From Candidatus Nealsonbacteria bacterium (GTDB taxonomy: Bacteria > Patescibacteriota > Minisyncoccia > Minisyncoccales > GWA2-38-27): DNA of 55,650 nt. A program made the translations under genes and the position numbers. Numbering within the stretch: the first letter of the stretch is position 1; every line of letters starts with the position of its first letter. The DNA is taken from contig JAUWYA010000002.1 in the NCBI GenBank assembly GCA_030616085.1, positions 1 to 55,650 on the forward strand, in the 5' to 3' direction. Of the stretch, positions 1 to 55,650 are shown piece after piece. Under the pieces are notes generated by a model. That model worked only from the letters and a program-made list of their open reading frames with translations, did no database searches and was not told where the DNA came from.

Positions 1-7
1 TCTTGAC

Positions 8-566
8 ATCTGTCCGACAAGCCCCGATGTTTAGCATCGGGGAAGGATAGGACAAACGAAGCAATGGCGAGGAGGACGTGTTTAATGATATAATGTAAGT
101 AATGACTGTAAAAAGAACATCTCATTCTCTATACGATCTATGGTATCACATGGCGTGGAGTACCAAGTATCGTAAGAAGATATTCACCAACCCAAGAACT
201 ATCCAACGTGTAAAAGAAATCCTCCGAGCCATTGCGTATCACTATGATATAGACATCCAAGAAGTAGAAATATGTCCTAACCACATCCATCTCTTGGCAT
301 CGGCCCCGCCGAGGCTTGCTCCGTCCCAAATAGCACAAATCTTGAAGAGTAAATCAACAGACATACTATTCAAGGAGTTTCCTTGGCTAAAGAACGAGTA
401 TTGGGGAGGAGAGATATGGGTAACAGGATACTTTGTACGTTCTGTCGGGCAATACCTAACAAAGGAACAAATCCAGAAATACATCCAAAAACAGAGCAAG
501 CCGAGGCAGATGAGGATATAAGCAAGCCCCGATGCTCGGCATCGGGGTAATTCCTTAGCCCTTGAC
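8..566 (+). mobile_element. IS200/IS605-family element (TnpA only)
   Basis: Subterminal hairpins CAAG-CCCCGATG..CATCGGGG at ~18-42 and ~523-547 flank tnpA; TTGAC at 3-7 and 562-566 are the likely cleavage sites; removing 8-566 restores ...GIVK(I/R) at the end of the neighbouring gene. Confidence 0.8.
102..521 (+). CDS. tnpA: IS200/IS605 Y1 transposase TnpA
   Basis: YHMAWSTKYR, HUH motif NHIH, W..GYFVRSVG, catalytic Tyr in KYIQKQ. Confidence 0.95.
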   Translation: MTVKRTSHSLYDLWYHMAWSTKYRKKIFTNPRTIQRVKEILRAIAYHYDIDIQEVEICPNHIHLLASAPPRLAPSQIAQILKSKSTDILFKEFPWLKNEYWGGEIWVTGYFVRSVGQYLTKEQIQKYIQKQSKPRQMRI

Positions 567-1661
567 AATTCCCTTCTCCGTATCCACTTCTACTAAATCA
601 CCGTCTTTCAGCACCTTTGTCGCAATTTTAGTACCAACAACTGCTGGTATTCTAAATTCTCTGCTTGTAACTGCTGCATGACAGGTAATTCCACCCTCGT
701 TTGTAATAACCGCTTTTACTTTTTTAAGGATGGAAATATATTCTGGCGTAGTCATTGGAGAAACAATAATATCGCCTTTTCTTATTTTTGATAGTTCTTT
801 CCGGCCTCTTACTATTCTTACTACTCCTTTAATAATCGAGTTGTTCTTAATAACGCTCATTCCTTTAAGGGTTTTTATTCTATTGGTATTCTTTTGCTCT
901 AATAGGCCCCATCCGCGTTGATTAAGATACTCTTTAATCGGAAGGTACCACACTTTTCCTTCGCCCACAAGAAAATATTTGCTTCTTTTTTCAAGCTCTT
1001 TTTTCAAATCATCGACTTTTATTTTACCCTTAAGAATGCCTTTTACTTCATTAATAGTAATAAAACGTGCAAGATCTTTAGATATTTTTACTTTTTTCAG
1101 CGAAGCTCTTCCAATTTCTTCAAGCAATTGGTTGCCGAGAGGGCCTAATATTTTATCTATCTTGTCCCGCGTATTTATAGCGTCGTTCCTTGCGTTTTTG
1201 AAAACTTTAGTTTGTTCAGGAAACCTTTTTAAACCTTGCGGGAAATAGATAATAATAAATACGCTAGGCGCTAATGAAAATATTCTTTTTATTAATTCAT
1301 TTAGAATTTTCTCTAATTTTATTTCTGAAAAATCTTCAAGTTTTTGAGATTTGTATTTATTAAAATATCTTTCGAAATCAGCGCTTTTTTTAACAGCTTT
1401 TCTACAAATATCTTTAATAAATCCTGGGTTTTTTGCCAGTTGTTTTTTAACAAAATAAAACATTCCATCAAAATACTCTTCTGGAATACGATATGTGGTA
1501 GTGCAATAACCATCCCAAACATAACAAATATCACTAATTCTCCATCCGAATTGCTTCCTAAATTCTTTAGTCCACATATAACAGCCTAGCTGGCAATAAA
1601 TAACTGTCCAATCTCGATATGCCGCAGGTTCAAAAGATAATTTTTTATGCGTTTTTGTCAT
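555..1661 (-). CDS. Variable N-terminal body + PEP-utilising phospho-His swivel domain protein (array member 1)
   Basis: C-terminal TNEGGITCHAAVTSRE...GTKIATKVLKDGD; start moved to MTKTH (1661) because the longer ORF overlaps the promoter of the divergent gene. Confidence 0.85.
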   Translation of the reverse strand: MTKTHKKLSFEPAAYRDWTVIYCQLGCYMWTKEFRKQFGWRISDICYVWDGYCTTTYRIPEEYFDGMFYFVKKQLAKNPGFIKDICRKAVKKSADFERYFNKYKSQKLEDFSEIKLEKILNELIKRIFSLAPSVFIIIYFPQGLKRFPEQTKVFKNARNDAINTRDKIDKILGPLGNQLLEEIGRASLKKVKISKDLARFITINEVKGILKGKIKVDDLKKELEKRSKYFLVGEGKVWYLPIKEYLNQRGWGLLEQKNTNRIKTLKGMSVIKNNSIIKGVVRIVRGRKELSKIRKGDIIVSPMTTPEYISILKKVKAVITNEGGITCHAAVTSREFRIPAVVGTKIATKVLKDGDLVEVDTEKGIVKG

Positions 1662-1667
1662 AAAAGC

Positions 1668-1696
1668 TTGACAAATATATAGTTTAGGTATATAAT
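1668..1696 (+). promoter_or_regulatory. sigma70 promoter
   Basis: TTGACA-17-TATAAT; AAAGGAG Shine-Dalgarno at ~1736-1742. Confidence 0.8.
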
Positions 1697-1749
1697 GTAA
1701 GTAGAACAATAAACAATATTATATTGAAAGATTCGAAAGGAGACTTGAA

Positions 1750-2196
1750 ATGATTAAGAGAGTGCTATGTGTATGCATGGGTAATGGTGATCGTAGTCCA
1801 TTCATGGCTCCGGTTCTCCAAATGTATCTGGATAATACTATTCTGCCAGATGGTGAAGTACATTGCGAAAGTGCCGGAATACTGGAAATCGCCGATAAGA
1901 GCGGTGGTGCATCTCCTCTAATGATTAAGGCAGCGAGACGGATTGGTATTGACCTTTCGTCTCACCAAAGGCGTTGGGTCAATCGGTTGGACATCAACCA
2001 TTACGATCTCTTCGTCTGCGTAGATGATGAAGTGGCTGCCTACATGATTAACCTCGGCGCAGATATAAAGAAAGTCTGTAATGTCCAAATCAGTAATGCC
2101 TGGCCATCAACGTTTCAGAGAGATCTGGATGATACTGCCGAAAGAATCCTGGGAGCAATGTTCCGCGTAGTTACTCGGTATTTTCACTCCGAGTGA
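1750..2196 (+). CDS. Low-molecular-weight protein-tyrosine phosphatase/ArsC-like protein
   Basis: VLCVCMGNGDRS P-loop (CxxNxxRS), CESAG, GIDLSSH. Confidence 0.85.
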   Translation: MIKRVLCVCMGNGDRSPFMAPVLQMYLDNTILPDGEVHCESAGILEIADKSGGASPLMIKAARRIGIDLSSHQRRWVNRLDINHYDLFVCVDDEVAAYMINLGADIKKVCNVQISNAWPSTFQRDLDDTAERILGAMFRVVTRYFHSE

Positions 2197-2214
2197 AACT
2201 ATCAGTAGTTCATA

Positions 2215-2254
2215 AGCCCAGTTACAACAGTGTTTGCAATTGGGCTATTTTTTT
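2215..2254 (+). terminator. Intrinsic terminator
   Basis: AGCCCAGTTACAA/TTGCAATTGGGCT stem followed by a T-run. Confidence 0.7.
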
Positions 2255-2272
2255 ATTTCAAGATTATATATC

Positions 2273-2313
2273 ACACCTTAACGAATCAAGGTTCTGCCAA
2301 AGGTAGGGTCTTA
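2273..2313 (-). repeat. Two-hairpin dispersed repeat (TAAGAACC-hairpin-AGAACCTTGATTCGCTAAGGT), copy 1
   Basis: Begins at the TAA stop of 2311..3669; related copies at 15976, 18088 and 54678. Confidence 0.75.
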
Positions 2314-3669
2314 TTTCCTTTTTAATATTTTAACAGTCCCCTTCTTCGCATCCATCTCCACCAAATCTTCATCTTTTAAAACTTTTGTTGCGTTTTTTGT
2401 GCCAACGATACAGGGTAAATTCAATTCTCTACTAACAATAGCTGCATGACTCAACATCCCTCCTTCATCTGTTATTATACCCGAAGCTTGTCTCAATATT
2501 GGTAGATAATTTGGGGTTGTCATCTGTGTTACTAAAATATCACCCTTTTTAAATTTGGGAAATTGTTTCTCTAAATTAAATTCACTAGAAATTATTTTTA
2601 TTAATCCTTTGGCAACTCCTTTATTTACCACTACTCCTCTTTTTAGTTCCTTTTCATCTTGCTCAACCCATCTTTTTATTCTTTGATAGTCATCACCATA
2701 ATAAAATCTACTTTTATAATTATTAGAGACTAAAGCAAACTTATTACTTCTAACTTTTAGATTTTTGAATTTCTTCTCTAAAGCTTCATTTAATTCATCT
2801 CTTAACATTAATTCTAAATCTTTTAATTTAATTTTTGACCTTCGACTAAGTTCTTTAAAGAGCTTTAATTTGCCCAACACTATAGGAGTAGTCCAATATT
2901 GACTCAAGTCCGATCTTAAAGCAGCGTAATCTGAAAGAACGTCCACAAGTTTATTTTTAATAGATTTCTTATTATTCTTTAATAAAATATTTTCTTTTCT
3001 GTCTCTTTGCAGTTCTTCTTTTTTTAATCTTTTAATCAGCGCGTTCTTATTCAAAACCTTAAATGTCTCAAAAGCTCCAAAAAACATATATTTATCTAAA
3101 TATTTTTCTATACTATTATTTGTTTTTTTTGATCTTAGTCCCTTTTCCTTATAGACTTTTACCAAATTCTTCCAGTCTTTATTTTCTTGGATAAAGATAT
3201 CGTCTTTGGCTTCTATAGACACATCTCCAAACTTTTCCTTTAATGTCTTTTCAATAATCTCTGTTCTTTGGGGTTGACTTATTTCAAAATACGCTAAAAA
3301 ATTAGAATAATAGTCAAAAACTCTATTTAAGTGGTCTATTAATTCTTTATCTTCTAGTTTTGCCAAATCAGTTTTCCATAATTTCTTATAATAAGATAAA
3401 ACTCCCTTCATATCTCTACGAGCTTTTTTTAATACCCTCTTTGCTAATTGATGATTAGAAAAAAACTTTTCTCCAATAATTCTTTCTTTCTTCCAATCTT
3501 TCTTCGATGTAAAACACTTAACAAACCCTTTGCTATAAAGATACACTAATTTATTTCTTCCATAACCACTGATTTCTTTCAATCTTTTATTCTTCTGAGC
3601 ATCCAAATCAATCCAAACTAAAGCAAGCCCTCTATCTTCCCACATTTTAAAATATTTATCTTTAAGCAT
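2311..3669 (-). CDS. Variable body + phospho-His swivel domain protein (member 2)
   Basis: TDEGGMLSHAAIVSRE C-terminal domain. Confidence 0.9.
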   Translation of the reverse strand: MLKDKYFKMWEDRGLALVWIDLDAQKNKRLKEISGYGRNKLVYLYSKGFVKCFTSKKDWKKERIIGEKFFSNHQLAKRVLKKARRDMKGVLSYYKKLWKTDLAKLEDKELIDHLNRVFDYYSNFLAYFEISQPQRTEIIEKTLKEKFGDVSIEAKDDIFIQENKDWKNLVKVYKEKGLRSKKTNNSIEKYLDKYMFFGAFETFKVLNKNALIKRLKKEELQRDRKENILLKNNKKSIKNKLVDVLSDYAALRSDLSQYWTTPIVLGKLKLFKELSRRSKIKLKDLELMLRDELNEALEKKFKNLKVRSNKFALVSNNYKSRFYYGDDYQRIKRWVEQDEKELKRGVVVNKGVAKGLIKIISSEFNLEKQFPKFKKGDILVTQMTTPNYLPILRQASGIITDEGGMLSHAAIVSRELNLPCIVGTKNATKVLKDEDLVEMDAKKGTVKILKRK

Positions 3670-3678
3670 AGATAATTT

Positions 3679-5088
3679 CTACCTTAATATTTTTACAAGG
3701 CCTTTATTAGCATTTACTTTTATTTTATCACCATTCTTAATAAGCGTTGTGGCGAAATGAGTTCCAACAATACAAGGTATTTTCAGCTCCCTTGAAATTA
3801 TAGCTGCGTGAGAAAGCATTCCCCCTTCATCTGTTATAATAGCGCCTGCTTTACTAGCAATGTCCATTATACTAGGCTGGGTCATTTCTGTAATAAGAAT
3901 TTCTCCTTTTTTAAATGATTTTCTCACTTCTCTAACATTTTCCATATTGCCTGCATATAAAATACGGGCTATGCCAGAAAAATTGCCAGGGTTAGCACAA
4001 GCTCCCTTAAGTTCGTTTGTTGCGCTTATTTTATAAAGTGGTCCTAGTTCTTGTTTGGCAATCTCTTCAGCTCTATCTCCTGAATAATAACTTGCTTTGC
4101 CATTTTTCCATAATCCTACAAAACATTTATCTCTTTTTCCCATTTCTTCCTTGCTTAACTTTTCCTTTTTTAATAACAAATCCCCCACTTCTTCAATAAA
4201 ATAATACTTCTGAAGATTATAAATATTTTCTTTGGTTCTTTTAGCTATTTGTTCAAAAAGAAAAATAAAATACCAATCAGTTCCTCCCCAACAAGATTTT
4301 ACTTCTGCTCTTGATAAGGCAATGCGCTGGCTAATTTCTGCTAATCTCCTTAATTTTGGCTTCTGCTTTAAGACCCTTTCTTGTTTTTCTTTAAGCTCTT
4401 GTTTTTCTTTTTTAATATCTTTTTTTATTAAGTGTTTTTTATCATAATCATATCTTTGTTTTAAAGTTTCAATAGCATCCTTTAAAGTAAAATGAACAGC
4501 TACAAGCCAAGGATATTTATAAATATGTTCTATAATTCTTTGCTCTGAAAACGGTTTTTTTATAAGTTCCTGCCAATCTATTTGCTCTAAGTTTATAGTG
4601 TCTAACTCAGGAGAAAGCATTAATAAAGATGCATTCTCATCAGAAGCATATTTTTTGATTTCTTCAACAAGATAATAAGTTCCCTCTGCCTGGCTAAATA
4701 TAAAATAACTCATCATTAAAGACCACATATCTGTCATTTTTACAAACCAGTTATATAATTGTTTATTAGATAACTTAGAATAATCTATATCTCTCAATTC
4801 TCTAAACATTTTCTGATAATCACTACAAACTTCCTCCATATCTTTTATAAGTTTTTCAAAATACTCTTTTTTTAAAAGCTTTTTTCCTCTTTTTTCGTTA
4901 TTTTCAAGGTCTTTTTTAGAATAATAAACCGAAATTTTATTATTCCTTGAAACTTCTATTACATTTTTCATTCTACTCCAATCAATCTCTGGATATTTAA
5001 TAAGAGTGTTTATATTTGTCTCAATGGTAAAATCTGCCTGATAATTGCTCCAAATAAATGCGTATTTTGATTTTTCCTGATTTTGCAT
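3679..5088 (-). CDS. Variable body + phospho-His swivel domain protein (member 3)
   Basis: TDEGGMLSHAAIISRE C-terminal domain. Confidence 0.9.
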   Translation of the reverse strand: MQNQEKSKYAFIWSNYQADFTIETNINTLIKYPEIDWSRMKNVIEVSRNNKISVYYSKKDLENNEKRGKKLLKKEYFEKLIKDMEEVCSDYQKMFRELRDIDYSKLSNKQLYNWFVKMTDMWSLMMSYFIFSQAEGTYYLVEEIKKYASDENASLLMLSPELDTINLEQIDWQELIKKPFSEQRIIEHIYKYPWLVAVHFTLKDAIETLKQRYDYDKKHLIKKDIKKEKQELKEKQERVLKQKPKLRRLAEISQRIALSRAEVKSCWGGTDWYFIFLFEQIAKRTKENIYNLQKYYFIEEVGDLLLKKEKLSKEEMGKRDKCFVGLWKNGKASYYSGDRAEEIAKQELGPLYKISATNELKGACANPGNFSGIARILYAGNMENVREVRKSFKKGEILITEMTQPSIMDIASKAGAIITDEGGMLSHAAIISRELKIPCIVGTHFATTLIKNGDKIKVNANKGLVKILR

Positions 5089-5089
5089 A

Positions 5090-6529
5090 TTAATTTCTTT
5101 TTATAATTCTAACAATCCCCTTCTCCGCATCAACTTCCACCAGATCTCCATCTTTTAATGCTTTAGTGGCTATTTTGGTGCCAATAATACAAGGTTTATT
5201 CATTTCACGAGAAACTATAGCAGCGTGACAAGTAACACCGCCTTCATCTGTAATAAAGCCAGCTGCTTTTTTCATTAATAAAATATAATCGGGTGTAGTC
5301 ATAGTAGCTACTAAAAACTCGTTCTTTTTTAACTTGTTTTCTTGCTTCGAAGATAAGATAATTTTTACTCTACCTATATATTTCTTTTTTAATCCATTGC
5401 AAGCCACCTGTCCTTTAATTTCCGTTTCTTCAGATTGCTCTTTTAACTCTTTTAAAATTTTATTCTTATCTTTATCTGAAATAATAGTAATTTCTCCTTT
5501 TTCTCCTTTTACAATAAAATCTTTTTTTATTCTTTTATTGCTTACTTTCTTGAGATAATCTTTATCCTTTTCTATATTAATTAACTCCTCTGTAAATAAA
5601 TACTTTAAATTCTTAAAAGAAATATTATATCTTTTTTCCAGTTCCCATAAAATATGAGAATACCAATAATAAAGCTGGAATGTATACTTTTTTCTTTCAT
5701 CTGTCCATAAAGTTATAATATGAGCTTTTTTGATTAAATCTAAATATTTTTTATTTAGTTTAAATTTTTTAATTATTTCTTTCCTTTTTAGTAGATTTTC
5801 TTTTTCTTGTTTTTCTATTTGTTTTATTTTTTTATCTGTTTTCTTAATAAACTTAATATTCTTTTTTATTTCTTTTAAAAAATAATCTTTTCTCCAATAT
5901 TTTGGTCCATCAATAGAAAAAGGAATCCAACCATAATCGTTTGCCAATTCCTGACTTAACTTTTCCAGGTTTTTTTCTTTTGCTTTTACTAATTTTGTAT
6001 ATTTTAATAACTTATATTCTAACTGACTAACTGCTGTTTTTTCTTTAGGCGTGATTAATATCAAAAAATCTTCTTTTGGAATATTTAGTAAATTGTATAT
6101 TTTTTCTTGAAATTTATCTGCTCCCAAAAACCAAGCTAAAACATTGGCACTATCATAATTTAAACATCTATCTTTTATTTTATTTCCTAAATTAATTAAT
6201 TCTTTAAATGTTAATTTTGAGAAATTAACACTTTCAACCTCCCTTAAAAATCTTTTTGTTTTCTTCTTTTCTAAGTTGACTCTATTTTCTATTTTTTTAA
6301 AATATTTATCTTTTAATAGTCTACTAGCAATATATTCTCCTTTTTTGTTCCACTCACTTTTTAAAAATATTAACTTATGACTTCCCAAATTAAAATAGAA
6401 CCACCCTTTTGAAAGAACAATATTATACAATTCCTTAGTCTTTAGTGAAGTTTGATAAATTATGTTCCAGTACACGGGCGATGGCATATGCCTTCTTTCC
6501 CTCATTATTAAATATTTTTCTTTTTTCAT
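5090..6529 (-). CDS. Variable body + phospho-His swivel domain protein (member 4)
   Basis: TDEGGVTCHAAIVSRE; DYGWIP and DERK motifs in body. Confidence 0.9.
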   Translation of the reverse strand: MKKEKYLIMRERRHMPSPVYWNIIYQTSLKTKELYNIVLSKGWFYFNLGSHKLIFLKSEWNKKGEYIASRLLKDKYFKKIENRVNLEKKKTKRFLREVESVNFSKLTFKELINLGNKIKDRCLNYDSANVLAWFLGADKFQEKIYNLLNIPKEDFLILITPKEKTAVSQLEYKLLKYTKLVKAKEKNLEKLSQELANDYGWIPFSIDGPKYWRKDYFLKEIKKNIKFIKKTDKKIKQIEKQEKENLLKRKEIIKKFKLNKKYLDLIKKAHIITLWTDERKKYTFQLYYWYSHILWELEKRYNISFKNLKYLFTEELINIEKDKDYLKKVSNKRIKKDFIVKGEKGEITIISDKDKNKILKELKEQSEETEIKGQVACNGLKKKYIGRVKIILSSKQENKLKKNEFLVATMTTPDYILLMKKAAGFITDEGGVTCHAAIVSREMNKPCIIGTKIATKALKDGDLVEVDAEKGIVRIIKRN

Positions 6530-6544
6530 GTTTAACTTAAGAAA

Positions 6545-8011
6545 CTAAGCTCTTTTTAAAATCTTCACAATCCCCTTTTCCGCGTCAACCTCAACTAAAT
6601 CCCCGTCTTTTAATACTTTCGTTGCTATTTTGGTACCGATGATACAAGGTTTATTCATTTCTCGTGAGACTATTGCTGCATGACAAAGTATTCCTCCTTC
6701 GTCTGTTACAAAAGCTGCTGCTTTCTGCATAGCTGAAATCATTTCAGGAATTGTCATGGGAGCAACAAGAATATCGCCTGTTTTTACCTTATCAACATCA
6801 TCTATGGAATTTACAATTCTAGCTATACTTCTAATAAGACCTCTATTAGCTATTACACCATAAAGCTTAGAAGCTTGTTCTATTTCTTCATATATCTTGT
6901 ACTTATTTCTATATTTATCAATTTCTTTTTTAGGAAAAACAATAATTTTGCCGTATTCTTGAAACATGCCATAACCAGATATTCTCTCTTTTATAATTTT
7001 AGAAGGCACTTTTCTGGTGCTTGAAAAATATTTAATAATTTCTAATGGCGTTAGAACAATTATTGATTTCAAGTCTAAATTCATTCTTGAAGCGATTTCT
7101 GATAATAAGGGTTTTGCATAAAAGCTCGACATCATAAAAGCATTCATTCTAAAAGTACGGAGAAAAACATAATTTCTAGCAAGATCAATAATCATTTCTT
7201 CCTCTCTTGTAAAATTCAGCTCTTTAAATATCTTCTTTATTCTTTTTTTATTTTCTTTTTCAGATTTGATTATTTCCTCTAATCTCTCTTTGCAATTTTC
7301 TTTAATAATATCTTTTAGTCTTTTTAAGACATCCTCTCGTTCATATTTATCTCTAAAATAACGACCGACATTCATCCAACCAAATTCATCAATATATTCA
7401 TCGATCATTTTATAAGCTTTTTTATCGAGTTTATTCAAGGCAAGTTTAGAGTTTTGAATATATGCTCCTATAGAAAATAGAAATCTTAATTCTTTTTCGT
7501 TTTCATTGGTTCTATTAGGAGTAGTTAGAGTTAAAAAATAATCTTGAATTATTTTTCTATTCTTTATTTTTGAATGAAATATGCTTTCTATCTTTTTTTC
7601 TAAGATAAAGCCGATGTTAAGTGGAATTTGAATTGCTGTTGAAAGATCACAATTCTTTTTTACATATTTCTTAAATAAAGAAACTAATTTTTTATCATTT
7701 AGAGAAGATAAATCTTTATTAAGTTTTTTAGAAAAAGATATTAAATCTTTTCCCATATTTTCCCATTTTAAGGAAAAATCTTTAAGAAAATTGTAGCCTT
7801 CTTTATTTATTCTTTTTTCGAGCTTGTTACTAACTCTATTAAAATCTTCTTCAGGACTATAAACATCTCCGTCTAAATAAAGATAATACCTATATCCAAT
7901 ATTTTGTCCTAATATTTTCTTACAGCTTTTTTCATCTTGCTTACAAGTTAAGAAATACAAAAAAAGGACACTAGTTTTCCTATTAACAATTTTTTTCCAT
8001 TTCATTTTCAT
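6545..8011 (-). CDS. Variable body + phospho-His swivel domain protein (member 5)
   Basis: TDEGGILCHAAIVSRE; EFGWM and RTFR motifs; 4-bp overlap with upstream gene. Confidence 0.9.
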   Translation of the reverse strand: MKMKWKKIVNRKTSVLFLYFLTCKQDEKSCKKILGQNIGYRYYLYLDGDVYSPEEDFNRVSNKLEKRINKEGYNFLKDFSLKWENMGKDLISFSKKLNKDLSSLNDKKLVSLFKKYVKKNCDLSTAIQIPLNIGFILEKKIESIFHSKIKNRKIIQDYFLTLTTPNRTNENEKELRFLFSIGAYIQNSKLALNKLDKKAYKMIDEYIDEFGWMNVGRYFRDKYEREDVLKRLKDIIKENCKERLEEIIKSEKENKKRIKKIFKELNFTREEEMIIDLARNYVFLRTFRMNAFMMSSFYAKPLLSEIASRMNLDLKSIIVLTPLEIIKYFSSTRKVPSKIIKERISGYGMFQEYGKIIVFPKKEIDKYRNKYKIYEEIEQASKLYGVIANRGLIRSIARIVNSIDDVDKVKTGDILVAPMTIPEMISAMQKAAAFVTDEGGILCHAAIVSREMNKPCIIGTKIATKVLKDGDLVEVDAEKGIVKILKRA

Positions 8012-9465
8012 AGATTAACTGCTTTTTTTAAAATCCTTACAATCCCCTTCTCCGCATCAACTTCCACCAAATCTCCATCTTTTAATACTTTAGTTGCTAT
8101 TTTGGTACCGATGATACAGGGTTTGTTCATCTCACGTGCCACAATAGAAGCGTGAGAGGTTATTCCACCCTCATTAGTTACAAAAGCAGCTGCTTTTTCC
8201 ATAATAGGAACAAAATCAACGGATGTCATAGTCGTAACCAGTATTTCCTTTGATTTAAACTTATTAAAATCTTTAGAGCTTAGAATAATACTTACGATCC
8301 CACGAATCTTACCGCTGTTAGCGCTCAATCCTTTTATTTGTTTTACTTTCTTATCTTTCTTCTTAGATTTTCCTTGAATTAACTTAATGTGGCTGAGAAA
8401 GGAATTTAAGTCAGAATCATTCAGGAAAACTAAATCATCACTAGTTGCAATACGCATTCCTACTATTCTTCTCTTTTTAACAATTTTAGATACTGGTATC
8501 TTTCTACCTTTTAACATTGAAGTTATTTCTTCTGGTAAAAGATAAAAACAAAATTTCCAATCAGAGAAATTATAAAGATTAGCAATCTGAGCAAAAATAG
8601 AATAGAGCTTAAGAGAAACTATGCTAAAAATATTCTTTCTAAATTCATTGAGAGAAGTGCCCTCTTGAACTGCTAATGCAAGTATTCCAATATTCCTGTT
8701 ATTTATTTTTTTAAGAAGGATTTTTGCTTCATCAATTTTCTTTTTATGGTTTTTTCTAATTGCATCTTTTTCTCTTTTGCAGTCTTTTTTAAGAACTTCC
8801 TTTAGCTGCTTCTTTGCATCAACTAGCTTCCAAGGATTACCACAATAACCTACTGGAATATGACCATATTCTTCAAGCCATTTTTCTAAATAATTGTTTA
8901 TTTGATGATTCTTGATTGTTTTATTTTGTATCTTTTCTCCAATAGTTAATAAGTTAAATTGTGAATCAAAAAGAGGAGTGTGTTTTTTTGGATAAGTAAT
9001 TATAGCTAATATTTCTGGGATTTTTGTCTCAGAGAATCCTTTTTCTTTCAATTTTGCAATAAGTAGCTTTGCTCCAGAGCGTCCAATGACGGAGGTTAAA
9101 AATAAACCGGCGGTAAACCTTTGACATTCTTTAATAAGTTTCTCCCAATTTAAAACCGTAAGACTTTTTTCACATTTCTTAGTTGCAGTTAAAAATTCTT
9201 TGGCATATCTTTGATACTTTTCTTTTAATTTTTTTATTTTTGTCTTTGTGCTAACTGCCTTCATCACCGATCTTTTATACTCTTCTAGGTTTTTAGGGCG
9301 GGTGAAAAGATGTACTTCTGTGCCATTTTCCACAATAAAAAGTAGCTCTACACCCTTGTCTACGCCGAAATCCTTACTATTGTGATAATGACCCCTAGTA
9401 GACAAACATTGTGTCCAAAAAGGTAGATTCCTTGTAATAACAAGCTTCCATTGATCTTTTTTCAT
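8008..9465 (-). CDS. Variable body + phospho-His swivel domain protein (member 6)
   Basis: TNEGGITSHASIVARE; EYGHIP and NEFRK motifs; 4-bp overlap with the ATP-grasp gene. Confidence 0.9.
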   Translation of the reverse strand: MKKDQWKLVITRNLPFWTQCLSTRGHYHNSKDFGVDKGVELLFIVENGTEVHLFTRPKNLEEYKRSVMKAVSTKTKIKKLKEKYQRYAKEFLTATKKCEKSLTVLNWEKLIKECQRFTAGLFLTSVIGRSGAKLLIAKLKEKGFSETKIPEILAIITYPKKHTPLFDSQFNLLTIGEKIQNKTIKNHQINNYLEKWLEEYGHIPVGYCGNPWKLVDAKKQLKEVLKKDCKREKDAIRKNHKKKIDEAKILLKKINNRNIGILALAVQEGTSLNEFRKNIFSIVSLKLYSIFAQIANLYNFSDWKFCFYLLPEEITSMLKGRKIPVSKIVKKRRIVGMRIATSDDLVFLNDSDLNSFLSHIKLIQGKSKKKDKKVKQIKGLSANSGKIRGIVSIILSSKDFNKFKSKEILVTTMTSVDFVPIMEKAAAFVTNEGGITSHASIVAREMNKPCIIGTKIATKVLKDGDLVEVDAEKGIVRILKKAVNL

Positions 9466-10451
9466 AAAGTAGTAATAGGTCTTGATTGAGTAATATATAT
9501 TTTATTATTCTCTATTGCGAATTCTATGTCTTGTGGGAATTTATAATGGTCCTCTATTTTCTGGCAAAGCTTTGCTAATTTTATGATTTGCTCGCCAGAA
9601 AGTTTTTGTTTAGATTGTTTTGATTTAGGAACTTTAGCTTCTTTAATACCATTACCTTGTCTAATAATCATCATTTTCTGATCACTAATATTAGTATCCA
9701 TAATTATCCAATCCTTTTTAGATATCACATAGGTATCAGGGGTTATCTTTCCGCCAACAATGTCTTCTCCTAGGCCCCAGCCGGCCTCAATGACCATCTG
9801 ATTCCTGTCTTCGGTTACAGGATGTACAGTAAAACAGATACCAGAAACACCTGATTGAACCATTTTCTGAACTACTACCGCCACTCCTACTGGATAACAA
9901 TCAGCTAATTGCTTACAAGTTCTAGCTCTGATTTTCTTTTGCGTATCAGCAGTAATAATTTCCTTTTCAAAAGCATAGAATAAAGCCCTGGGAGTAAATA
10001 AAGAAGACCAGCATTTTTTAATGTTTTCTATTAAATTAGATTCAGCAGTGTTTAAATATGTCTCTAACTCCCCTGCCCAGGAAGCAATTGCAGAATCTTC
10101 AGCAGTTGCAGAAGATCTTACAGCAACATATTTAGTATTTAATCTCTTAAATTCTTTCAGAAACTCTTCTTCTAAATCCTGAGGCATTAAAGCATCATGG
10201 ATTAGGTCCCTAATCACATTTGAAGCCTTATCAATAGAATTAATATCTTTATAATTCATTTGTTTTATTTGAGAAGCGATTTCAACAGCTAAATCAGTTT
10301 CTCTCAAAAACTTATCAAATGCCTCGACTAAAATAATAAAACCTGGTGGCACCGACAGTTTAGCCCGGGTCATCTCACCTAATGAAGCTCCTTTGCCTCC
10401 AGCAATACAAACATCTTTTTTAGATATAGTTTTAAATGTTTTTATAAACAT
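9462..10451 (-). CDS. Stand-alone PEP synthase/PPDK N-terminal ATP-grasp (nucleotide-binding) domain
   Basis: GGKGASLGEM, VAVRSSATAEDS..ASWAG, GWGLGE.IVGG, QDIEFA, QSRPIT; ends there with no His or PEP-binding domain. Confidence 0.95.
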   Translation of the reverse strand: MFIKTFKTISKKDVCIAGGKGASLGEMTRAKLSVPPGFIILVEAFDKFLRETDLAVEIASQIKQMNYKDINSIDKASNVIRDLIHDALMPQDLEEEFLKEFKRLNTKYVAVRSSATAEDSAIASWAGELETYLNTAESNLIENIKKCWSSLFTPRALFYAFEKEIITADTQKKIRARTCKQLADCYPVGVAVVVQKMVQSGVSGICFTVHPVTEDRNQMVIEAGWGLGEDIVGGKITPDTYVISKKDWIIMDTNISDQKMMIIRQGNGIKEAKVPKSKQSKQKLSGEQIIKLAKLCQKIEDHYKFPQDIEFAIENNKIYITQSRPITTL

Positions 10452-10527
10452 ATTACTTTTCCCTTTTTAATATTTTTATTATACCATTATTAGCGTCTAT
10501 TTTCACTAAATCTCTACCCAATTTAGC

Positions 10528-10556
10528 TTGACTTTTTAGAATAGCTATGATATAAT
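10528..10556 (+). promoter_or_regulatory. sigma70 promoter (extended -10)
   Basis: TTGACT-17-TATAAT with TG; AAAGGAG upstream of ATG 10620. Confidence 0.75.
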
Positions 10557-10619
10557 GAACCTATGAACATTTACAATTAGTTAAACATATTTGAAAGAAA
10601 AATCAGAAAGGAGAACGCA

Positions 10620-11372
10620 ATGACTGTTTTACATTTTTTCCGTCACGCAAATGCAGAAGGAAGCGATGATCTTGAAACCATTCTCGCAACTTTTGACTAT
10701 CAAACGGATCTAGAAAGGGGTCTTACAGAAAAAGGTATGAGGCAGGCTCAATTACGACAAGACTATCTGGGAGATTTATTATTTGATTTGTGTATCGTAA
10801 GTCCGGCAAAACGATGTCGACAAACAGCTCAGAGATTAATTGGTTATGGTATGAAAATTCCAATAATTGAACTTCCTACGCTATATCCCAGCCCGGAAGC
10901 ACCAAATGGTAAATTGATGTGGAAAACCTTTAGAAGACTTCTTTATGAACCTCTTTCTGCATATCTTAAGTCAGAAGCAGCCGAAATTATTCTTCAAAAT
11001 GGAGTTGAAAATGGGAATGCAATCAAAAGAATTATTGCAGAACATTCTCCGGCTCCACGAAATGTCTTGATTGTTGATCACGCAGTTACACTTCAAGCAG
11101 CTGGCAGTCAATTCACTTCTGATATCGAGATCTTTAACTTTAAAGTCGGCGAGGCAGAAGGTTTCAAAATTGAAATGAACACTGGAGAAATTACTCTCCT
11201 AGGACCCATACATTATAATAGTGTGGGTCTTTTCTTTTACTATTTTATGATCTTTATTAATCTTTTTTTAGAATCTATTTCTACCCTATTTCCTGTTTTA
11301 AGAACTTTTGTAGCAATTTTTGTCCCAACAATACAAGGTATTTTTAATTCTCTTGCTAACATTGAAGCGTGA
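10620..11372 (+). CDS. Histidine phosphatase superfamily protein (3' end uncertain)
   Basis: FRHA, GLTEKG..QA, SPAKRC.QTA, LIVDH motifs; the domain ends near 11200 and the ORF runs on through a terminator into the convergent gene. Confidence 0.8.
   Translation: MTVLHFFRHANAEGSDDLETILATFDYQTDLERGLTEKGMRQAQLRQDYLGDLLFDLCIVSPAKRCRQTAQRLIGYGMKIPIIELPTLYPSPEAPNGKLMWKTFRRLLYEPLSAYLKSEAAEIILQNGVENGNAIKRIIAEHSPAPRNVLIVDHAVTLQAAGSQFTSDIEIFNFKVGEAEGFKIEMNTGEITLLGPIHYNSVGLFFYYFMIFINLFLESISTLFPVLRTFVAIFVPTIQGIFNSLANIEA
11203..11238 (+). terminator. Intrinsic terminator-like hairpin
   Basis: GACCCATAC/GTGTGGGTC stem followed by a T-rich tail. Confidence 0.6.
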
Positions 11373-12286
11373 CAAAGCAGTCCCCCCTCATCAGTTATAA
11401 TAGCCCCTGCTTGTTTAATAAATTTATTAAACTGGGGTCTGGTCTGGGGCGTGACTAAAACCATTCCTTTTTTAATATTCTTTAAATTCTTAAAATCTTT
11501 AACTAAATAAACTTTTCCTTTAAATTTCCCTTTTTGAGCAACTATACCCTTTATCTCTTTTATTCCTTTCAAGCATTCCTTGTTTCTTTTTTCTATGAAA
11601 TCTTCTAATTTTTTGGAATCTTTCCAGCTGAGAATAGTTCTTTTGCCTTTTATAAATAAAATACCTAATCCATTTTTTCTTTCTTTCTCTGAAAAAAACT
11701 TATAACTATCCCCTATTTCATCATAGAGAAATTTATCTATTTTTAACTTCTTAAAATATTTCTCTGCATCCGGAATAACCATCTCATTATATTTATATGC
11801 TTTATCTAATATCTTTATAATCTTTTTAGTCTTTTCTTTATTTTTTTTCAAAGATAATTTTGAAATATAATCTCCTGTCCAATAAACTGTCTGGTGATAA
11901 GCAAAAAATATTCTGTAATTATCTACAAACTCTTTTTTATTCTTAAGAAAATCGTCTAATTTCTTATTCTTTTTCAAAAACCCATAAAACCAATCTGTAT
12001 ATTCTATTAACTTTTTAGCTAGATTTCTTGTGTGCCCTATTTTTCTCCTTAAGGACCTTTCCCCTAGTACTTTCGCAAAATTATCCTGTTCTGTTTGGGA
12101 ACGATAAAATCTTGTTAGATTATTTCCTATAAACCAAAATGTAGAACTAAATTCTATGCTAAACTCTTTCTTAAAACAAAAATCATATGTTTCTGCAAAA
12201 ATAGAATTAGTTAAAAGTGAAATGTCTCTTATAGCGTGTTTGCTATAATTTTTAGGAATAGATTTTATTATTTTATTTATGTTCAT
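11240..12286 (-). CDS. Variable body + phospho-His swivel domain protein (member 7)
   Basis: TDEGGLLCHASMLARE C-terminal domain. Confidence 0.9.
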   Translation of the reverse strand: MNINKIIKSIPKNYSKHAIRDISLLTNSIFAETYDFCFKKEFSIEFSSTFWFIGNNLTRFYRSQTEQDNFAKVLGERSLRRKIGHTRNLAKKLIEYTDWFYGFLKKNKKLDDFLKNKKEFVDNYRIFFAYHQTVYWTGDYISKLSLKKNKEKTKKIIKILDKAYKYNEMVIPDAEKYFKKLKIDKFLYDEIGDSYKFFSEKERKNGLGILFIKGKRTILSWKDSKKLEDFIEKRNKECLKGIKEIKGIVAQKGKFKGKVYLVKDFKNLKNIKKGMVLVTPQTRPQFNKFIKQAGAIITDEGGLLCHASMLARELKIPCIVGTKIATKVLKTGNRVEIDSKKRLIKIIK

Positions 12287-13730
12287 TTTCTTTTATAATC
12301 TTAACAGTTCCTTTATTAGCATCTACTTCCACAAAGTCCCCATCTTTTAGTGCTCTTGTGGCGATTTTAGTGCCAATAATACAGGGTATTCCTAATTCTC
12401 GGGAAACTATGGCTGCATGGCAGGTAATCCCTCCTTCATTAGTAATTATAGCTGCTACTTTTTTTAAAATCACCATAAAATCAGGTGAAGTCATACTAGT
12501 AACTAATATATCCTTATTTTTAATTTTCGCGAAATCCTTCTTTTTTAAAACTATTTTTACTTTTCCTTTTAATTGACCTGGATAAGCTACTTTACCTCTA
12601 ATTTCTTTGGTAATAAATTTTCTTTCTTTGATCTTAGCTTTGTAGATTATTCTTTCTTTGTCTTTTATAGAATAATAAACAAATGCTTTCTTTCTTGTCT
12701 CAATTTCTTTCTTTAATTTGGAAGATACGTCCCAGGCTCTAATCGCCTCTTCTACTTCACAGGCTTTTAAATAACTAAAATCTTTAAAGGTTAAATCAAA
12801 TTGTTTGGCTAAAAAAGTGAAAAATTTTCTAAAACGGTAACCTACTAAACTATAAGTGTCAGTACGGTAGGTTCTGATAAAAACAATAGCTTTAGCAATT
12901 TTTATTATCAATTTTTCCTGTTTAGAAAAATTAAGTTGTTTGATTAAAGAATTAAATTTTTTCTTTGCTAATTTATCTCTTTGCCCAAGTTCTTCTAGCA
13001 GAGATTCAGCCTTGAATAGCTTTTTTCTAATTTCTTTTATTAGATCCTGACGAGTGAGAGGTTTTCCTATCCATAAATGAGTGCTTGTCCAAGCATATAG
13101 AGATAGGTGTTTTTCTATTTTAAGTTGAACTTTTGGATCTCGGAGGGAAAGTTTATTTTTTTTAATCCACTGAAGTAGCTTTAAGAAGTCCTCTTGTTCT
13201 TCTTCTATAAAAATTTTCTGCTGTGGTTTAATTATCAAACCCAAAACATCGTTCTCATTAAGTGAAACTTTATATCTCTTTATTTTTGGCCTGATAATCT
13301 TCTCTATTAAATATTTTTCTAAATACTTATCTATTGTTTGAGGAACTACTAGCCAAAAAGCAAAATCCTGGCTTCTTTTTTTAAACTCTCGCCAAATTTT
13401 TAAAATTTCCTTTTGAGATAAAATCTCTAATTTTTGCTTCTCTATCTTGTTTGCAAATTTTATAAACGATTCCCCTTCTTGAAAACACTTTTTGAGTAAT
13501 CTTTCCGCCTTGATAGGATTTTTTATAATAAAACTAAGCAATCTTGAACCAGAAATCTTAAAATCCCTCTCTACAAAATAAACATCACCCGAAGAATCAA
13601 CTTTTTTATAATCCTGGCCAACATTTAAGCCTCGTTTTTTTCTAATATAAGAAAAACAATAACCTGGAAATATTATAGAAAAAAATAAAATAGGTACACG
13701 TCCTCGATTAGCAAATAATTTCCAATGCAT
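12273..13730 (-). CDS. Variable body + phospho-His swivel domain protein (member 8)
   Basis: TNEGGITCHAAIVSRE; LYAWT and RTYR motifs. Confidence 0.9.
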   Translation of the reverse strand: MHWKLFANRGRVPILFFSIIFPGYCFSYIRKKRGLNVGQDYKKVDSSGDVYFVERDFKISGSRLLSFIIKNPIKAERLLKKCFQEGESFIKFANKIEKQKLEILSQKEILKIWREFKKRSQDFAFWLVVPQTIDKYLEKYLIEKIIRPKIKRYKVSLNENDVLGLIIKPQQKIFIEEEQEDFLKLLQWIKKNKLSLRDPKVQLKIEKHLSLYAWTSTHLWIGKPLTRQDLIKEIRKKLFKAESLLEELGQRDKLAKKKFNSLIKQLNFSKQEKLIIKIAKAIVFIRTYRTDTYSLVGYRFRKFFTFLAKQFDLTFKDFSYLKACEVEEAIRAWDVSSKLKKEIETRKKAFVYYSIKDKERIIYKAKIKERKFITKEIRGKVAYPGQLKGKVKIVLKKKDFAKIKNKDILVTSMTSPDFMVILKKVAAIITNEGGITCHAAIVSRELGIPCIIGTKIATRALKDGDFVEVDANKGTVKIIKENEHK

Positions 13731-13734
13731 GAAT

Positions 13735-13913
13735 TTATTTTTTAATTATCTTAATTATTCCTGTGTTTAAATCTAATTGAACATAATCTCCGTTTTTGAG
13801 GACGTCTGTCGCAACTTTGGTTCCAACAATGCAAGGAATTTTTAAGTTCTCTGGAAATAATTGTTGCGTGACATCTGATACCACCCTTATTAGTAATTAT
13901 AGCAGATGCTTTA
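13735..13913 (-). pseudogene. Orphan frameshifted phospho-His domain remnant
   Basis: Translates KASAIITNKGGIRCHATIISRELK/(frameshift)/IPCIVGTKVATDVLKNGDYVQLDLNTGIIKIIKK*; no N-terminal body or start codon. Confidence 0.85.
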
Positions 13914-13969
13914 TGGAAAGGCACGAGCCTATCAGCTCGTGCCCTTTTTATTTCTCTGATTCTAAAGAG

Positions 13970-14665
13970 TTATCTTCCGAATCTTCGATCGCGATGAGAA
14001 TAATCTAAAAGTGCTTTGTCTAAGTCCTTTTTTGTAAATTCAGGCCAGAATTTTTCAGTAAAGTAAAATTCAGAATAAGCTGACTGCCATGTTAAAAAGT
14101 TGGAAAGACGCTTTGCACCGCCTGTTCTAATAATTAAGTCAGGATAAGGCAAACCAGCTGTCCAAAGATTCTTATTAATCAATTCTTCAGTAATTTTATT
14201 CGCAGGAGTTTTCTTTTTAATAATATTTTTAACTGCTTGAATAATTTCAGGCCTTCCACCGTAAGAAATAGCTAAGTTAAGAATCCTTTTTTTATTATTT
14301 TTAGTTAGTTTTTCAGCCTCTTTTATTCTTTCTTGCAGAGCTTGAGGCAGTTTTTCTCTCTGACCAATTATTTGCAACTTTATATTTTTCTTATGAAGTT
14401 CTTGAAGATTCTTTTTATTCAAAGACTCTGTAAGAAGCTTCATCAAAAAACTTATTTCTTTTTTAGATCTTTTCCAATTTTCAGTAGAAAAAGTATATAA
14501 GGTTAAAATCTTTATTTCTTTTTCTGCGCAGTAGTCCCCTATCTTCTGGACATTATTTAATCCCTTGCGATGACCTTGAAAAAAAAGCAGGCTTTTTTTC
14601 TTGGCCCATCGTCGATTTCCATCAATGATTATTCCTAAATGAAATGGAACTTTAATGATTGACAT
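13970..14665 (-). CDS. uppS: Undecaprenyl diphosphate synthase
   Basis: HLGIIIDGNRRWA, FSTENWKRS, SYGGRPEI, PDLIIRTGG..RLSNFL.WQSAYSE; start set at MSIIK. Confidence 0.95.
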   Translation of the reverse strand: MSIIKVPFHLGIIIDGNRRWAKKKSLLFFQGHRKGLNNVQKIGDYCAEKEIKILTLYTFSTENWKRSKKEISFLMKLLTESLNKKNLQELHKKNIKLQIIGQREKLPQALQERIKEAEKLTKNNKKRILNLAISYGGRPEIIQAVKNIIKKKTPANKITEELINKNLWTAGLPYPDLIIRTGGAKRLSNFLTWQSAYSEFYFTEKFWPEFTKKDLDKALLDYSHRDRRFGR

Positions 14666-14818
14666 GATATATTTAAGTATTATATAATGAAAATAGATCT
14701 TTTGCAATTAAAGGAAGAGGATTGTCTACTAGAAGGTCTCTCGTTTTCTTCCTCCCAAAAATCAGGTGAAACGCTAAAACCACCAGATAAGCTTAATCAA
14801 TTCTTTAAAACGAAACTT

Positions 14819-15823
14819 CTACCTCTTTCCTTTTTTTACTAAAAAATCAGATTCCATTCTGATTTTTTTTAATAAAAACCAGGGCATTTTAAAGCCTAAA
14901 AAATAAACTGATTTAACCGCTACCTTGGAAAGAATAATTTTTGGGATAAAGAACCTTCTCATTGCTTTTTTGTATTTCAGAAAGTCAGGAAAAGCTTTTA
15001 AAAGAATTCCGGCTGCTGTTAATCCCCAAATCACTCCCCCACCAGACCAAGATTTTGTTAAGCCAATGGCATCTCCGCATAAAGTTATTAAAGGATCTGA
15101 TGGTATTATAAAGCCCTGAGGAACTATTTTTGATTCAATTCTCTTAAGAATAATTTTGTTTTTATTCAGAAATTCATCAAGAAGTATTTTAGCCTCTCTT
15201 GGATTGGCAAGTATTCCATATTCTGTTTCTTTGCCTCTCGGAATCTTCCAGATAAACCCCGTTAGAGATTTATTTTTTTTGTCTTTTTTCTTTTGTCCTG
15301 TAATCTCTAACGGGGTAAAGCCATTTTTGCAGGGCCAAGTTTCTACATAATTTTCAGAACAAGGATTGTCTAAGAATCCTAAGATACCTAATCTATATTT
15401 AGGCTCTGAAAGCCTCAAGCTTTTTCTTACAAAAGAGTTAGCTCCATCGCAGCCGATTACTCTATCATATTCTTTAGGAACTGAAGAAATATTGCTGTTC
15501 AAGATAATCTTAGCTCCCGCCCTATGAGCTAAGCCAGCTACTAATCTGTCTAACTCAGAGTGGCTCATTACAAAAAAATCCCTAGAAAACTTTACCTTTA
15601 CTGTTTTCTTAGGAAAATGCAGAAGAACGTGATCTATTCTATTTTGTATTAATTTACTGCTTTCAGGTATAAATTCTAAAATTCTTTGAGAAAAAAGCCC
15701 TGAACAAGCATTATTGCTGATTTCTTTTTTTCTTTCAAAAACAGTTATATCATGTTTTTTCTCAGAGAGCTTCCATGCTAAATATAGTCCGGAAATGCCC
15801 CCGCCGATAATCGCTACCCGCAT
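14819..15823 (-). CDS. Geranylgeranyl-reductase-like FAD-dependent oxidoreductase with a 21-aa in-frame insertion
   Basis: IIGGGISG, ACSGL, IGCDGANS, LCGDA, GGG motifs. Confidence 0.8.
   Translation of the reverse strand: MRVAIIGGGISGLYLAWKLSEKKHDITVFERKKEISNNACSGLFSQRILEFIPESSKLIQNRIDHVLLHFPKKTVKVKFSRDFFVMSHSELDRLVAGLAHRAGAKIILNSNISSVPKEYDRVIGCDGANSFVRKSLRLSEPKYRLGILGFLDNPCSENYVETWPCKNGFTPLEITGQKKKDKKNKSLTGFIWKIPRGKETEYGILANPREAKILLDEFLNKNKIILKRIESKIVPQGFIIPSDPLITLCGDAIGLTKSWSGGGVIWGLTAAGILLKAFPDFLKYKKAMRRFFIPKIILSKVAVKSVYFLGFKMPWFLLKKIRMESDFLVKKGKR
15257..15315. mobile_element. 59-bp CCCCGTTAGA MITE-like element, in frame
   Basis: TIRs CCCCGTTAGAGATT/AATCTCTAACGGGG; TAAA duplicated at 15253-56 and 15316-19; excision restores KNGFIWKIP. 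Confidence 0.9.
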
Positions 15824-15975
15824 AAAATTATTTAGAAATTAGTAATTAGTAATTAGAAATTCTTAGCTATATATCCTAAAGCAAAAGATAATAAAGAAAT
15901 TAAGAAAACTGTTATAAATAGAATTATATCACGTTTATAACGTTTGACCAATGTTTGTATTTTTGATAACATAAA

Positions 15976-16051
15976 TAAGAACCATAAGATGCTTTACATC
16001 TTAGAACCTTGATTCAGTTCACAGCGAGTTCACTGCGAGCTGCTAAGGTAT
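15976..16051 (+). repeat. Two-hairpin dispersed repeat, copy 2 (rpmA leader)
   Basis: TAAGAACC-TAAGATG/CATCTTA hairpin-GAACCTTGATTC-[insert]-GCTAAGGTAT. Confidence 0.65.
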
Positions 16052-16074
16052 AAAAAATATAATCTTGAATTAAA

Positions 16075-16347
16075 ATGGCTAAAACAAAAGCAAAAGGAGC
16101 AACAAAATTAGGAAGGGATTCCCGTCCAAAATATCTTGGTGTCAAGCTTTTTGAGGGGCAAGAAACTAAACCCGGAATGATAATTGTTCGTCAACGCGGA
16201 ACAAAGTTCTTACCTGGGGAAAATGTAAGACAAGGAAAAGACAATACTCTTTACGCAGTGAAAAAAGGCGTGGTTAAGTTTAAAACAAAACGTATAAAAC
16301 GTTTTGACGGTTCTCAACGAACAGCTAAGATCGTAAACGTAAAGTAA
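16075..16347 (+). CDS. rpmA: 50S ribosomal protein L27
   Basis: [32 protein letters not shown]. Confidence 0.97.
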
Positions 16348-16387
16348 AATAAGCTGAGCTAAGCTTTTAGAATTCCATAAGCTTAAC

Positions 16388-18070
16388 TTATTTTATACTG
16401 GTTTTAATAAACTCTCTAAACAATGGATGAGGCCTTAGGGGCCTTGATTTAAATTCTGGATGGAATTGAACAGCTACAAAGAAAGGATGATTCTTATTTT
16501 CAATTATCTCTACTAAATCTTTTTCAGGATTAATTCCAGCCATTACTAATCCATTTTTTTCTAAAATCTCTCTATAATCGTTATTTAACTCATAACGGTG
16601 CCGATGTCGCTCAGATATCATTGAATCTTTGTACACCTTAGCACTAATTGTGTTTGGTTTTATCTTGCATTTGTAAGCGCCTAATCTCATTGTTCCTCCG
16701 TATTTTCTTTCTTTCAAAAGAACTTTTTGTTCCGGCATAACATCAATTACAGCTTCTTTATTTTTTGACCCCGTTAGAGGTTTTGAAATTTCGTGTTTTT
16801 TGTTTGTCTTTTTAACCTCTAACGGGGTTGAAAACTCAGTTGAACTTGCATTTTTCAGCTTACAAACATTTCTGGCAAACTCAATTACTGCTAACTGCAT
16901 TCCCAGGCAAAGTCCTAAAAAAGGGACTTTGTTTTTTCTGCAGAATTCAATTGCTTTTATTTTTCCCTCTATTCCTCTGGTTCCAAAACCTCCAGGAATA
17001 ATTATACCATCATATTTTCTTAATTCTTTTACTGAAGCAGGATTTTTCTCATATTTCTCTGCTGATAACCAAGAAATCTTAGGTTTTCTTTTTAAAGAAT
17101 AAGCAGCATGTTTTACCGCTTCAATTACTGAAATGTAAGAATCTGTTAAAGTAAATCCTCCTGTTTTAAAGTATTTCCCAACAATACCAATTTTAACCGT
17201 TTTTTTAGAGCTCTTTATTTTATTTACAAACATCTTCCAATCTTTCATATCTTTCTTTTTTTTTGGTTTTAAGCTCAACTTTTTTAAAAGCTTACTGCCT
17301 AAATTTTCTTTTTCAAAATTAAGAGGAACCTCATAAATTGTTTCAATATCTGGAGCAGAAATAACATCTTCAGGCGCAACATTGCAGAAAACTGATATTT
17401 TCTTTTTCCTGACTTCATCCAAAGGAACTGCTGAGCGAGCCAGAATTATATTCGGCTGAATACCTGCTGAATTCAAAGTTCTAACAGCATATTGAGTTGG
17501 TTTTGTCTTCATTTCTCCAATTTTCTTTGGAATTGGCAGATAACTGACTAAAATAAAAAGCACATCTTTTGGATGGCTTAATTTCATCATTCTGGCTGCT
17601 TCCAGAAATAGCAGATTTTGATATTCCCCTACTGTTCCTCCTATTTCTACTAATATAAACTCAGACTTTGTTTTTCTTCCTGCCCGTTTAATTCTAGAAA
17701 TTACTTCATTTGGAATATCAGGAACCACTTCTACGCATTTACCATCATATTCTAAGTTTCTTTCCCTATTTATCACTGCCTGATAAACCCTGCCAGTAGT
17801 TAAATAGTTATCTGTATAAATATCTTCGTCTAGAAACCTTTCATAATTTCCCACATCCTGATCGCATTCAATCCCGTCATCAGTTACAAAAACCTCTCCG
17901 TGTTCAATAGGATTCATAGTTCCGGCATCAACATTAATATAGGGATCAATTTTAATTGCAGTAACCTTAAATCCTTTGCTTTTTAAAATTCTGCCAATTG
18001 AAGATACTGCTATCCCTTTTCCAATGCCAGACATTACACCGCCTGCGACAAAAATGTACTTCGCCACCAT
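16388..18070 (-). CDS. pyrG: CTP synthase with a 21-aa in-frame insertion
   Basis: KYIFVAGGVMSGIGKG, KIDPYINVDAGTM, GLCLGMQ, ERHRHRYE, QFHPEF; start set at MVAKY. Confidence 0.97.
   Translation of the reverse strand: MVAKYIFVAGGVMSGIGKGIAVSSIGRILKSKGFKVTAIKIDPYINVDAGTMNPIEHGEVFVTDDGIECDQDVGNYERFLDEDIYTDNYLTTGRVYQAVINRERNLEYDGKCVEVVPDIPNEVISRIKRAGRKTKSEFILVEIGGTVGEYQNLLFLEAARMMKLSHPKDVLFILVSYLPIPKKIGEMKTKPTQYAVRTLNSAGIQPNIILARSAVPLDEVRKKKISVFCNVAPEDVISAPDIETIYEVPLNFEKENLGSKLLKKLSLKPKKKKDMKDWKMFVNKIKSSKKTVKIGIVGKYFKTGGFTLTDSYISVIEAVKHAAYSLKRKPKISWLSAEKYEKNPASVKELRKYDGIIIPGGFGTRGIEGKIKAIEFCRKNKVPFLGLCLGMQLAVIEFARNVCKLKNASSTEFSTPLEVKKTNKKHEISKPLTGSKNKEAVIDVMPEQKVLLKERKYGGTMRLGAYKCKIKPNTISAKVYKDSMISERHRHRYELNNDYREILEKNGLVMAGINPEKDLVEIIENKNHPFFVAVQFHPEFKSRPLRPHPLFREFIKTSIK
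16769..16827. mobile_element. 59-bp CCCCGTTAGA MITE-like element, in frame in pyrG
   Basis: TIRs CCCCGTTAGAGGTT/AACCTCTAACGGGG; TTGA duplicated at 16765-68 and 16828-31; excision restores STEFSKNK. Confidence 0.9.
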
Positions 18071-18087
18071 TTTAAGATTATATATTA

Positions 18088-18128
18088 ATACTTTAGCGAA
18101 ACAAGGTTCTGCCAAAGGCAGGTTCTTA
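18088..18128 (-). repeat. Two-hairpin dispersed repeat, copy 3
   Basis: TAAGAACCTGCCTTTGGCAGAACCTTGTTTCGCTAAAGTAT starting at the rplI stop. Confidence 0.75.
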
Positions 18129-18572
18129 TTTCTCTTCTGTAATAATTACTTTTATTTCAGATTCTAAATTGTGCTCAAATTTAATCTTTATTGAAAATTC
18201 ACCAAGTTCTCCAATAGGCTCTGCTAAATCAATCTGCTCTTTTTTAAGTGCAAATCCCATTTCTTTTAATTTTTCAGAGATTTTCTGTGTATTTATTTTT
18301 TCAAACAATTGTTGTTCTTCTCCAACTTTAACTAGAATCATTACTTCTAGTCCATCCATGCTTGAAGCTATTTTTTGAATCTCTTTTAATTCTTCTTCAG
18401 CTTTTTGCTTTTCAACTTCTTTTTGCTTTTCCACCCATTCCAAAACCTGCTTCGTTGCAAGCTTAGCAAGTCCTTTTGGAATTAAAAAATTCCTGGCATA
18501 ACCATCTTTAACATCTTTGATTTCGTATTTCTTTCCTACATTTTCTACATCTTGAAGAAGAATAATACGCAT
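18126..18572 (-). CDS. rplI: 50S ribosomal protein L9
   Basis: [11 protein letters not shown].....[16 protein letters not shown]. Confidence 0.97.
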
Positions 18573-18583
18573 AATTAAAATAT

Positions 18584-18706
18584 AATTTCTAAATCCTAAT
18601 TACTAATGTCAAATAAAATATCAAATTATTAAATGTCTAATTTCTAATTTTTTGACATTTGTCATTTGTTATTTGGAATTTTGTTAGAAATTAGATATTA
18701 GAAATT
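18584..18706. repeat. Degenerate heptamer array arranged as an inverted repeat
   Basis: AATTTCT AAATCCT AATTACT AATGTCA... mirrored by ...AGAAATT AGATATT AGAAATT; similar tracts at ~15830-15865 and ~45597-45681. Confidence 0.6.
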
Positions 18707-18718
18707 TGTTATTTTATT

Positions 18719-19891
18719 CTACTCTATTTCTTTTATTATTTCAATAGCTTTATTAAGTTGTGGATCGCGGTCCTGCTCATAATCTTCTTCTGTCATCTCT
18801 ACTTTAATGTCTGGCTCTAAACCTTTATCAGTAATTAGTTCACCGTTAGGTGTCAGCCAATTAGCTATTGTGATTTTTAAGCTTGAACCATCTGTTAAAC
18901 TTTCTAACTTCTGGACTGATCCTTTTCCAAAAGAAGTTTCCCCAATCATTTTTATGCCGCGATTATCTCTAAGAGCTGAGGCTAAAATTTCTGAAGCAGA
19001 AGCTGAACCCTGATTGATTAAAATGACTAATGGATAATCTGAAAACTTGGAATTGCCCTTAGCTTTGTAAATCTCTTGTTCTCTTTTCCCGCCAAAGTCT
19101 TCAATAACCACTACTTGCCCTTTTTCTAAAAACCAGCCGGCAATATCTTGAGCCCTTTCTAAATATCCTCCAGGATTACCCCTCAAGTCTAAAATTATCT
19201 TTTCAGCAGGACTTTTTAAAATCTCGGCTGCTATTTCTTTGAAATCTTGATCAATTTTTTCAGAAAAATGATAAAGTTTGATATATGCAATGTTTTCTTC
19301 TTTCAGCTCCAATTTCAAAGAAGGAACCTCAATGACCGCTCTTTTAATAATAAAATCTTCAGAACTATCCCATTCATCCCGCATAATAGTTAATGTTACT
19401 TCTGTTCCTTTTGGTCCGCGAATAAGAGTTACCGCTTCCTCAATAGTTATATCCATGGTTGAAACGTCATCTATCTTTATTATTTTATCGCCTGGCCTAA
19501 GACCAGCTCTTTGAGCAGGCGTTGCTTCTAAAGGAGCAATAACTTGAAGCTGTCCTTCCCTTATTCCAATTTCCATTCCAACTCCTTCAAAACTGCCTCC
19601 TACATCTTCTAAGAATCTCTTAGTATCTCCTGGATTAAAAAATATAGTATATGGGTCTCCTATTGATTCTACCATACCGGAAATGGCTCCGTAAACTAGC
19701 TTTTGAATATCAATATCTCCGGGATTAACATATTCTTGCTGAATTTTATGCCAGGCCTCCCAGAAAAGAGAAAAATCAAGATCTTCTGGAGCACAAAATT
19801 TACAAACAACCGTACTCTTCCCAATCAAAAACCCAACACCGAAAATAACAAAAACAAAAGTTATTAATAGAATTTTCTTAAATAATGACAT
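18719..19891 (-). CDS. ctpA: Carboxy-terminal processing protease (S41A, PDZ)
   Basis: GDPYT, GVGMEI (PDZ), LDLRGNPGGYL, GSASASEI, SFGKGSVQ. Confidence 0.92.
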   Translation of the reverse strand: MSLFKKILLITFVFVIFGVGFLIGKSTVVCKFCAPEDLDFSLFWEAWHKIQQEYVNPGDIDIQKLVYGAISGMVESIGDPYTIFFNPGDTKRFLEDVGGSFEGVGMEIGIREGQLQVIAPLEATPAQRAGLRPGDKIIKIDDVSTMDITIEEAVTLIRGPKGTEVTLTIMRDEWDSSEDFIIKRAVIEVPSLKLELKEENIAYIKLYHFSEKIDQDFKEIAAEILKSPAEKIILDLRGNPGGYLERAQDIAGWFLEKGQVVVIEDFGGKREQEIYKAKGNSKFSDYPLVILINQGSASASEILASALRDNRGIKMIGETSFGKGSVQKLESLTDGSSLKITIANWLTPNGELITDKGLEPDIKVEMTEEDYEQDRDPQLNKAIEIIKEIE

Positions 19892-19892
19892 T

Positions 19893-20037
19893 CCCCGTAG
19901 AAGAATTTCGAATGAATATTATCAATATAATATATTTACAAAACTCTTTAAATTATAAGTAATTTATTTTTACTGCCCTGTAGTTTAATTTTTAGGTATT
20001 TTCAAAGAAAATACCTTTTCGAAATTTCTCTACGGGG
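19893..20037. mobile_element. 145-bp variant CCCCGTAGA MITE-like element at the ctpA start codon
   Basis: Imperfect TIRs CCCCGTAGAAGAATTTCGAA/TTCGAAATTTCTCTACGGGG; CATT duplicated (19889-92, 20038-41) and contains the ATG. Confidence 0.8.
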
Positions 20038-20167
20038 CATTATATCTTTATAGCAAAATATAAAACCATGGTCAACAAAAAAAAGGAGCTGTGCTCCCTG
20101 ATAGTTTTACTTCTCCATCAATTTTTTGATTTTTAAGATAGGTCAGGCCTATCCCAATTTATTTACG

Positions 20168-20365
20168 CTATTTCCTTTTCATTCTTGCAATACTGTAACC
20201 GATTTGTTGCCCAAGAAATAATCCAATCATAAATTGAGTGTAATTTACTTCGCTTCCAATTACTTTTTCAATTACATAAACAAGGACGGTCATAGATAGC
20301 AAAAGAATTGAAACAAAATTCTTGCCTGTAACAGTATATATTGTCTTGCGATACCATTTCGACAT
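20168..20365 (-). CDS. Small two-TM hypothetical protein
   Basis: 65-aa ORF with two hydrophobic segments; two further short ORFs upstream (~20370-20516, 20526-20654). Confidence 0.45.
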   Translation of the reverse strand: MSKWYRKTIYTVTGKNFVSILLLSMTVLVYVIEKVIGSEVNYTQFMIGLFLGQQIGYSIARMKRK

Positions 20366-20664
20366 AATTTTAATTATTTAACTTTTTATATAACATTCTA
20401 GGATAGCCCATTTCTTTTTGAATCTCATATTCAATGTTTAAACTATTCAAAAAGTCAGAGCAAGCTTTTCTTGTTTTGTCTACGCCTCCAAAATCTTTCT
20501 TTGCCTCAACTTCCATAAATTCTAATCAATTTTTGGATTTTAATCTCTTTATTCGAACACGATGAGTAAAACCATCTTTTTTACTTTTGCGCTCTTTGTA
20601 AATTAGTGGCCCAATTCTTTTTGATTTTATTAAAGGTTTTTTAACTTTAGCCATATTTATCTTT

Positions 20665-21228
20665 TCATATTATTTTATTCAATTTTTCTTTATAACTTTC
20701 CATGAGCATATTTCTGCCAGAATAATTCCAGTAACGAATATCCTGTTCAATAAAAAACCATTTTGAAGCTTTAAAGATTAAATCCATTGGGAAACCTGGT
20801 AAGTTATTATATATACTATAATCAATTGTTTTATCATCTGGCTCATGGCAATTATAAATCTTCTCCAGGTCTCCCAAGATTTTCTTGCTTAAGACACTAT
20901 TTTTATTAATCTTGAGTTTTATGTCATTTATAAAATCTTCGTGTTTTGGATTATCCTTACCATTTGAGAATTTATAATTTTCTACGTGAATCAAAAAATC
21001 AAACCCTAATTTATTAAAAGCTGGTCTTGTGATATAGACCCGGTCGCCAGAATTTAACGTTTCAACTATATATTTATATTTTGTAGATAATTCGCCTATA
21101 CCCTTACCAGCCTTCTCTTTAGTAAATTCTTTGATAGCTATTTTTCTTAAATTATTTCTATTCAGCTCAATATTTTGAGTAATATTATCCAATTTAACAT
21201 TTATTTTTATCTCTGGATAAACAGTCAT
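20665..21228 (-). CDS. Putative restriction endonuclease (partner of the MTase)
   Basis: 4-bp ATGA overlap downstream of a DNA MTase; no motif securely recognised. Confidence 0.45.
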   Translation of the reverse strand: MTVYPEIKINVKLDNITQNIELNRNNLRKIAIKEFTKEKAGKGIGELSTKYKYIVETLNSGDRVYITRPAFNKLGFDFLIHVENYKFSNGKDNPKHEDFINDIKLKINKNSVLSKKILGDLEKIYNCHEPDDKTIDYSIYNNLPGFPMDLIFKASKWFFIEQDIRYWNYSGRNMLMESYKEKLNKII

Positions 21229-22082
21229 GAAATTTTATTTTTTAAGTTTCTATCTAATTCTTCAAACCTTTTTATTGATAAATCCAAATATTTTTTCTCT
21301 GTATCAATGCCAATGAATTTTCTTCCGAAAAGATAAGCGGCAAGTCCTGTTGTAGAACTTCCGGTAAATGGATCGAGTATTAAATTGTTTCTGTTGGTGC
21401 TTGCCAAAACAATTCTTTTTAATAATTCTTCTGGTTTTTGTGTTGGGTGTTTGCTGAATTTCTTTTCAATTCTTTGAGGCGTACTTATTGCCCAAACACT
21501 ACGCATTTGTTTTCCTTTTTCATGTAAAATTTCATTAAAATCTACGCTTCCGCATTTTTTACACTTAAAAGATTTTTTATAATTATTGCCCCAATCAACC
21601 ATTGTTTTGTAGTTGAAGGTGTGCTTTGCTTTTTTATCTTTTCTGGCCCAAATCAATGTTTCGTGGCTTGCTGTAAGAAAACGGCAGCTTAAATTTGGAG
21701 AAGCGTTTGGCTTGAACCACGCAACATCATTTAAAATATGAAATCCTGCTGTTTGCAAAGCAAGTCCGCATTGATAAATAGAGTGATAAGTTCCGCTTAC
21801 CCAAATACTTCCATTGGGCTTCAATACCTTTCTGCAAGCATTAATCCAATTACGATGAAACTCAAAATTTTCTTTCAGCCCATTACCTAAATCCCAATCC
21901 CCTTTTTTCACGCTGACCATTCTTCCATTATGACAAGTAAAAGTTCCATTTGAGAGAAAATAAGGAGGATCAGCAAAAATCATATCAAAATGATTTTTTG
22001 GAAATTGTTTTAGAACTTCCAAGCAGTCCCCTTTATATAATTCAAACCTATCTTTTTTATAATAAGGTTTTAGTGTTGTCAT
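21225..22082 (-). CDS. Beta-class N6-adenine/N4-cytosine DNA methyltransferase (DpnA-like)
   Basis: DMIFADPPY, WFKPNASPN, HPTQKP, ILDPFTGSSTTG. Confidence 0.93.
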   Translation of the reverse strand: MTTLKPYYKKDRFELYKGDCLEVLKQFPKNHFDMIFADPPYFLSNGTFTCHNGRMVSVKKGDWDLGNGLKENFEFHRNWINACRKVLKPNGSIWVSGTYHSIYQCGLALQTAGFHILNDVAWFKPNASPNLSCRFLTASHETLIWARKDKKAKHTFNYKTMVDWGNNYKKSFKCKKCGSVDFNEILHEKGKQMRSVWAISTPQRIEKKFSKHPTQKPEELLKRIVLASTNRNNLILDPFTGSSTTGLAAYLFGRKFIGIDTEKKYLDLSIKRFEELDRNLKNKIS

Positions 22083-22111
22083 TATTCTATTTTAACTCTT
22101 CTTTAACCTAA

Positions 22112-22321
22112 AATCAAATCACTCCTCAAGAAGCGACCTTTGAGTTGCGTAGAGGTCCGACCTCTCCCGAGAGGTACGGACCTCCCGACGAATATAATTG
22201 TGAGGATTTTGAAACGTGGGAACAAGCCCAAGAAGCTTATGAATCCTCTGGAGGAGTTGAAAATGATATCCACCGCCTTGATCGCGACAACGACGGCATC
22301 TCTTGCGAAGCATTGCGATAA
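22112..22321 (+). pseudogene. 5'-truncated Excalibur calcium-binding domain fragment
   Basis: Frame reads YNCEDFETWEQAQEAYESSGGVENDIHRLDRDNDGISCEALR* (DxDxDG..CE); no ATG; palindrome at ~22152-22184. Confidence 0.8.
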
Positions 22322-22377
22322 AAAAAACTACGAGAACTGCTCTCGTAGTTGCCTTTCAATAATAAATATGCTGTACT

Positions 22378-23871
22378 TTATTTTCTCAACGCCCTTCTTA
22401 TTGCTTCAAGAAAGATATTAGTGTTTTCTTTTCTAATTGAACGAAGCTTTATTTTTCTGGCAAAAGAAACAAATCTTTCTTTGCTTGGAATTGTTTCTTC
22501 AATAATTGACTTTTTTTCAACTGGTTTTTCCTCTTCAGGAGGCATATATTCTTCTGGCGGCTTACCTTCCTGAAATTCACCTTTGTATGGTTCTTCCTCA
22601 AATTTCATTTCTCCTTCAGGAGGTCCATGATACTCCTGCTCCTGCTGTTGTTGCTGCTGTTGTTCCTGTTCCTGCTGCTGCTGCTGTTGTTGTTGCATTC
22701 CTTTTATCATTTCTTCTGCTTCTTCTTGAGTCATAAAGCCCTGTTCTACGCCGAATTTAATACATTCTTCAGCATGATCTGGACCTTTACAATAATTCTC
22801 ACATTCTTCTTTACCCATACAGCCGCCGGGTCCGCCCTGCATCATCATTTCTTTTTCTTCTGGAGAAATCATTCCCATTTTTTCTCCAAATTCCACACAC
22901 TCTTCCATATTATCTGGGTTTTGGCAAAAAGTATCACATTCTTCCTTGCCCTGACATCCACCAGGACCGCTAGTAAGACCCATTTCAGCCATTTTCTTGG
23001 CATTTTCTGCTTCTTCTTCAGTCATAAAACCAGCTTTTACAGCAAAGTCAATGCATTCTTGCATATGAGACAGATCATTGCAATAAGCATCGCATTCTAC
23101 TTGTCCTTTACAGCCGCCTGGACCTCCAAATAAACCAGCTTCAAGCATTTTTTCAGCTTTTTCTATTTCTTTTTTTGGCATAAGGCCATATTTCTTAGCA
23201 AATGCTATACATTCTCTCATATGGGATGCTTCATCGCAATAAGCATCACAGGCCTCTTTTCCGCAGCATCCACCTGGCGAATCTCCACCAGTTTTTCTTA
23301 TCATAATTGCTTCTTCTGCAGAAATAAGGCCAGCTGCCTCAGCAAAACTAACGCATTCTTCCATATGCGCTGGTCCACAGCAATAAATATCACATTGTGT
23401 CTTGCCGCGACAATTCGGATGCTTTGCTCCTTTTTTAATTCCTGATAACACTTTTTTCGCTTCTTCAAGCTCTTCTGGAGAAAGAACGCCTGCTGCTTCA
23501 GCAAAAGCAACACACATTTCCATATGTTCTGGTTCAGAGCAATAAATATCACATTCTGCTTTGGTATTGCAAGGAGGCGGCGTTATTCCTTTTTTAATAG
23601 CAGCGAGCACCTTTTTAGTTTCTTCAAGTTCTTCTGCAGGTATTAAATTATGTTTTTCAGCAAAAATAATACATTCCTCAAGATGAGAAATGTCATCGCA
23701 ATAAATCTTACATTCTTCTCTATTTGCGCAATTCCCAAGCTCAAGAACTGGATAATTAATTTCATCTTGAGCTAAAACCAAGACTGCGAAAAGACCAAAT
23801 AAAGATAAAGATATTATAATAAAATATTTCTTCACCCCGTTAGCCCCATTAAGATTTTTTTTATTTTTCAT
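22378..23871 (-). CDS. Secreted protein with seven Cys-rich repeats and a Gln-rich linker
   Basis: Signal peptide KKYFIIISLSLFGLFAVLVLA-Q; 7x C-x5-C-x3-C-x4-H/N-x3-C..F; extreme N-terminus derives from an inserted element. Confidence 0.85.
   Translation of the reverse strand: MKNKKNLNGANGVKKYFIIISLSLFGLFAVLVLAQDEINYPVLELGNCANREECKIYCDDISHLEECIIFAEKHNLIPAEELEETKKVLAAIKKGITPPPCNTKAECDIYCSEPEHMEMCVAFAEAAGVLSPEELEEAKKVLSGIKKGAKHPNCRGKTQCDIYCCGPAHMEECVSFAEAAGLISAEEAIMIRKTGGDSPGGCCGKEACDAYCDEASHMRECIAFAKKYGLMPKKEIEKAEKMLEAGLFGGPGGCKGQVECDAYCNDLSHMQECIDFAVKAGFMTEEEAENAKKMAEMGLTSGPGGCQGKEECDTFCQNPDNMEECVEFGEKMGMISPEEKEMMMQGGPGGCMGKEECENYCKGPDHAEECIKFGVEQGFMTQEEAEEMIKGMQQQQQQQQEQEQQQQQQQEQEYHGPPEGEMKFEEEPYKGEFQEGKPPEEYMPPEEEKPVEKKSIIEETIPSKERFVSFARKIKLRSIRKENTNIFLEAIRRALRK
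22633..22695 (-). repeat. CAA/CAG/GAR poly-Gln coding microsatellite
   Basis: Encodes QQQQQQQQEQEQQQQQQQEQE. Confidence 0.85.
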
Positions 23872-23990
23872 GATAATTTTTAGATTATTGTTATTTCTAA
23901 CCCCGTTAGAAATTTTCTTACTATTTTAAATTATAAATTATAAAATATTTATGCCTTCTTAAAATATAATTTCTAACGGGGCTAACGGGG
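23835..23990. mobile_element. Nested CCCCGTTAG MITE-like elements
   Basis: Outer element with TTCA duplication (23831-34/23991-94); inner 81-bp element 23901-23981 with CTAA duplication, inserted into the outer right TIR. Confidence 0.85.
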
Positions 23991-24010
23991 TTCATATTTT
24001 TATTTGCGTT

Positions 24011-24271
24011 TTACTCAAATGGATTTTGGTATGCCTCATCAAAAGGATTAACAATCTCATCAAACGGATTGGTTGAAGGCATGTTTTCCATTGGACTTGA
24101 CACTATATCTCCTGCTTCTACTTGAGCAGCTGCCCTTCCTATTTCTACTCCTTCCTCATAACCAACTTTATGTCCGTAATAATAAGCTCCGCCTGCTGCA
24201 GCGACAATTACAATCACAAAAATCAGAATTATTAATAATTGTTTGTTATTTACCCCGTTAGAAATTGTCAT
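24011..24271 (-). CDS. Small single-TM hypothetical protein
   Basis: Hydrophobic N-terminus, NPF repeats at C-terminus; MTISNGV start comes from a MITE. Confidence 0.7.
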   Translation of the reverse strand: MTISNGVNNKQLLIILIFVIVIVAAAGGAYYYGHKVGYEEGVEIGRAAAQVEAGDIVSSPMENMPSTNPFDEIVNPFDEAYQNPFE

Positions 24272-24321
24272 AAATTTATTTAGCCCCGTTAGGGATTATT
24301 TTAATAAAATTTCTAACGGGG
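24253..24321. mobile_element. 69-bp CCCCGTTAGA MITE-like element
   Basis: TIRs CCCCGTTAGAAATT/AATTTCTAACGGGG; TTTA duplication; internal extra half-TIR at 24284. Confidence 0.85.
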
Positions 24322-24425
24322 TTTATATTATCTATAATATTTTATTATACCATTATAAAAAAAGCTTTCTCTGTGGAAAACTTTTTTCCCGTACAATATC
24401 CTAAATTAGAAAATAAAGAAATTTA

Positions 24426-26432
24426 TTATTTGAACGAATTCACTATATCAATGAATGTATCTTTGCCCACATAAGGAATTTCGTCAATCTGTTGTAGGCT
24501 GGTGAACTTACCAAGTTCCTTTCTTCTTTTGATAATCCTGTTAGCTGTTGTTCGTATCAAAGATATTCCTTTTTTCTGGGTTTTCCCGTATCCACCTTTA
24601 TAATACCCTATGCCAAGAGTATCTTCCACTTTTTTACATAATGTCTTAGAATCTCCGACCTTGTTTACAAATCTCAAAACCTTTTGTGCAAGACGGAAGG
24701 AAACATTCTTAGATGTGAATGACTTGTTTAGACAATCAAGAGCCCAGTCAAAGCCATCTATCCTTGCATCTTCAATACTGTTATAAGGCACGATATTCTC
24801 AGGGTTTAAGTTTTTAACTGCTGGACAGGAGCTTTTATGGACGAGGTGACTGGACTTTACAGCGATGTATTGGACCTGCTTGATGTTAAGAGAATGAATT
24901 AGCAGAGTAACGCTCCCTATTATTTTCCCACTGATCTTCTGTGAAATCCTGAGAGGGTATACTTTATCGTTTTGAGCGTTCCCTGACAGTTTAACCTCTA
25001 CTGTAGATTGATAACCGTTCCCTGGAGGAATTTCAAGATTTTTTATTATGCCAACGCCTTTTTTCTTGATGTAAAACCAGTAATTGGTACGGGATGTTCT
25101 GCTTGTGCGTTCGTACATGTTTTTAAGAGTTGTCTTGCCTTTTTTGAACATATTCCTTCGAATCTTGATGCCAATAGAGCTTCCAGCCGGCAGGGCTTTT
25201 GCATCAAGTTCTATGTCGCATATTGTCTTGCTGGGAAATCCTTGGATTCTGAAGTTAGTCAAAGATAAACCATCAGGTACAGAATTTACCATTCTTATGT
25301 TTAGGTTGGCTATGTTGTTATGGTCTCTGACAAATTTCCAGTAATCTCCACCGGTATGAATACCGCTGGTATCTGGATGTGGGTCTCCACTGCCAGCAAT
25401 AGATGCTATGACACAAAAATGATGTATGTTTCCTGGGTCAGGAACATCTTTCCACACAATTACATCCTTTTTACTGGAAACTTTATAACCGTGCGCAGGA
25501 ACATTTTTGAGGATTGTTTCCCCAATGAACTCCCATGATGATGGTACACAAGATGTGGTTAGCGGCGCAAAGTATACTTTTGCATGTACATCTGATGATG
25601 TATTTGACTTATTGCTTACTCTTAAGTAAATGTGGTTATCATTTCCTATTTCCACTTCATTTTTTCCGTAATTCTTTGACATATCACCAAACTTTTTCTC
25701 CGGGTTTGGCACAGGATCCAAAGTAATGATAATGTCCGGACTCAAAGCTAAACTTCCTTGTGAAGGTTCTTTTCCCTTGTCTTTAAGATTATCACGGATG
25801 TAAACATCTACAGAAGGGCATCTATTATGCGTAATGATGCTCATGCCGCTTTGCTTTTTATAAAGACGTAATCGATCATGGTTATATTTGAAAATCCAAT
25901 GCAAACTGAAACGATCTTTGTAAGCCTGTTTAAGAATAGCTTCACATTGTTCAATAGTCTTACCGGCAACCATAGCGTCTATATATGACCAGATACATTC
26001 TTTAAGTGGCATGTATTCTCCCAGTATTACATAAACCGGTTCGGTATAACCTAACCATGAATAGCAGCATTTTTTAACAGCAGTCTGACCTACGCAACTA
26101 TTACCACTGGTTGAACACGCGAAAGTGTAAACATGGAGTTCTTTGGTCAAATCTTCAGCATTGGTTTTAGTGATAACAGGTGTCACTGCGTTATTCTTTT
26201 CACCATAAAACGCCCCACAACTTCCGTGGTCAAAACATATAGCAACCTTTTTGGTTCTCTTGTTGCCATAATTCAACCAGTAATTTACATTTGCAGGGGT
26301 AGCTTGAGCATCGTTTAGGTCAGTTACGGTATACCCTTTGCTTTTCAGATGAGATTTTAAACCTTTACCGATCCAATTAGTCGCTACCGTCGCTGGGTCA
26401 CATTTATTCCTAATGATTAGAATATCTACCAT
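24426..26432 (-). CDS. Multidomain protein: putative clan CD (caspase/gingipain-like) peptidase domain, DVYIRDN beta-domain, C-terminal HhH-like region
   Basis: CFDHGS...YTFACS His-Gly/Ala-Cys spacing; DVYIRDN..D.G.EP..SPDI; FTSLQQIDEIPYVG. Confidence 0.55.
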   Translation of the reverse strand: MVDILIIRNKCDPATVATNWIGKGLKSHLKSKGYTVTDLNDAQATPANVNYWLNYGNKRTKKVAICFDHGSCGAFYGEKNNAVTPVITKTNAEDLTKELHVYTFACSTSGNSCVGQTAVKKCCYSWLGYTEPVYVILGEYMPLKECIWSYIDAMVAGKTIEQCEAILKQAYKDRFSLHWIFKYNHDRLRLYKKQSGMSIITHNRCPSVDVYIRDNLKDKGKEPSQGSLALSPDIIITLDPVPNPEKKFGDMSKNYGKNEVEIGNDNHIYLRVSNKSNTSSDVHAKVYFAPLTTSCVPSSWEFIGETILKNVPAHGYKVSSKKDVIVWKDVPDPGNIHHFCVIASIAGSGDPHPDTSGIHTGGDYWKFVRDHNNIANLNIRMVNSVPDGLSLTNFRIQGFPSKTICDIELDAKALPAGSSIGIKIRRNMFKKGKTTLKNMYERTSRTSRTNYWFYIKKKGVGIIKNLEIPPGNGYQSTVEVKLSGNAQNDKVYPLRISQKISGKIIGSVTLLIHSLNIKQVQYIAVKSSHLVHKSSCPAVKNLNPENIVPYNSIEDARIDGFDWALDCLNKSFTSKNVSFRLAQKVLRFVNKVGDSKTLCKKVEDTLGIGYYKGGYGKTQKKGISLIRTTANRIIKRRKELGKFTSLQQIDEIPYVGKDTFIDIVNSFK

Positions 26433-26732
26433 TTAAATCTCCTCTAACCATTTTTTAATATTACTTTTTACTTCAAGAAATTCTTTATCAACAGTTGCAA
26501 TACCTGTTTTCTCTTCTTTCTTAAGCTCCTTGAGAACTTCCCGAGCTGTAAATGTTTTTCCAGTAGTTATGTTCATGGCTGGTAAATCAGCCTCTTTAGG
26601 ATGTTCATTTACCCACTTTTCAAGCTTCTCTATGGGTCTTTTTTTCTGGGACCCTAACTTTTTTTGTTTATTAGATTTCATCCTTGATATGAAAGTCTTT
26701 TTTGAATTGAATACGACAAGTTTTAAACGCAC
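26433..26732 (-). CDS. Hypothetical protein coupled to the downstream gene (start uncertain)
   Basis: Stop abuts the ATG at 26432; GGAG at the 3' end could serve as its SD. Confidence 0.55.
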   Translation of the reverse strand: MRLKLVVFNSKKTFISRMKSNKQKKLGSQKKRPIEKLEKWVNEHPKEADLPAMNITTGKTFTAREVLKELKKEEKTGIATVDKEFLEVKSNIKKWLEEI

Positions 26733-27021
26733 TTATCTAAAACTTGCTTAAAAATCGACCTTTTGACAAAATAATTGTGTAATCATAAATACTCTATGGA
26801 CACACGATTTCGAACAACGAGAATTGAATGCGGCCTAATGTATAATCTTGAACGCCAACTCAAGATTCGTGGTTTCAGGTTTCAGCCAGAAAATCATTAA
26901 AGCCTATTTACATTATAACAGAAAATTCTTAAATTATACACGAAGTTATCCACAGGTAAGTTTTTGCCAATATCCTATCTGTTTTGCGTTAAACTCGGTT
27001 TAACGCAATCTTTTAAAATTA

Positions 27022-27450
27022 TCACCCGATTTTGCTTAAATCTCCATTTAATTCAACGCCCATCATTGCTTTTATTTCATCAGTATATGGAACGTCTTCT
27101 GGAATAGGATTCAATAAAAATACTTTTTTATTGTTGACATGAGCAAAACCGATTTCCATTAAAGTGTTTCCTCCTATATAATTTTTAATTCCATTCTTGT
27201 CAAAGTTGCAAACAAGAATAGCATCGCTATCATTAATTAACTTATGCCAAGCTTTAATATAATCGTATTTCTTTTTTATTTCTGCGGTCTCTACCCCGTT
27301 AGCCATATCAATTAATTCTTCTGCTGTTCCATCAGCAACTTTATACATATCTTCTTGCATCAAAGGAATATGGCCTTGTTTTTTCAATTCTTTGCAAATT
27401 TCAACTAATTCCTTTGCAAATTTTATGCTTGCGCAAACTGTTATTTTCAT
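27022..27450 (-). CDS. Nucleoside deoxyribosyltransferase-like (Rossmann) hypothetical protein
   Basis: MKITVCAS, SDAILVCN, YIGGNTLMEIGFA. Confidence 0.65.
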   Translation of the reverse strand: MKITVCASIKFAKELVEICKELKKQGHIPLMQEDMYKVADGTAEELIDMANGVETAEIKKKYDYIKAWHKLINDSDAILVCNFDKNGIKNYIGGNTLMEIGFAHVNNKKVFLLNPIPEDVPYTDEIKAMMGVELNGDLSKIG

Positions 27451-27451
27451 A

Positions 27452-27883
27452 TTAAATTATGTTTAATTTCTTAAACCAGTGTTCCCAAACTCGTTCTAAT
27501 TTTAACTCTTTGATTTCGTTTACAGCATACCATCCAATAGACTTTGTTTCAATATAATTCTGTTTAATTTCTCCTGACACATTACATTCAAACAAATACC
27601 AATAATGGACATCTATTCCCATACTGCATTGATTCCAATCTATCTCTTCTTCAAAAAGAACCTTATAACTATCTATCTTCAAGCCGCTTTCTTCTTCAAC
27701 CTCACGTTTCAATGCTTGTATTTTATCTTCATCTTCATCAATATGTCCAGCAAGACCAGCAAAACCTAATGGTGGTTTTACTCGGTCAATCAGAAGATAC
27801 TTACCATCTTTTTTAATCAATGCTCCTATTGAATAGTGCATTAACTTACCATCTTTACTTTTGGCTTGCTTTAAGTTGCCCAT
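27452..27883 (-). CDS. Nudix hydrolase
   Basis: AGHIDEDE...ALKREVEEESGL Nudix box. Confidence 0.9.
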   Translation of the reverse strand: MGNLKQAKSKDGKLMHYSIGALIKKDGKYLLIDRVKPPLGFAGLAGHIDEDEDKIQALKREVEEESGLKIDSYKVLFEEEIDWNQCSMGIDVHYWYLFECNVSGEIKQNYIETKSIGWYAVNEIKELKLERVWEHWFKKLNII

Positions 27884-27896
27884 ATTGCATAAACAA

Positions 27897-28310
27897 TTAA
27901 ATGGTTTTCAGAAACTCATCTATAGTTTTATATCTCTCATTAAATATCAAATAAAGAGTTTCTGGTTTTTCAGGTTCGCCAATCAGAATAAGTGGTTTCC
28001 CTAAACCGTATGCAACGCCAGCCTCCATATGAACTGAATTGCCAGCTGGTAAAAGCATTATTACTTTCTCGGCATTTTTTAGACCCCTTAAATCCTTATC
28101 AAATATCTCCTTGTATCTACTATTATTGAAAAAATCCTTTACACTTTCAAACGCCTTCATCTGTTCTTCTGGATGTGCATCTGGATTATTTGGGTCAACA
28201 GGTGTATCGCAAAAATTGTAGCAGGTCTTTCCCTTTTCTTGTAATTTTTTTACAAGTAAATCACAATTATCTTTATTTCTAAATTTTGAGATAATAGTAT
28301 AATCAGTCAT
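27897..28310 (-). CDS. Nucleoside 2-deoxyribosyltransferase-like protein
   Basis: IFDKDL..L..A, LLPAGNSVHMEAGVAYGLGKP. Confidence 0.7.
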   Translation of the reverse strand: MTDYTIISKFRNKDNCDLLVKKLQEKGKTCYNFCDTPVDPNNPDAHPEEQMKAFESVKDFFNNSRYKEIFDKDLRGLKNAEKVIMLLPAGNSVHMEAGVAYGLGKPLILIGEPEKPETLYLIFNERYKTIDEFLKTI

Positions 28311-28347
28311 ATTTTTAATTATAATTTTATTTACTTTAGCATAAAAT

Positions 28348-28381
28348 CATAATTTTTACGAGAGTTAAAATAAAAAAGCCC
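28348..28381. repeat. 34-bp exact direct repeat (copy A)
   Basis: CATAATTTTTACGAGAGTTAAAATAAAAAAGCCC is also at 37636-37669. Confidence 0.85.
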
Positions 28382-28412
28382 AGCGATAGGCTTTTCGTTT
28401 TAATTCACTGCT

Positions 28413-28496
28413 AAGCTCCGGGGAATAGACGATGTTTGAACCTATTTTATGGATATAAAAGAGTATTTCGAAATACCAGAATTGGTTGCTCCTTAA
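28413..28496 (+). pseudogene. Possible serine-recombinase C-terminal tail remnant
   Basis: KLRGIDDV*TYFMDIKEYFEIPELVAP*, similar to the NKVRTFY tail at 38590-38652. Confidence 0.4.
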
Positions 28497-28526
28497 TCCA
28501 CCCCACCCCGCTACTCACTATTTATA

Positions 28527-29234
28527 TTATCTTCCACCAAAATAAATGTTTTTGATTCTGTCATCTTGTAAGATTTCCTTTCCTCCCTCTAAGGCTATTT
28601 TTCCGTCTTCTAATATATATGTTCTGTGAGCAATGTTTACTGCTTGTTTAGCATTTTGTTCAACAATAATTATTGAAATTCCTTGTTTATTGATTTCCAT
28701 AATCTTTTCAAAAACTTGTTTCATTATTTTTGGAGCCAAACCCAGAGAAGGTTCATCAAGCAAGAGTAATTCCGGATCTTGAATCAAAGCTCTTCCAATG
28801 GCTAACATTTGTTGCTCGCCTCCAGACAAATTTATAGCAAGTTCATTTTCTCTCTCTTTCAGAAATGGGAACTTGTTGTATACATCTTGAATGTTTCTTT
28901 TAACTACTTCTTTATCTCTCATTATGAAGGCTCCCATTTCAAGATTTTCTTTAACACTTAGATTAGAAAAAACTTGTCTTCCTTGAGGAACATAAGAAAC
29001 ACCTTGATAAATTAATTGATGGGTTGGAAGTTTTGTAATATCTTTATCTTTAAAAATTATCTTTCCAGAATAAATCTTGCATAAATTAAAAACTGACTTA
29101 AGCAAAGTTGACTTCCCTGCCCCATTTGGTCCAATCAAAGCCACAATCTCTGCTGGTCTCACCTCTAAATCAACTTTGTGCAAAATCTCCATCCCATTAT
29201 ATCCTGCTTTTAGATTATTTATTCTAAGTATCAT
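28527..29234 (-). CDS. livF: Branched-chain amino acid ABC transporter ATPase
   Basis: GPNGAGKS, LSGGEQQMLAIGRAL, LLLDEPSLGLAP. Confidence 0.92.
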   Translation of the reverse strand: MILRINNLKAGYNGMEILHKVDLEVRPAEIVALIGPNGAGKSTLLKSVFNLCKIYSGKIIFKDKDITKLPTHQLIYQGVSYVPQGRQVFSNLSVKENLEMGAFIMRDKEVVKRNIQDVYNKFPFLKERENELAINLSGGEQQMLAIGRALIQDPELLLLDEPSLGLAPKIMKQVFEKIMEINKQGISIIIVEQNAKQAVNIAHRTYILEDGKIALEGGKEILQDDRIKNIYFGGR

Positions 29235-29309
29235 TGTTATTTATTCTACCAAAAATATCTTAATTCCTCAACCAAAAAGCCCGCCTTTCAGCGGACCTTT
29301 AATACTTGC

Positions 29310-30419
29310 TTACTTATTTAATTTTTCTATTGCCCCATTATCCAATTCATAAATAGCGGTGGGTATGATTGTCTTATTGTCCTCCGTCATAGTTATAACA
29401 CCGGAAACACCTTCGTATTGCTCAAATGTTTCAAAGGCATTTAACAAACTTTCCTGTGTTGAATTATCTCTTAAAAAAGAAATTAAAATATTCATTGCAT
29501 CATAGCTTTGACCGGCTGGAATATTGCTTTTTTCTCCATATATTTCTTCATATTTTATTCTAAATGATTCTCTGTATAAATCAGAGCTAATAAATTGTAA
29601 GCCGGATGTAAATGATTTACTTTCATTAGATAGATATTCGTCTACTTCTATTGAATAAAGTTTTCCTTGATATCCAAGTTCACTAAGTGTTCTGGTTAAA
29701 TTCAAAAATTGATAATATGTGCCCAAAAATATAGCGTCTGGATTGTCTTTTATTGCTTTCAATGTAACTGTTTTAACATCTGTTTCATCTATTTTGAGTA
29801 AATCTTTGAAATGTATAGTTCCGCCCAGAGATTCAAATTTATTAGCAAAAGATGTTGAAACTTCTTTTTCCCAACTATCTTGAGTGCCTAATACTGAAAT
29901 AGTATCTATTCCTTGATTATATACATATTCGGCCATCTGTTCAGCTTCCACAGTCGGGTCTAACCAAATCAAAAGAGGATTACGAGGATTAGGACGGTTA
30001 CCAATTGGTGCATATGAAGGTGTGATGATAGGAAACTTATCTCTATCAGCTAAAGGAGCAATCGCGCTTACTTCTGTTTGGAAAAGTGGTCCAATAATAG
30101 CTTTTACTTTATCAATTTTTGTAAGTTTCTCATACGCCGACACCGCATTAGACGCACTTCCTTGGGTATCTTCGTATATCATCTCAATTCTTCTACCATT
30201 GATACCGCTGATACCGCCATTTTCGTTCGCTTCATTAACTGCTAATTCAATTCCTCTTTGCGAAGCCTGACCCCATGCAGCACCCTCACCTGATAATATA
30301 AGCATTGCTCCAATCTTAATAACTTCTTCTTTTGATTCTCTGGTTGCTATATACCAAATTCCTCCGATGACTATTACCACAATGATAACACCTATTATAA
30401 TTTTTGTTGTTTTGGTCAT
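29310..30419 (-). CDS. Liv-type substrate-binding protein (membrane-anchored)
   Basis: N-terminal TM, IKIGA..LSG..A.WG, GINGRRIE.IYED. Confidence 0.9.
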   Translation of the reverse strand: MTKTTKIIIGVIIVVIVIGGIWYIATRESKEEVIKIGAMLILSGEGAAWGQASQRGIELAVNEANENGGISGINGRRIEMIYEDTQGSASNAVSAYEKLTKIDKVKAIIGPLFQTEVSAIAPLADRDKFPIITPSYAPIGNRPNPRNPLLIWLDPTVEAEQMAEYVYNQGIDTISVLGTQDSWEKEVSTSFANKFESLGGTIHFKDLLKIDETDVKTVTLKAIKDNPDAIFLGTYYQFLNLTRTLSELGYQGKLYSIEVDEYLSNESKSFTSGLQFISSDLYRESFRIKYEEIYGEKSNIPAGQSYDAMNILISFLRDNSTQESLLNAFETFEQYEGVSGVITMTEDNKTIIPTAIYELDNGAIEKLNK

Positions 30420-30436
30420 GGTTTTTATTTAATTAT

Positions 30437-30472
30437 TTATTCTTGATATCGCACAAATTCACCCTTTTCGAT
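30437..30472 (-). pseudogene. Orphan 3' end of a substrate-binding protein gene
   Basis: Reads IEKGEFVRYQE*, matching the C-terminus VKNGEFVRYQE* of 33298..34434. Confidence 0.75.
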
Positions 30473-30474
30473 AA

Positions 30475-31596
30475 TTACTCTACTAACACACCATCACCAT
30501 CCTGAACTATAAATACTTTTTCTATCCTTTCTGATAAACCGTTTGCTTCAATTTTTATTTTACCACCAGCTCCTATCATATCAACAGAGTATAATGCGTC
30601 TTTAATGTTTTCGGATGTAATATCTTCTATTGATTCAGCAGCACTCTTAATTGCTAATATAACATCATAGCCAAAAGCAACCATGGGTAGGGCTGGTGCT
30701 TCTTCTCCATATTTCTCTCGATATTTTCCAGCAAGAGCTTGCGATATCTCATTATCTTCTACATAAATACTTGTGAAGTATACTCCTTCGGCTGCTTCAC
30801 CTGCTGCTATGATTATATCTGGTATCAAAGCATCACCAGATAGAATCTGCGCTTCAAGTCCTAATTCTTTTGCTTGTTTCAAAAATATATCTGTATTCAC
30901 TGGAACAAGAGGAAGATAAACAGCATCAGCATCTTTAGATTTTATTTTACTGATAATAGTCCTGAAATCGTTTTCACCAACAGCCACTTTCTCTTCTAAT
31001 AAAATTTCTCCTCCTAATCCTTGAAATTCTTGTTTAAAAGCCGGAGCAATTACTTCTGACCATTCATCCTGATGTAAAACAATAGCAACTCTCCTAAGAT
31101 TTAGTTCATTATAAGCATAGTTGGCCATCTTTATTCCTGATAATTCAGTAGAAAATCCTGTACTAAAAATATAATCTCCTTTTTCTAATTCATTAGTGCT
31201 GTCCCAAGCAACTATTAACGGAATTTTATTCTGTTCAAAAATTGGCATTACAGCTTTAGCTCCATGAACAAATGAAACAATGCCAATATCTATTTTATCT
31301 ACACTAATCAGTTTATTAGCAGCTGTAACAGTAAATTTATTATCATATTGATCGTCTTCAAAAATTACCTTAATCTCTCTACCATTAATTCCTCCTGCTT
31401 TATTTATCTCCTCTACAGCTATCTCAATTCCCTGTTGAATACTTATCCCAGCTATAGCGCTTTCTCCTGTCAAAGGCAAAATAGCTCCAATCTTAATAAC
31501 TTCTTCTTTTGATTCTCTGGTTGCTATATACCAAATTCCTCCGATGATTATCACAACGATAATAACACCTATTATAATTTTATTTGTTTTCGTCAT
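30475..31596 (-). CDS. Liv-type substrate-binding protein
   Basis: IKIGAILPLTG, GGINGREIKVIFED. Confidence 0.9.
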   Translation of the reverse strand: MTKTNKIIIGVIIVVIIIGGIWYIATRESKEEVIKIGAILPLTGESAIAGISIQQGIEIAVEEINKAGGINGREIKVIFEDDQYDNKFTVTAANKLISVDKIDIGIVSFVHGAKAVMPIFEQNKIPLIVAWDSTNELEKGDYIFSTGFSTELSGIKMANYAYNELNLRRVAIVLHQDEWSEVIAPAFKQEFQGLGGEILLEEKVAVGENDFRTIISKIKSKDADAVYLPLVPVNTDIFLKQAKELGLEAQILSGDALIPDIIIAAGEAAEGVYFTSIYVEDNEISQALAGKYREKYGEEAPALPMVAFGYDVILAIKSAAESIEDITSENIKDALYSVDMIGAGGKIKIEANGLSERIEKVFIVQDGDGVLVE

Positions 31597-31678
31597 ATTT
31601 CTTATTTAATTAATTTATTATTAACCTTTTTATATATATTCTACTAATATGAGAAAAAAAGCAAGAGGGTTTGTAAAA

Positions 31679-32416
31679 CTATTCTCCCAGATAAGCTTCT
31701 AAAACTTCGGGATTATTTTTTATTTCATCTGGTTTGCCTTGAGCGATAACTTTACCTTTTTCCATTACAACAACTTCATCAGCAATTCCAAGAGTAAAAC
31801 CCATATCATGCTCAATAAGTAAAATAGTTTCTCCTTGTTGCTTTAATTTTAATAAAACTTTTGCTATTTCTTCTCTTAATTTTGGGGTAACGCCTGCTAC
31901 TGGCTCATCTAACATTAAAAACTTATGTGGATTTAAAATAGTTCTTAATAATTCAATTAATCTTTTCTGGCCATAACTTAAATCTCTTGTAAGAATATTC
32001 TCAAACTTTTCCAACCCAATTAATTTTAGCGTTTCTTTAATCTTTCCTTCTTTTTTTCTTGTAATCTTATTTAAGCCAAATAGATTCTTCCAGAATTTAG
32101 TATCTTCATTATCTAAAGCTAATAATAAGTTTTCTTTAACAGTTAGATTACTAAAAAGTTTTGTCTGCTGAAACAAACGAGAAATTCCTAAATTAGAAAT
32201 CTTTACTGGTCGTAAGCCAGTGATATCTTTATTATCAAAAACAATCTTACCTGATTCTGGTTTCATAATCCCAGAAACCAAATTAAAAACTGTTGACTTC
32301 CCTGCTCCATTCGGCCCAATCAAAGCTGTTATTGTTTTCTGTCCAACCTCAAAATCACAGCCATCAAGAGCTTTCACTCCTCCAAAATGTTTTTTTAAGT
32401 TTTTTATCCTTAACAT
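31679..32416 (-). CDS. livG: Branched-chain amino acid ABC transporter ATPase
   Basis: FGGVKAL, GPNGAGKST, LSYGQKRL, LDEPVAG, VLEAYLG. Confidence 0.92.
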   Translation of the reverse strand: MLRIKNLKKHFGGVKALDGCDFEVGQKTITALIGPNGAGKSTVFNLVSGIMKPESGKIVFDNKDITGLRPVKISNLGISRLFQQTKLFSNLTVKENLLLALDNEDTKFWKNLFGLNKITRKKEGKIKETLKLIGLEKFENILTRDLSYGQKRLIELLRTILNPHKFLMLDEPVAGVTPKLREEIAKVLLKLKQQGETILLIEHDMGFTLGIADEVVVMEKGKVIAQGKPDEIKNNPEVLEAYLGE

Positions 32417-32417
32417 A

Positions 32418-33290
32418 TTATTCCAGCTTCACCTTTCCAGAGAAACCTTTTGGTTTATAGATTAGAATTAAAAGTAAAAGTAAAGCATAAATAATCTGTC
32501 TTGCAGGGCCTACAATTGAAGAAGGAAAACCAATAAATCTTAATGGCTCTGGCAATAAAACTAAAATTATTGAAGCAATAACTGTTCCTTTTAAAGAAGC
32601 TAAGCCACCAATAATTACAATTGTTAATACTGGAATTAACTGTAATAGGGTAAAGGAAGAGGGATCAATAAAGGTAATGTAATGAGCATAAAGAGAACCT
32701 GCAATTCCGGCAAAAAAGGCAGAAATACCTAAAGCATAGGTTTTTATCTTAAAAGTATTCTTTCCTAAGACCTTTGTTGCTAATTCATCATCCCTTACAG
32801 CTTCCAATACTTTTCCAAAAGGTGAAGCAATAATTCTTTTAATAATAAGATAAGAGATTAAACCGATAACAAAAGTTAAAATTAAAAAGCTAAAATTATT
32901 AGAAAAAACAAAACCTGCTAAAGAAGGCCTAGGAATTCCAGGCAAGCCTAAAGGACCTCTAGTTAAACCTGTCCAGTTTAAAGCAACAGCGTAAATAACA
33001 AAAGAAAATCCTAAAGTAGCTAAGGCAAGATAATCCCCTTTTAATTTATTAGTAGGAATACTAAGCAAAAATCCAAAAAGCATTGCCATTATTCCTGCTG
33101 ATAAAAAAGCAAACCAAAAAGGAAAACCTGCTAAAGCTAATAAAGCAGAGGTATAAGCGCCAACACAATAAAAAGCAATATGTCCCAAATTTAAAAGCCC
33201 AGTAAATCCTACTGCTAATTGTAAAGAAATCGCTAAAATCACATAAATCCCAACCAATATCAAAAGATGAATAAAATAAGCTGAAAACAT
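32418..33290 (-). CDS. livM: Branched-chain amino acid ABC permease
   Basis: GFTGLLNLGH.AFY..GAY, LKGDYLALATLGF. Confidence 0.92.
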   Translation of the reverse strand: MFSAYFIHLLILVGIYVILAISLQLAVGFTGLLNLGHIAFYCVGAYTSALLALAGFPFWFAFLSAGIMAMLFGFLLSIPTNKLKGDYLALATLGFSFVIYAVALNWTGLTRGPLGLPGIPRPSLAGFVFSNNFSFLILTFVIGLISYLIIKRIIASPFGKVLEAVRDDELATKVLGKNTFKIKTYALGISAFFAGIAGSLYAHYITFIDPSSFTLLQLIPVLTIVIIGGLASLKGTVIASIILVLLPEPLRFIGFPSSIVGPARQIIYALLLLLILIYKPKGFSGKVKLE

Positions 33291-33297
33291 AAATTAT

Positions 33298-34434
33298 TTA
33301 TTCTTGATACCGCACAAATTCTCCATTTTTAACTTCCAAAATTATTATTTCTTTAGTTGTTCCTCCTTCTTGTGTAACTAAAGTTAAACCTGTAACGCCT
33401 GGATAATTATTAACTGTGTAAATTTTATCTTTCACACAAACCGTATTAGAAGGATCGACATTACATTTTTCCAAACTTTCTCTAAAGATACCTATTATAT
33501 CAAATGCCAACCCAGTTCTATAATGAGGTTCTTTATTATATTTTGCTTCGAATTTCTCAAAGAATTGAAACGCTGTTTCTCTACTAAAAGTAGAAAATGG
33601 AAATATTAAACCTTCAGCAGCCTCTCCGGCATTTGCTAATAGCTCTTTTTCTCGAGCGCCCCAATAACTAAAAATTCTTTCCTCTATACCTGATTCTTTA
33701 GCTTGAACCAATATCCTTGTTATATGAGATGAATAGCCAACAACATAGATAAAATCTGGATTAGAATTTTTAATTTTTGTTAGTTGTGATCTATAATCTG
33801 TTGCAGAACTATCAAATAACTCAATCGTTGTAACAATCCTATCTTGCTCTCTCCATTTTCTTTCAAGAACATCTTTGTATTGTATTCCAAACTCTACATT
33901 TTGAGCAATTATAGCTAATTTTTGAAACTCAAAATTAGAGATTATAAAATCAACCAAAAATCCTAGCTCTTGTTCTCCATTGAAATTATTAACAAAAGTA
34001 TATTCTCCTGCGTCTAAAATAGAAGGAGAAACAGCTATTGTAAACATAGGTGTTTTAGCTTCTTCTGCTAAAGGCGCTAAGGCTAAAGTAACATGGCTTA
34101 GAGTAGTAATAAATAGATTAACACTTCCAACATCTCTTAATTTGTTGAATCCACTAATTGCTAATTTGGGGTCTCCTTGAGAATCCTCGTAAACAACCTC
34201 TATCAACTTATTATCTAGACCGCCTTGATTATTAATTTCTTCTATTGCTAAATCAATCCCCTCCCTCATATTCTGTCCAATATATGCTTGTTTTCCTGTT
34301 AGCGGCAGAATTGCACCGATTTTAATTATCTCTTTTTTCTCCCCAGATGGCTTCCTACTTAATCCATACCAAATTCCTCCGATAATGATAACGGCGATGA
34401 TTACGCCAATAATGATTTTTGATGTTTTGGTCAT
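33298..34434 (-). CDS. Liv-type substrate-binding protein
   Basis: IKIGAILPLTG, YEDSQGDP, DYRSQLTKIK. Confidence 0.9.
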   Translation of the reverse strand: MTKTSKIIIGVIIAVIIIGGIWYGLSRKPSGEKKEIIKIGAILPLTGKQAYIGQNMREGIDLAIEEINNQGGLDNKLIEVVYEDSQGDPKLAISGFNKLRDVGSVNLFITTLSHVTLALAPLAEEAKTPMFTIAVSPSILDAGEYTFVNNFNGEQELGFLVDFIISNFEFQKLAIIAQNVEFGIQYKDVLERKWREQDRIVTTIELFDSSATDYRSQLTKIKNSNPDFIYVVGYSSHITRILVQAKESGIEERIFSYWGAREKELLANAGEAAEGLIFPFSTFSRETAFQFFEKFEAKYNKEPHYRTGLAFDIIGIFRESLEKCNVDPSNTVCVKDKIYTVNNYPGVTGLTLVTQEGGTTKEIIILEVKNGEFVRYQE

Positions 34435-34448
34435 AGTTTTTTGTCTTT

Positions 34449-35312
34449 CTATTTTTTCCTAATCCCAAGAATTCCTTGAGGACGGAATAATAGGAAGATG
34501 AATAATATTACAAAAGCAATAGCGTCTTTGTATCCTGATGGCAAGAACCAAATGCCAAAGTTTTCAGAAAAACCCAGAAGAAATGCCCCAAGTATAGCTC
34601 CTGGAATATTTCCGATACCTCCAATAATTGCCGCTGTAAAACCCTTAATTATTAAATGAGTTCCCATCATTGGCTCAAGATTTTGCTCCAAGGCAATCAG
34701 AATTCCTCCTATCCCAGCAATTGCTGAACCAATAATAAAAGCCCACATATATATTCTTTCTGAAGAAATTCCAACAATTTCAGCTACATCTTTATTATCA
34801 GAAACAGCTCTCATTGCTTTTCCAATCTTTGTTCTTTTCATTAAAAAGAAAAGTAAAGCAAATAAAATAAAAGAACTAATAACAATAAAAATCTGTAAAG
34901 GAGTAATAATTGCTCCTAAGATTTCAAGTCCTTTAGCTATTTTAATAAAACCAATTGTTTTAACATCTGCTCCAAAGAAAAGTAAAATCAACGATTCAAT
35001 TAAAATTAAAAGAGCAAAACTAGCAATAAGTAAAATAACATTACTGGCTTTTCTTTTTCTAAGTTGTTTATAAATAAGATTCATTACTGAACCAAAAATG
35101 GAAATAAGAATAATTGTTAGAATTACTGCTAACCAGAAATTCATTCCCAATAAAGAAAAAAGAGCGTATAGAATATACGCTGCAACAGCAATAACAGCTC
35201 CGTGAGCAAAATGGACAAACTTACAGATTGAATAAATTAAAGAAAAACCAGAAGCAACTAAAGCATATATTGCCCCAGCAATTAATCCATTAATTAAAAG
35301 CTGTAAAAACAT
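34449..35312 (-). CDS. livH: Branched-chain amino acid ABC permease
   Basis: QLLINGL..GAIYALVA.GFSLIY, HFAHG, GKAMRAV, LLFRPQGILG. Confidence 0.92.
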   Translation of the reverse strand: MFLQLLINGLIAGAIYALVASGFSLIYSICKFVHFAHGAVIAVAAYILYALFSLLGMNFWLAVILTIILISIFGSVMNLIYKQLRKRKASNVILLIASFALLILIESLILLFFGADVKTIGFIKIAKGLEILGAIITPLQIFIVISSFILFALLFFLMKRTKIGKAMRAVSDNKDVAEIVGISSERIYMWAFIIGSAIAGIGGILIALEQNLEPMMGTHLIIKGFTAAIIGGIGNIPGAILGAFLLGFSENFGIWFLPSGYKDAIAFVILFIFLLFRPQGILGIRKK

Positions 35313-35404
35313 ATTATTTCATCTTAATAAAAAATTGTCCTTCTGGCAATTTCTTTGGTGAGTCCATTTTTCTTTTTGCCCGTGATATTTTAATTTTATA
35401 CATA

Positions 35405-35505
35405 TTTTTGCCTGCCGTTAGCCCTGCCTGCGTTTTTGAACTTCGGCAAGGTAAGCGAGCCGAAAAATTTTTGTAAATCGTTGCGTAAAACGCAACGATT
35501 TTTTT
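35405..35505 (+). repeat. Island spacer repeat (TTTTGCC..GTTAGCC..CGAGCCGAAAAATTTTTG + TCGTTGCG/CGCAACGA hairpin), copy 1
   Basis: Related copies at 38782-38852, 40088-40126 and 40991-41051. Confidence 0.75.
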
Positions 35506-35734
35506 ATTTTATCCATTTTATCAAAAAACAGCTTTTTTGGCAATTTACTAAAGTATAAAAAAAGCCCATCAGATTTTCCGATGGGCTTTATCTTTAAAAT
35601 TGTCCAGCGATAGGCTTTTTTGTTTAATTAAAAACCGTCCGAATCTAATCGGAGCGGTTTTGAAATCTGATTTATAACCCAGAAATTATTCCTTGCTTAC
35701 TCTCTTTTTATTAATTTTACGGAATTGTTTTTAC

Positions 35735-36637
35735 TTATCTGATGTTTGCTTCAATTTCTACTTCCCCAACAGTCGTTCCATCAACTTTTACACCGTCTGA
35801 ATCTAATTTTACACCGTTTGAATCTAATTCGAAAGTTCCATCTTCATATCTTGCCTTTTCCTGTCCTCTAAGATACTCTTTGTATTCCTCAGCAGTCATC
35901 CAAGTATTAGTTGTCGGGCTTGGTATCCCTCTTTTATATTGTTTATCTTCTCGCTCTCCAAGATATTTTTTAAACTCATCAACAGTCATCCCGCTAGAGT
36001 CTGCCTCTGTTTTATATTCTTGAATTAGATCTTCTTTATATTCTTCAGGAGTCCTATAATTAGCTTCGGCCCTTTCTTCAAATACGCCTGCTGCATTAGC
36101 TTCTTTTTGCTCAATCAAATGCTTCTTAAATTCTTCAGTAGTCATTGCTTTAATTTCTGCCTTTGCTTCATCAATTCTTTTCTCGAGTTCTTCTATATTT
36201 GGTATCTCATACTCAAGTATTTCTCCCACTTTTGTTACTATTTTTCCAATAGTTTCTTTATCTAAATCTACAGTTATAGTAACGTCTTCGTTGAAGAAAA
36301 CATAAGCTATATCGTCTTTTATCTCTACTTCCTGGACTTCAAGGTTGTATTCTTCGATTATAGCTCTTACTTGCTTGTCATTTGCCATAATTTCCATAGC
36401 ATCAGCTATTTGTAATTCTGGCCGGATGAAAGCAAAAAAGCTTACAAAGCCCACCGCCAAAATTAAAGCTAAAGCAGCTCCTGCTGGAGCTAATCTTTTT
36501 GTCCAAAACATAATTGGTTTTTCCTTAAAATATCCAGAGCTAAACAGAACCATTTTTAACCTTTGTTTGTGGCTCTGAATTTCAATGTCTGGTGTTTTTA
36601 TATTTTCTAATTTCTTGATTAAGTCTTCTTGTTTCAT
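35735..36637 (-). CDS. Putative anti-sigma factor (single TM, acidic repeats)
   Basis: Directly downstream of an ECF sigma; short cytoplasmic N-terminus, TM, repeated MT.EE(F/Y)K motifs. Confidence 0.6.
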   Translation of the reverse strand: MKQEDLIKKLENIKTPDIEIQSHKQRLKMVLFSSGYFKEKPIMFWTKRLAPAGAALALILAVGFVSFFAFIRPELQIADAMEIMANDKQVRAIIEEYNLEVQEVEIKDDIAYVFFNEDVTITVDLDKETIGKIVTKVGEILEYEIPNIEELEKRIDEAKAEIKAMTTEEFKKHLIEQKEANAAGVFEERAEANYRTPEEYKEDLIQEYKTEADSSGMTVDEFKKYLGEREDKQYKRGIPSPTTNTWMTAEEYKEYLRGQEKARYEDGTFELDSNGVKLDSDGVKVDGTTVGEVEIEANIR

Positions 36638-36710
36638 AGCTCTAAATATTTAGGTTATTAATACAACTTAATTTTTTTGACCTTTATGAGCATCTTTTGA
36701 CACTCTATAA

Positions 36711-36740
36711 GTATAACGCATTAGGTCGAAAAAGGTTGCA
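36711..36740 (-). promoter_or_regulatory. ECF-sigma-type promoter
   Basis: TGCAAC-16-CGTTATAC, duplicated at 37327-37356. Confidence 0.75.
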
Positions 36741-37292
36741 TTATTCCATTAGTTCCTTTAATTTCTCCAATCCCCGATGAAGCAGGGATTTTATTGTTCC
36801 TTCTTTTTTGCCTAAAATTTCAGCAATTTCTTTGAGTTTCTTTTTCTCAAAAAATCTCAATGTGATTACTTCTTGATATTTAATCGGCAGTTTAAGGATT
36901 TTCTTTTGAAGCATTAAAAAATCTTGATGCTTTTTTAATTCCTGTTCGGCTTCAAGAATTTCAATAGAAGGATTTGTCATAACAATCGGCTCTGGAATTT
37001 TTTCTAAAGAAACCGGTTTATATTTGTTTGCTCTAAAGTAGTTAGCGATTTCGTTTGAAGTAATTCTGTAAAGCCAGGCAGAAAAGGGAACGTTTTGCCA
37101 GTGGAATTGCCAAAGTTTTTTTAGGGCTTTGAAAAATGTTTCAGAGGTTATATCTTGAGCAATTTCTAAATCAGCTACCCTTTTTAAAGTATAACCAAAA
37201 ATCCTTGAGTAGTATTCATCATAGAGTACGCCAAAGACTTCTGGATTCTTCTTGGCTTCTTTAATTAGTTTTTTTTCTTCCCTTAAATCCAT
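36741..37292 (-). CDS. ECF RNA polymerase sigma factor
   Basis: AQDITSETF.KA, FSAWLYRI, LRFFE....EIAEILG..EGTIKSLLHRG. Confidence 0.93.
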   Translation of the reverse strand: MDLREEKKLIKEAKKNPEVFGVLYDEYYSRIFGYTLKRVADLEIAQDITSETFFKALKKLWQFHWQNVPFSAWLYRITSNEIANYFRANKYKPVSLEKIPEPIVMTNPSIEILEAEQELKKHQDFLMLQKKILKLPIKYQEVITLRFFEKKKLKEIAEILGKKEGTIKSLLHRGLEKLKELME

Positions 37293-37326
37293 ATCTAAAA
37301 TAAAAGGATTTCCCGCCTCTATTTTA

Positions 37327-37356
37327 GTATAACGCAGAAAATCCTAAAAAGTTGCA
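37327..37356 (-). promoter_or_regulatory. ECF-sigma autoregulatory promoter
   Basis: TGCAAC-16-CGTTATAC upstream of the sigma gene. Confidence 0.75.
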
Positions 37357-37402
37357 TTAAACATCTATATTAAGACATATACCCATTATTTAAATATGTC
37401 AA

Positions 37403-37468
37403 CCCCGTTTAGAGATAATACGCCTTTGGCGTATGACGGTTACTTATGATAATCTATCTCTAACGGGG
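37403..37468. mobile_element. 66-bp CCCCGTT(T)AGA MITE-like element
   Basis: TIRs CCCCGTTTAGAGATA/TATCTCTAACGGGG; TCAA duplication; internal ATACGCC-TTT-GGCGTAT hairpin. Confidence 0.85.
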
Positions 37469-37499
37469 TCAAGCTTTTCGCTGCAGTTATGACGAGCCG

Positions 37500-37603
37500 A
37501 AAAACGACGAAAATCGGATTTGGTGGACTTCGTGAGATTCAGTTGGAACCAAATTATACAGGAATTAGTAGTTTGGCAAAGGTTAAAACTCGCTACCATC
37601 TAG
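37500..37603 (+). other. att-like site plus possible recombinase tail
   Basis: AAAAACGACGAAAAT-N8-GTGGAC with the same spacing as 42479-42507 at the tRNA-Ala 3' end; followed by LVDFVRFSWNQIIQELVVWQRLKLATI*. Confidence 0.6.
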
Positions 37604-37635
37604 AATTCTTAATATATTTTACTATAACAAAAAAC

Positions 37636-37669
37636 CATAATTTTTACGAGAGTTAAAATAAAAAAGCCC
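37636..37669. repeat. 34-bp exact direct repeat (copy B)
   Basis: Identical to 28348-28381. Confidence 0.85.
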
Positions 37670-37702
37670 CGCGACATTGTCGCAGGGCATTACGGATTGT
37701 TT

Positions 37703-37918
37703 CTATTTTGGCCATTTGAAATACTTTCTGTGTTGCGAGGGTATGAATTCTAACAAAAAGCCGTGAGTTGCTTTCAATCCTTGACTTGCGATTTCAGAAC
37801 CAACAGTATCTTTTATATCTTGTTGAAGCTCTTCGCTCAAATCAGAGATAGTCATTGCCCTTTTTTTTATCTGGTCATTGATACGACTTAATAGAACATC
37901 TTGTTGAATTTCCGCCAT
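37703..37918 (-). CDS. Small hypothetical protein
   Basis: AAAGGAG SD upstream; terminator-like hairpin at ~37664-37690 downstream. Confidence 0.6.
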   Translation of the reverse strand: MAEIQQDVLLSRINDQIKKRAMTISDLSEELQQDIKDTVGSEIASQGLKATHGFLLEFIPSQHRKYFKWPK

Positions 37919-37944
37919 CTTATATCTCCTTTCTCGAGATTAGA

Positions 37945-38217
37945 TTATTTATGTTCTTTAATCAAAAATAAACACTTAAGAAACTTTTTGAATTTCTTAA
38001 TTCCTTCTTTCGTAAATCCTAAGGTGAAATGAACTGTAAGACCAAATAGTATTCCTGTAATCCATAATATCTCCCCGATTATCTTGTGGCTTATGCTCGG
38101 ATCTTGAAGATAGGAAAGACCAGTTAACGCAACAGTAAGGCCTAATGTCGTTGCTCCTATCCATTTCGTTACGAACCAAGAAATAGATAGACAAAACCAT
38201 ATATCTTTAATTTTCAT
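37945..38217 (-). CDS. Small membrane protein
   Basis: Start set at MKIKDIW with AAGGAGG SD; two hydrophobic segments. Confidence 0.55.
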   Translation of the reverse strand: MKIKDIWFCLSISWFVTKWIGATTLGLTVALTGLSYLQDPSISHKIIGEILWITGILFGLTVHFTLGFTKEGIKKFKKFLKCLFLIKEHK

Positions 38218-38362
38218 TTTCAGCCTCCTTTCTATTTTTAGCCATCTTTTTCGCATAACGATTTTCAGCAATTCGTATTATTAGTGCTGCCCCACCAAAA
38301 ATTAGAACATAACATATAACGACAGAAACTAACATTACTAATATAGTTAATAAGGTTTTCAT
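38207..38362 (-). CDS. 51-aa single-TM protein (not in ORF track)
   Basis: MKTLLTILVMLVSVVICYVLIFGGAALIIRIAENRY...; AAGGAG SD and TTGACA-17-TAATAT promoter (38420-38448). Confidence 0.5.
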   Translation of the reverse strand: MKTLLTILVMLVSVVICYVLIFGGAALIIRIAENRYAKKMAKNRKEAENEN

Positions 38363-38451
38363 TTCTATTCTCCTTTTATCGAATATTAAGTTTTCAAATA
38401 ACTGTTTTAAACTATGTCGATATTACCATAGGTATTTATAAATGTCAAATA

Positions 38452-38652
38452 AAAATCGGCTCGAACCATGAGATTGCGAACCGAAAACTTACGATTTCTT
38501 TCAAAAAACCCTGGAATTACCTTTATTTTTTTTCCGCCGAGGCGCGGGGCGCCGAGGCGGTATTATACGACGATGACACAAATTCAAGAATGTGGTCAAT
38601 TTTGAATAAAGTTAGAACTTTTTATCAACAAAATCCAAATGATGATTTTTAA
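38452..38652 (+). pseudogene. C-terminal remnant of a putative large serine recombinase
   Basis: KIGSNHEIANRKLTISFKKPWNYLYFFSAEARGAEA...SRMWSILNKVRTFYQQNPNDDF*; part duplicated next to tRNA-Ala; family assignment from recalled motif resemblance only. Confidence 0.55.
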
Positions 38653-38781
38653 ACGGCTCTGAAAAAGCGCCAGCCCCTTTTTCAGAGCCGGGTCCAGCAA
38701 AGCTGGACAACAGGCGGGCAAAAATTCATTTCCCCCAGATTTACCCCGTAGGAAGCCCGCAGGCTTTCCTTTGGGGCGCCC

Positions 38782-38852
38782 TTTTCTTTTTGCCCGTTGT
38801 TAGCCGAGCCGAAAAATTTTTGTATCGTTGCGCTTTGCCAACGATTTTTTTT
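38782..38852 (+). repeat. Island spacer repeat, copy 2
   Basis: TTTTTGCCCGTTGTTAGCCGAGCCGAAAAATTTTTGTATCGTTG..CAACGATTTT. Confidence 0.75.
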
Positions 38853-38911
38853 ATTCGCTTTTTTAATACTCTGTCCCCTTGGAAAAATGTTGAATATTTA
38901 CTCATCCTTAA

Positions 38912-40021
38912 TTAATCTTTAAAATTATGCCTAAGAGATTTTTTAATTGCTTCATCTTCTTTTAAAGTTTCTCTTAATAAATTATATTTTCTCACAGCAG
39001 GACAAGCCAGTGATGCTTGTTTATCTTTTCCTAAATTAAAACTTCTACAAGGTTTACAATCATCTTTATATTTACACGAAGTACATGGAACATATTCTTG
39101 ACTTTTCATATTCCTTATTTCTATCAATTTTGGATCGGTTTTCCATATCTTTTCCAAATTAAAATCTTTATTCCTAATATTCCCAATAATTCTATCTAAT
39201 GGACAACTACATGTTCCTATGCTTCCGTCATGGAAAATTCCTAGTCTGTTAATACCACACAAGGCAGGATAAGTTTGTTCCTCTTTCCATTCTGATGAAA
39301 GATAATGAAAAAAACTGTGATTTGGTCTTATTTTTGAACTATATTTCTTTTTTAAATCTAAAAAGATATCAATTGCCCTATAGTGTTCTTCTGGAGTTAA
39401 ATCATATAGTTTGTCTTGTTCTTTTATCCCAGAAGGAATATATTTATGAAACATTGCTTCATCTACGTCTAATTCTTCTATAGCGAATTTAATAGTTTTA
39501 GCAAAATATGACAAACTTCTTTTAGTTATAGGAGTAAATGATTTTATAATAATTCCTTCTTTTTTAAAATTATGAAATGCTCTAATTATAGATTCCCAAT
39601 CTTTTTCTCCTCTTGGATCTTTTCTTTCCATAGAATGAGTTTCATAATCATATCCACCCAAACTTATTCTTACTATATTTAATCTAGCTTTTTTTAATTG
39701 AATTATGGTCTCCTTGTTTGCCAAATAGCCATTTGTAAATAAACTTGACTGAGTTCCTTTCTTGCTTGAATAAGAAATTATCTCTAAAACAGCCTTCTTC
39801 TGCAATAATGCTTCTCCTCCACTAATTTGAATCCTCTTTAAACCTAATGGTATTGCTTGATCTATAACATTCTTGATTTCTTTAACCGTCAAAATGTTTT
39901 TGATAGAAAAAGCACGTTCTTTTCCTAAACATTTTATATTTTTTTCATAAAAACAATAAAGACAATGAGAAGGACAAATTTCTGTTATTGCAAAAACAAT
40001 GTCTGTTAGTTTTTCTTTCAT
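38912..40021 (-). CDS. Radical SAM/SPASM domain protein
   Basis: CPSHCLYC, ISGGEAL, FTNG, C-terminal CG...C..CTSCKYKDDCKPC. Confidence 0.92.
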   Translation of the reverse strand: MKEKLTDIVFAITEICPSHCLYCFYEKNIKCLGKERAFSIKNILTVKEIKNVIDQAIPLGLKRIQISGGEALLQKKAVLEIISYSSKKGTQSSLFTNGYLANKETIIQLKKARLNIVRISLGGYDYETHSMERKDPRGEKDWESIIRAFHNFKKEGIIIKSFTPITKRSLSYFAKTIKFAIEELDVDEAMFHKYIPSGIKEQDKLYDLTPEEHYRAIDIFLDLKKKYSSKIRPNHSFFHYLSSEWKEEQTYPALCGINRLGIFHDGSIGTCSCPLDRIIGNIRNKDFNLEKIWKTDPKLIEIRNMKSQEYVPCTSCKYKDDCKPCRSFNLGKDKQASLACPAVRKYNLLRETLKEDEAIKKSLRHNFKD

Positions 40022-40087
40022 AAATAATTTCGATTATGCTAGTTATTGAATAAAATCTGAACTTATTTTAAAAATATATAATAATAC

Positions 40088-40126
40088 TTTTTTTGCCTGT
40101 TGTTGGCCGAGCCAAAAAAATTTTGG
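40088..40126 (+). repeat. Island spacer repeat, partial copy 3
   Basis: TTTTTGCCTGTTGTTGGCCGAGCCAAAAAAATTTTG. Confidence 0.6.
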
Positions 40127-40251
40127 GTCACTTTTTCAATCCTTAAAATTGCAGTGTATAACATCGGGCTTAAACGAAGTTACAACCGTAGGGAGCAACT
40201 TGAGAAAATGCCGAGCTGAGACATTTTCCGCAAAGTAAATTTTGGCACGCG

Positions 40252-40896
40252 CTACCCTTTCTTAGAAGAGAATATGTGAAACATTTTTCCACTTATTGAT
40301 TCATTTATTTTAAAACCTGCTTTATCAAGAATACTTCTTATTTCATCTTTGCTGAATTGTTCAGAAATAGCATTGTCTTTATTAAATCTAACAAGCCCTT
40401 TTTTTCTATCGAGAATTGTATAACCACCATCATAGTGCCGATATGTTTCTTCTCTTGAAGACAATGCGTTTTCATTAAATACGCTGAAAATAAATTTTCC
40501 GTCATCTTTAAGAATTCTTTTAATCTCAGACAAAACTCTGAATTTAGACTCTCCAAAATTACAAAATGTCAATCCTATAAAAACAACATCAAAAGTTTTA
40601 TTTTTAAAATGTGTTTTCTCTGCATCTTCAAGATATACTTCTACATTTTTAATATTATCTAAGAGTTCTTTTGAGAGTTCTATCGCTTCTGGATCATTAT
40701 CAATTCCTACAAATTTTTTAACGTATGGGGCTAATTCTTTAATTATTCTGCCAGAGCCCGAACCGATATCTAGTGTAATTGATTCTTTTGAGATATTGTT
40801 TTTCAGAAAATTTTTTTCAGCAATAAAGTATTCTTGATAGTCTTTTGGAGGATTTTTTACAGTTTGTTCCCATATATCAATAGTTCTACTCTTCAT
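40252..40896 (-). CDS. Class I SAM-dependent methyltransferase
   Basis: LDIGSGSG, VGIDND, FDVV, RILKDDGKF. Confidence 0.9.
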   Translation of the reverse strand: MKSRTIDIWEQTVKNPPKDYQEYFIAEKNFLKNNISKESITLDIGSGSGRIIKELAPYVKKFVGIDNDPEAIELSKELLDNIKNVEVYLEDAEKTHFKNKTFDVVFIGLTFCNFGESKFRVLSEIKRILKDDGKFIFSVFNENALSSREETYRHYDGGYTILDRKKGLVRFNKDNAISEQFSKDEIRSILDKAGFKINESISGKMFHIFSSKKG

Positions 40897-40990
40897 AGTT
40901 TTAAGATAAATGACGTATTCAATAGAGTTTACTCTTCAAGCATGCCAAAATTTATTTCACTTAACAAGTTTTAAGCACACTTATTTAAAA

Positions 40991-41051
40991 CCTGCTAATA
41001 GTCGAGCCGAAAAATTTTTGTATCGTTACGCAAAGCGCAACGATTTTTTTT
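40991..41051 (+). repeat. Island spacer repeat, copy 4
   Basis: CGAGCCGAAAAATTTTTGTATCGTT..CGCAACGATTTT. Confidence 0.75.
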
Positions 41052-41079
41052 GTTTTACGATTTTTTTAGTTTTTAACAC

Positions 41080-41190
41080 TTGACAAAGGGTATCAGTTTG
41101 CTATACTGACAATGTCTTTCGGTTCTGCCATAGAACCGTTAGGGTTATACATCCTAGGGCCATCCTCTTAGCTGAGGGTGGTTTTGTTTT
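41080..41190 (+). ncRNA. Candidate small structured RNA with its promoter, convergent on the NYN gene
   Basis: TTGACA-16-TATACT with TG; hairpins CGGTTCT/AGAACCG, TAGG/CCTA, CCATCCTC/GAGGGTGG plus T-run; no ORF. Confidence 0.5.
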
Positions 41191-41773
41191 ACTCTTTTGC
41201 GCGATGTTTTAAATCTTTACCCCAAAGTTCATTTATTTTTTTTAAATCAAAATAGCCATTCCCGCCTGTTTTTAATTCGTGAGAAATATTGTCTTTTGAT
41301 GAAAAAATATAAACCTTTTTGCCGTGATTTTTCAAATAATTTACCAATGCTAAAAAGTCAGCATCACCACTAAATAAAATAGCTACATCGTATTTGTTTA
41401 TATTATGTAGAGCATCAATCGTTATCTCTACATCCATATTCCCTTTTTCTATAACAGATTCTCCACTCTCGCTAATAATAGAGATTCTCTTTAACTCCTT
41501 TTTTCTTACGGTAAAACCAAGACCTTTCTTAAGATATGTATAAAATTTATGCTTTCCATCTAAGTTGTAATCTCTTGTTCCTTCTTTTGGGTAAGCGTCA
41601 TAGTAAAAAATTTCAACTTTGCTGGTATTAAAATTATTCTTAAAATAATCTTTGAGTTTTTTATATTCAATAAACTTCTTAATTGATTTTACGGCATTCC
41701 AAACATTTGAAGCATCAATAAAAACATAAATTACATTCTCATTTTCTATTTCTTTGTTTTTTTGATTAAACAT
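41189..41773 (-). CDS. NYN/LabA-DUF88 (PIN-like) domain protein
   Basis: VFIDASN, EKGNMDVEITID, LFSGDADF. Confidence 0.92.
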   Translation of the reverse strand: MFNQKNKEIENENVIYVFIDASNVWNAVKSIKKFIEYKKLKDYFKNNFNTSKVEIFYYDAYPKEGTRDYNLDGKHKFYTYLKKGLGFTVRKKELKRISIISESGESVIEKGNMDVEITIDALHNINKYDVAILFSGDADFLALVNYLKNHGKKVYIFSSKDNISHELKTGGNGYFDLKKINELWGKDLKHRAKE

Positions 41774-41893
41774 ATTATTCCCAAAGATAAGATCAATTTT
41801 TTGATTTTTTAAAACGCCTAATTCCCTGTTTAGAAGTGAAGCGTTCTCTATTTCTAACTGAAGGTTGGGAATTAAATATTAGATTAAAAATTA

Positions 41894-42379
41894 CTAGTAT
41901 TGAACTTTGTCAGTTTTTTCTTCCCACTCCTTAAAAACCTGAAGCGCTTCTTCTCTCATCATTTGTTTAATAGGCAGTCTTCTTCTATCTAATGGTCTCT
42001 CTAGCTCTTGATATATAAAATGGTCGTCAAACCCAACTCGGGCAGCATCTTCTTCCGTATTTGCATAATACACCTTATCAAGTCTCGCCCAATAAATTGC
42101 ACCTAGACACATTGGACACGGCTCACAAGATGTGTATAATTCGCAACCTGTAAGCTGGAACGTTTTTAGCTTTTGACAAGCCTTTCGTATTGCAACAACT
42201 TCAGCGTGAGCAGTCGGATCGTTTGTAGATGTTACCTTATTAAATCCTTTGGCAATAATAACACCGTTTTTTACCACAACTGCACCAAATGGGCCGCCTT
42301 TATTCGCACGCATCATCTCCAGAGAAAGTTTTATGGCCTCAGCCATAAATTTATTCCTTTGATCCTTCTTTTTTTTCAT
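41894..42379 (-). CDS. guaD: Guanine deaminase-like zinc-dependent deaminase
   Basis: GGPFGAVVV, DPTAHAEV, SCEPCPMCLGAIYWA, GFDD.FIY; start set at MKKKKDQ. Confidence 0.85.
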   Translation of the reverse strand: MKKKKDQRNKFMAEAIKLSLEMMRANKGGPFGAVVVKNGVIIAKGFNKVTSTNDPTAHAEVVAIRKACQKLKTFQLTGCELYTSCEPCPMCLGAIYWARLDKVYYANTEEDAARVGFDDHFIYQELERPLDRRRLPIKQMMREEALQVFKEWEEKTDKVQY

Positions 42380-42422
42380 ATATCTTACTATAACAAAAAA
42401 TCGCCGTTTTGGCGATTTTTTT

Positions 42423-42507
42423 GGAATTACCTTTATTTTTTTTCCGCCGAGGCGCGGGGCGCCGAGGCGAATGGGCATAAAAACGACGAAAATTCAAGAA
42501 TGTGGAC
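42423..42507 (+). repeat. Direct repeat of 38513-38595 abutting the tRNA-Ala 3' end (att-like)
   Basis: GGAATTACCTTTATTTTTTTTCCGCCGAGGCGCGGGGCGCCGAGGCG and AAATTCAAGAATGTGG occur at both sites. Confidence 0.85.
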
Positions 42508-42573
42508 CCAGTGGGAGTCGAACCCACGATTCGTCCGTGCCACGGACGTGTTTTACCACTATACTATGGGCCC
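42503..42573 (-). tRNA. tRNA-Ala(GGC)
   Basis: GGGCCCA/TGGGTCC acceptor stem with G3:U70, anticodon GGC, TTCGA T-loop; CCA not encoded. Confidence 0.93.
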
Positions 42574-42604
42574 AAAAATAGAAGAGCAGTTTTAATACGA
42601 ATCA

Positions 42605-43345
42605 CTACTCTTCTTCATCAGCTAATTTTAAAAGGCTTAATGCTACTTCTTGAGTTATTTCTTCTTTGTTATTTCCTTTAATGTGAATAGGTTTTCCAAT
42701 TTTTACTGTTACACAATTCGAAAAGTTTGGCAAACAATGATATAGTTTATCTCGTTTGTTTGGCAAAACTTTTTCTGCTCCATCAATCCAAACAAATACA
42801 ACCAGAGGATTAGTTTTTAAAATAAGCCAACCAACCCCTTCTTTTAATTTTCTTATTTTTTTACCTTTTTCACTGTAGAAAAATTTCTCTCCCTTGAAAG
42901 TTCTTCCTGCTTCTGCAAAAAGAGCAACTATACCACCTAGATTAAGAATTTCTTTGATTCGCCTAAGAGCTTTAAAAGCTTTGCGAACGTTTTCTCTATC
43001 AATAGGAATTAATCTTATTTTTGCCCAAACCCAATACCAACGATCAAAATAGTTTTTTTTATCTGGGATATTCCATGGACTAAAATCAAATGGATGTAAA
43101 ATATAGTCCCTGAAAAACAAAACAGGTACTAAAACTACTTCTAACAAAGAAGGATGGTTTGAAACAATCAATACTTTTTTCTGTTTTTTAGGAAAACGTT
43201 CCCAATGTTGAACTTTAATCCCCCATCCAGCATAAACCCAATTCAAAAATCTTAAAAAATACAAAAGTAATCCTAATAAAAGTCCTATTGTGTATATCGT
43301 TAGCACAATAAGAATTTTATCTCGTTTGCTATCTATTCCTTTCAT
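42605..43345 (-). CDS. Lysophospholipid acyltransferase (PlsC-like)
   Basis: SNHPSLLE, PIDR, FAEAGRT, KIGKPI. Confidence 0.8.
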   Translation of the reverse strand: MKGIDSKRDKILIVLTIYTIGLLLGLLLYFLRFLNWVYAGWGIKVQHWERFPKKQKKVLIVSNHPSLLEVVLVPVLFFRDYILHPFDFSPWNIPDKKNYFDRWYWVWAKIRLIPIDRENVRKAFKALRRIKEILNLGGIVALFAEAGRTFKGEKFFYSEKGKKIRKLKEGVGWLILKTNPLVVFVWIDGAEKVLPNKRDKLYHCLPNFSNCVTVKIGKPIHIKGNNKEEITQEVALSLLKLADEEE

Positions 43346-43395
43346 TTTTTATCCTTTCAAAATGTAAATGAGCTAAATACTGTTTATATATTACC

Positions 43396-44130
43396 CTATA
43401 TTTTAAACTTGTCAAACGGTTTAGGAATTATAACTTTAACTTTTTTGCTTGAAATATTTTTCTTGTTTAATTCTTTTCTTAAATCTCTATGAATATGCGT
43501 TAATGCTAAACATTTAACATTACTCCTTTCAGCCATTTTGATTAAATCAATCATACAAGCATGGCCTTCTCTTTTTTCATCATATAAATAAGCTTCATGT
43601 ATTACTAAGTCAGAATTTTTATATAATTCCTCTGTCTTTTCATTAAATCCTCCGTCACCGCTATAACACAGTGATTTCTTGTTATCATCTATTTTTATTG
43701 CGAAATTACTTATAGAATGCGCTGTTGGCGCAAACAATAATTTTAAATCGTTAAATTGAATAGTTTGTTCTTCTTCAACTTTCATGAAATTTATTTCAAA
43801 TCCAAGTTTAGAATAAAGATTTTTATAACCGTAATTAACAATATCTTTAATAGTTTTAGTATTCTGGCAAATAATAGTTAAAGCTTTTTTCCTTCCTTCT
43901 TCTTTCATCCTGTATAGTAAGGCAGGAATACCAAAATAATGGTCAGCATGTGTATGACTAATATAAACTGCATCTAAGAATGACTGATCATTATTAAATT
44001 TCCATAATTGGGTAGGAGTCGTACAGCCGCAATCTAATAACAAATTTGTTTTATCAGAAATTACCAAAACCGAGTTATTCGGCATGTTTTCATCAAACGC
44101 CTCCCCTGTTCCTAAAAATATAACTTTCAT
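43396..44130 (-). CDS. MBL-fold hydrolase, RNase Z-like
   Basis: MKVIFLGTG, LLDCG, SHTHADH, YSGD, IHEA, LTHI. Confidence 0.85.
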   Translation of the reverse strand: MKVIFLGTGEAFDENMPNNSVLVISDKTNLLLDCGCTTPTQLWKFNNDQSFLDAVYISHTHADHYFGIPALLYRMKEEGRKKALTIICQNTKTIKDIVNYGYKNLYSKLGFEINFMKVEEEQTIQFNDLKLLFAPTAHSISNFAIKIDDNKKSLCYSGDGGFNEKTEELYKNSDLVIHEAYLYDEKREGHACMIDLIKMAERSNVKCLALTHIHRDLRKELNKKNISSKKVKVIIPKPFDKFKI

Positions 44131-44176
44131 ATATTTTATTATACCTAAAAATCGCCTGTTTAACAATTGTTTATGT

Positions 44177-44401
44177 TTAAAAAAACCGCATTCGTTTTAA
44201 AATGCGGCGTATTAGTTCTTTAATTCTATGGCCGACTATGGTTATCAACGAAGTATTGTTTAAACAGAAAGACAAACCATTTTGGTATGCTGTTTTTAAT
44301 TCTTTCACATACTCTCCATAAGCACAGGTTTCTGGATTTTTGCTACAACGACAAGTCTTATGAATAGTACTGTCAACACATTGATAATATCTACATAACA
44401 T
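44177..44401 (-). CDS. Small Cys-rich hypothetical protein
   Basis: AAGGAG SD upstream; 74 aa with six Cys. Confidence 0.4.
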   Translation of the reverse strand: MLCRYYQCVDSTIHKTCRCSKNPETCAYGEYVKELKTAYQNGLSFCLNNTSLITIVGHRIKELIRRILKRMRFF

Positions 44402-44467
44402 TTTATCTCCTTTTTAAAGAACCTTTTTTAAGGTACTACGAGAACAGTTCTCATAGTAATTTCATTG

Positions 44468-44538
44468 TACCCCCAGAAGGAATCGAACCCTCGTCAACTG
44501 GTTAAAAGCCAGGTGCTTTGCCACTAAGCTATGGGGGC
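44468..44538 (-). tRNA. tRNA-Lys(UUU)
   Basis: GCCCCCA/TGGGGGT acceptor, GCTT/AAGC D-stem, CT-TTT-AA anticodon loop, TTCGATT T-loop. Confidence 0.93.
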
Positions 44539-44539
44539 T

Positions 44540-45592
44540 CTACAGCCCTTCTTCTTGCAGTTTATTTAATAACACTTTTTGCTCTTTTGTCAAGTGCTTT
44601 GGGGTTTTAACAATCAGCTCAATATACAAGTTTCCTCTGCCAAATCCAGAAAAGCGAGGAATGCCTTTGCCAGAAATCCTTAAAACTTTTCCTGACTCTA
44701 AACCTGAAGGAACTTTTAGCAATATCTTGCCTTCTAAGGTAGGTATATCAATTTTATCTCCTAAAACTGCTTGAGAAAAAGAAATTGGCTGGGAAATAAG
44801 CAAATCATCTCCTTGCCTGTGAAAAACTGGATGTTTTTTCACTAATATTCTAACGTATAGATTTCCTGGTTCTCCGCCTCTTTTTCCAGATTCTCCTTTT
44901 TCAGCAACTTTTATTACTTGATTTGAATCAACCCCAGCCGGGATAAAAATCTTAATATCTTCATTTCCCTTAACCCTTCCTTCTCCTTTGCAAACATTGC
45001 AGGGTTTTTCCGGCTTTTGGCCTTCGCCTTTGCATTCAGGACAAATAGTCCAATGAGTAACAGATCCTAAGAAAGTTCTTTTTATTTGTTGAACTTCACC
45101 TGTGCCTCTGCAGGAAAAACACTCATTTAAAGATGTGCCTTGTTCAGCTCCTGTGCCTTGACAGCGAGAACAGATAATTTGTTTCTGTAAGCTAATTTCC
45201 TTAGTTATGCTTTTTAAAGTTTGTTCCAAGGAAATTTCAATATCAATTTTAATGTCTCTGCCTTTCTTAAGGTTTGTTTTTCTTCCTCTTCTTCCAAAAC
45301 CAAACATATTCTCAAACATCTCGCTCAAATCTCCCAAATCAAACTCTATGTTAGGTTCTGATGGAGAATTCCCCCAGTTCCAATTCATATCTCCTGTACT
45401 GCCAAACGTGTCATACTGAGTTCTTTTCTCTTTATTGGAAAGAACCTGGTATGCTTCGTTTATCTCTTTAAACTTATTCTCGTCACCGCCTTTATGAGGA
45501 TGATGCTTATGAGCTAATTTATGAAAAGCTCTTTTAACATCCTCTTGAGAAGCATCTTTGCTAATGCCTAAAATTTTGTAGTAATCCTTCAT
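44540..45592 (-). CDS. dnaJ: Chaperone DnaJ
   Basis: DYYKILG J-domain, four CxxCxGxG repeats; the HPD motif reads HPH. Confidence 0.95.
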   Translation of the reverse strand: MKDYYKILGISKDASQEDVKRAFHKLAHKHHPHKGGDENKFKEINEAYQVLSNKEKRTQYDTFGSTGDMNWNWGNSPSEPNIEFDLGDLSEMFENMFGFGRRGRKTNLKKGRDIKIDIEISLEQTLKSITKEISLQKQIICSRCQGTGAEQGTSLNECFSCRGTGEVQQIKRTFLGSVTHWTICPECKGEGQKPEKPCNVCKGEGRVKGNEDIKIFIPAGVDSNQVIKVAEKGESGKRGGEPGNLYVRILVKKHPVFHRQGDDLLISQPISFSQAVLGDKIDIPTLEGKILLKVPSGLESGKVLRISGKGIPRFSGFGRGNLYIELIVKTPKHLTKEQKVLLNKLQEEGL

Positions 45593-45678
45593 AAAGAATT
45601 CTTAATTATCAATTTATAATATATTATTGTTTGAAAATTAAGAAATTATAACGTTCAATAAAAATTAGAAATTAGAAA

Positions 45679-47562
45679 TTAGTTTTTATCCCTGTATTCT
45701 CCTTCCTCAGCATCTTTAGCATCTTTGTTTTCTTCTTTCGGCTTTTGCTCTGAAGCTTTCTTATACAGCTCAGCTCCAGCTTTCTGTATTATCTGAGAAA
45801 GGTCATTGGTTTTACTCTTTATTTCTTCTATATTATCCTTATCCTTTACTTTTTTCAACTCATCTATTTTTTCCTGAACCTGCTTTTTCAAGTTTTCATC
45901 TATTTTATCTCCAGCATCTTTGCTTGTCTTTTCCCAGGAATATATTAAATTATCAGCTAAATTCTTTGCTTCAATTAATTCCTTTTTCTTTTTATCTTCC
46001 TGTTCGTGAGCTTGAGCTTCCTGCTTCATCTTTTCAATCTCATCTTTTGACATTCCAATTGAACCCTCAATTCTAATTGACTGGCTCTTTCCTGTTGCTT
46101 TGTCTTTAGCTGAAACATTTAAAATGCCGTTGCTGTCAACATCAAAAGACACTTCAATTTGAGGAACTCCTCTTGGAGCTGAAGGAATGCCGTCTAAGAT
46201 AAATCTTCCCAAGGTTTTATTGTCAGAAGCCATTGGTCTTTCTCCCTGCAAAACATGCACCTCTACTGATGTTTGAGCTTCTGCTGCTGTTGAAAAGATC
46301 TGAGTTTTATTCACTGGATAGATCGTGTTCTTAGGAATTAAAACAGTGTTTACGCTTCCTAGTGTTTCAATTCCAAAAGAAAGAGGGGTTGCGTCTAACA
46401 ATAATACTTCTTTTGCATCTCCTCCTATAATGCCTGCTTGAATAGCAGCTCCCATTGCAACCACTTCGTCAGGATTAATTGATCTATTAGCTTCTTTGTT
46501 AAATAAATTCTTAACTGCTTCCTGAATAGCTGGCGTTCTTGTTTGGCCTCCAACCAATACAATTTCTTCAATGTCTTTTGGTTCAAGCTTAGCTCCTTTT
46601 AATGTTTCTTCTACTAATTTAATTGATTTCTCAATATATTCTTTAACTAAATCCTGAAACCGCGCTCTAGACAGCTTCAAGAACAAATGCTTTGGCCCGG
46701 AAGAATCAGATGTAACAAATGGAATATTAATCTCTGTTTCTAAAGTAGTTGATAATTCAATCTTTGCTTTTTCAGCTGCTTCTTTAACTCTTTGCAAGGC
46801 TAATTGATCTTTTGACAAATCAATTCCCTGATCTTTTTTAAACTGTTCAATTATCCATTCCATTACTTTCTGGTCAAAATCATCACCTCCCAAATGAGTA
46901 TCTCCGCCCACTCCTATTACTTGAACTGTGTCAGGATCTTTTATAATATCTAATATTGAAACATCAAATGTTCCTCCTCCAAAGTCATAAACTAATATCT
47001 GCTGGCCTTTAGTTTTAGTTAAACCATAGCTTAATGCAGCAGCTGTTGGCTCATTAAGAACCATTTTAACATCTAATCCAGCTATTTCTCCTGCTATTTT
47101 TGTAGCTTTTCTCTGAGAATCATCAAAATATGCAGGACAAGTAATCACAGCTTGTGTAATTTTCTCTCCTATTTTCTCTTCAGCATCCTGTTTTAACTTT
47201 TGAAGAATCATTGCTGAAATCTCTGCTGGTTTATGCCACTTATCCCCCATTTTCACTTCTACGCTTCCATCGCTTGCTTCTTTAATCTCATAAGGCAGAA
47301 GCTTTTTATCATTCTGAATTTCTTTATCAGAAAATCTCCTTCCAAGCAATCTCTTTATGGAAGAAATAGTATTCTGAGGATTTGTAATCTGCTGGCGCTT
47401 GGCAGTAACTCCAACTAATCTCTCGTTGTTTTTGGTTAAAGCGACAACAGAAGGAGTTGTTCTTGTTCCCTCTTTGTTTTCTATAATCTTCGGCTCACCG
47501 TTTTCTATTATAGCGGTGGCTGAAAAAGTTGTTCCTAAGTCAATACCTAATATTTTTGCCAT
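45679..47562 (-). CDS. dnaK: Chaperone DnaK
   Basis: GIDLGTT, RTTPSVV, YDFGGGTFDVS, GDTHLGGDDFD. Confidence 0.98.
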   Translation of the reverse strand: MAKILGIDLGTTFSATAIIENGEPKIIENKEGTRTTPSVVALTKNNERLVGVTAKRQQITNPQNTISSIKRLLGRRFSDKEIQNDKKLLPYEIKEASDGSVEVKMGDKWHKPAEISAMILQKLKQDAEEKIGEKITQAVITCPAYFDDSQRKATKIAGEIAGLDVKMVLNEPTAAALSYGLTKTKGQQILVYDFGGGTFDVSILDIIKDPDTVQVIGVGGDTHLGGDDFDQKVMEWIIEQFKKDQGIDLSKDQLALQRVKEAAEKAKIELSTTLETEINIPFVTSDSSGPKHLFLKLSRARFQDLVKEYIEKSIKLVEETLKGAKLEPKDIEEIVLVGGQTRTPAIQEAVKNLFNKEANRSINPDEVVAMGAAIQAGIIGGDAKEVLLLDATPLSFGIETLGSVNTVLIPKNTIYPVNKTQIFSTAAEAQTSVEVHVLQGERPMASDNKTLGRFILDGIPSAPRGVPQIEVSFDVDSNGILNVSAKDKATGKSQSIRIEGSIGMSKDEIEKMKQEAQAHEQEDKKKKELIEAKNLADNLIYSWEKTSKDAGDKIDENLKKQVQEKIDELKKVKDKDNIEEIKSKTNDLSQIIQKAGAELYKKASEQKPKEENKDAKDAEEGEYRDKN

Positions 47563-47565
47563 AGT

Positions 47566-48063
47566 TTACTTAGCTATCTTTACCTTGGCAGATCTTATGA
47601 CCTTGCCATTTAAGATATAGCCTTTTTTAATTTCTTTAATAATAACACCAGATTTAGAATTGCTTTCAGTCATTTCCACTGCTTCATGAAAATTAGGATC
47701 AAACTCTTTTTTTAAGCAATCTATTTGTTCTACTCCTTGATTCTTTAAAAACTCTAATATCTGGTTTTTAGTATTTAATATTCCCTTAACCCATTCATTC
47801 TTTTCTAAATCTTTTGGAAGCTTCTCTTCTGCAATATATATATTATCTAATATATTAAGAATTTCCAAAATAAGGGCTTGGTTGGCAAACTTAATAACTT
47901 TATCTATTCTTTCTCCCTCTTCTCTCTTATAATTCAAGAAAGAAGCTCTTTCTCTTTTCCAGTTTTCTAAATATTCTTGTTCTTTGCTTTCTTCTTTATA
48001 TCGTCTTTTAGTTTTTTTATCCTTCATACATTTCATTATAAACAGCCCCTTGTCAAAAGTCAA
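47566..48063 (-). CDS. grpE: Nucleotide exchange factor GrpE (true start probably 48027 or 48036)
   Basis: RERASFLNYKR, FDPNFHEAV, KGY.LNGKVIRSAKV. Confidence 0.93.
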   Translation of the reverse strand: MTFDKGLFIMKCMKDKKTKRRYKEESKEQEYLENWKRERASFLNYKREEGERIDKVIKFANQALILEILNILDNIYIAEEKLPKDLEKNEWVKGILNTKNQILEFLKNQGVEQIDCLKKEFDPNFHEAVEMTESNSKSGVIIKEIKKGYILNGKVIRSAKVKIAK

Positions 48064-48066
48064 GCC

Positions 48067-48095
48067 TTGACATATCTATAATAGTTTGCTACAAT
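48067..48095 (+). promoter_or_regulatory. sigma70 promoter
   Basis: TTGACA-17-TACAAT with TG. Confidence 0.7.
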
Positions 48096-48149
48096 AGAAA
48101 ATCGTAAATAGAACCTTTAAAACTAAATATAATTTTAGGAGAGTAAAAA

Positions 48150-49397
48150 ATGACAAAAGAAAAAGAACAGAAAAGTGTTGCAAAAGAAACAAAAAAATCA
48201 GAAGATTTAATCTGTCTTTTCACAGAAAAGACGCAGTCAGCGGACTCGGTTATACGCATCAGGTGGTGTATTGACAAAGATGTTTTTGAAGACCTAAAGA
48301 TGAGAAAAGTTGAAAACGCCCATTTATTGTTAGTTGTGGTTAAATACGGCGAGAATCCTTGGCACAGAAAAGAAGTTCTGCGCAAACTTGTTCCTTTGGA
48401 GCAAGAGATGGAATTTATTCAATTCAAAGGGCCTGGCCTGCACAAGATAATGACTACTATTGTCTGGGATATCGATGGAAACGCTGATCGACTCAAAAAA
48501 ACATTTCTTACAAGTTATCACCGTAATTGCTATGACACGAATGTTTTAACCTACGAAAGAGATAAATTAGCAAAACCTAACGATATATCTTTGCGTACAG
48601 ATGGGATAGACGGAGGCGGTGTTCTTGAAGTAGATGTAGCAGAAGGTTTTTTTGCAAAAGATCCACCAAAATGGCTTAGCGAATGGGTAAATTTATTCTT
48701 TACGTGGAAACCCACTGATCAATGCGACTTTAGAAAACGTTGCATATTAGCGTTTTCAATACAGCCCATCCTTGTGCTAATCTGGTTAATCGGAAAAGAA
48801 CTAACCACAATTGGCATCGGTCTTTTCCTTCTTCTTTGCGGAATAAGAGGAGTAGATTTTTCTCCGGTTCGTCACCCCTTTAGGTCTGAAATGAACGAGA
48901 TCTGGAACAAACTAGAAGGATCCATCTTTTTCAACAAGAAGTATCCTTTCTTAGCTGCATTTACACCCATATTTGTCTTAACTATTTTTATTACTTTGTT
49001 ACTGGTAACTAATTATGTACCGGATTTGGACGTAAACATAGAAAAGACAATGATTCTTAGTGCTGTAGCTGTTACTTTTCTTTGTCTGATTATTACAATC
49101 TTCTGGAGTATCTACTGGGGTTTAATTATCTCTTGTGAAAAAATCACTGCTTGTGTTTATAAACTAAAAGCAAAACCCTGTAAGCCAAAATGGGAAATAG
49201 AGGAAAAGCGAAAAAGAGCTAGAGATTTCCAGAAAGAGCTTGCGTTAGAAAAAGAATACGAAAATCTTTCTTCTGTTGTGTGTACTGGCAGACAATTAGA
49301 ACCGTCTCTCGCCGCTCTTCCAGAGAAAAAAAGAACCATATATTTAAGGTTCTTGGACTTAAAAGCAAAAGTGTGCAAACCTTTTGCCGAGCATTAA
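48150..49397 (+). CDS. Hypothetical multi-TM membrane protein
   Basis: 415-aa ORF with own promoter, AGGAG SD and terminator; 3-4 hydrophobic segments. Confidence 0.75.
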   Translation: MTKEKEQKSVAKETKKSEDLICLFTEKTQSADSVIRIRWCIDKDVFEDLKMRKVENAHLLLVVVKYGENPWHRKEVLRKLVPLEQEMEFIQFKGPGLHKIMTTIVWDIDGNADRLKKTFLTSYHRNCYDTNVLTYERDKLAKPNDISLRTDGIDGGGVLEVDVAEGFFAKDPPKWLSEWVNLFFTWKPTDQCDFRKRCILAFSIQPILVLIWLIGKELTTIGIGLFLLLCGIRGVDFSPVRHPFRSEMNEIWNKLEGSIFFNKKYPFLAAFTPIFVLTIFITLLLVTNYVPDLDVNIEKTMILSAVAVTFLCLIITIFWSIYWGLIISCEKITACVYKLKAKPCKPKWEIEEKRKRARDFQKELALEKEYENLSSVVCTGRQLEPSLAALPEKKRTIYLRFLDLKAKVCKPFAEH

Positions 49398-49415
49398 AAT
49401 TTGCTTTAAAAACCA

Positions 49416-49443
49416 AAGAGCAAGCAAAAGCTTGCTCTTTTTT
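49416..49443 (+). terminator. Intrinsic terminator
   Basis: AAAGAGCAAGC-AAAA-GCTTGCTCTTT followed by a T-run. Confidence 0.8.
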
Positions 49444-49491
49444 ATGAATATTAAAATAAAAACTTAAAATTAGATTTGACCCCTATTTCTT

Positions 49492-50181
49492 TTAAAGAAA
49501 AAGTTTCGGGAAGTCAGTGCCGATTTCATCAACGCCCATATTAATCAACCTCTCTCCTTCTTTTTTATTCTTAACATCAAAAACATAAACTTTCATTCCC
49601 AATTTATGAGCCCGGTTAACTATTTTCTTGTTAACAACGGGATAATTAGGACAAACATAATTTATTCCTATCAACCACCCTATAATCCACAAGACTATCT
49701 TTTTACTTATAATATATTCTTCAAATAATAATCCAAGATTAATTCTTCTGTTTAATATAGACATCTCTTGAAGGAACCGAGTTTTAAAAGAAGTTATTGT
49801 AACATTATCTAAAATACCGTTCTTAACAATTAAATCATAAACCCGCCGGGCCGTTCCTTTAGCTTTAAGTTCTATTTGAAGACCAATTTTACCCTTACAT
49901 AAATCAATAACTTCTTGAAGAGTTGGTATTTTCTGTCTTTCTTCGCAATTAAATTTCTTAATTTGCTTTAAAGTTAATTCAGCAATTTTGCCTCTTCCAT
50001 CTGTGGTTCTATCAACATCATCATCGTGAATAACAATCACCTTTTTATCTTTAGTTAATCTAACATCAAGCTCAATTTTATCACATCCTATTTCAATAGC
50101 TTTTTTAAAAGCTAGTAATGTATTTTCCGGAGCATAACCAGAAGCTCCCCTATGGGCCACAATTTTAACTCTCTTCTTCAT
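49492..50181 (-). CDS. Glycerophosphodiester phosphodiesterase
   Basis: VAHRGASGYAPENTL, IELDVRLTKD, IHD..VDRTT, IELK, GTDFP. Confidence 0.93.
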   Translation of the reverse strand: MKKRVKIVAHRGASGYAPENTLLAFKKAIEIGCDKIELDVRLTKDKKVIVIHDDDVDRTTDGRGKIAELTLKQIKKFNCEERQKIPTLQEVIDLCKGKIGLQIELKAKGTARRVYDLIVKNGILDNVTITSFKTRFLQEMSILNRRINLGLLFEEYIISKKIVLWIIGWLIGINYVCPNYPVVNKKIVNRAHKLGMKVYVFDVKNKKEGERLINMGVDEIGTDFPKLFL

Positions 50182-50268
50182 ATTTCCATTCTACCCCTTC
50201 ATTTAACTCAGGGCAAGCAAAAAATCGCCCAAAAGGCGATCTTTTTTTTGATTTTTTACTTTTTCCAC

Positions 50269-50356
50269 TTGACACTATAAATAGATTTTGCTATATTTAA
50301 ATAATCATTACGAAAAAGACCCTTATGCGGTTCTGTCCGCATTGGGGGCTTTTTCA
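50269..50356 (+). ncRNA. Candidate small RNA with promoter, antisense to the 3' end of the second NYN gene
   Basis: TTGACA-17-TATATT with TG; hairpin ATGCGG-TTCTGT-CCGCAT extended by CCC/GGG plus T-run. Confidence 0.45.
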
Positions 50357-50853
50357 TTTTGAGCTTTTAAAATTAACTTTTGATCATCTATATAAGATAT
50401 CTTCGCCCCTGTTCTTTTCAAAAGTATTGAACATTTCTTTGGAGTATTTGGAGATAATATAATACTCAATTTATGCCTTTCTATTAAAAATTTGACTAAA
50501 CCGGCATAATCTCCATCGCTTGTAATAATAACTGCTTTTTAAAATTTATTCTCATAGGTATCACAAACTGCTTGTAATACAAAATCAGCATCGCAATTAC
50601 CTTTTGGCTTTCCTGTTCCGTCATATATAATTTCTTTAAAAATAAGAGTAAATCCTGACTTTTGCAGATATGTGTAAAGATTTTTGTATTTTGAAATCAA
50701 ACCAATAAAAATATAAGCTTTTTTTACGTCATATTTTTCAGATAACCAAATTCTAAATCTTTTATAATCCAAAGACCATCTAAGTTCTTTAATCGCCTTA
50801 TCTAAATTTGCTCCGTCTATATAAGCGAAATTATTACTTTCTTTTTTCTTCAC
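50323..50853 (-). pseudogene. NYN-domain gene with an in-frame premature stop
   Basis: AYIDGANL...KGNCDAD...ENKF*KAVIITSDGDY...EKAPNADRTA*; TAA at 50539-41. Confidence 0.85.
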
Positions 50854-50983
50854 AAATTTTATTTCTCAATTAATTTTTTATTCTCTATATATTCAATTTA
50901 CTCCTTTTTTAGCTTAAAATCAAGCTAAAAATAATGACTGAAGCCTCAAAGCCAAGCTTCCTAATGGAAGCTCGGCTTTTTGA

Positions 50984-51025
50984 CGACAGCGACGGCATCC
51001 CCTGCGAAGCATTGAGATAAAAAAA
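50984..51025 (+). repeat. Second Excalibur-tail copy
   Basis: 38/42 identical to 22285-22326; encodes DSDGIPCEALR*. Confidence 0.8.
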
Positions 51026-51112
51026 GCATAAAAAAAGAGGTGCTGACCATTAAAAATCAACGCCTTTTTATATCTGGCAGTATCGTCTGGCGGTATCGGA
51101 TACCGCCAAGCC

Positions 51113-52522
51113 TTATTTCTTAAAAACAATAAATTTATAACCCAGGAAGTTCCAAACCATGGAAAACATAGTAGCAATCAACGCTCCAACAGTTGCCCAA
51201 ACCTTGGGAGAAATTCCAGCTTGAGGACCAATTACATTTACTGTTAAAGAAGCAATCCCCACATTTATTCCCAAACCAATTCCGCTCACTATTAAAAACT
51301 GCAAAAACTCTGTTGCAGTTTTTTCAGTCTCTCCTTTTTTAAAGGTCCAAAACTTATTCCAGAGAAAACTGTTAATTATGGCTATTAAGAAAGAAACTCC
51401 TTTGAAGACCGGGTAAAAAAGACCAGCAGTGATTCCAGTTAAAAGAATCTGTAAATTGAGCACTCCCCAATCAATCAAAGTGTTGGAAATCCCTACAGTT
51501 ACAAACTTTCCAGCCTGAAAGATAACTGGAACCTTTTTTCCTATAAGACTGGTGATATAAAGGCAGATTGCAGCTGCAATTGGAACAACAATTGCTAAAA
51601 GCAAACCTAAATGAATCTTCCAACCCAAAATATCAATCATTGTCTGGTAAATAACAGTGTCAAATTCTAAGGTTTTTAAAATTGTAAAAGCCAGCCAGGC
51701 AACCATTTCGCCAACAATTAAAGCAGAAATCAAATCAGTTTTTCTCCAAACAACTGACTCTGTTTTCTCTTCTTTTTTCTCATACTTTCCCAAAATCATA
51801 TTCTGTCTAATCTTCAATGTCTCAAAAAGCATTTTAACCATGCTTTTAAACTTTACTTTGCTTTGTGCATCATTTACCCAGGTTATTGGAATTTCTTTAA
51901 TTTTATAGCCCAGCTTCTTTGCTATAACTAAAACCTCTGGATCAAATCCAAAGTGGCGAATAGTGATTCTGGAAAAGATATCTTGAGCTGCTTTTTCTTT
52001 AAAACCTTTGAAACCGCATTGAGTATCTTGAATTTCCCAAAGGCCAATGATTATTTTTCTAACTAATTTAAAACCTCCTCCTAAAAGTACTTTTCTTATC
52101 CAGGGCTGAGGCACAGCTAAGACTGCTCCCTTTATATCCCTTGAACCAATAACAATATCATATCCTGCTTCAAACTGTGGCCACATTTTCTCAACTTGAT
52201 CAATTGAAGTTGAATTATCAGCATCAGTAAAAACCCTATATTCTCCCTTAGCTTCAAATATCCCCTCTTTTACTCCAAAACCCTTGCCCAGCCGTTGCTT
52301 GAACTCAAGGACTTTTAAGTTATTAATCTCTGGAATCAAATCCCTTGTTACTTCAACTGTCTTGTCGCTTGAACCATCGCTTACTACAATAATTTCAGAA
52401 GTATATGTTTGCCTTTTCAAATAGTTATTGATTTCTCGCAAAGTTTTTGGCAGTCTTTTTTCTTCATTATAAGCAGGAATGATTACTGAGAGGTGAACCC
52501 TTTTTTGATTTTGATTATTCAT
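51113..52522 (-). CDS. Polyprenol-phosphate glycosyltransferase (GT2, DPG-synthase-like) fused to a GtrA-like flippase
   Basis: LSVIIPAYNEE, GKG, FTDADNS, DTQCGFK; C-terminal GtrA NSFLWNKFWTF...WNFLGYKFIVF. Confidence 0.92.
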   Translation of the reverse strand: MNNQNQKRVHLSVIIPAYNEEKRLPKTLREINNYLKRQTYTSEIIVVSDGSSDKTVEVTRDLIPEINNLKVLEFKQRLGKGFGVKEGIFEAKGEYRVFTDADNSTSIDQVEKMWPQFEAGYDIVIGSRDIKGAVLAVPQPWIRKVLLGGGFKLVRKIIIGLWEIQDTQCGFKGFKEKAAQDIFSRITIRHFGFDPEVLVIAKKLGYKIKEIPITWVNDAQSKVKFKSMVKMLFETLKIRQNMILGKYEKKEEKTESVVWRKTDLISALIVGEMVAWLAFTILKTLEFDTVIYQTMIDILGWKIHLGLLLAIVVPIAAAICLYITSLIGKKVPVIFQAGKFVTVGISNTLIDWGVLNLQILLTGITAGLFYPVFKGVSFLIAIINSFLWNKFWTFKKGETEKTATEFLQFLIVSGIGLGINVGIASLTVNVIGPQAGISPKVWATVGALIATMFSMVWNFLGYKFIVFKK

Positions 52523-52766
52523 TGTTTTATTATTGCAGCTTACGCTGCATAATTACGGCATTCGGTTGAAAAAGAAAAATAAATTTTTCTTTTTCTCCCT
52601 TGCTTGTAATTATAACATAAAAGATGTTAAAATGTTAATAAAGATAAAGAATAAAAAGTGAAGAAAACAAATTTTTAAATCATGGGGATTGGGCGCGGCG
52701 AGTCCGCCAAAGGCGGGCGAGAAGGGGGCTTGATTTAAAAATTTTGTTTTCAAAGCTTATTACTTT

Positions 52767-54677
52767 ATGTCTAATCGTCTCACAAATTTAATCGCTGGCC
52801 TTCTACTTATTATAGTATTCCTGGTCTGTTTTTTCAGTATGAAAGGCGATTCAGCCACAATGGATGAAATGTCTCATATCCCGGCTGGCTATTCTTATCT
52901 AACGCAGAAAGACTTTCGTATTAACCCGGAGCATCCTCCATTGGTAAAAGACCTGGCTGCTCTTCCACTTCTATTTTTAGATCTAAACTTCCCGGAAGAC
53001 CATAGCTCCTGGGCTGAGGGAACTAATGAACAATGGACGTATGGTTCTCAATTCCTATACTATTCAGGAAATAATCCTGATCAGATTATATTTTGGGCCA
53101 GAATCCCAATGATTCTGCTTTTATTATTCTTAGGCTGGTTCATATTCCGCTGGACAAAAGAATTAGCAGGAAACAAAATTGCTCTTTTAGTATTAACTCT
53201 ATTTTCTTTCTCCCCTACTTTCTTAGCCCATGGAAGATTGGTAACTACTGATGTTGCTGCAGCTTTGGGAGTGGTTATGGCTTCATATTTCTGGATAAAA
53301 TTCCTAAGAAGCCCGACAAAAAAGAATATAATCTTTGCAGGCCTGATATTTGGAGTATCAATGCTTTTAAAGTTTTCTTTAGTTCTGGTTATCCCTCTCT
53401 TTGGCATAATCACTGTAATTTATGCTTGGTTGAACCCCGTTAGAGGTTATAAAGGCAAAATGGGAGCACAAAGCGAAAAAACCTCTAACGGGGTGAAATT
53501 CCAAGAAAAAGACTTTAAACAACGTTTCTTAGAAGTTTTAAAATACATTGGCATGGCTCTAATTGCAGGAATAATTGGAATGATTCTTATCTGGCCAGTT
53601 TATCAATTCCATCTTTTAAATTATCCAGCTGAACGCCAAGTGCGGGATTCTGAGATTACTTTAGCTTCAGGCGGTATAAATATTACAGAAGGTATTTGCA
53701 TCTGGATGGCTGATAAACCTGGACTAAGACCTTATGGCCATTACTTTCTAGGGCTTCTAATGGCTAGCCAAAGGGTATCTGGAGGCAATACTGTATATTT
53801 TCTTAATGAAATTTCAAATAGAGGCTGGTGGTATTATTTCCCTGTTGTTTACCTTTTAAAAGTTCCTTTAGCTTTTCATATTTTATCTTTAATTGCTCTT
53901 TTGTATGTATTCTGGCTAATTATAATTAAAAGGCCTTTTTGGCAGAATATCTTTCACCGAATAAAAGAATGGATAAAGAATCATTTTACAGAATTTTCAA
54001 TGCTGGTGTTTTTGGCAATTTATTGGATCACTTCTATAACCGGAGCTCTTAATATTGGTGTAAGGCATATTTTACCTGTTTTTCCTTTCATATATATATT
54101 AGTTGGTTTGGCAATAGCAGCATGGATAAACCCCGTTAGAGATTACAAGAGCGATGAAGAAAGGCAAATCAAACAAATCTCTAACGGGGTAAAAAGAATA
54201 TCCAGCGCGCTTTGGAAAAAAATAGCAGTTTCTCTAGTTTTAGTGCTTTTGGCCTTTTACATAATCTCTTCTCTCTTAGTTTGGCCCCACTATCTAACCT
54301 ATTATAATGAAATTGCCAAAGGTCCTAAGAATGGATACAAATATGCAGTGGATTCAAATTATGACTGGGGCCAGGATTTGAAAAGATTAAAAGAATGGGT
54401 AGATGAAAATGAGATTGAGAAAATTTATCTTAGTTATTTTGGCGGAGGCAATCCTGAATATTATCTAAAGGAAAAATATGCTCCTTGGTGGGGTGATCGT
54501 GATAAAAAAGAACTTCCAGAAGGAAGTTACTTGGCAGTCTCTTTAACATTGCTTCAAGGAGGCAAAGGAACTGCTGTAGCCGGCTTTGACCAATCAACCG
54601 GCTATTATCGCTGGCTTGACGATTATGAACCAATAGCTCGAATCGGCAACTCAATATTCATTTATTATATTGACTAA
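52767..54677 (+). CDS. GT-C (ArnT/PMT-like) membrane glycosyltransferase with two 21-aa in-frame insertions
   Basis: TMDE..H, NPEHPPL.K, LVTTD, NIGVRH, DSNYDWGQD. Confidence 0.88.
   Translation: MSNRLTNLIAGLLLIIVFLVCFFSMKGDSATMDEMSHIPAGYSYLTQKDFRINPEHPPLVKDLAALPLLFLDLNFPEDHSSWAEGTNEQWTYGSQFLYYSGNNPDQIIFWARIPMILLLLFLGWFIFRWTKELAGNKIALLVLTLFSFSPTFLAHGRLVTTDVAAALGVVMASYFWIKFLRSPTKKNIIFAGLIFGVSMLLKFSLVLVIPLFGIITVIYAWLNPVRGYKGKMGAQSEKTSNGVKFQEKDFKQRFLEVLKYIGMALIAGIIGMILIWPVYQFHLLNYPAERQVRDSEITLASGGINITEGICIWMADKPGLRPYGHYFLGLLMASQRVSGGNTVYFLNEISNRGWWYYFPVVYLLKVPLAFHILSLIALLYVFWLIIIKRPFWQNIFHRIKEWIKNHFTEFSMLVFLAIYWITSITGALNIGVRHILPVFPFIYILVGLAIAAWINPVRDYKSDEERQIKQISNGVKRISSALWKKIAVSLVLVLLAFYIISSLLVWPHYLTYYNEIAKGPKNGYKYAVDSNYDWGQDLKRLKEWVDENEIEKIYLSYFGGGNPEYYLKEKYAPWWGDRDKKELPEGSYLAVSLTLLQGGKGTAVAGFDQSTGYYRWLDDYEPIARIGNSIFIYYID
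53435..53493. mobile_element. 59-bp CCCCGTTAGA MITE-like element, in frame
   Basis: TIRs CCCCGTTAGAGGTT/AACCTCTAACGGGG; TGAA duplication; encodes NPVRGYKG...SNGV. Confidence 0.9.
54131..54189. mobile_element. 59-bp CCCCGTTAGA MITE-like element, in frame
   Basis: TIRs CCCCGTTAGAGATT/AATCTCTAACGGGG; TAAA duplication; encodes NPVRDYKS...SNGV. Confidence 0.9.
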
Positions 54678-54724
54678 TAAGAACCTGCTTGCTTCGCTCG
54701 CAAAACCTTGATTCGCTAAGGTAT
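54678..54724 (+). repeat. Two-hairpin dispersed repeat, copy 4
   Basis: TAAGAACC-TGCTTGCTTCGCTCGCA-AAACCTTGATTCGCTAAGGTAT immediately after the GT-C stop. Confidence 0.75.
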
Positions 54725-54747
54725 GAATATATATATATATTCTTGAA

Positions 54748-55500
54748 TTAAGTTTCAGGAAAAATGTAGATTTTTTCAAATCTTAAATCAATATATTCAA
54801 GATTCTCTCTATTTTCAAGAGAGATTTTTTCTTTTAGCAAAATACCAAACTCTTCTAACTGCCAGTCTAAGTCTCTTTTAGGATTAAAATAGATATTCCA
54901 ATTTTCCATAGTTTCAACATCTATTCTTTTTTCAGATTTTATCAGAATTTCCTTAATAGGAATCTTTAAATCATTTCTTAATACAGAATTGATTTTTAAG
55001 ACCTGGTCTAATTGTTCTTTTTGAATAAGGTCTTTCTCGCTTTTAATAATTAACATTTCCAATGGTTTTTCAGGAATCTCTTCAAAAATCACTGCTTCTT
55101 TGTCAATAAAGAAATACCCTCCATATTTAGAAATAACAGCAACTGGTTTTCTTTCTTCAATCTGAACTAATAAAGAATCAGGGATATCTCTTTTTATACT
55201 TACGCTTGCAATTTGGACATATCTTTTTAAAAGTATTATGTTTATCTTTTTTAAGTCGGCGAGAAAGATATTTTTAGCATTATCTGAAACAATAGTTTTA
55301 ATCTCTTCAGCAGACGTTTTTTCAGTCCCTGAAATCACTATATTCTTTATTTGAAAAACAGAAGAAAAGATAAAAAAATAGGTCAAACCCGATAAGATAA
55401 TAAAAAATAAAAGACCTAGCCAAAAAAACTTATTCTTAAAGATATTAAAAACAGATCTTTTCTTTCTAGTCCTAAATGATTTTTTGTATCTATGCTTCAT
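54748..55500 (-). CDS. ftsQ: Cell division protein FtsQ/DivIB-like
   Basis: Basic N-terminus, TM, POTRA-like F.IKNI.ISG, IEERKP, C-terminal EYIDLRF. Confidence 0.85.
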   Translation of the reverse strand: MKHRYKKSFRTRKKRSVFNIFKNKFFWLGLLFFIILSGLTYFFIFSSVFQIKNIVISGTEKTSAEEIKTIVSDNAKNIFLADLKKINIILLKRYVQIASVSIKRDIPDSLLVQIEERKPVAVISKYGGYFFIDKEAVIFEEIPEKPLEMLIIKSEKDLIQKEQLDQVLKINSVLRNDLKIPIKEILIKSEKRIDVETMENWNIYFNPKRDLDWQLEEFGILLKEKISLENRENLEYIDLRFEKIYIFPET

Positions 55501-55511
55501 GAATCTTCAAG

Positions 55512-55650
55512 TGTTTTAGATACATACATTTTGCACTCCAGATCTAAGGACTTGATTAGGAGTTTTGCCATTTAATCCGCAGTGTTTGGTATCATTGTAA
55601 GTCATATTCCATAGTCTTAATTTGTATCTTAATTCTTCGAATGAATTAAA
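55512..55650 (-). mobile_element. End of an IS481/IS3-like element with transposase C-terminus (partial)
   Basis: 55516-55650 reads FNSFEELRYKLRLWNMTYNDTKHCGLNGKTP...* (YN...H..L...TP integrase-core tail); TGT terminus at 55512. Confidence 0.7.

Follow-up and report, generated by a model that had tools for sequence, protein, structure and literature searches.

Copies of the repeat in the window

The window, meaning the whole 55,650-bp stretch of DNA analyzed here, carries four 59-bp units, each inside a long ORF: one in a gene for a FAD-oxidoreductase-like protein, one in the CTP synthase gene pyrG, and two in a PMT_2 glycosyltransferase gene (Table 1). The units have 14-bp arms, CCCCGTTAGAG(A/G)TT on the left and AA(T/C)CTCTAACGGGG on the right, and direct 4-bp flanks. 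Because a 4-bp target duplication accompanies the 59-bp element, each copy adds 63 bp, or 21 codons, to its gene. Matches to CCCCGTTAG with at most 1 mismatch number 19 in the window, compared to 2.77 expected, and 100 shuffles peaked at 8.

A sequence-only reading of the same DNA had described four 59-bp copies with 14-bp terminal inverted repeats, 4-bp duplications and 63 bp inserted in frame, and this was confirmed at all four sites. Likewise, two frames are open and both are used, two copies reading TPLE...LTG and two NPVR...SNGV, and coding uses the A-rich strand in 4 of 4 copies, as had been claimed. The further statement that the TAG and TAA of the arms fall in one frame also holds, but is not special to 59 bp, being true whenever the length plus 4 is divisible by 3. 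That the segments are insertions was established by empty sites, since the target is present in single copy at all four positions in aligned congeneric genomes. The PyrG insert is, moreover, an additional segment when compared to PDB 1vco, and pyrG lacks both the insert and the end motif in 19 of 19 relatives.

The sequence-only reading had also listed five copies whose lengths, together with the duplication, fail to add multiples of three. Those of 156, 81, 69 and 66 bp were located and behave as stated, while the 145-bp copy was not found. One contig, from run X1, lacks positions 23831-23990; the missing 160 bp equal 156+4, with 4 letters common at the joint.

Table 1. Positions and properties of family members in the window
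Feature	Position	Strand	Duplication	Context	Peptide	Further observations
59-bp element	15257..15315	-	TAAA (15253-15256 and 15316-15319)	in frame, ORF 14819-15823(-), FAD-oxidoreductase-like, P0001	TPLEITGQKKKDKKNKSLTG	empty site in G001, G002, G010 (TTTA once, coding orientation)
59-bp element	16769..16827	-	TTGA	in frame, CTP synthase pyrG 16388-18115(-), GATase domain	TPLEVKKTNKKHEISKPLTG	empty site in G001, G002, G010
59-bp element	53435..53493	+	TGAA	in frame, PMT_2 glycosyltransferase ORF 52767-54677(+)	NPVRGYKGKMGAQSEKTSNGV	missing from G002 and G016
59-bp element, second in same ORF	54131..54189	+	TAAA	PMT_2 ORF 52767-54677(+)	NPVRDYKSDEERQIKQISNGV	empty site in G001, G016 (TAAA once)
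156-bp composite copy	23835..23990	-	TTCA	on start of ORF 22378-23871(-)		provides new ATG and N-terminus to this ORF
81-bp nested copy	23901-23981		CTAA	in right arm of 156-bp copy		
69-bp copy	24253..24321	-	TTTA	carries start codon of ORF 24011-24271(-)		additional inner left end at 24284
66-bp copy	37403..37468	.	TCAA	intergenic		G+C-rich inner hairpin; left arm with 1-nt indel
Lone left-end match	27294..27302	+		inside ORF 27022-27450(-)		partner end absent; possibly chance or remnant

Length, frame and strand of copies across the genome

Across the 740-kb genome we found 84 end-pairs, and exact 10-mer ends occurred 158 times as opposed to the 0.43 expected. Length plus 4 was a multiple of three in 32 of the 33 pairs inside ORFs (lengths 29, 35, 59, 62, 65 and 80), a class that leaves out frame-breaking copies by construction because it requires an open frame across the whole element, as determined by a simple custom ORF caller. 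The fair comparison is therefore with the intergenic end-pairs, which were split 8/8/8, and with the 58-bp copies (n=4), all of which lie outside ORFs (0/4 in genes). Thus, the predicted length bias of coding copies was borne out genome-wide. Members that carry no gene range from 29 to 139 bp. The 59-bp subfamily comprises 26 copies. Twenty-one of these are genic, spread over 18 ORFs that include those for PyrG, LigA, AlaRS, UvrA, TopA, ClpB, Tig and MnmA. The constant length is a property of this subfamily combined with a survival filter, and not the product of a length-fixing mechanism.

Orientation was also constrained. The purine-rich strand is the sense strand in 21 of 21 genic 59-bp copies of this genome (G000), as well as in 16 of 16 copies that seven other genomes carry within ORFs of 150 aa or more. 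Three apparent pyrimidine-sense ORFs were encountered in relatives; two proved spurious or antisense, and the third (L120, position 1006) has flanks identical to one of the two that were discarded. The opposite strand nevertheless offers a stop-free open frame in 24 of the 26 copies. On one strand the interior is 58% A and 7% T, and 87% of the residues it encodes are K, R, E, D, Q, N, S, T, G or H.

As the sequence-only reading had noted for the window, interiors have diverged, with a genome-wide pairwise identity of 0.52 compared to 0.93 for the arms, although the apparent conservation of the arms is inflated because detection needed near-perfect ends. Arm position 12 and its partner covary (A-T in 16 copies, G-C in 9, G-T in 1), and the predicted 15-bp stem has a free energy of -22.7 to -28.7 kcal/mol (z -6.5 to -7.5). 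The 4-bp duplication is perfect in 62 of the 84 pairs, and 58 of these 62 conform to TNNA, compared to 10% of genome 4-mers. No sequence information was found beyond the 4-bp target. An nhmmer profile built from the 26 copies, used to look for decayed members, returned a single extra copy (C1:61515-61573) and otherwise ends that were already known.

A GIY-YIG nuclease gene between the same ends, and related systems

The sole gene found between the same ends encodes an 86-residue GIY-YIG nuclease, carried on 278-bp elements that are positioned on ATGAA start codons. The sequence-only reading had envisaged a transposase with these ends; a gene-carrying element does exist, but its product is a nuclease rather than a classical transposase. 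Pfam GIY-YIG (PF01541) covers residues 1-68 of the protein (E 2.7e-16), its best solved relative is UPF0213 BH0048 (1zg2, E 7.6e-8), and NCBIfam gave only a sub-threshold intron-endonuclease match. The two arms of a single long-range inverted repeat enclose the gene, with the right arm specifying the C-terminus of the protein. We confirmed 431 relatives of the nuclease in genome contigs. The best 80 come from many phyla, and in almost all of them (C/T)CCCGTTAGAG...CTCTAACGGG(G/A) brackets the gene.

Among 60 relatives of this genome, 14 contain both repeat pairs and the nuclease, 6 repeats only, 9 the nuclease only and 31 neither, corresponding to an odds ratio of 8 in a set of related genomes that are non-independent samples. 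Six of the 20 repeat-bearing relatives thus have no nuclease match, and G002 has a nuclease that is 90% identical, yet no exact-end pair. We infer that the nuclease is the likely mobilizing enzyme. Counting against this role, GIY-YIG nucleases are hydrolases with no known DNA-joining activity, which does not by itself account for a 4-bp duplication.

Among published systems, Ssn/NTS (Chenal 2025, PMC11893778) comes nearest, and for in-frame insertion the nearest analogue is the Rickettsia palindromic element (RPE). RPEs are short palindromic repeats found in frame in unrelated housekeeping genes, to which they add fold-compatible peptides (Ogata et al. 2000, 2002, via PMC10969869). In-frame insertion into unrelated protein genes is common to both families, and the RPE analogy drawn in the sequence-only reading holds for behavior. 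By their description in that source, RPEs are set apart by a length of about 100-150 bp and an alphaproteobacterial symbiont host; the clear 4-bp TNNA duplication and the gene-carrying GIY-YIG relative are features of the 59-bp family. Ssn is a single-domain GIY-YIG protein of ~90 residues, similar to the 86-aa single-domain protein described here, and is spatially tied to hundreds of hairpin-forming repeats; Chenal et al. themselves remarked on the IS-like NTS-ssnA-NTS layout (PMC11893778). In contrast to the present arrangement of a gene between two arms of one inverted repeat, the Ssn gene is flanked by complete 20-50-nt hairpins. Furthermore, 33 of our 84 pairs lie inside ORFs, and the sections of Chenal 2025 (PMC11893778) available to us do not describe target duplication, empty sites or in-frame copies.

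Bacterial MITEs are also small and gene-less, with inverted ends, target duplication, many copies and occasional in-frame fusions (PMC10969869), Coxiella QMITEs (PMC5896051) being one example. The 59-bp element shares with them its lack of coding capacity, terminal inverted repeats, target duplication and empty sites in relatives. However, known MITEs derive from DDE-transposase insertion sequences, whereas the partner with the same ends is here a 278-bp element whose GIY-YIG nuclease is not a known transposase. Searches of this genome for DDE_Tnp_1, DDE_Tnp_4 and DDE_3 genes returned none. IS200/IS605 and REP/RAYT systems employ HUH tyrosine transposases and are not known to produce a target duplication, in contrast to the perfect duplication in 62 of 84 pairs here; the likeness lies in hairpin ends and perhaps in the processing of the element in single-stranded form by a very small enzyme (see the discussion of Chenal 2025, PMC11893778). 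Literature searches with the end sequences, or for GIY-YIG together with inverted repeats, target duplication, CPR, SsnA or RPE, returned no description of this element, although the supplementary lists of Chenal 2025 might include the clade, and no paper was found that joins 'Rickettsia palindromic element' and 'GIY-YIG'.

Origin and fate of the inserted segments

Sequence comparison revealed a new feature of the family: one and the same residue of trigger factor, and likewise of RsmH, was hit independently in different genera. At one RsmH site a 62-bp element stands opposite a 59-bp element, both in frame. Shared ancestry of the same-site copies was rejected because 29 (trigger factor) and 28 (RsmH) other genomes of the family, congeners included, have none. 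Such convergence could reflect homing-like targeting beyond TNNA, or the existence of very few permissive protein sites.

Taken together, our favored explanation, to which we assign a probability of roughly 80%, is that the four window copies represent separate and fairly recent insertions of the gene-less 59-bp member of a hairpin-ended mobile family, filtered by frame, strand and loop tolerance and likely mobilized by the nuclease. On this account, integration at T-N-N-A duplicates those 4 bp, for a gain of 63 bp or 21 codons. Because its interior is strongly strand-asymmetric, the element is almost free of stop codons, the only ones being the TAG and TAA of the arms, both in one frame, leaving two frames open. 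In a host genome that is ~90% coding, a genic copy would persist only where it falls in a tolerant surface loop, has its purine-rich strand as the sense strand, and adds a multiple of three once the 4 bp are counted. The likely mobilizer, the 86-residue nuclease of the 278-bp members, may recognize the terminal stem when the DNA is single-stranded or extruded, similar to Ssn with its hairpin repeats.

We considered whether another enzyme moves the elements, with the GIY-YIG gene as mere cargo. Candidates are a Y1 transposase of IS200/IS605 type (window 102-521), a REP-type tyrosine transposase and an rve integrase. The genome does contain a Y1_Tnp match of 127 bits at window 129-494, two weaker Y1_Tnp matches and three rve matches. 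However, no Y1_Tnp or rve gene lies near any end motif, IS200/IS605 elements are not known to make a target duplication, and the same ends bound the nuclease ORF, whose C-terminus the right arm encodes, in almost all of the best 80 of 431 loci. We therefore regard a different mover as unlikely, even though HUH Y1 enzymes work on DNA hairpins and are tied to REP repeats, as discussed in Chenal 2025 (PMC11893778). The same paper reports that Ssn/NTS modulates transformation in Neisseria, and the hairpins might be kept for a host function rather than being tolerated junk, for example as RNase sites, as pause sites in translation, or in the control of incoming single-stranded DNA as with Ssn. Arms that are 93% identical around interiors of 52% identity, and the covariation at arm position 12, would fit such maintenance, which we nonetheless consider quite improbable: the apparent conservation of the arms is inflated by the detection of near-perfect ends, congeners lack the window copies, loads in 61 related genomes run anywhere between 0 and 67, and the recovery of just one extra decayed copy fits young rather than maintained elements.

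Still less probable is a later removal of the inserts, whether at the mRNA stage or through DNA excision that is frequent, precise and aided by the hairpin, running from one 4-bp repeat to the other; proteins would then be mostly unaffected. The stable 15-bp stem and the one sample with an allele lacking 160 bp at 23831-23990 are consistent with removal, and the patchy occupancy in trigger factor and RsmH is readable as a single old insertion that was later lost precisely many times over. Yet two gains are a far more parsimonious account than losses in 28-29 other genomes, and the in-frame 62- and 59-bp elements at one RsmH site show that length changes in steps of three. Hairpin-based removal, which the sequence-only reading had entertained, would at the RNA level impose no rule of frame, stop-free reading or orientation, and all three rules were observed. 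Finally, the view that the 21-residue segments are ancestral to the proteins and resemble a repeat by coincidence is practically untenable. No point in its support was found, and it is refuted by precise empty sites in congeners at all four positions as well as by the excess of exact 10-mer ends (158 compared to 0.43).

Returning to the mobile-family explanation, we tentatively suggest a broader reading, which we hold to be possible though somewhat doubtful: a self-contained 278-bp transposon driven only by its 86-residue GIY-YIG nuclease may have yielded a stop-free, strand-asymmetric 59-bp derivative pre-adapted to coding sequence. This derivative would have introduced 21-residue loops repeatedly into essential proteins across candidate-phyla-radiation bacteria, at the same residue in different genera, and RPEs may likewise be GIY-YIG/Ssn-linked. 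If the nuclease moves the elements, they would rank with the smallest known autonomous mobile elements, powered by a type of enzyme without a known role in driving transposition in bacteria. The 59-bp derivative would illustrate a route for selfish DNA in a ~90% coding genome, namely two translatable frames and a harmless surface loop, and the reuse of protein sites across genera would offer a natural map of insertion-tolerant loops.

Because the constraints of frame, stop-free reading and orientation all hold, we argue that genic inserts are translated rather than removed, presumably as 21-residue loops rich in lysine and glutamate that are probably disordered and that would occupy tolerant surface loops. 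No RNA run was found to cover window 14500-18200, and the two RNA runs of the source study contributed no sequence over window 14000-28000. The altered sequences include those of core enzymes (CTP synthase, DNA ligase, topoisomerase I, UvrA, ClpB and AlaRS), with consequences for annotation, phylogenetic markers and structural modeling in candidate-phyla-radiation genomes. In an AF2 model of PyrG (pTM 0.82), pLDDT was below 50 at model residues 416-438, which correspond to the insert, a low value that is partly expected because every other alignment row is gapped there.

In-frame copies in the window and across the genome

With at most one mismatch allowed, the window contains 19 matches to the end motif CCCCGTTAG, compared to 2.77 expected. 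In the genome that holds the window (G000; 740 kb in 35 contigs, ~33% G+C, the window being contig C10), the 10-mer end was found at 201 sites with at most one mismatch, 158 of them exact as against 0.43 exact sites expected from base composition. These ends make up 84 left-right pairs, with 33 left without a partner. The commonest pair length is 59 bp (26 pairs), with lesser groups at 29-31, 58, 61-69, 79-82, 94-97 and 278 bp.

Each of the four 59-bp units in the window is matched in orthologues, from the congeners G001 and G002 and from G010 and G016, by an empty site, that is, a single 4-bp target with no element. Judged by these sites, the four window copies are insertions. In the case of pyrG, the end motif was found in 0 of 19 loci of relatives, and the insert forms an additional stretch within the glutamine amidotransferase domain when compared with the solved CTP synthase 1vco. 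An AlphaFold2 model of PyrG (pTM 0.82; MSA of 19 orthologues) has pLDDT <50 at residues 416-438, which are exactly the insert, with a confident fold on either side; the low value is owed in part to the gap there in all other alignment rows.

Features of the window, with related copies elsewhere in G000 and in a relative (window coordinates unless a contig C or fetched locus L is named)
Feature	Position	Structure	Setting
59-bp unit	15257	14-bp inverted arms, direct flank TAAA	inside FAD-oxidoreductase-like ORF
59-bp unit	16769	14-bp inverted arms, direct flank TTGA	inside CTP synthase ORF
59-bp unit	53435	14-bp inverted arms, direct flank TGAA	inside PMT_2 glycosyltransferase ORF
59-bp unit	54131	14-bp inverted arms, direct flank TAAA	second copy in PMT_2 ORF
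Start-codon member	23835-23990		on ATG(A/G)
Start-codon member	24253-24321		on ATG(A/G)
Nested 81-bp copy	23901-23981	target CTAA from arm itself	right arm of 156-bp copy
Segment missing from an X1 contig	23831-23990	160 bp, four letters common at joint
65-69-bp subfamily	37403-37468; C1:45913; C31:35182; C28:36815	G+C-rich inner hairpin resembling terminator	intergenic
Swapped stretch	19911-20019	~105 bases	intergenic
High-depth segment	17736-18202		pyrG 5' end
Y1_Tnp match	102-521 (+)	139-residue ORF, 127 bits
Nuclease-bearing copy	C1:61168-61445	278 bp
Nuclease-bearing copy	C26:3059-3336
ORF with genic copy in G016	L129:644-1240 (-)	in-frame NPARD...ISNGV	small heat-shock-like protein

Frame statistics were based on our own simple longest-ORF caller (807 ORFs, 90% of the genome). 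The added length was a multiple of three in 32 of the 33 pairs lying wholly within an ORF (lengths 29, 35, 59, 62, 65 and 80 bp), the sole exception being 64 bp long and lying in an ORF of 64 residues. Since this class by definition leaves out frame-breaking copies, the fair comparison is with the 24 intergenic pairs, which divide 8/8/8 by (length+4) modulo 3, and with the 58-bp copies, none of which (0/4) lies inside an ORF. The 27 pairs at ORF edges divide 10/4/13, while the 26 copies of 59 bp comprise 21 in ORFs, 4 intergenic and 1 at an edge.

The 21 genic 59-bp copies are spread over 18 ORFs. Two copies each are carried by a MurD-like ligase, a Wzy_C/TPR protein and the PMT_2 protein, and one each by CTP synthase, trigger factor, NAD-dependent DNA ligase, alanyl-tRNA synthetase, UvrA, topoisomerase I, ClpB, MnmA, PRPP synthetase, an HtrA-like protease, a capsule-synthesis protein, the FAD-oxidoreductase-like protein, a DUF6938 protein and two ORFs without a Pfam match. 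By chance 0.40 same-gene pairs would be expected, against the three doubly hit ORFs seen (P 0.008). In the MurD-like gene, each copy is the other's nearest relative, which suggests local hopping.

Longer copies sit exactly on ATG(A/G), providing the host gene with a new ATG and its product with a short N-terminal extension; start-codon insertion was seen for 18 non-59-bp pairs genome-wide, 13 of them with an in-frame internal ATG. One assembled contig from sequencing run X1 (the probable source sample) lacks a start-codon copy and is its empty allele. The intergenic stretch listed as swapped is replaced, in several X1 and X5 contigs, by other short sequences, some hairpin-like, and looks like a strain-variable cassette. 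Summed X1 contig depth over the pyrG 5'-end segment was ~137, rising above 1200 near position 18113, compared to 12-36 elsewhere; this segment may be common to many other organisms, or repeated.

Orientation and translation of the inserts

The sequence-only reading had placed the left-arm TAG and the right-arm TAA in one frame, which is correct, but is arithmetic for any length L with L+4 divisible by three. Both remaining frames are in use among the genic 59-bp copies (PVR...SNGV in 13, PLE...LTG in 8), and the four window units read through uninterrupted, two as TPLE...LTG and two as NPVR...SNGV. The purine-rich strand was the sense strand in 21/21 genic 59-bp copies of G000, and likewise in 16/16 copies within ORFs of at least 150 residues from seven other genomes. 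Stops do not force this bias: in 24 of the 26 copies one or more frames of the pyrimidine-rich strand are open. GC skew is negative over the whole window, and the purine-rich strand is minus in the first two window copies and plus in the last two, as are their genes; orientation thus tracks the gene, not the replichore. Intergenic and genic copies are equally asymmetric, indicating that asymmetry is a property of the element itself.

Read on the sense strand, the interiors consist of 58% A and 7% T; of the encoded residues, 87% are K/R/E/D/Q/N/S/T/G/H and 6% hydrophobic. As RNA, the four window units fold with a 15-bp stem (-22.7 to -28.7 kcal/mol, z -6.5 to -7.5). Were the inserts removed from the RNA, neither the rule on frame nor the absence of stops nor the constant orientation would be needed; we therefore infer that they are translated. 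Palindromic repeats inserted in frame have been described in Rickettsia (review PMC10969869).

A GIY-YIG nuclease between the arms

An ORF of 86 residues whose product has a Pfam GIY-YIG domain is present in the 278-bp copy on contig C1 and in at least four further copies; three nuclease-bearing copies in G000 are interrupted by contig ends. All nuclease-bearing copies are positioned on ATGAA start codons, such that the TGA within the duplication closes the nuclease ORF, and the final base of the arm restores GTG or ATG for the host gene. Among species-representative genomes, 431 relatives of the nuclease were confirmed. The best 80 of these 431 share 69-90% identity and belong to Patescibacteria, Omnitrophota, Planctomycetota, Nitrospirota, Desulfobacterota, Clostridia, Bdellovibrionales and Elusimicrobiota; the same arms flank almost all of these 80, the right arm encoding the C-terminal LSLTG. 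The top match, a Candidatus Nealsonbacteria MAG (L021), has the flanks of the C26 copy and a protein 88-90% identical, which puts G000 close to that group; this copy looks to be shared vertically between close species. Across 60 relatives, repeat pairs and nuclease were both present in 14, repeats only in 6, nuclease only in 9 and neither in 31 (odds ratio 8, p 6e-4, related genomes not being independent samples).

Other candidate enzymes were also searched for. DDE_Tnp_1, DDE_Tnp_4 and DDE_3 gave no match in G000. The window contains a match to Y1_Tnp (IS200/IS605-type transposase), and G000 also has two weaker Y1 matches and three rve integrases; the end motif was found near none of the Y1 or rve genes of G000.

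The best solved relative of the nuclease is UPF0213 BH0048. Of published enzyme-repeat pairs, the closest is Ssn/NTS (Chenal 2025, PMC11893778), in which single-domain GIY-YIG nucleases of ~94 residues cut single-stranded DNA beside hairpin repeats. Those repeats flank the Ssn gene itself, an IS-like layout remarked on by the authors, who also noted many such repeats in Rickettsia and Wolbachia. In contrast to Ssn, whose gene is flanked by hairpin repeats, the gene described here lies between the arms of a single inverted repeat, and transposition is shown by the 4-bp duplication and empty sites. Moreover, 39% of pairs lie inside ORFs, compared to 2% of NTS in N. meningitidis. In the literature searched, neither these ends nor a GIY-YIG element combining inverted repeats with a target duplication was described.

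Target choice, age and same-site insertions

A perfect 4-bp duplication flanks 62 of the 84 pairs and reads TNNA in 58 of the 62 (genome frequency 10%). Non-TNNA duplications such as CAAG and CCCG show that the duplication is truly 4 bp, and no sequence information lies beyond the four target bases. Exact-end pairs number 67 in G000 compared to 0 to 16 in related genomes. A profile search of G000 recovered just one further decayed copy, so the copies look young. Pairwise identity among 59-bp copies is 52% in interiors and 93% in arms, and for 8 of the 26 interiors of G000 the closest relative lies in a different genus, arguing that interior diversity predates the insertions and is common to several genera.

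We compared G000 with 22 copies of 59 bp from seven relatives. The flanks of 6 of these abut in G000, the site being empty there, while 2 lie at sites also occupied in G000. In trigger factor, a 59-bp copy occupies the same TAAA in G000 and in the related genome G004 (flanks ~72% identical), and is missing from 29 other family genomes, including both congeners of G000. In RsmH, the same site holds 62 bp in G000 and 59 bp in G047, a difference that is a multiple of three; 28 others, among them congeners of both, have it empty. For such a distribution, two independent gains are a far more parsimonious account than precise loss repeated dozens of times. As G000 has about 74,000 TNNA sites, coincidence by random choice is very unlikely; site reuse would reflect either very few loop-tolerant protein positions or targeting beyond four bases. 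Occupation of the same site of trigger factor and of RsmH in different genera is new. The trigger factor of the congener G001 (L148) has an unrelated insertion of 24 residues, which lies a few residues downstream of the position occupied in G000.
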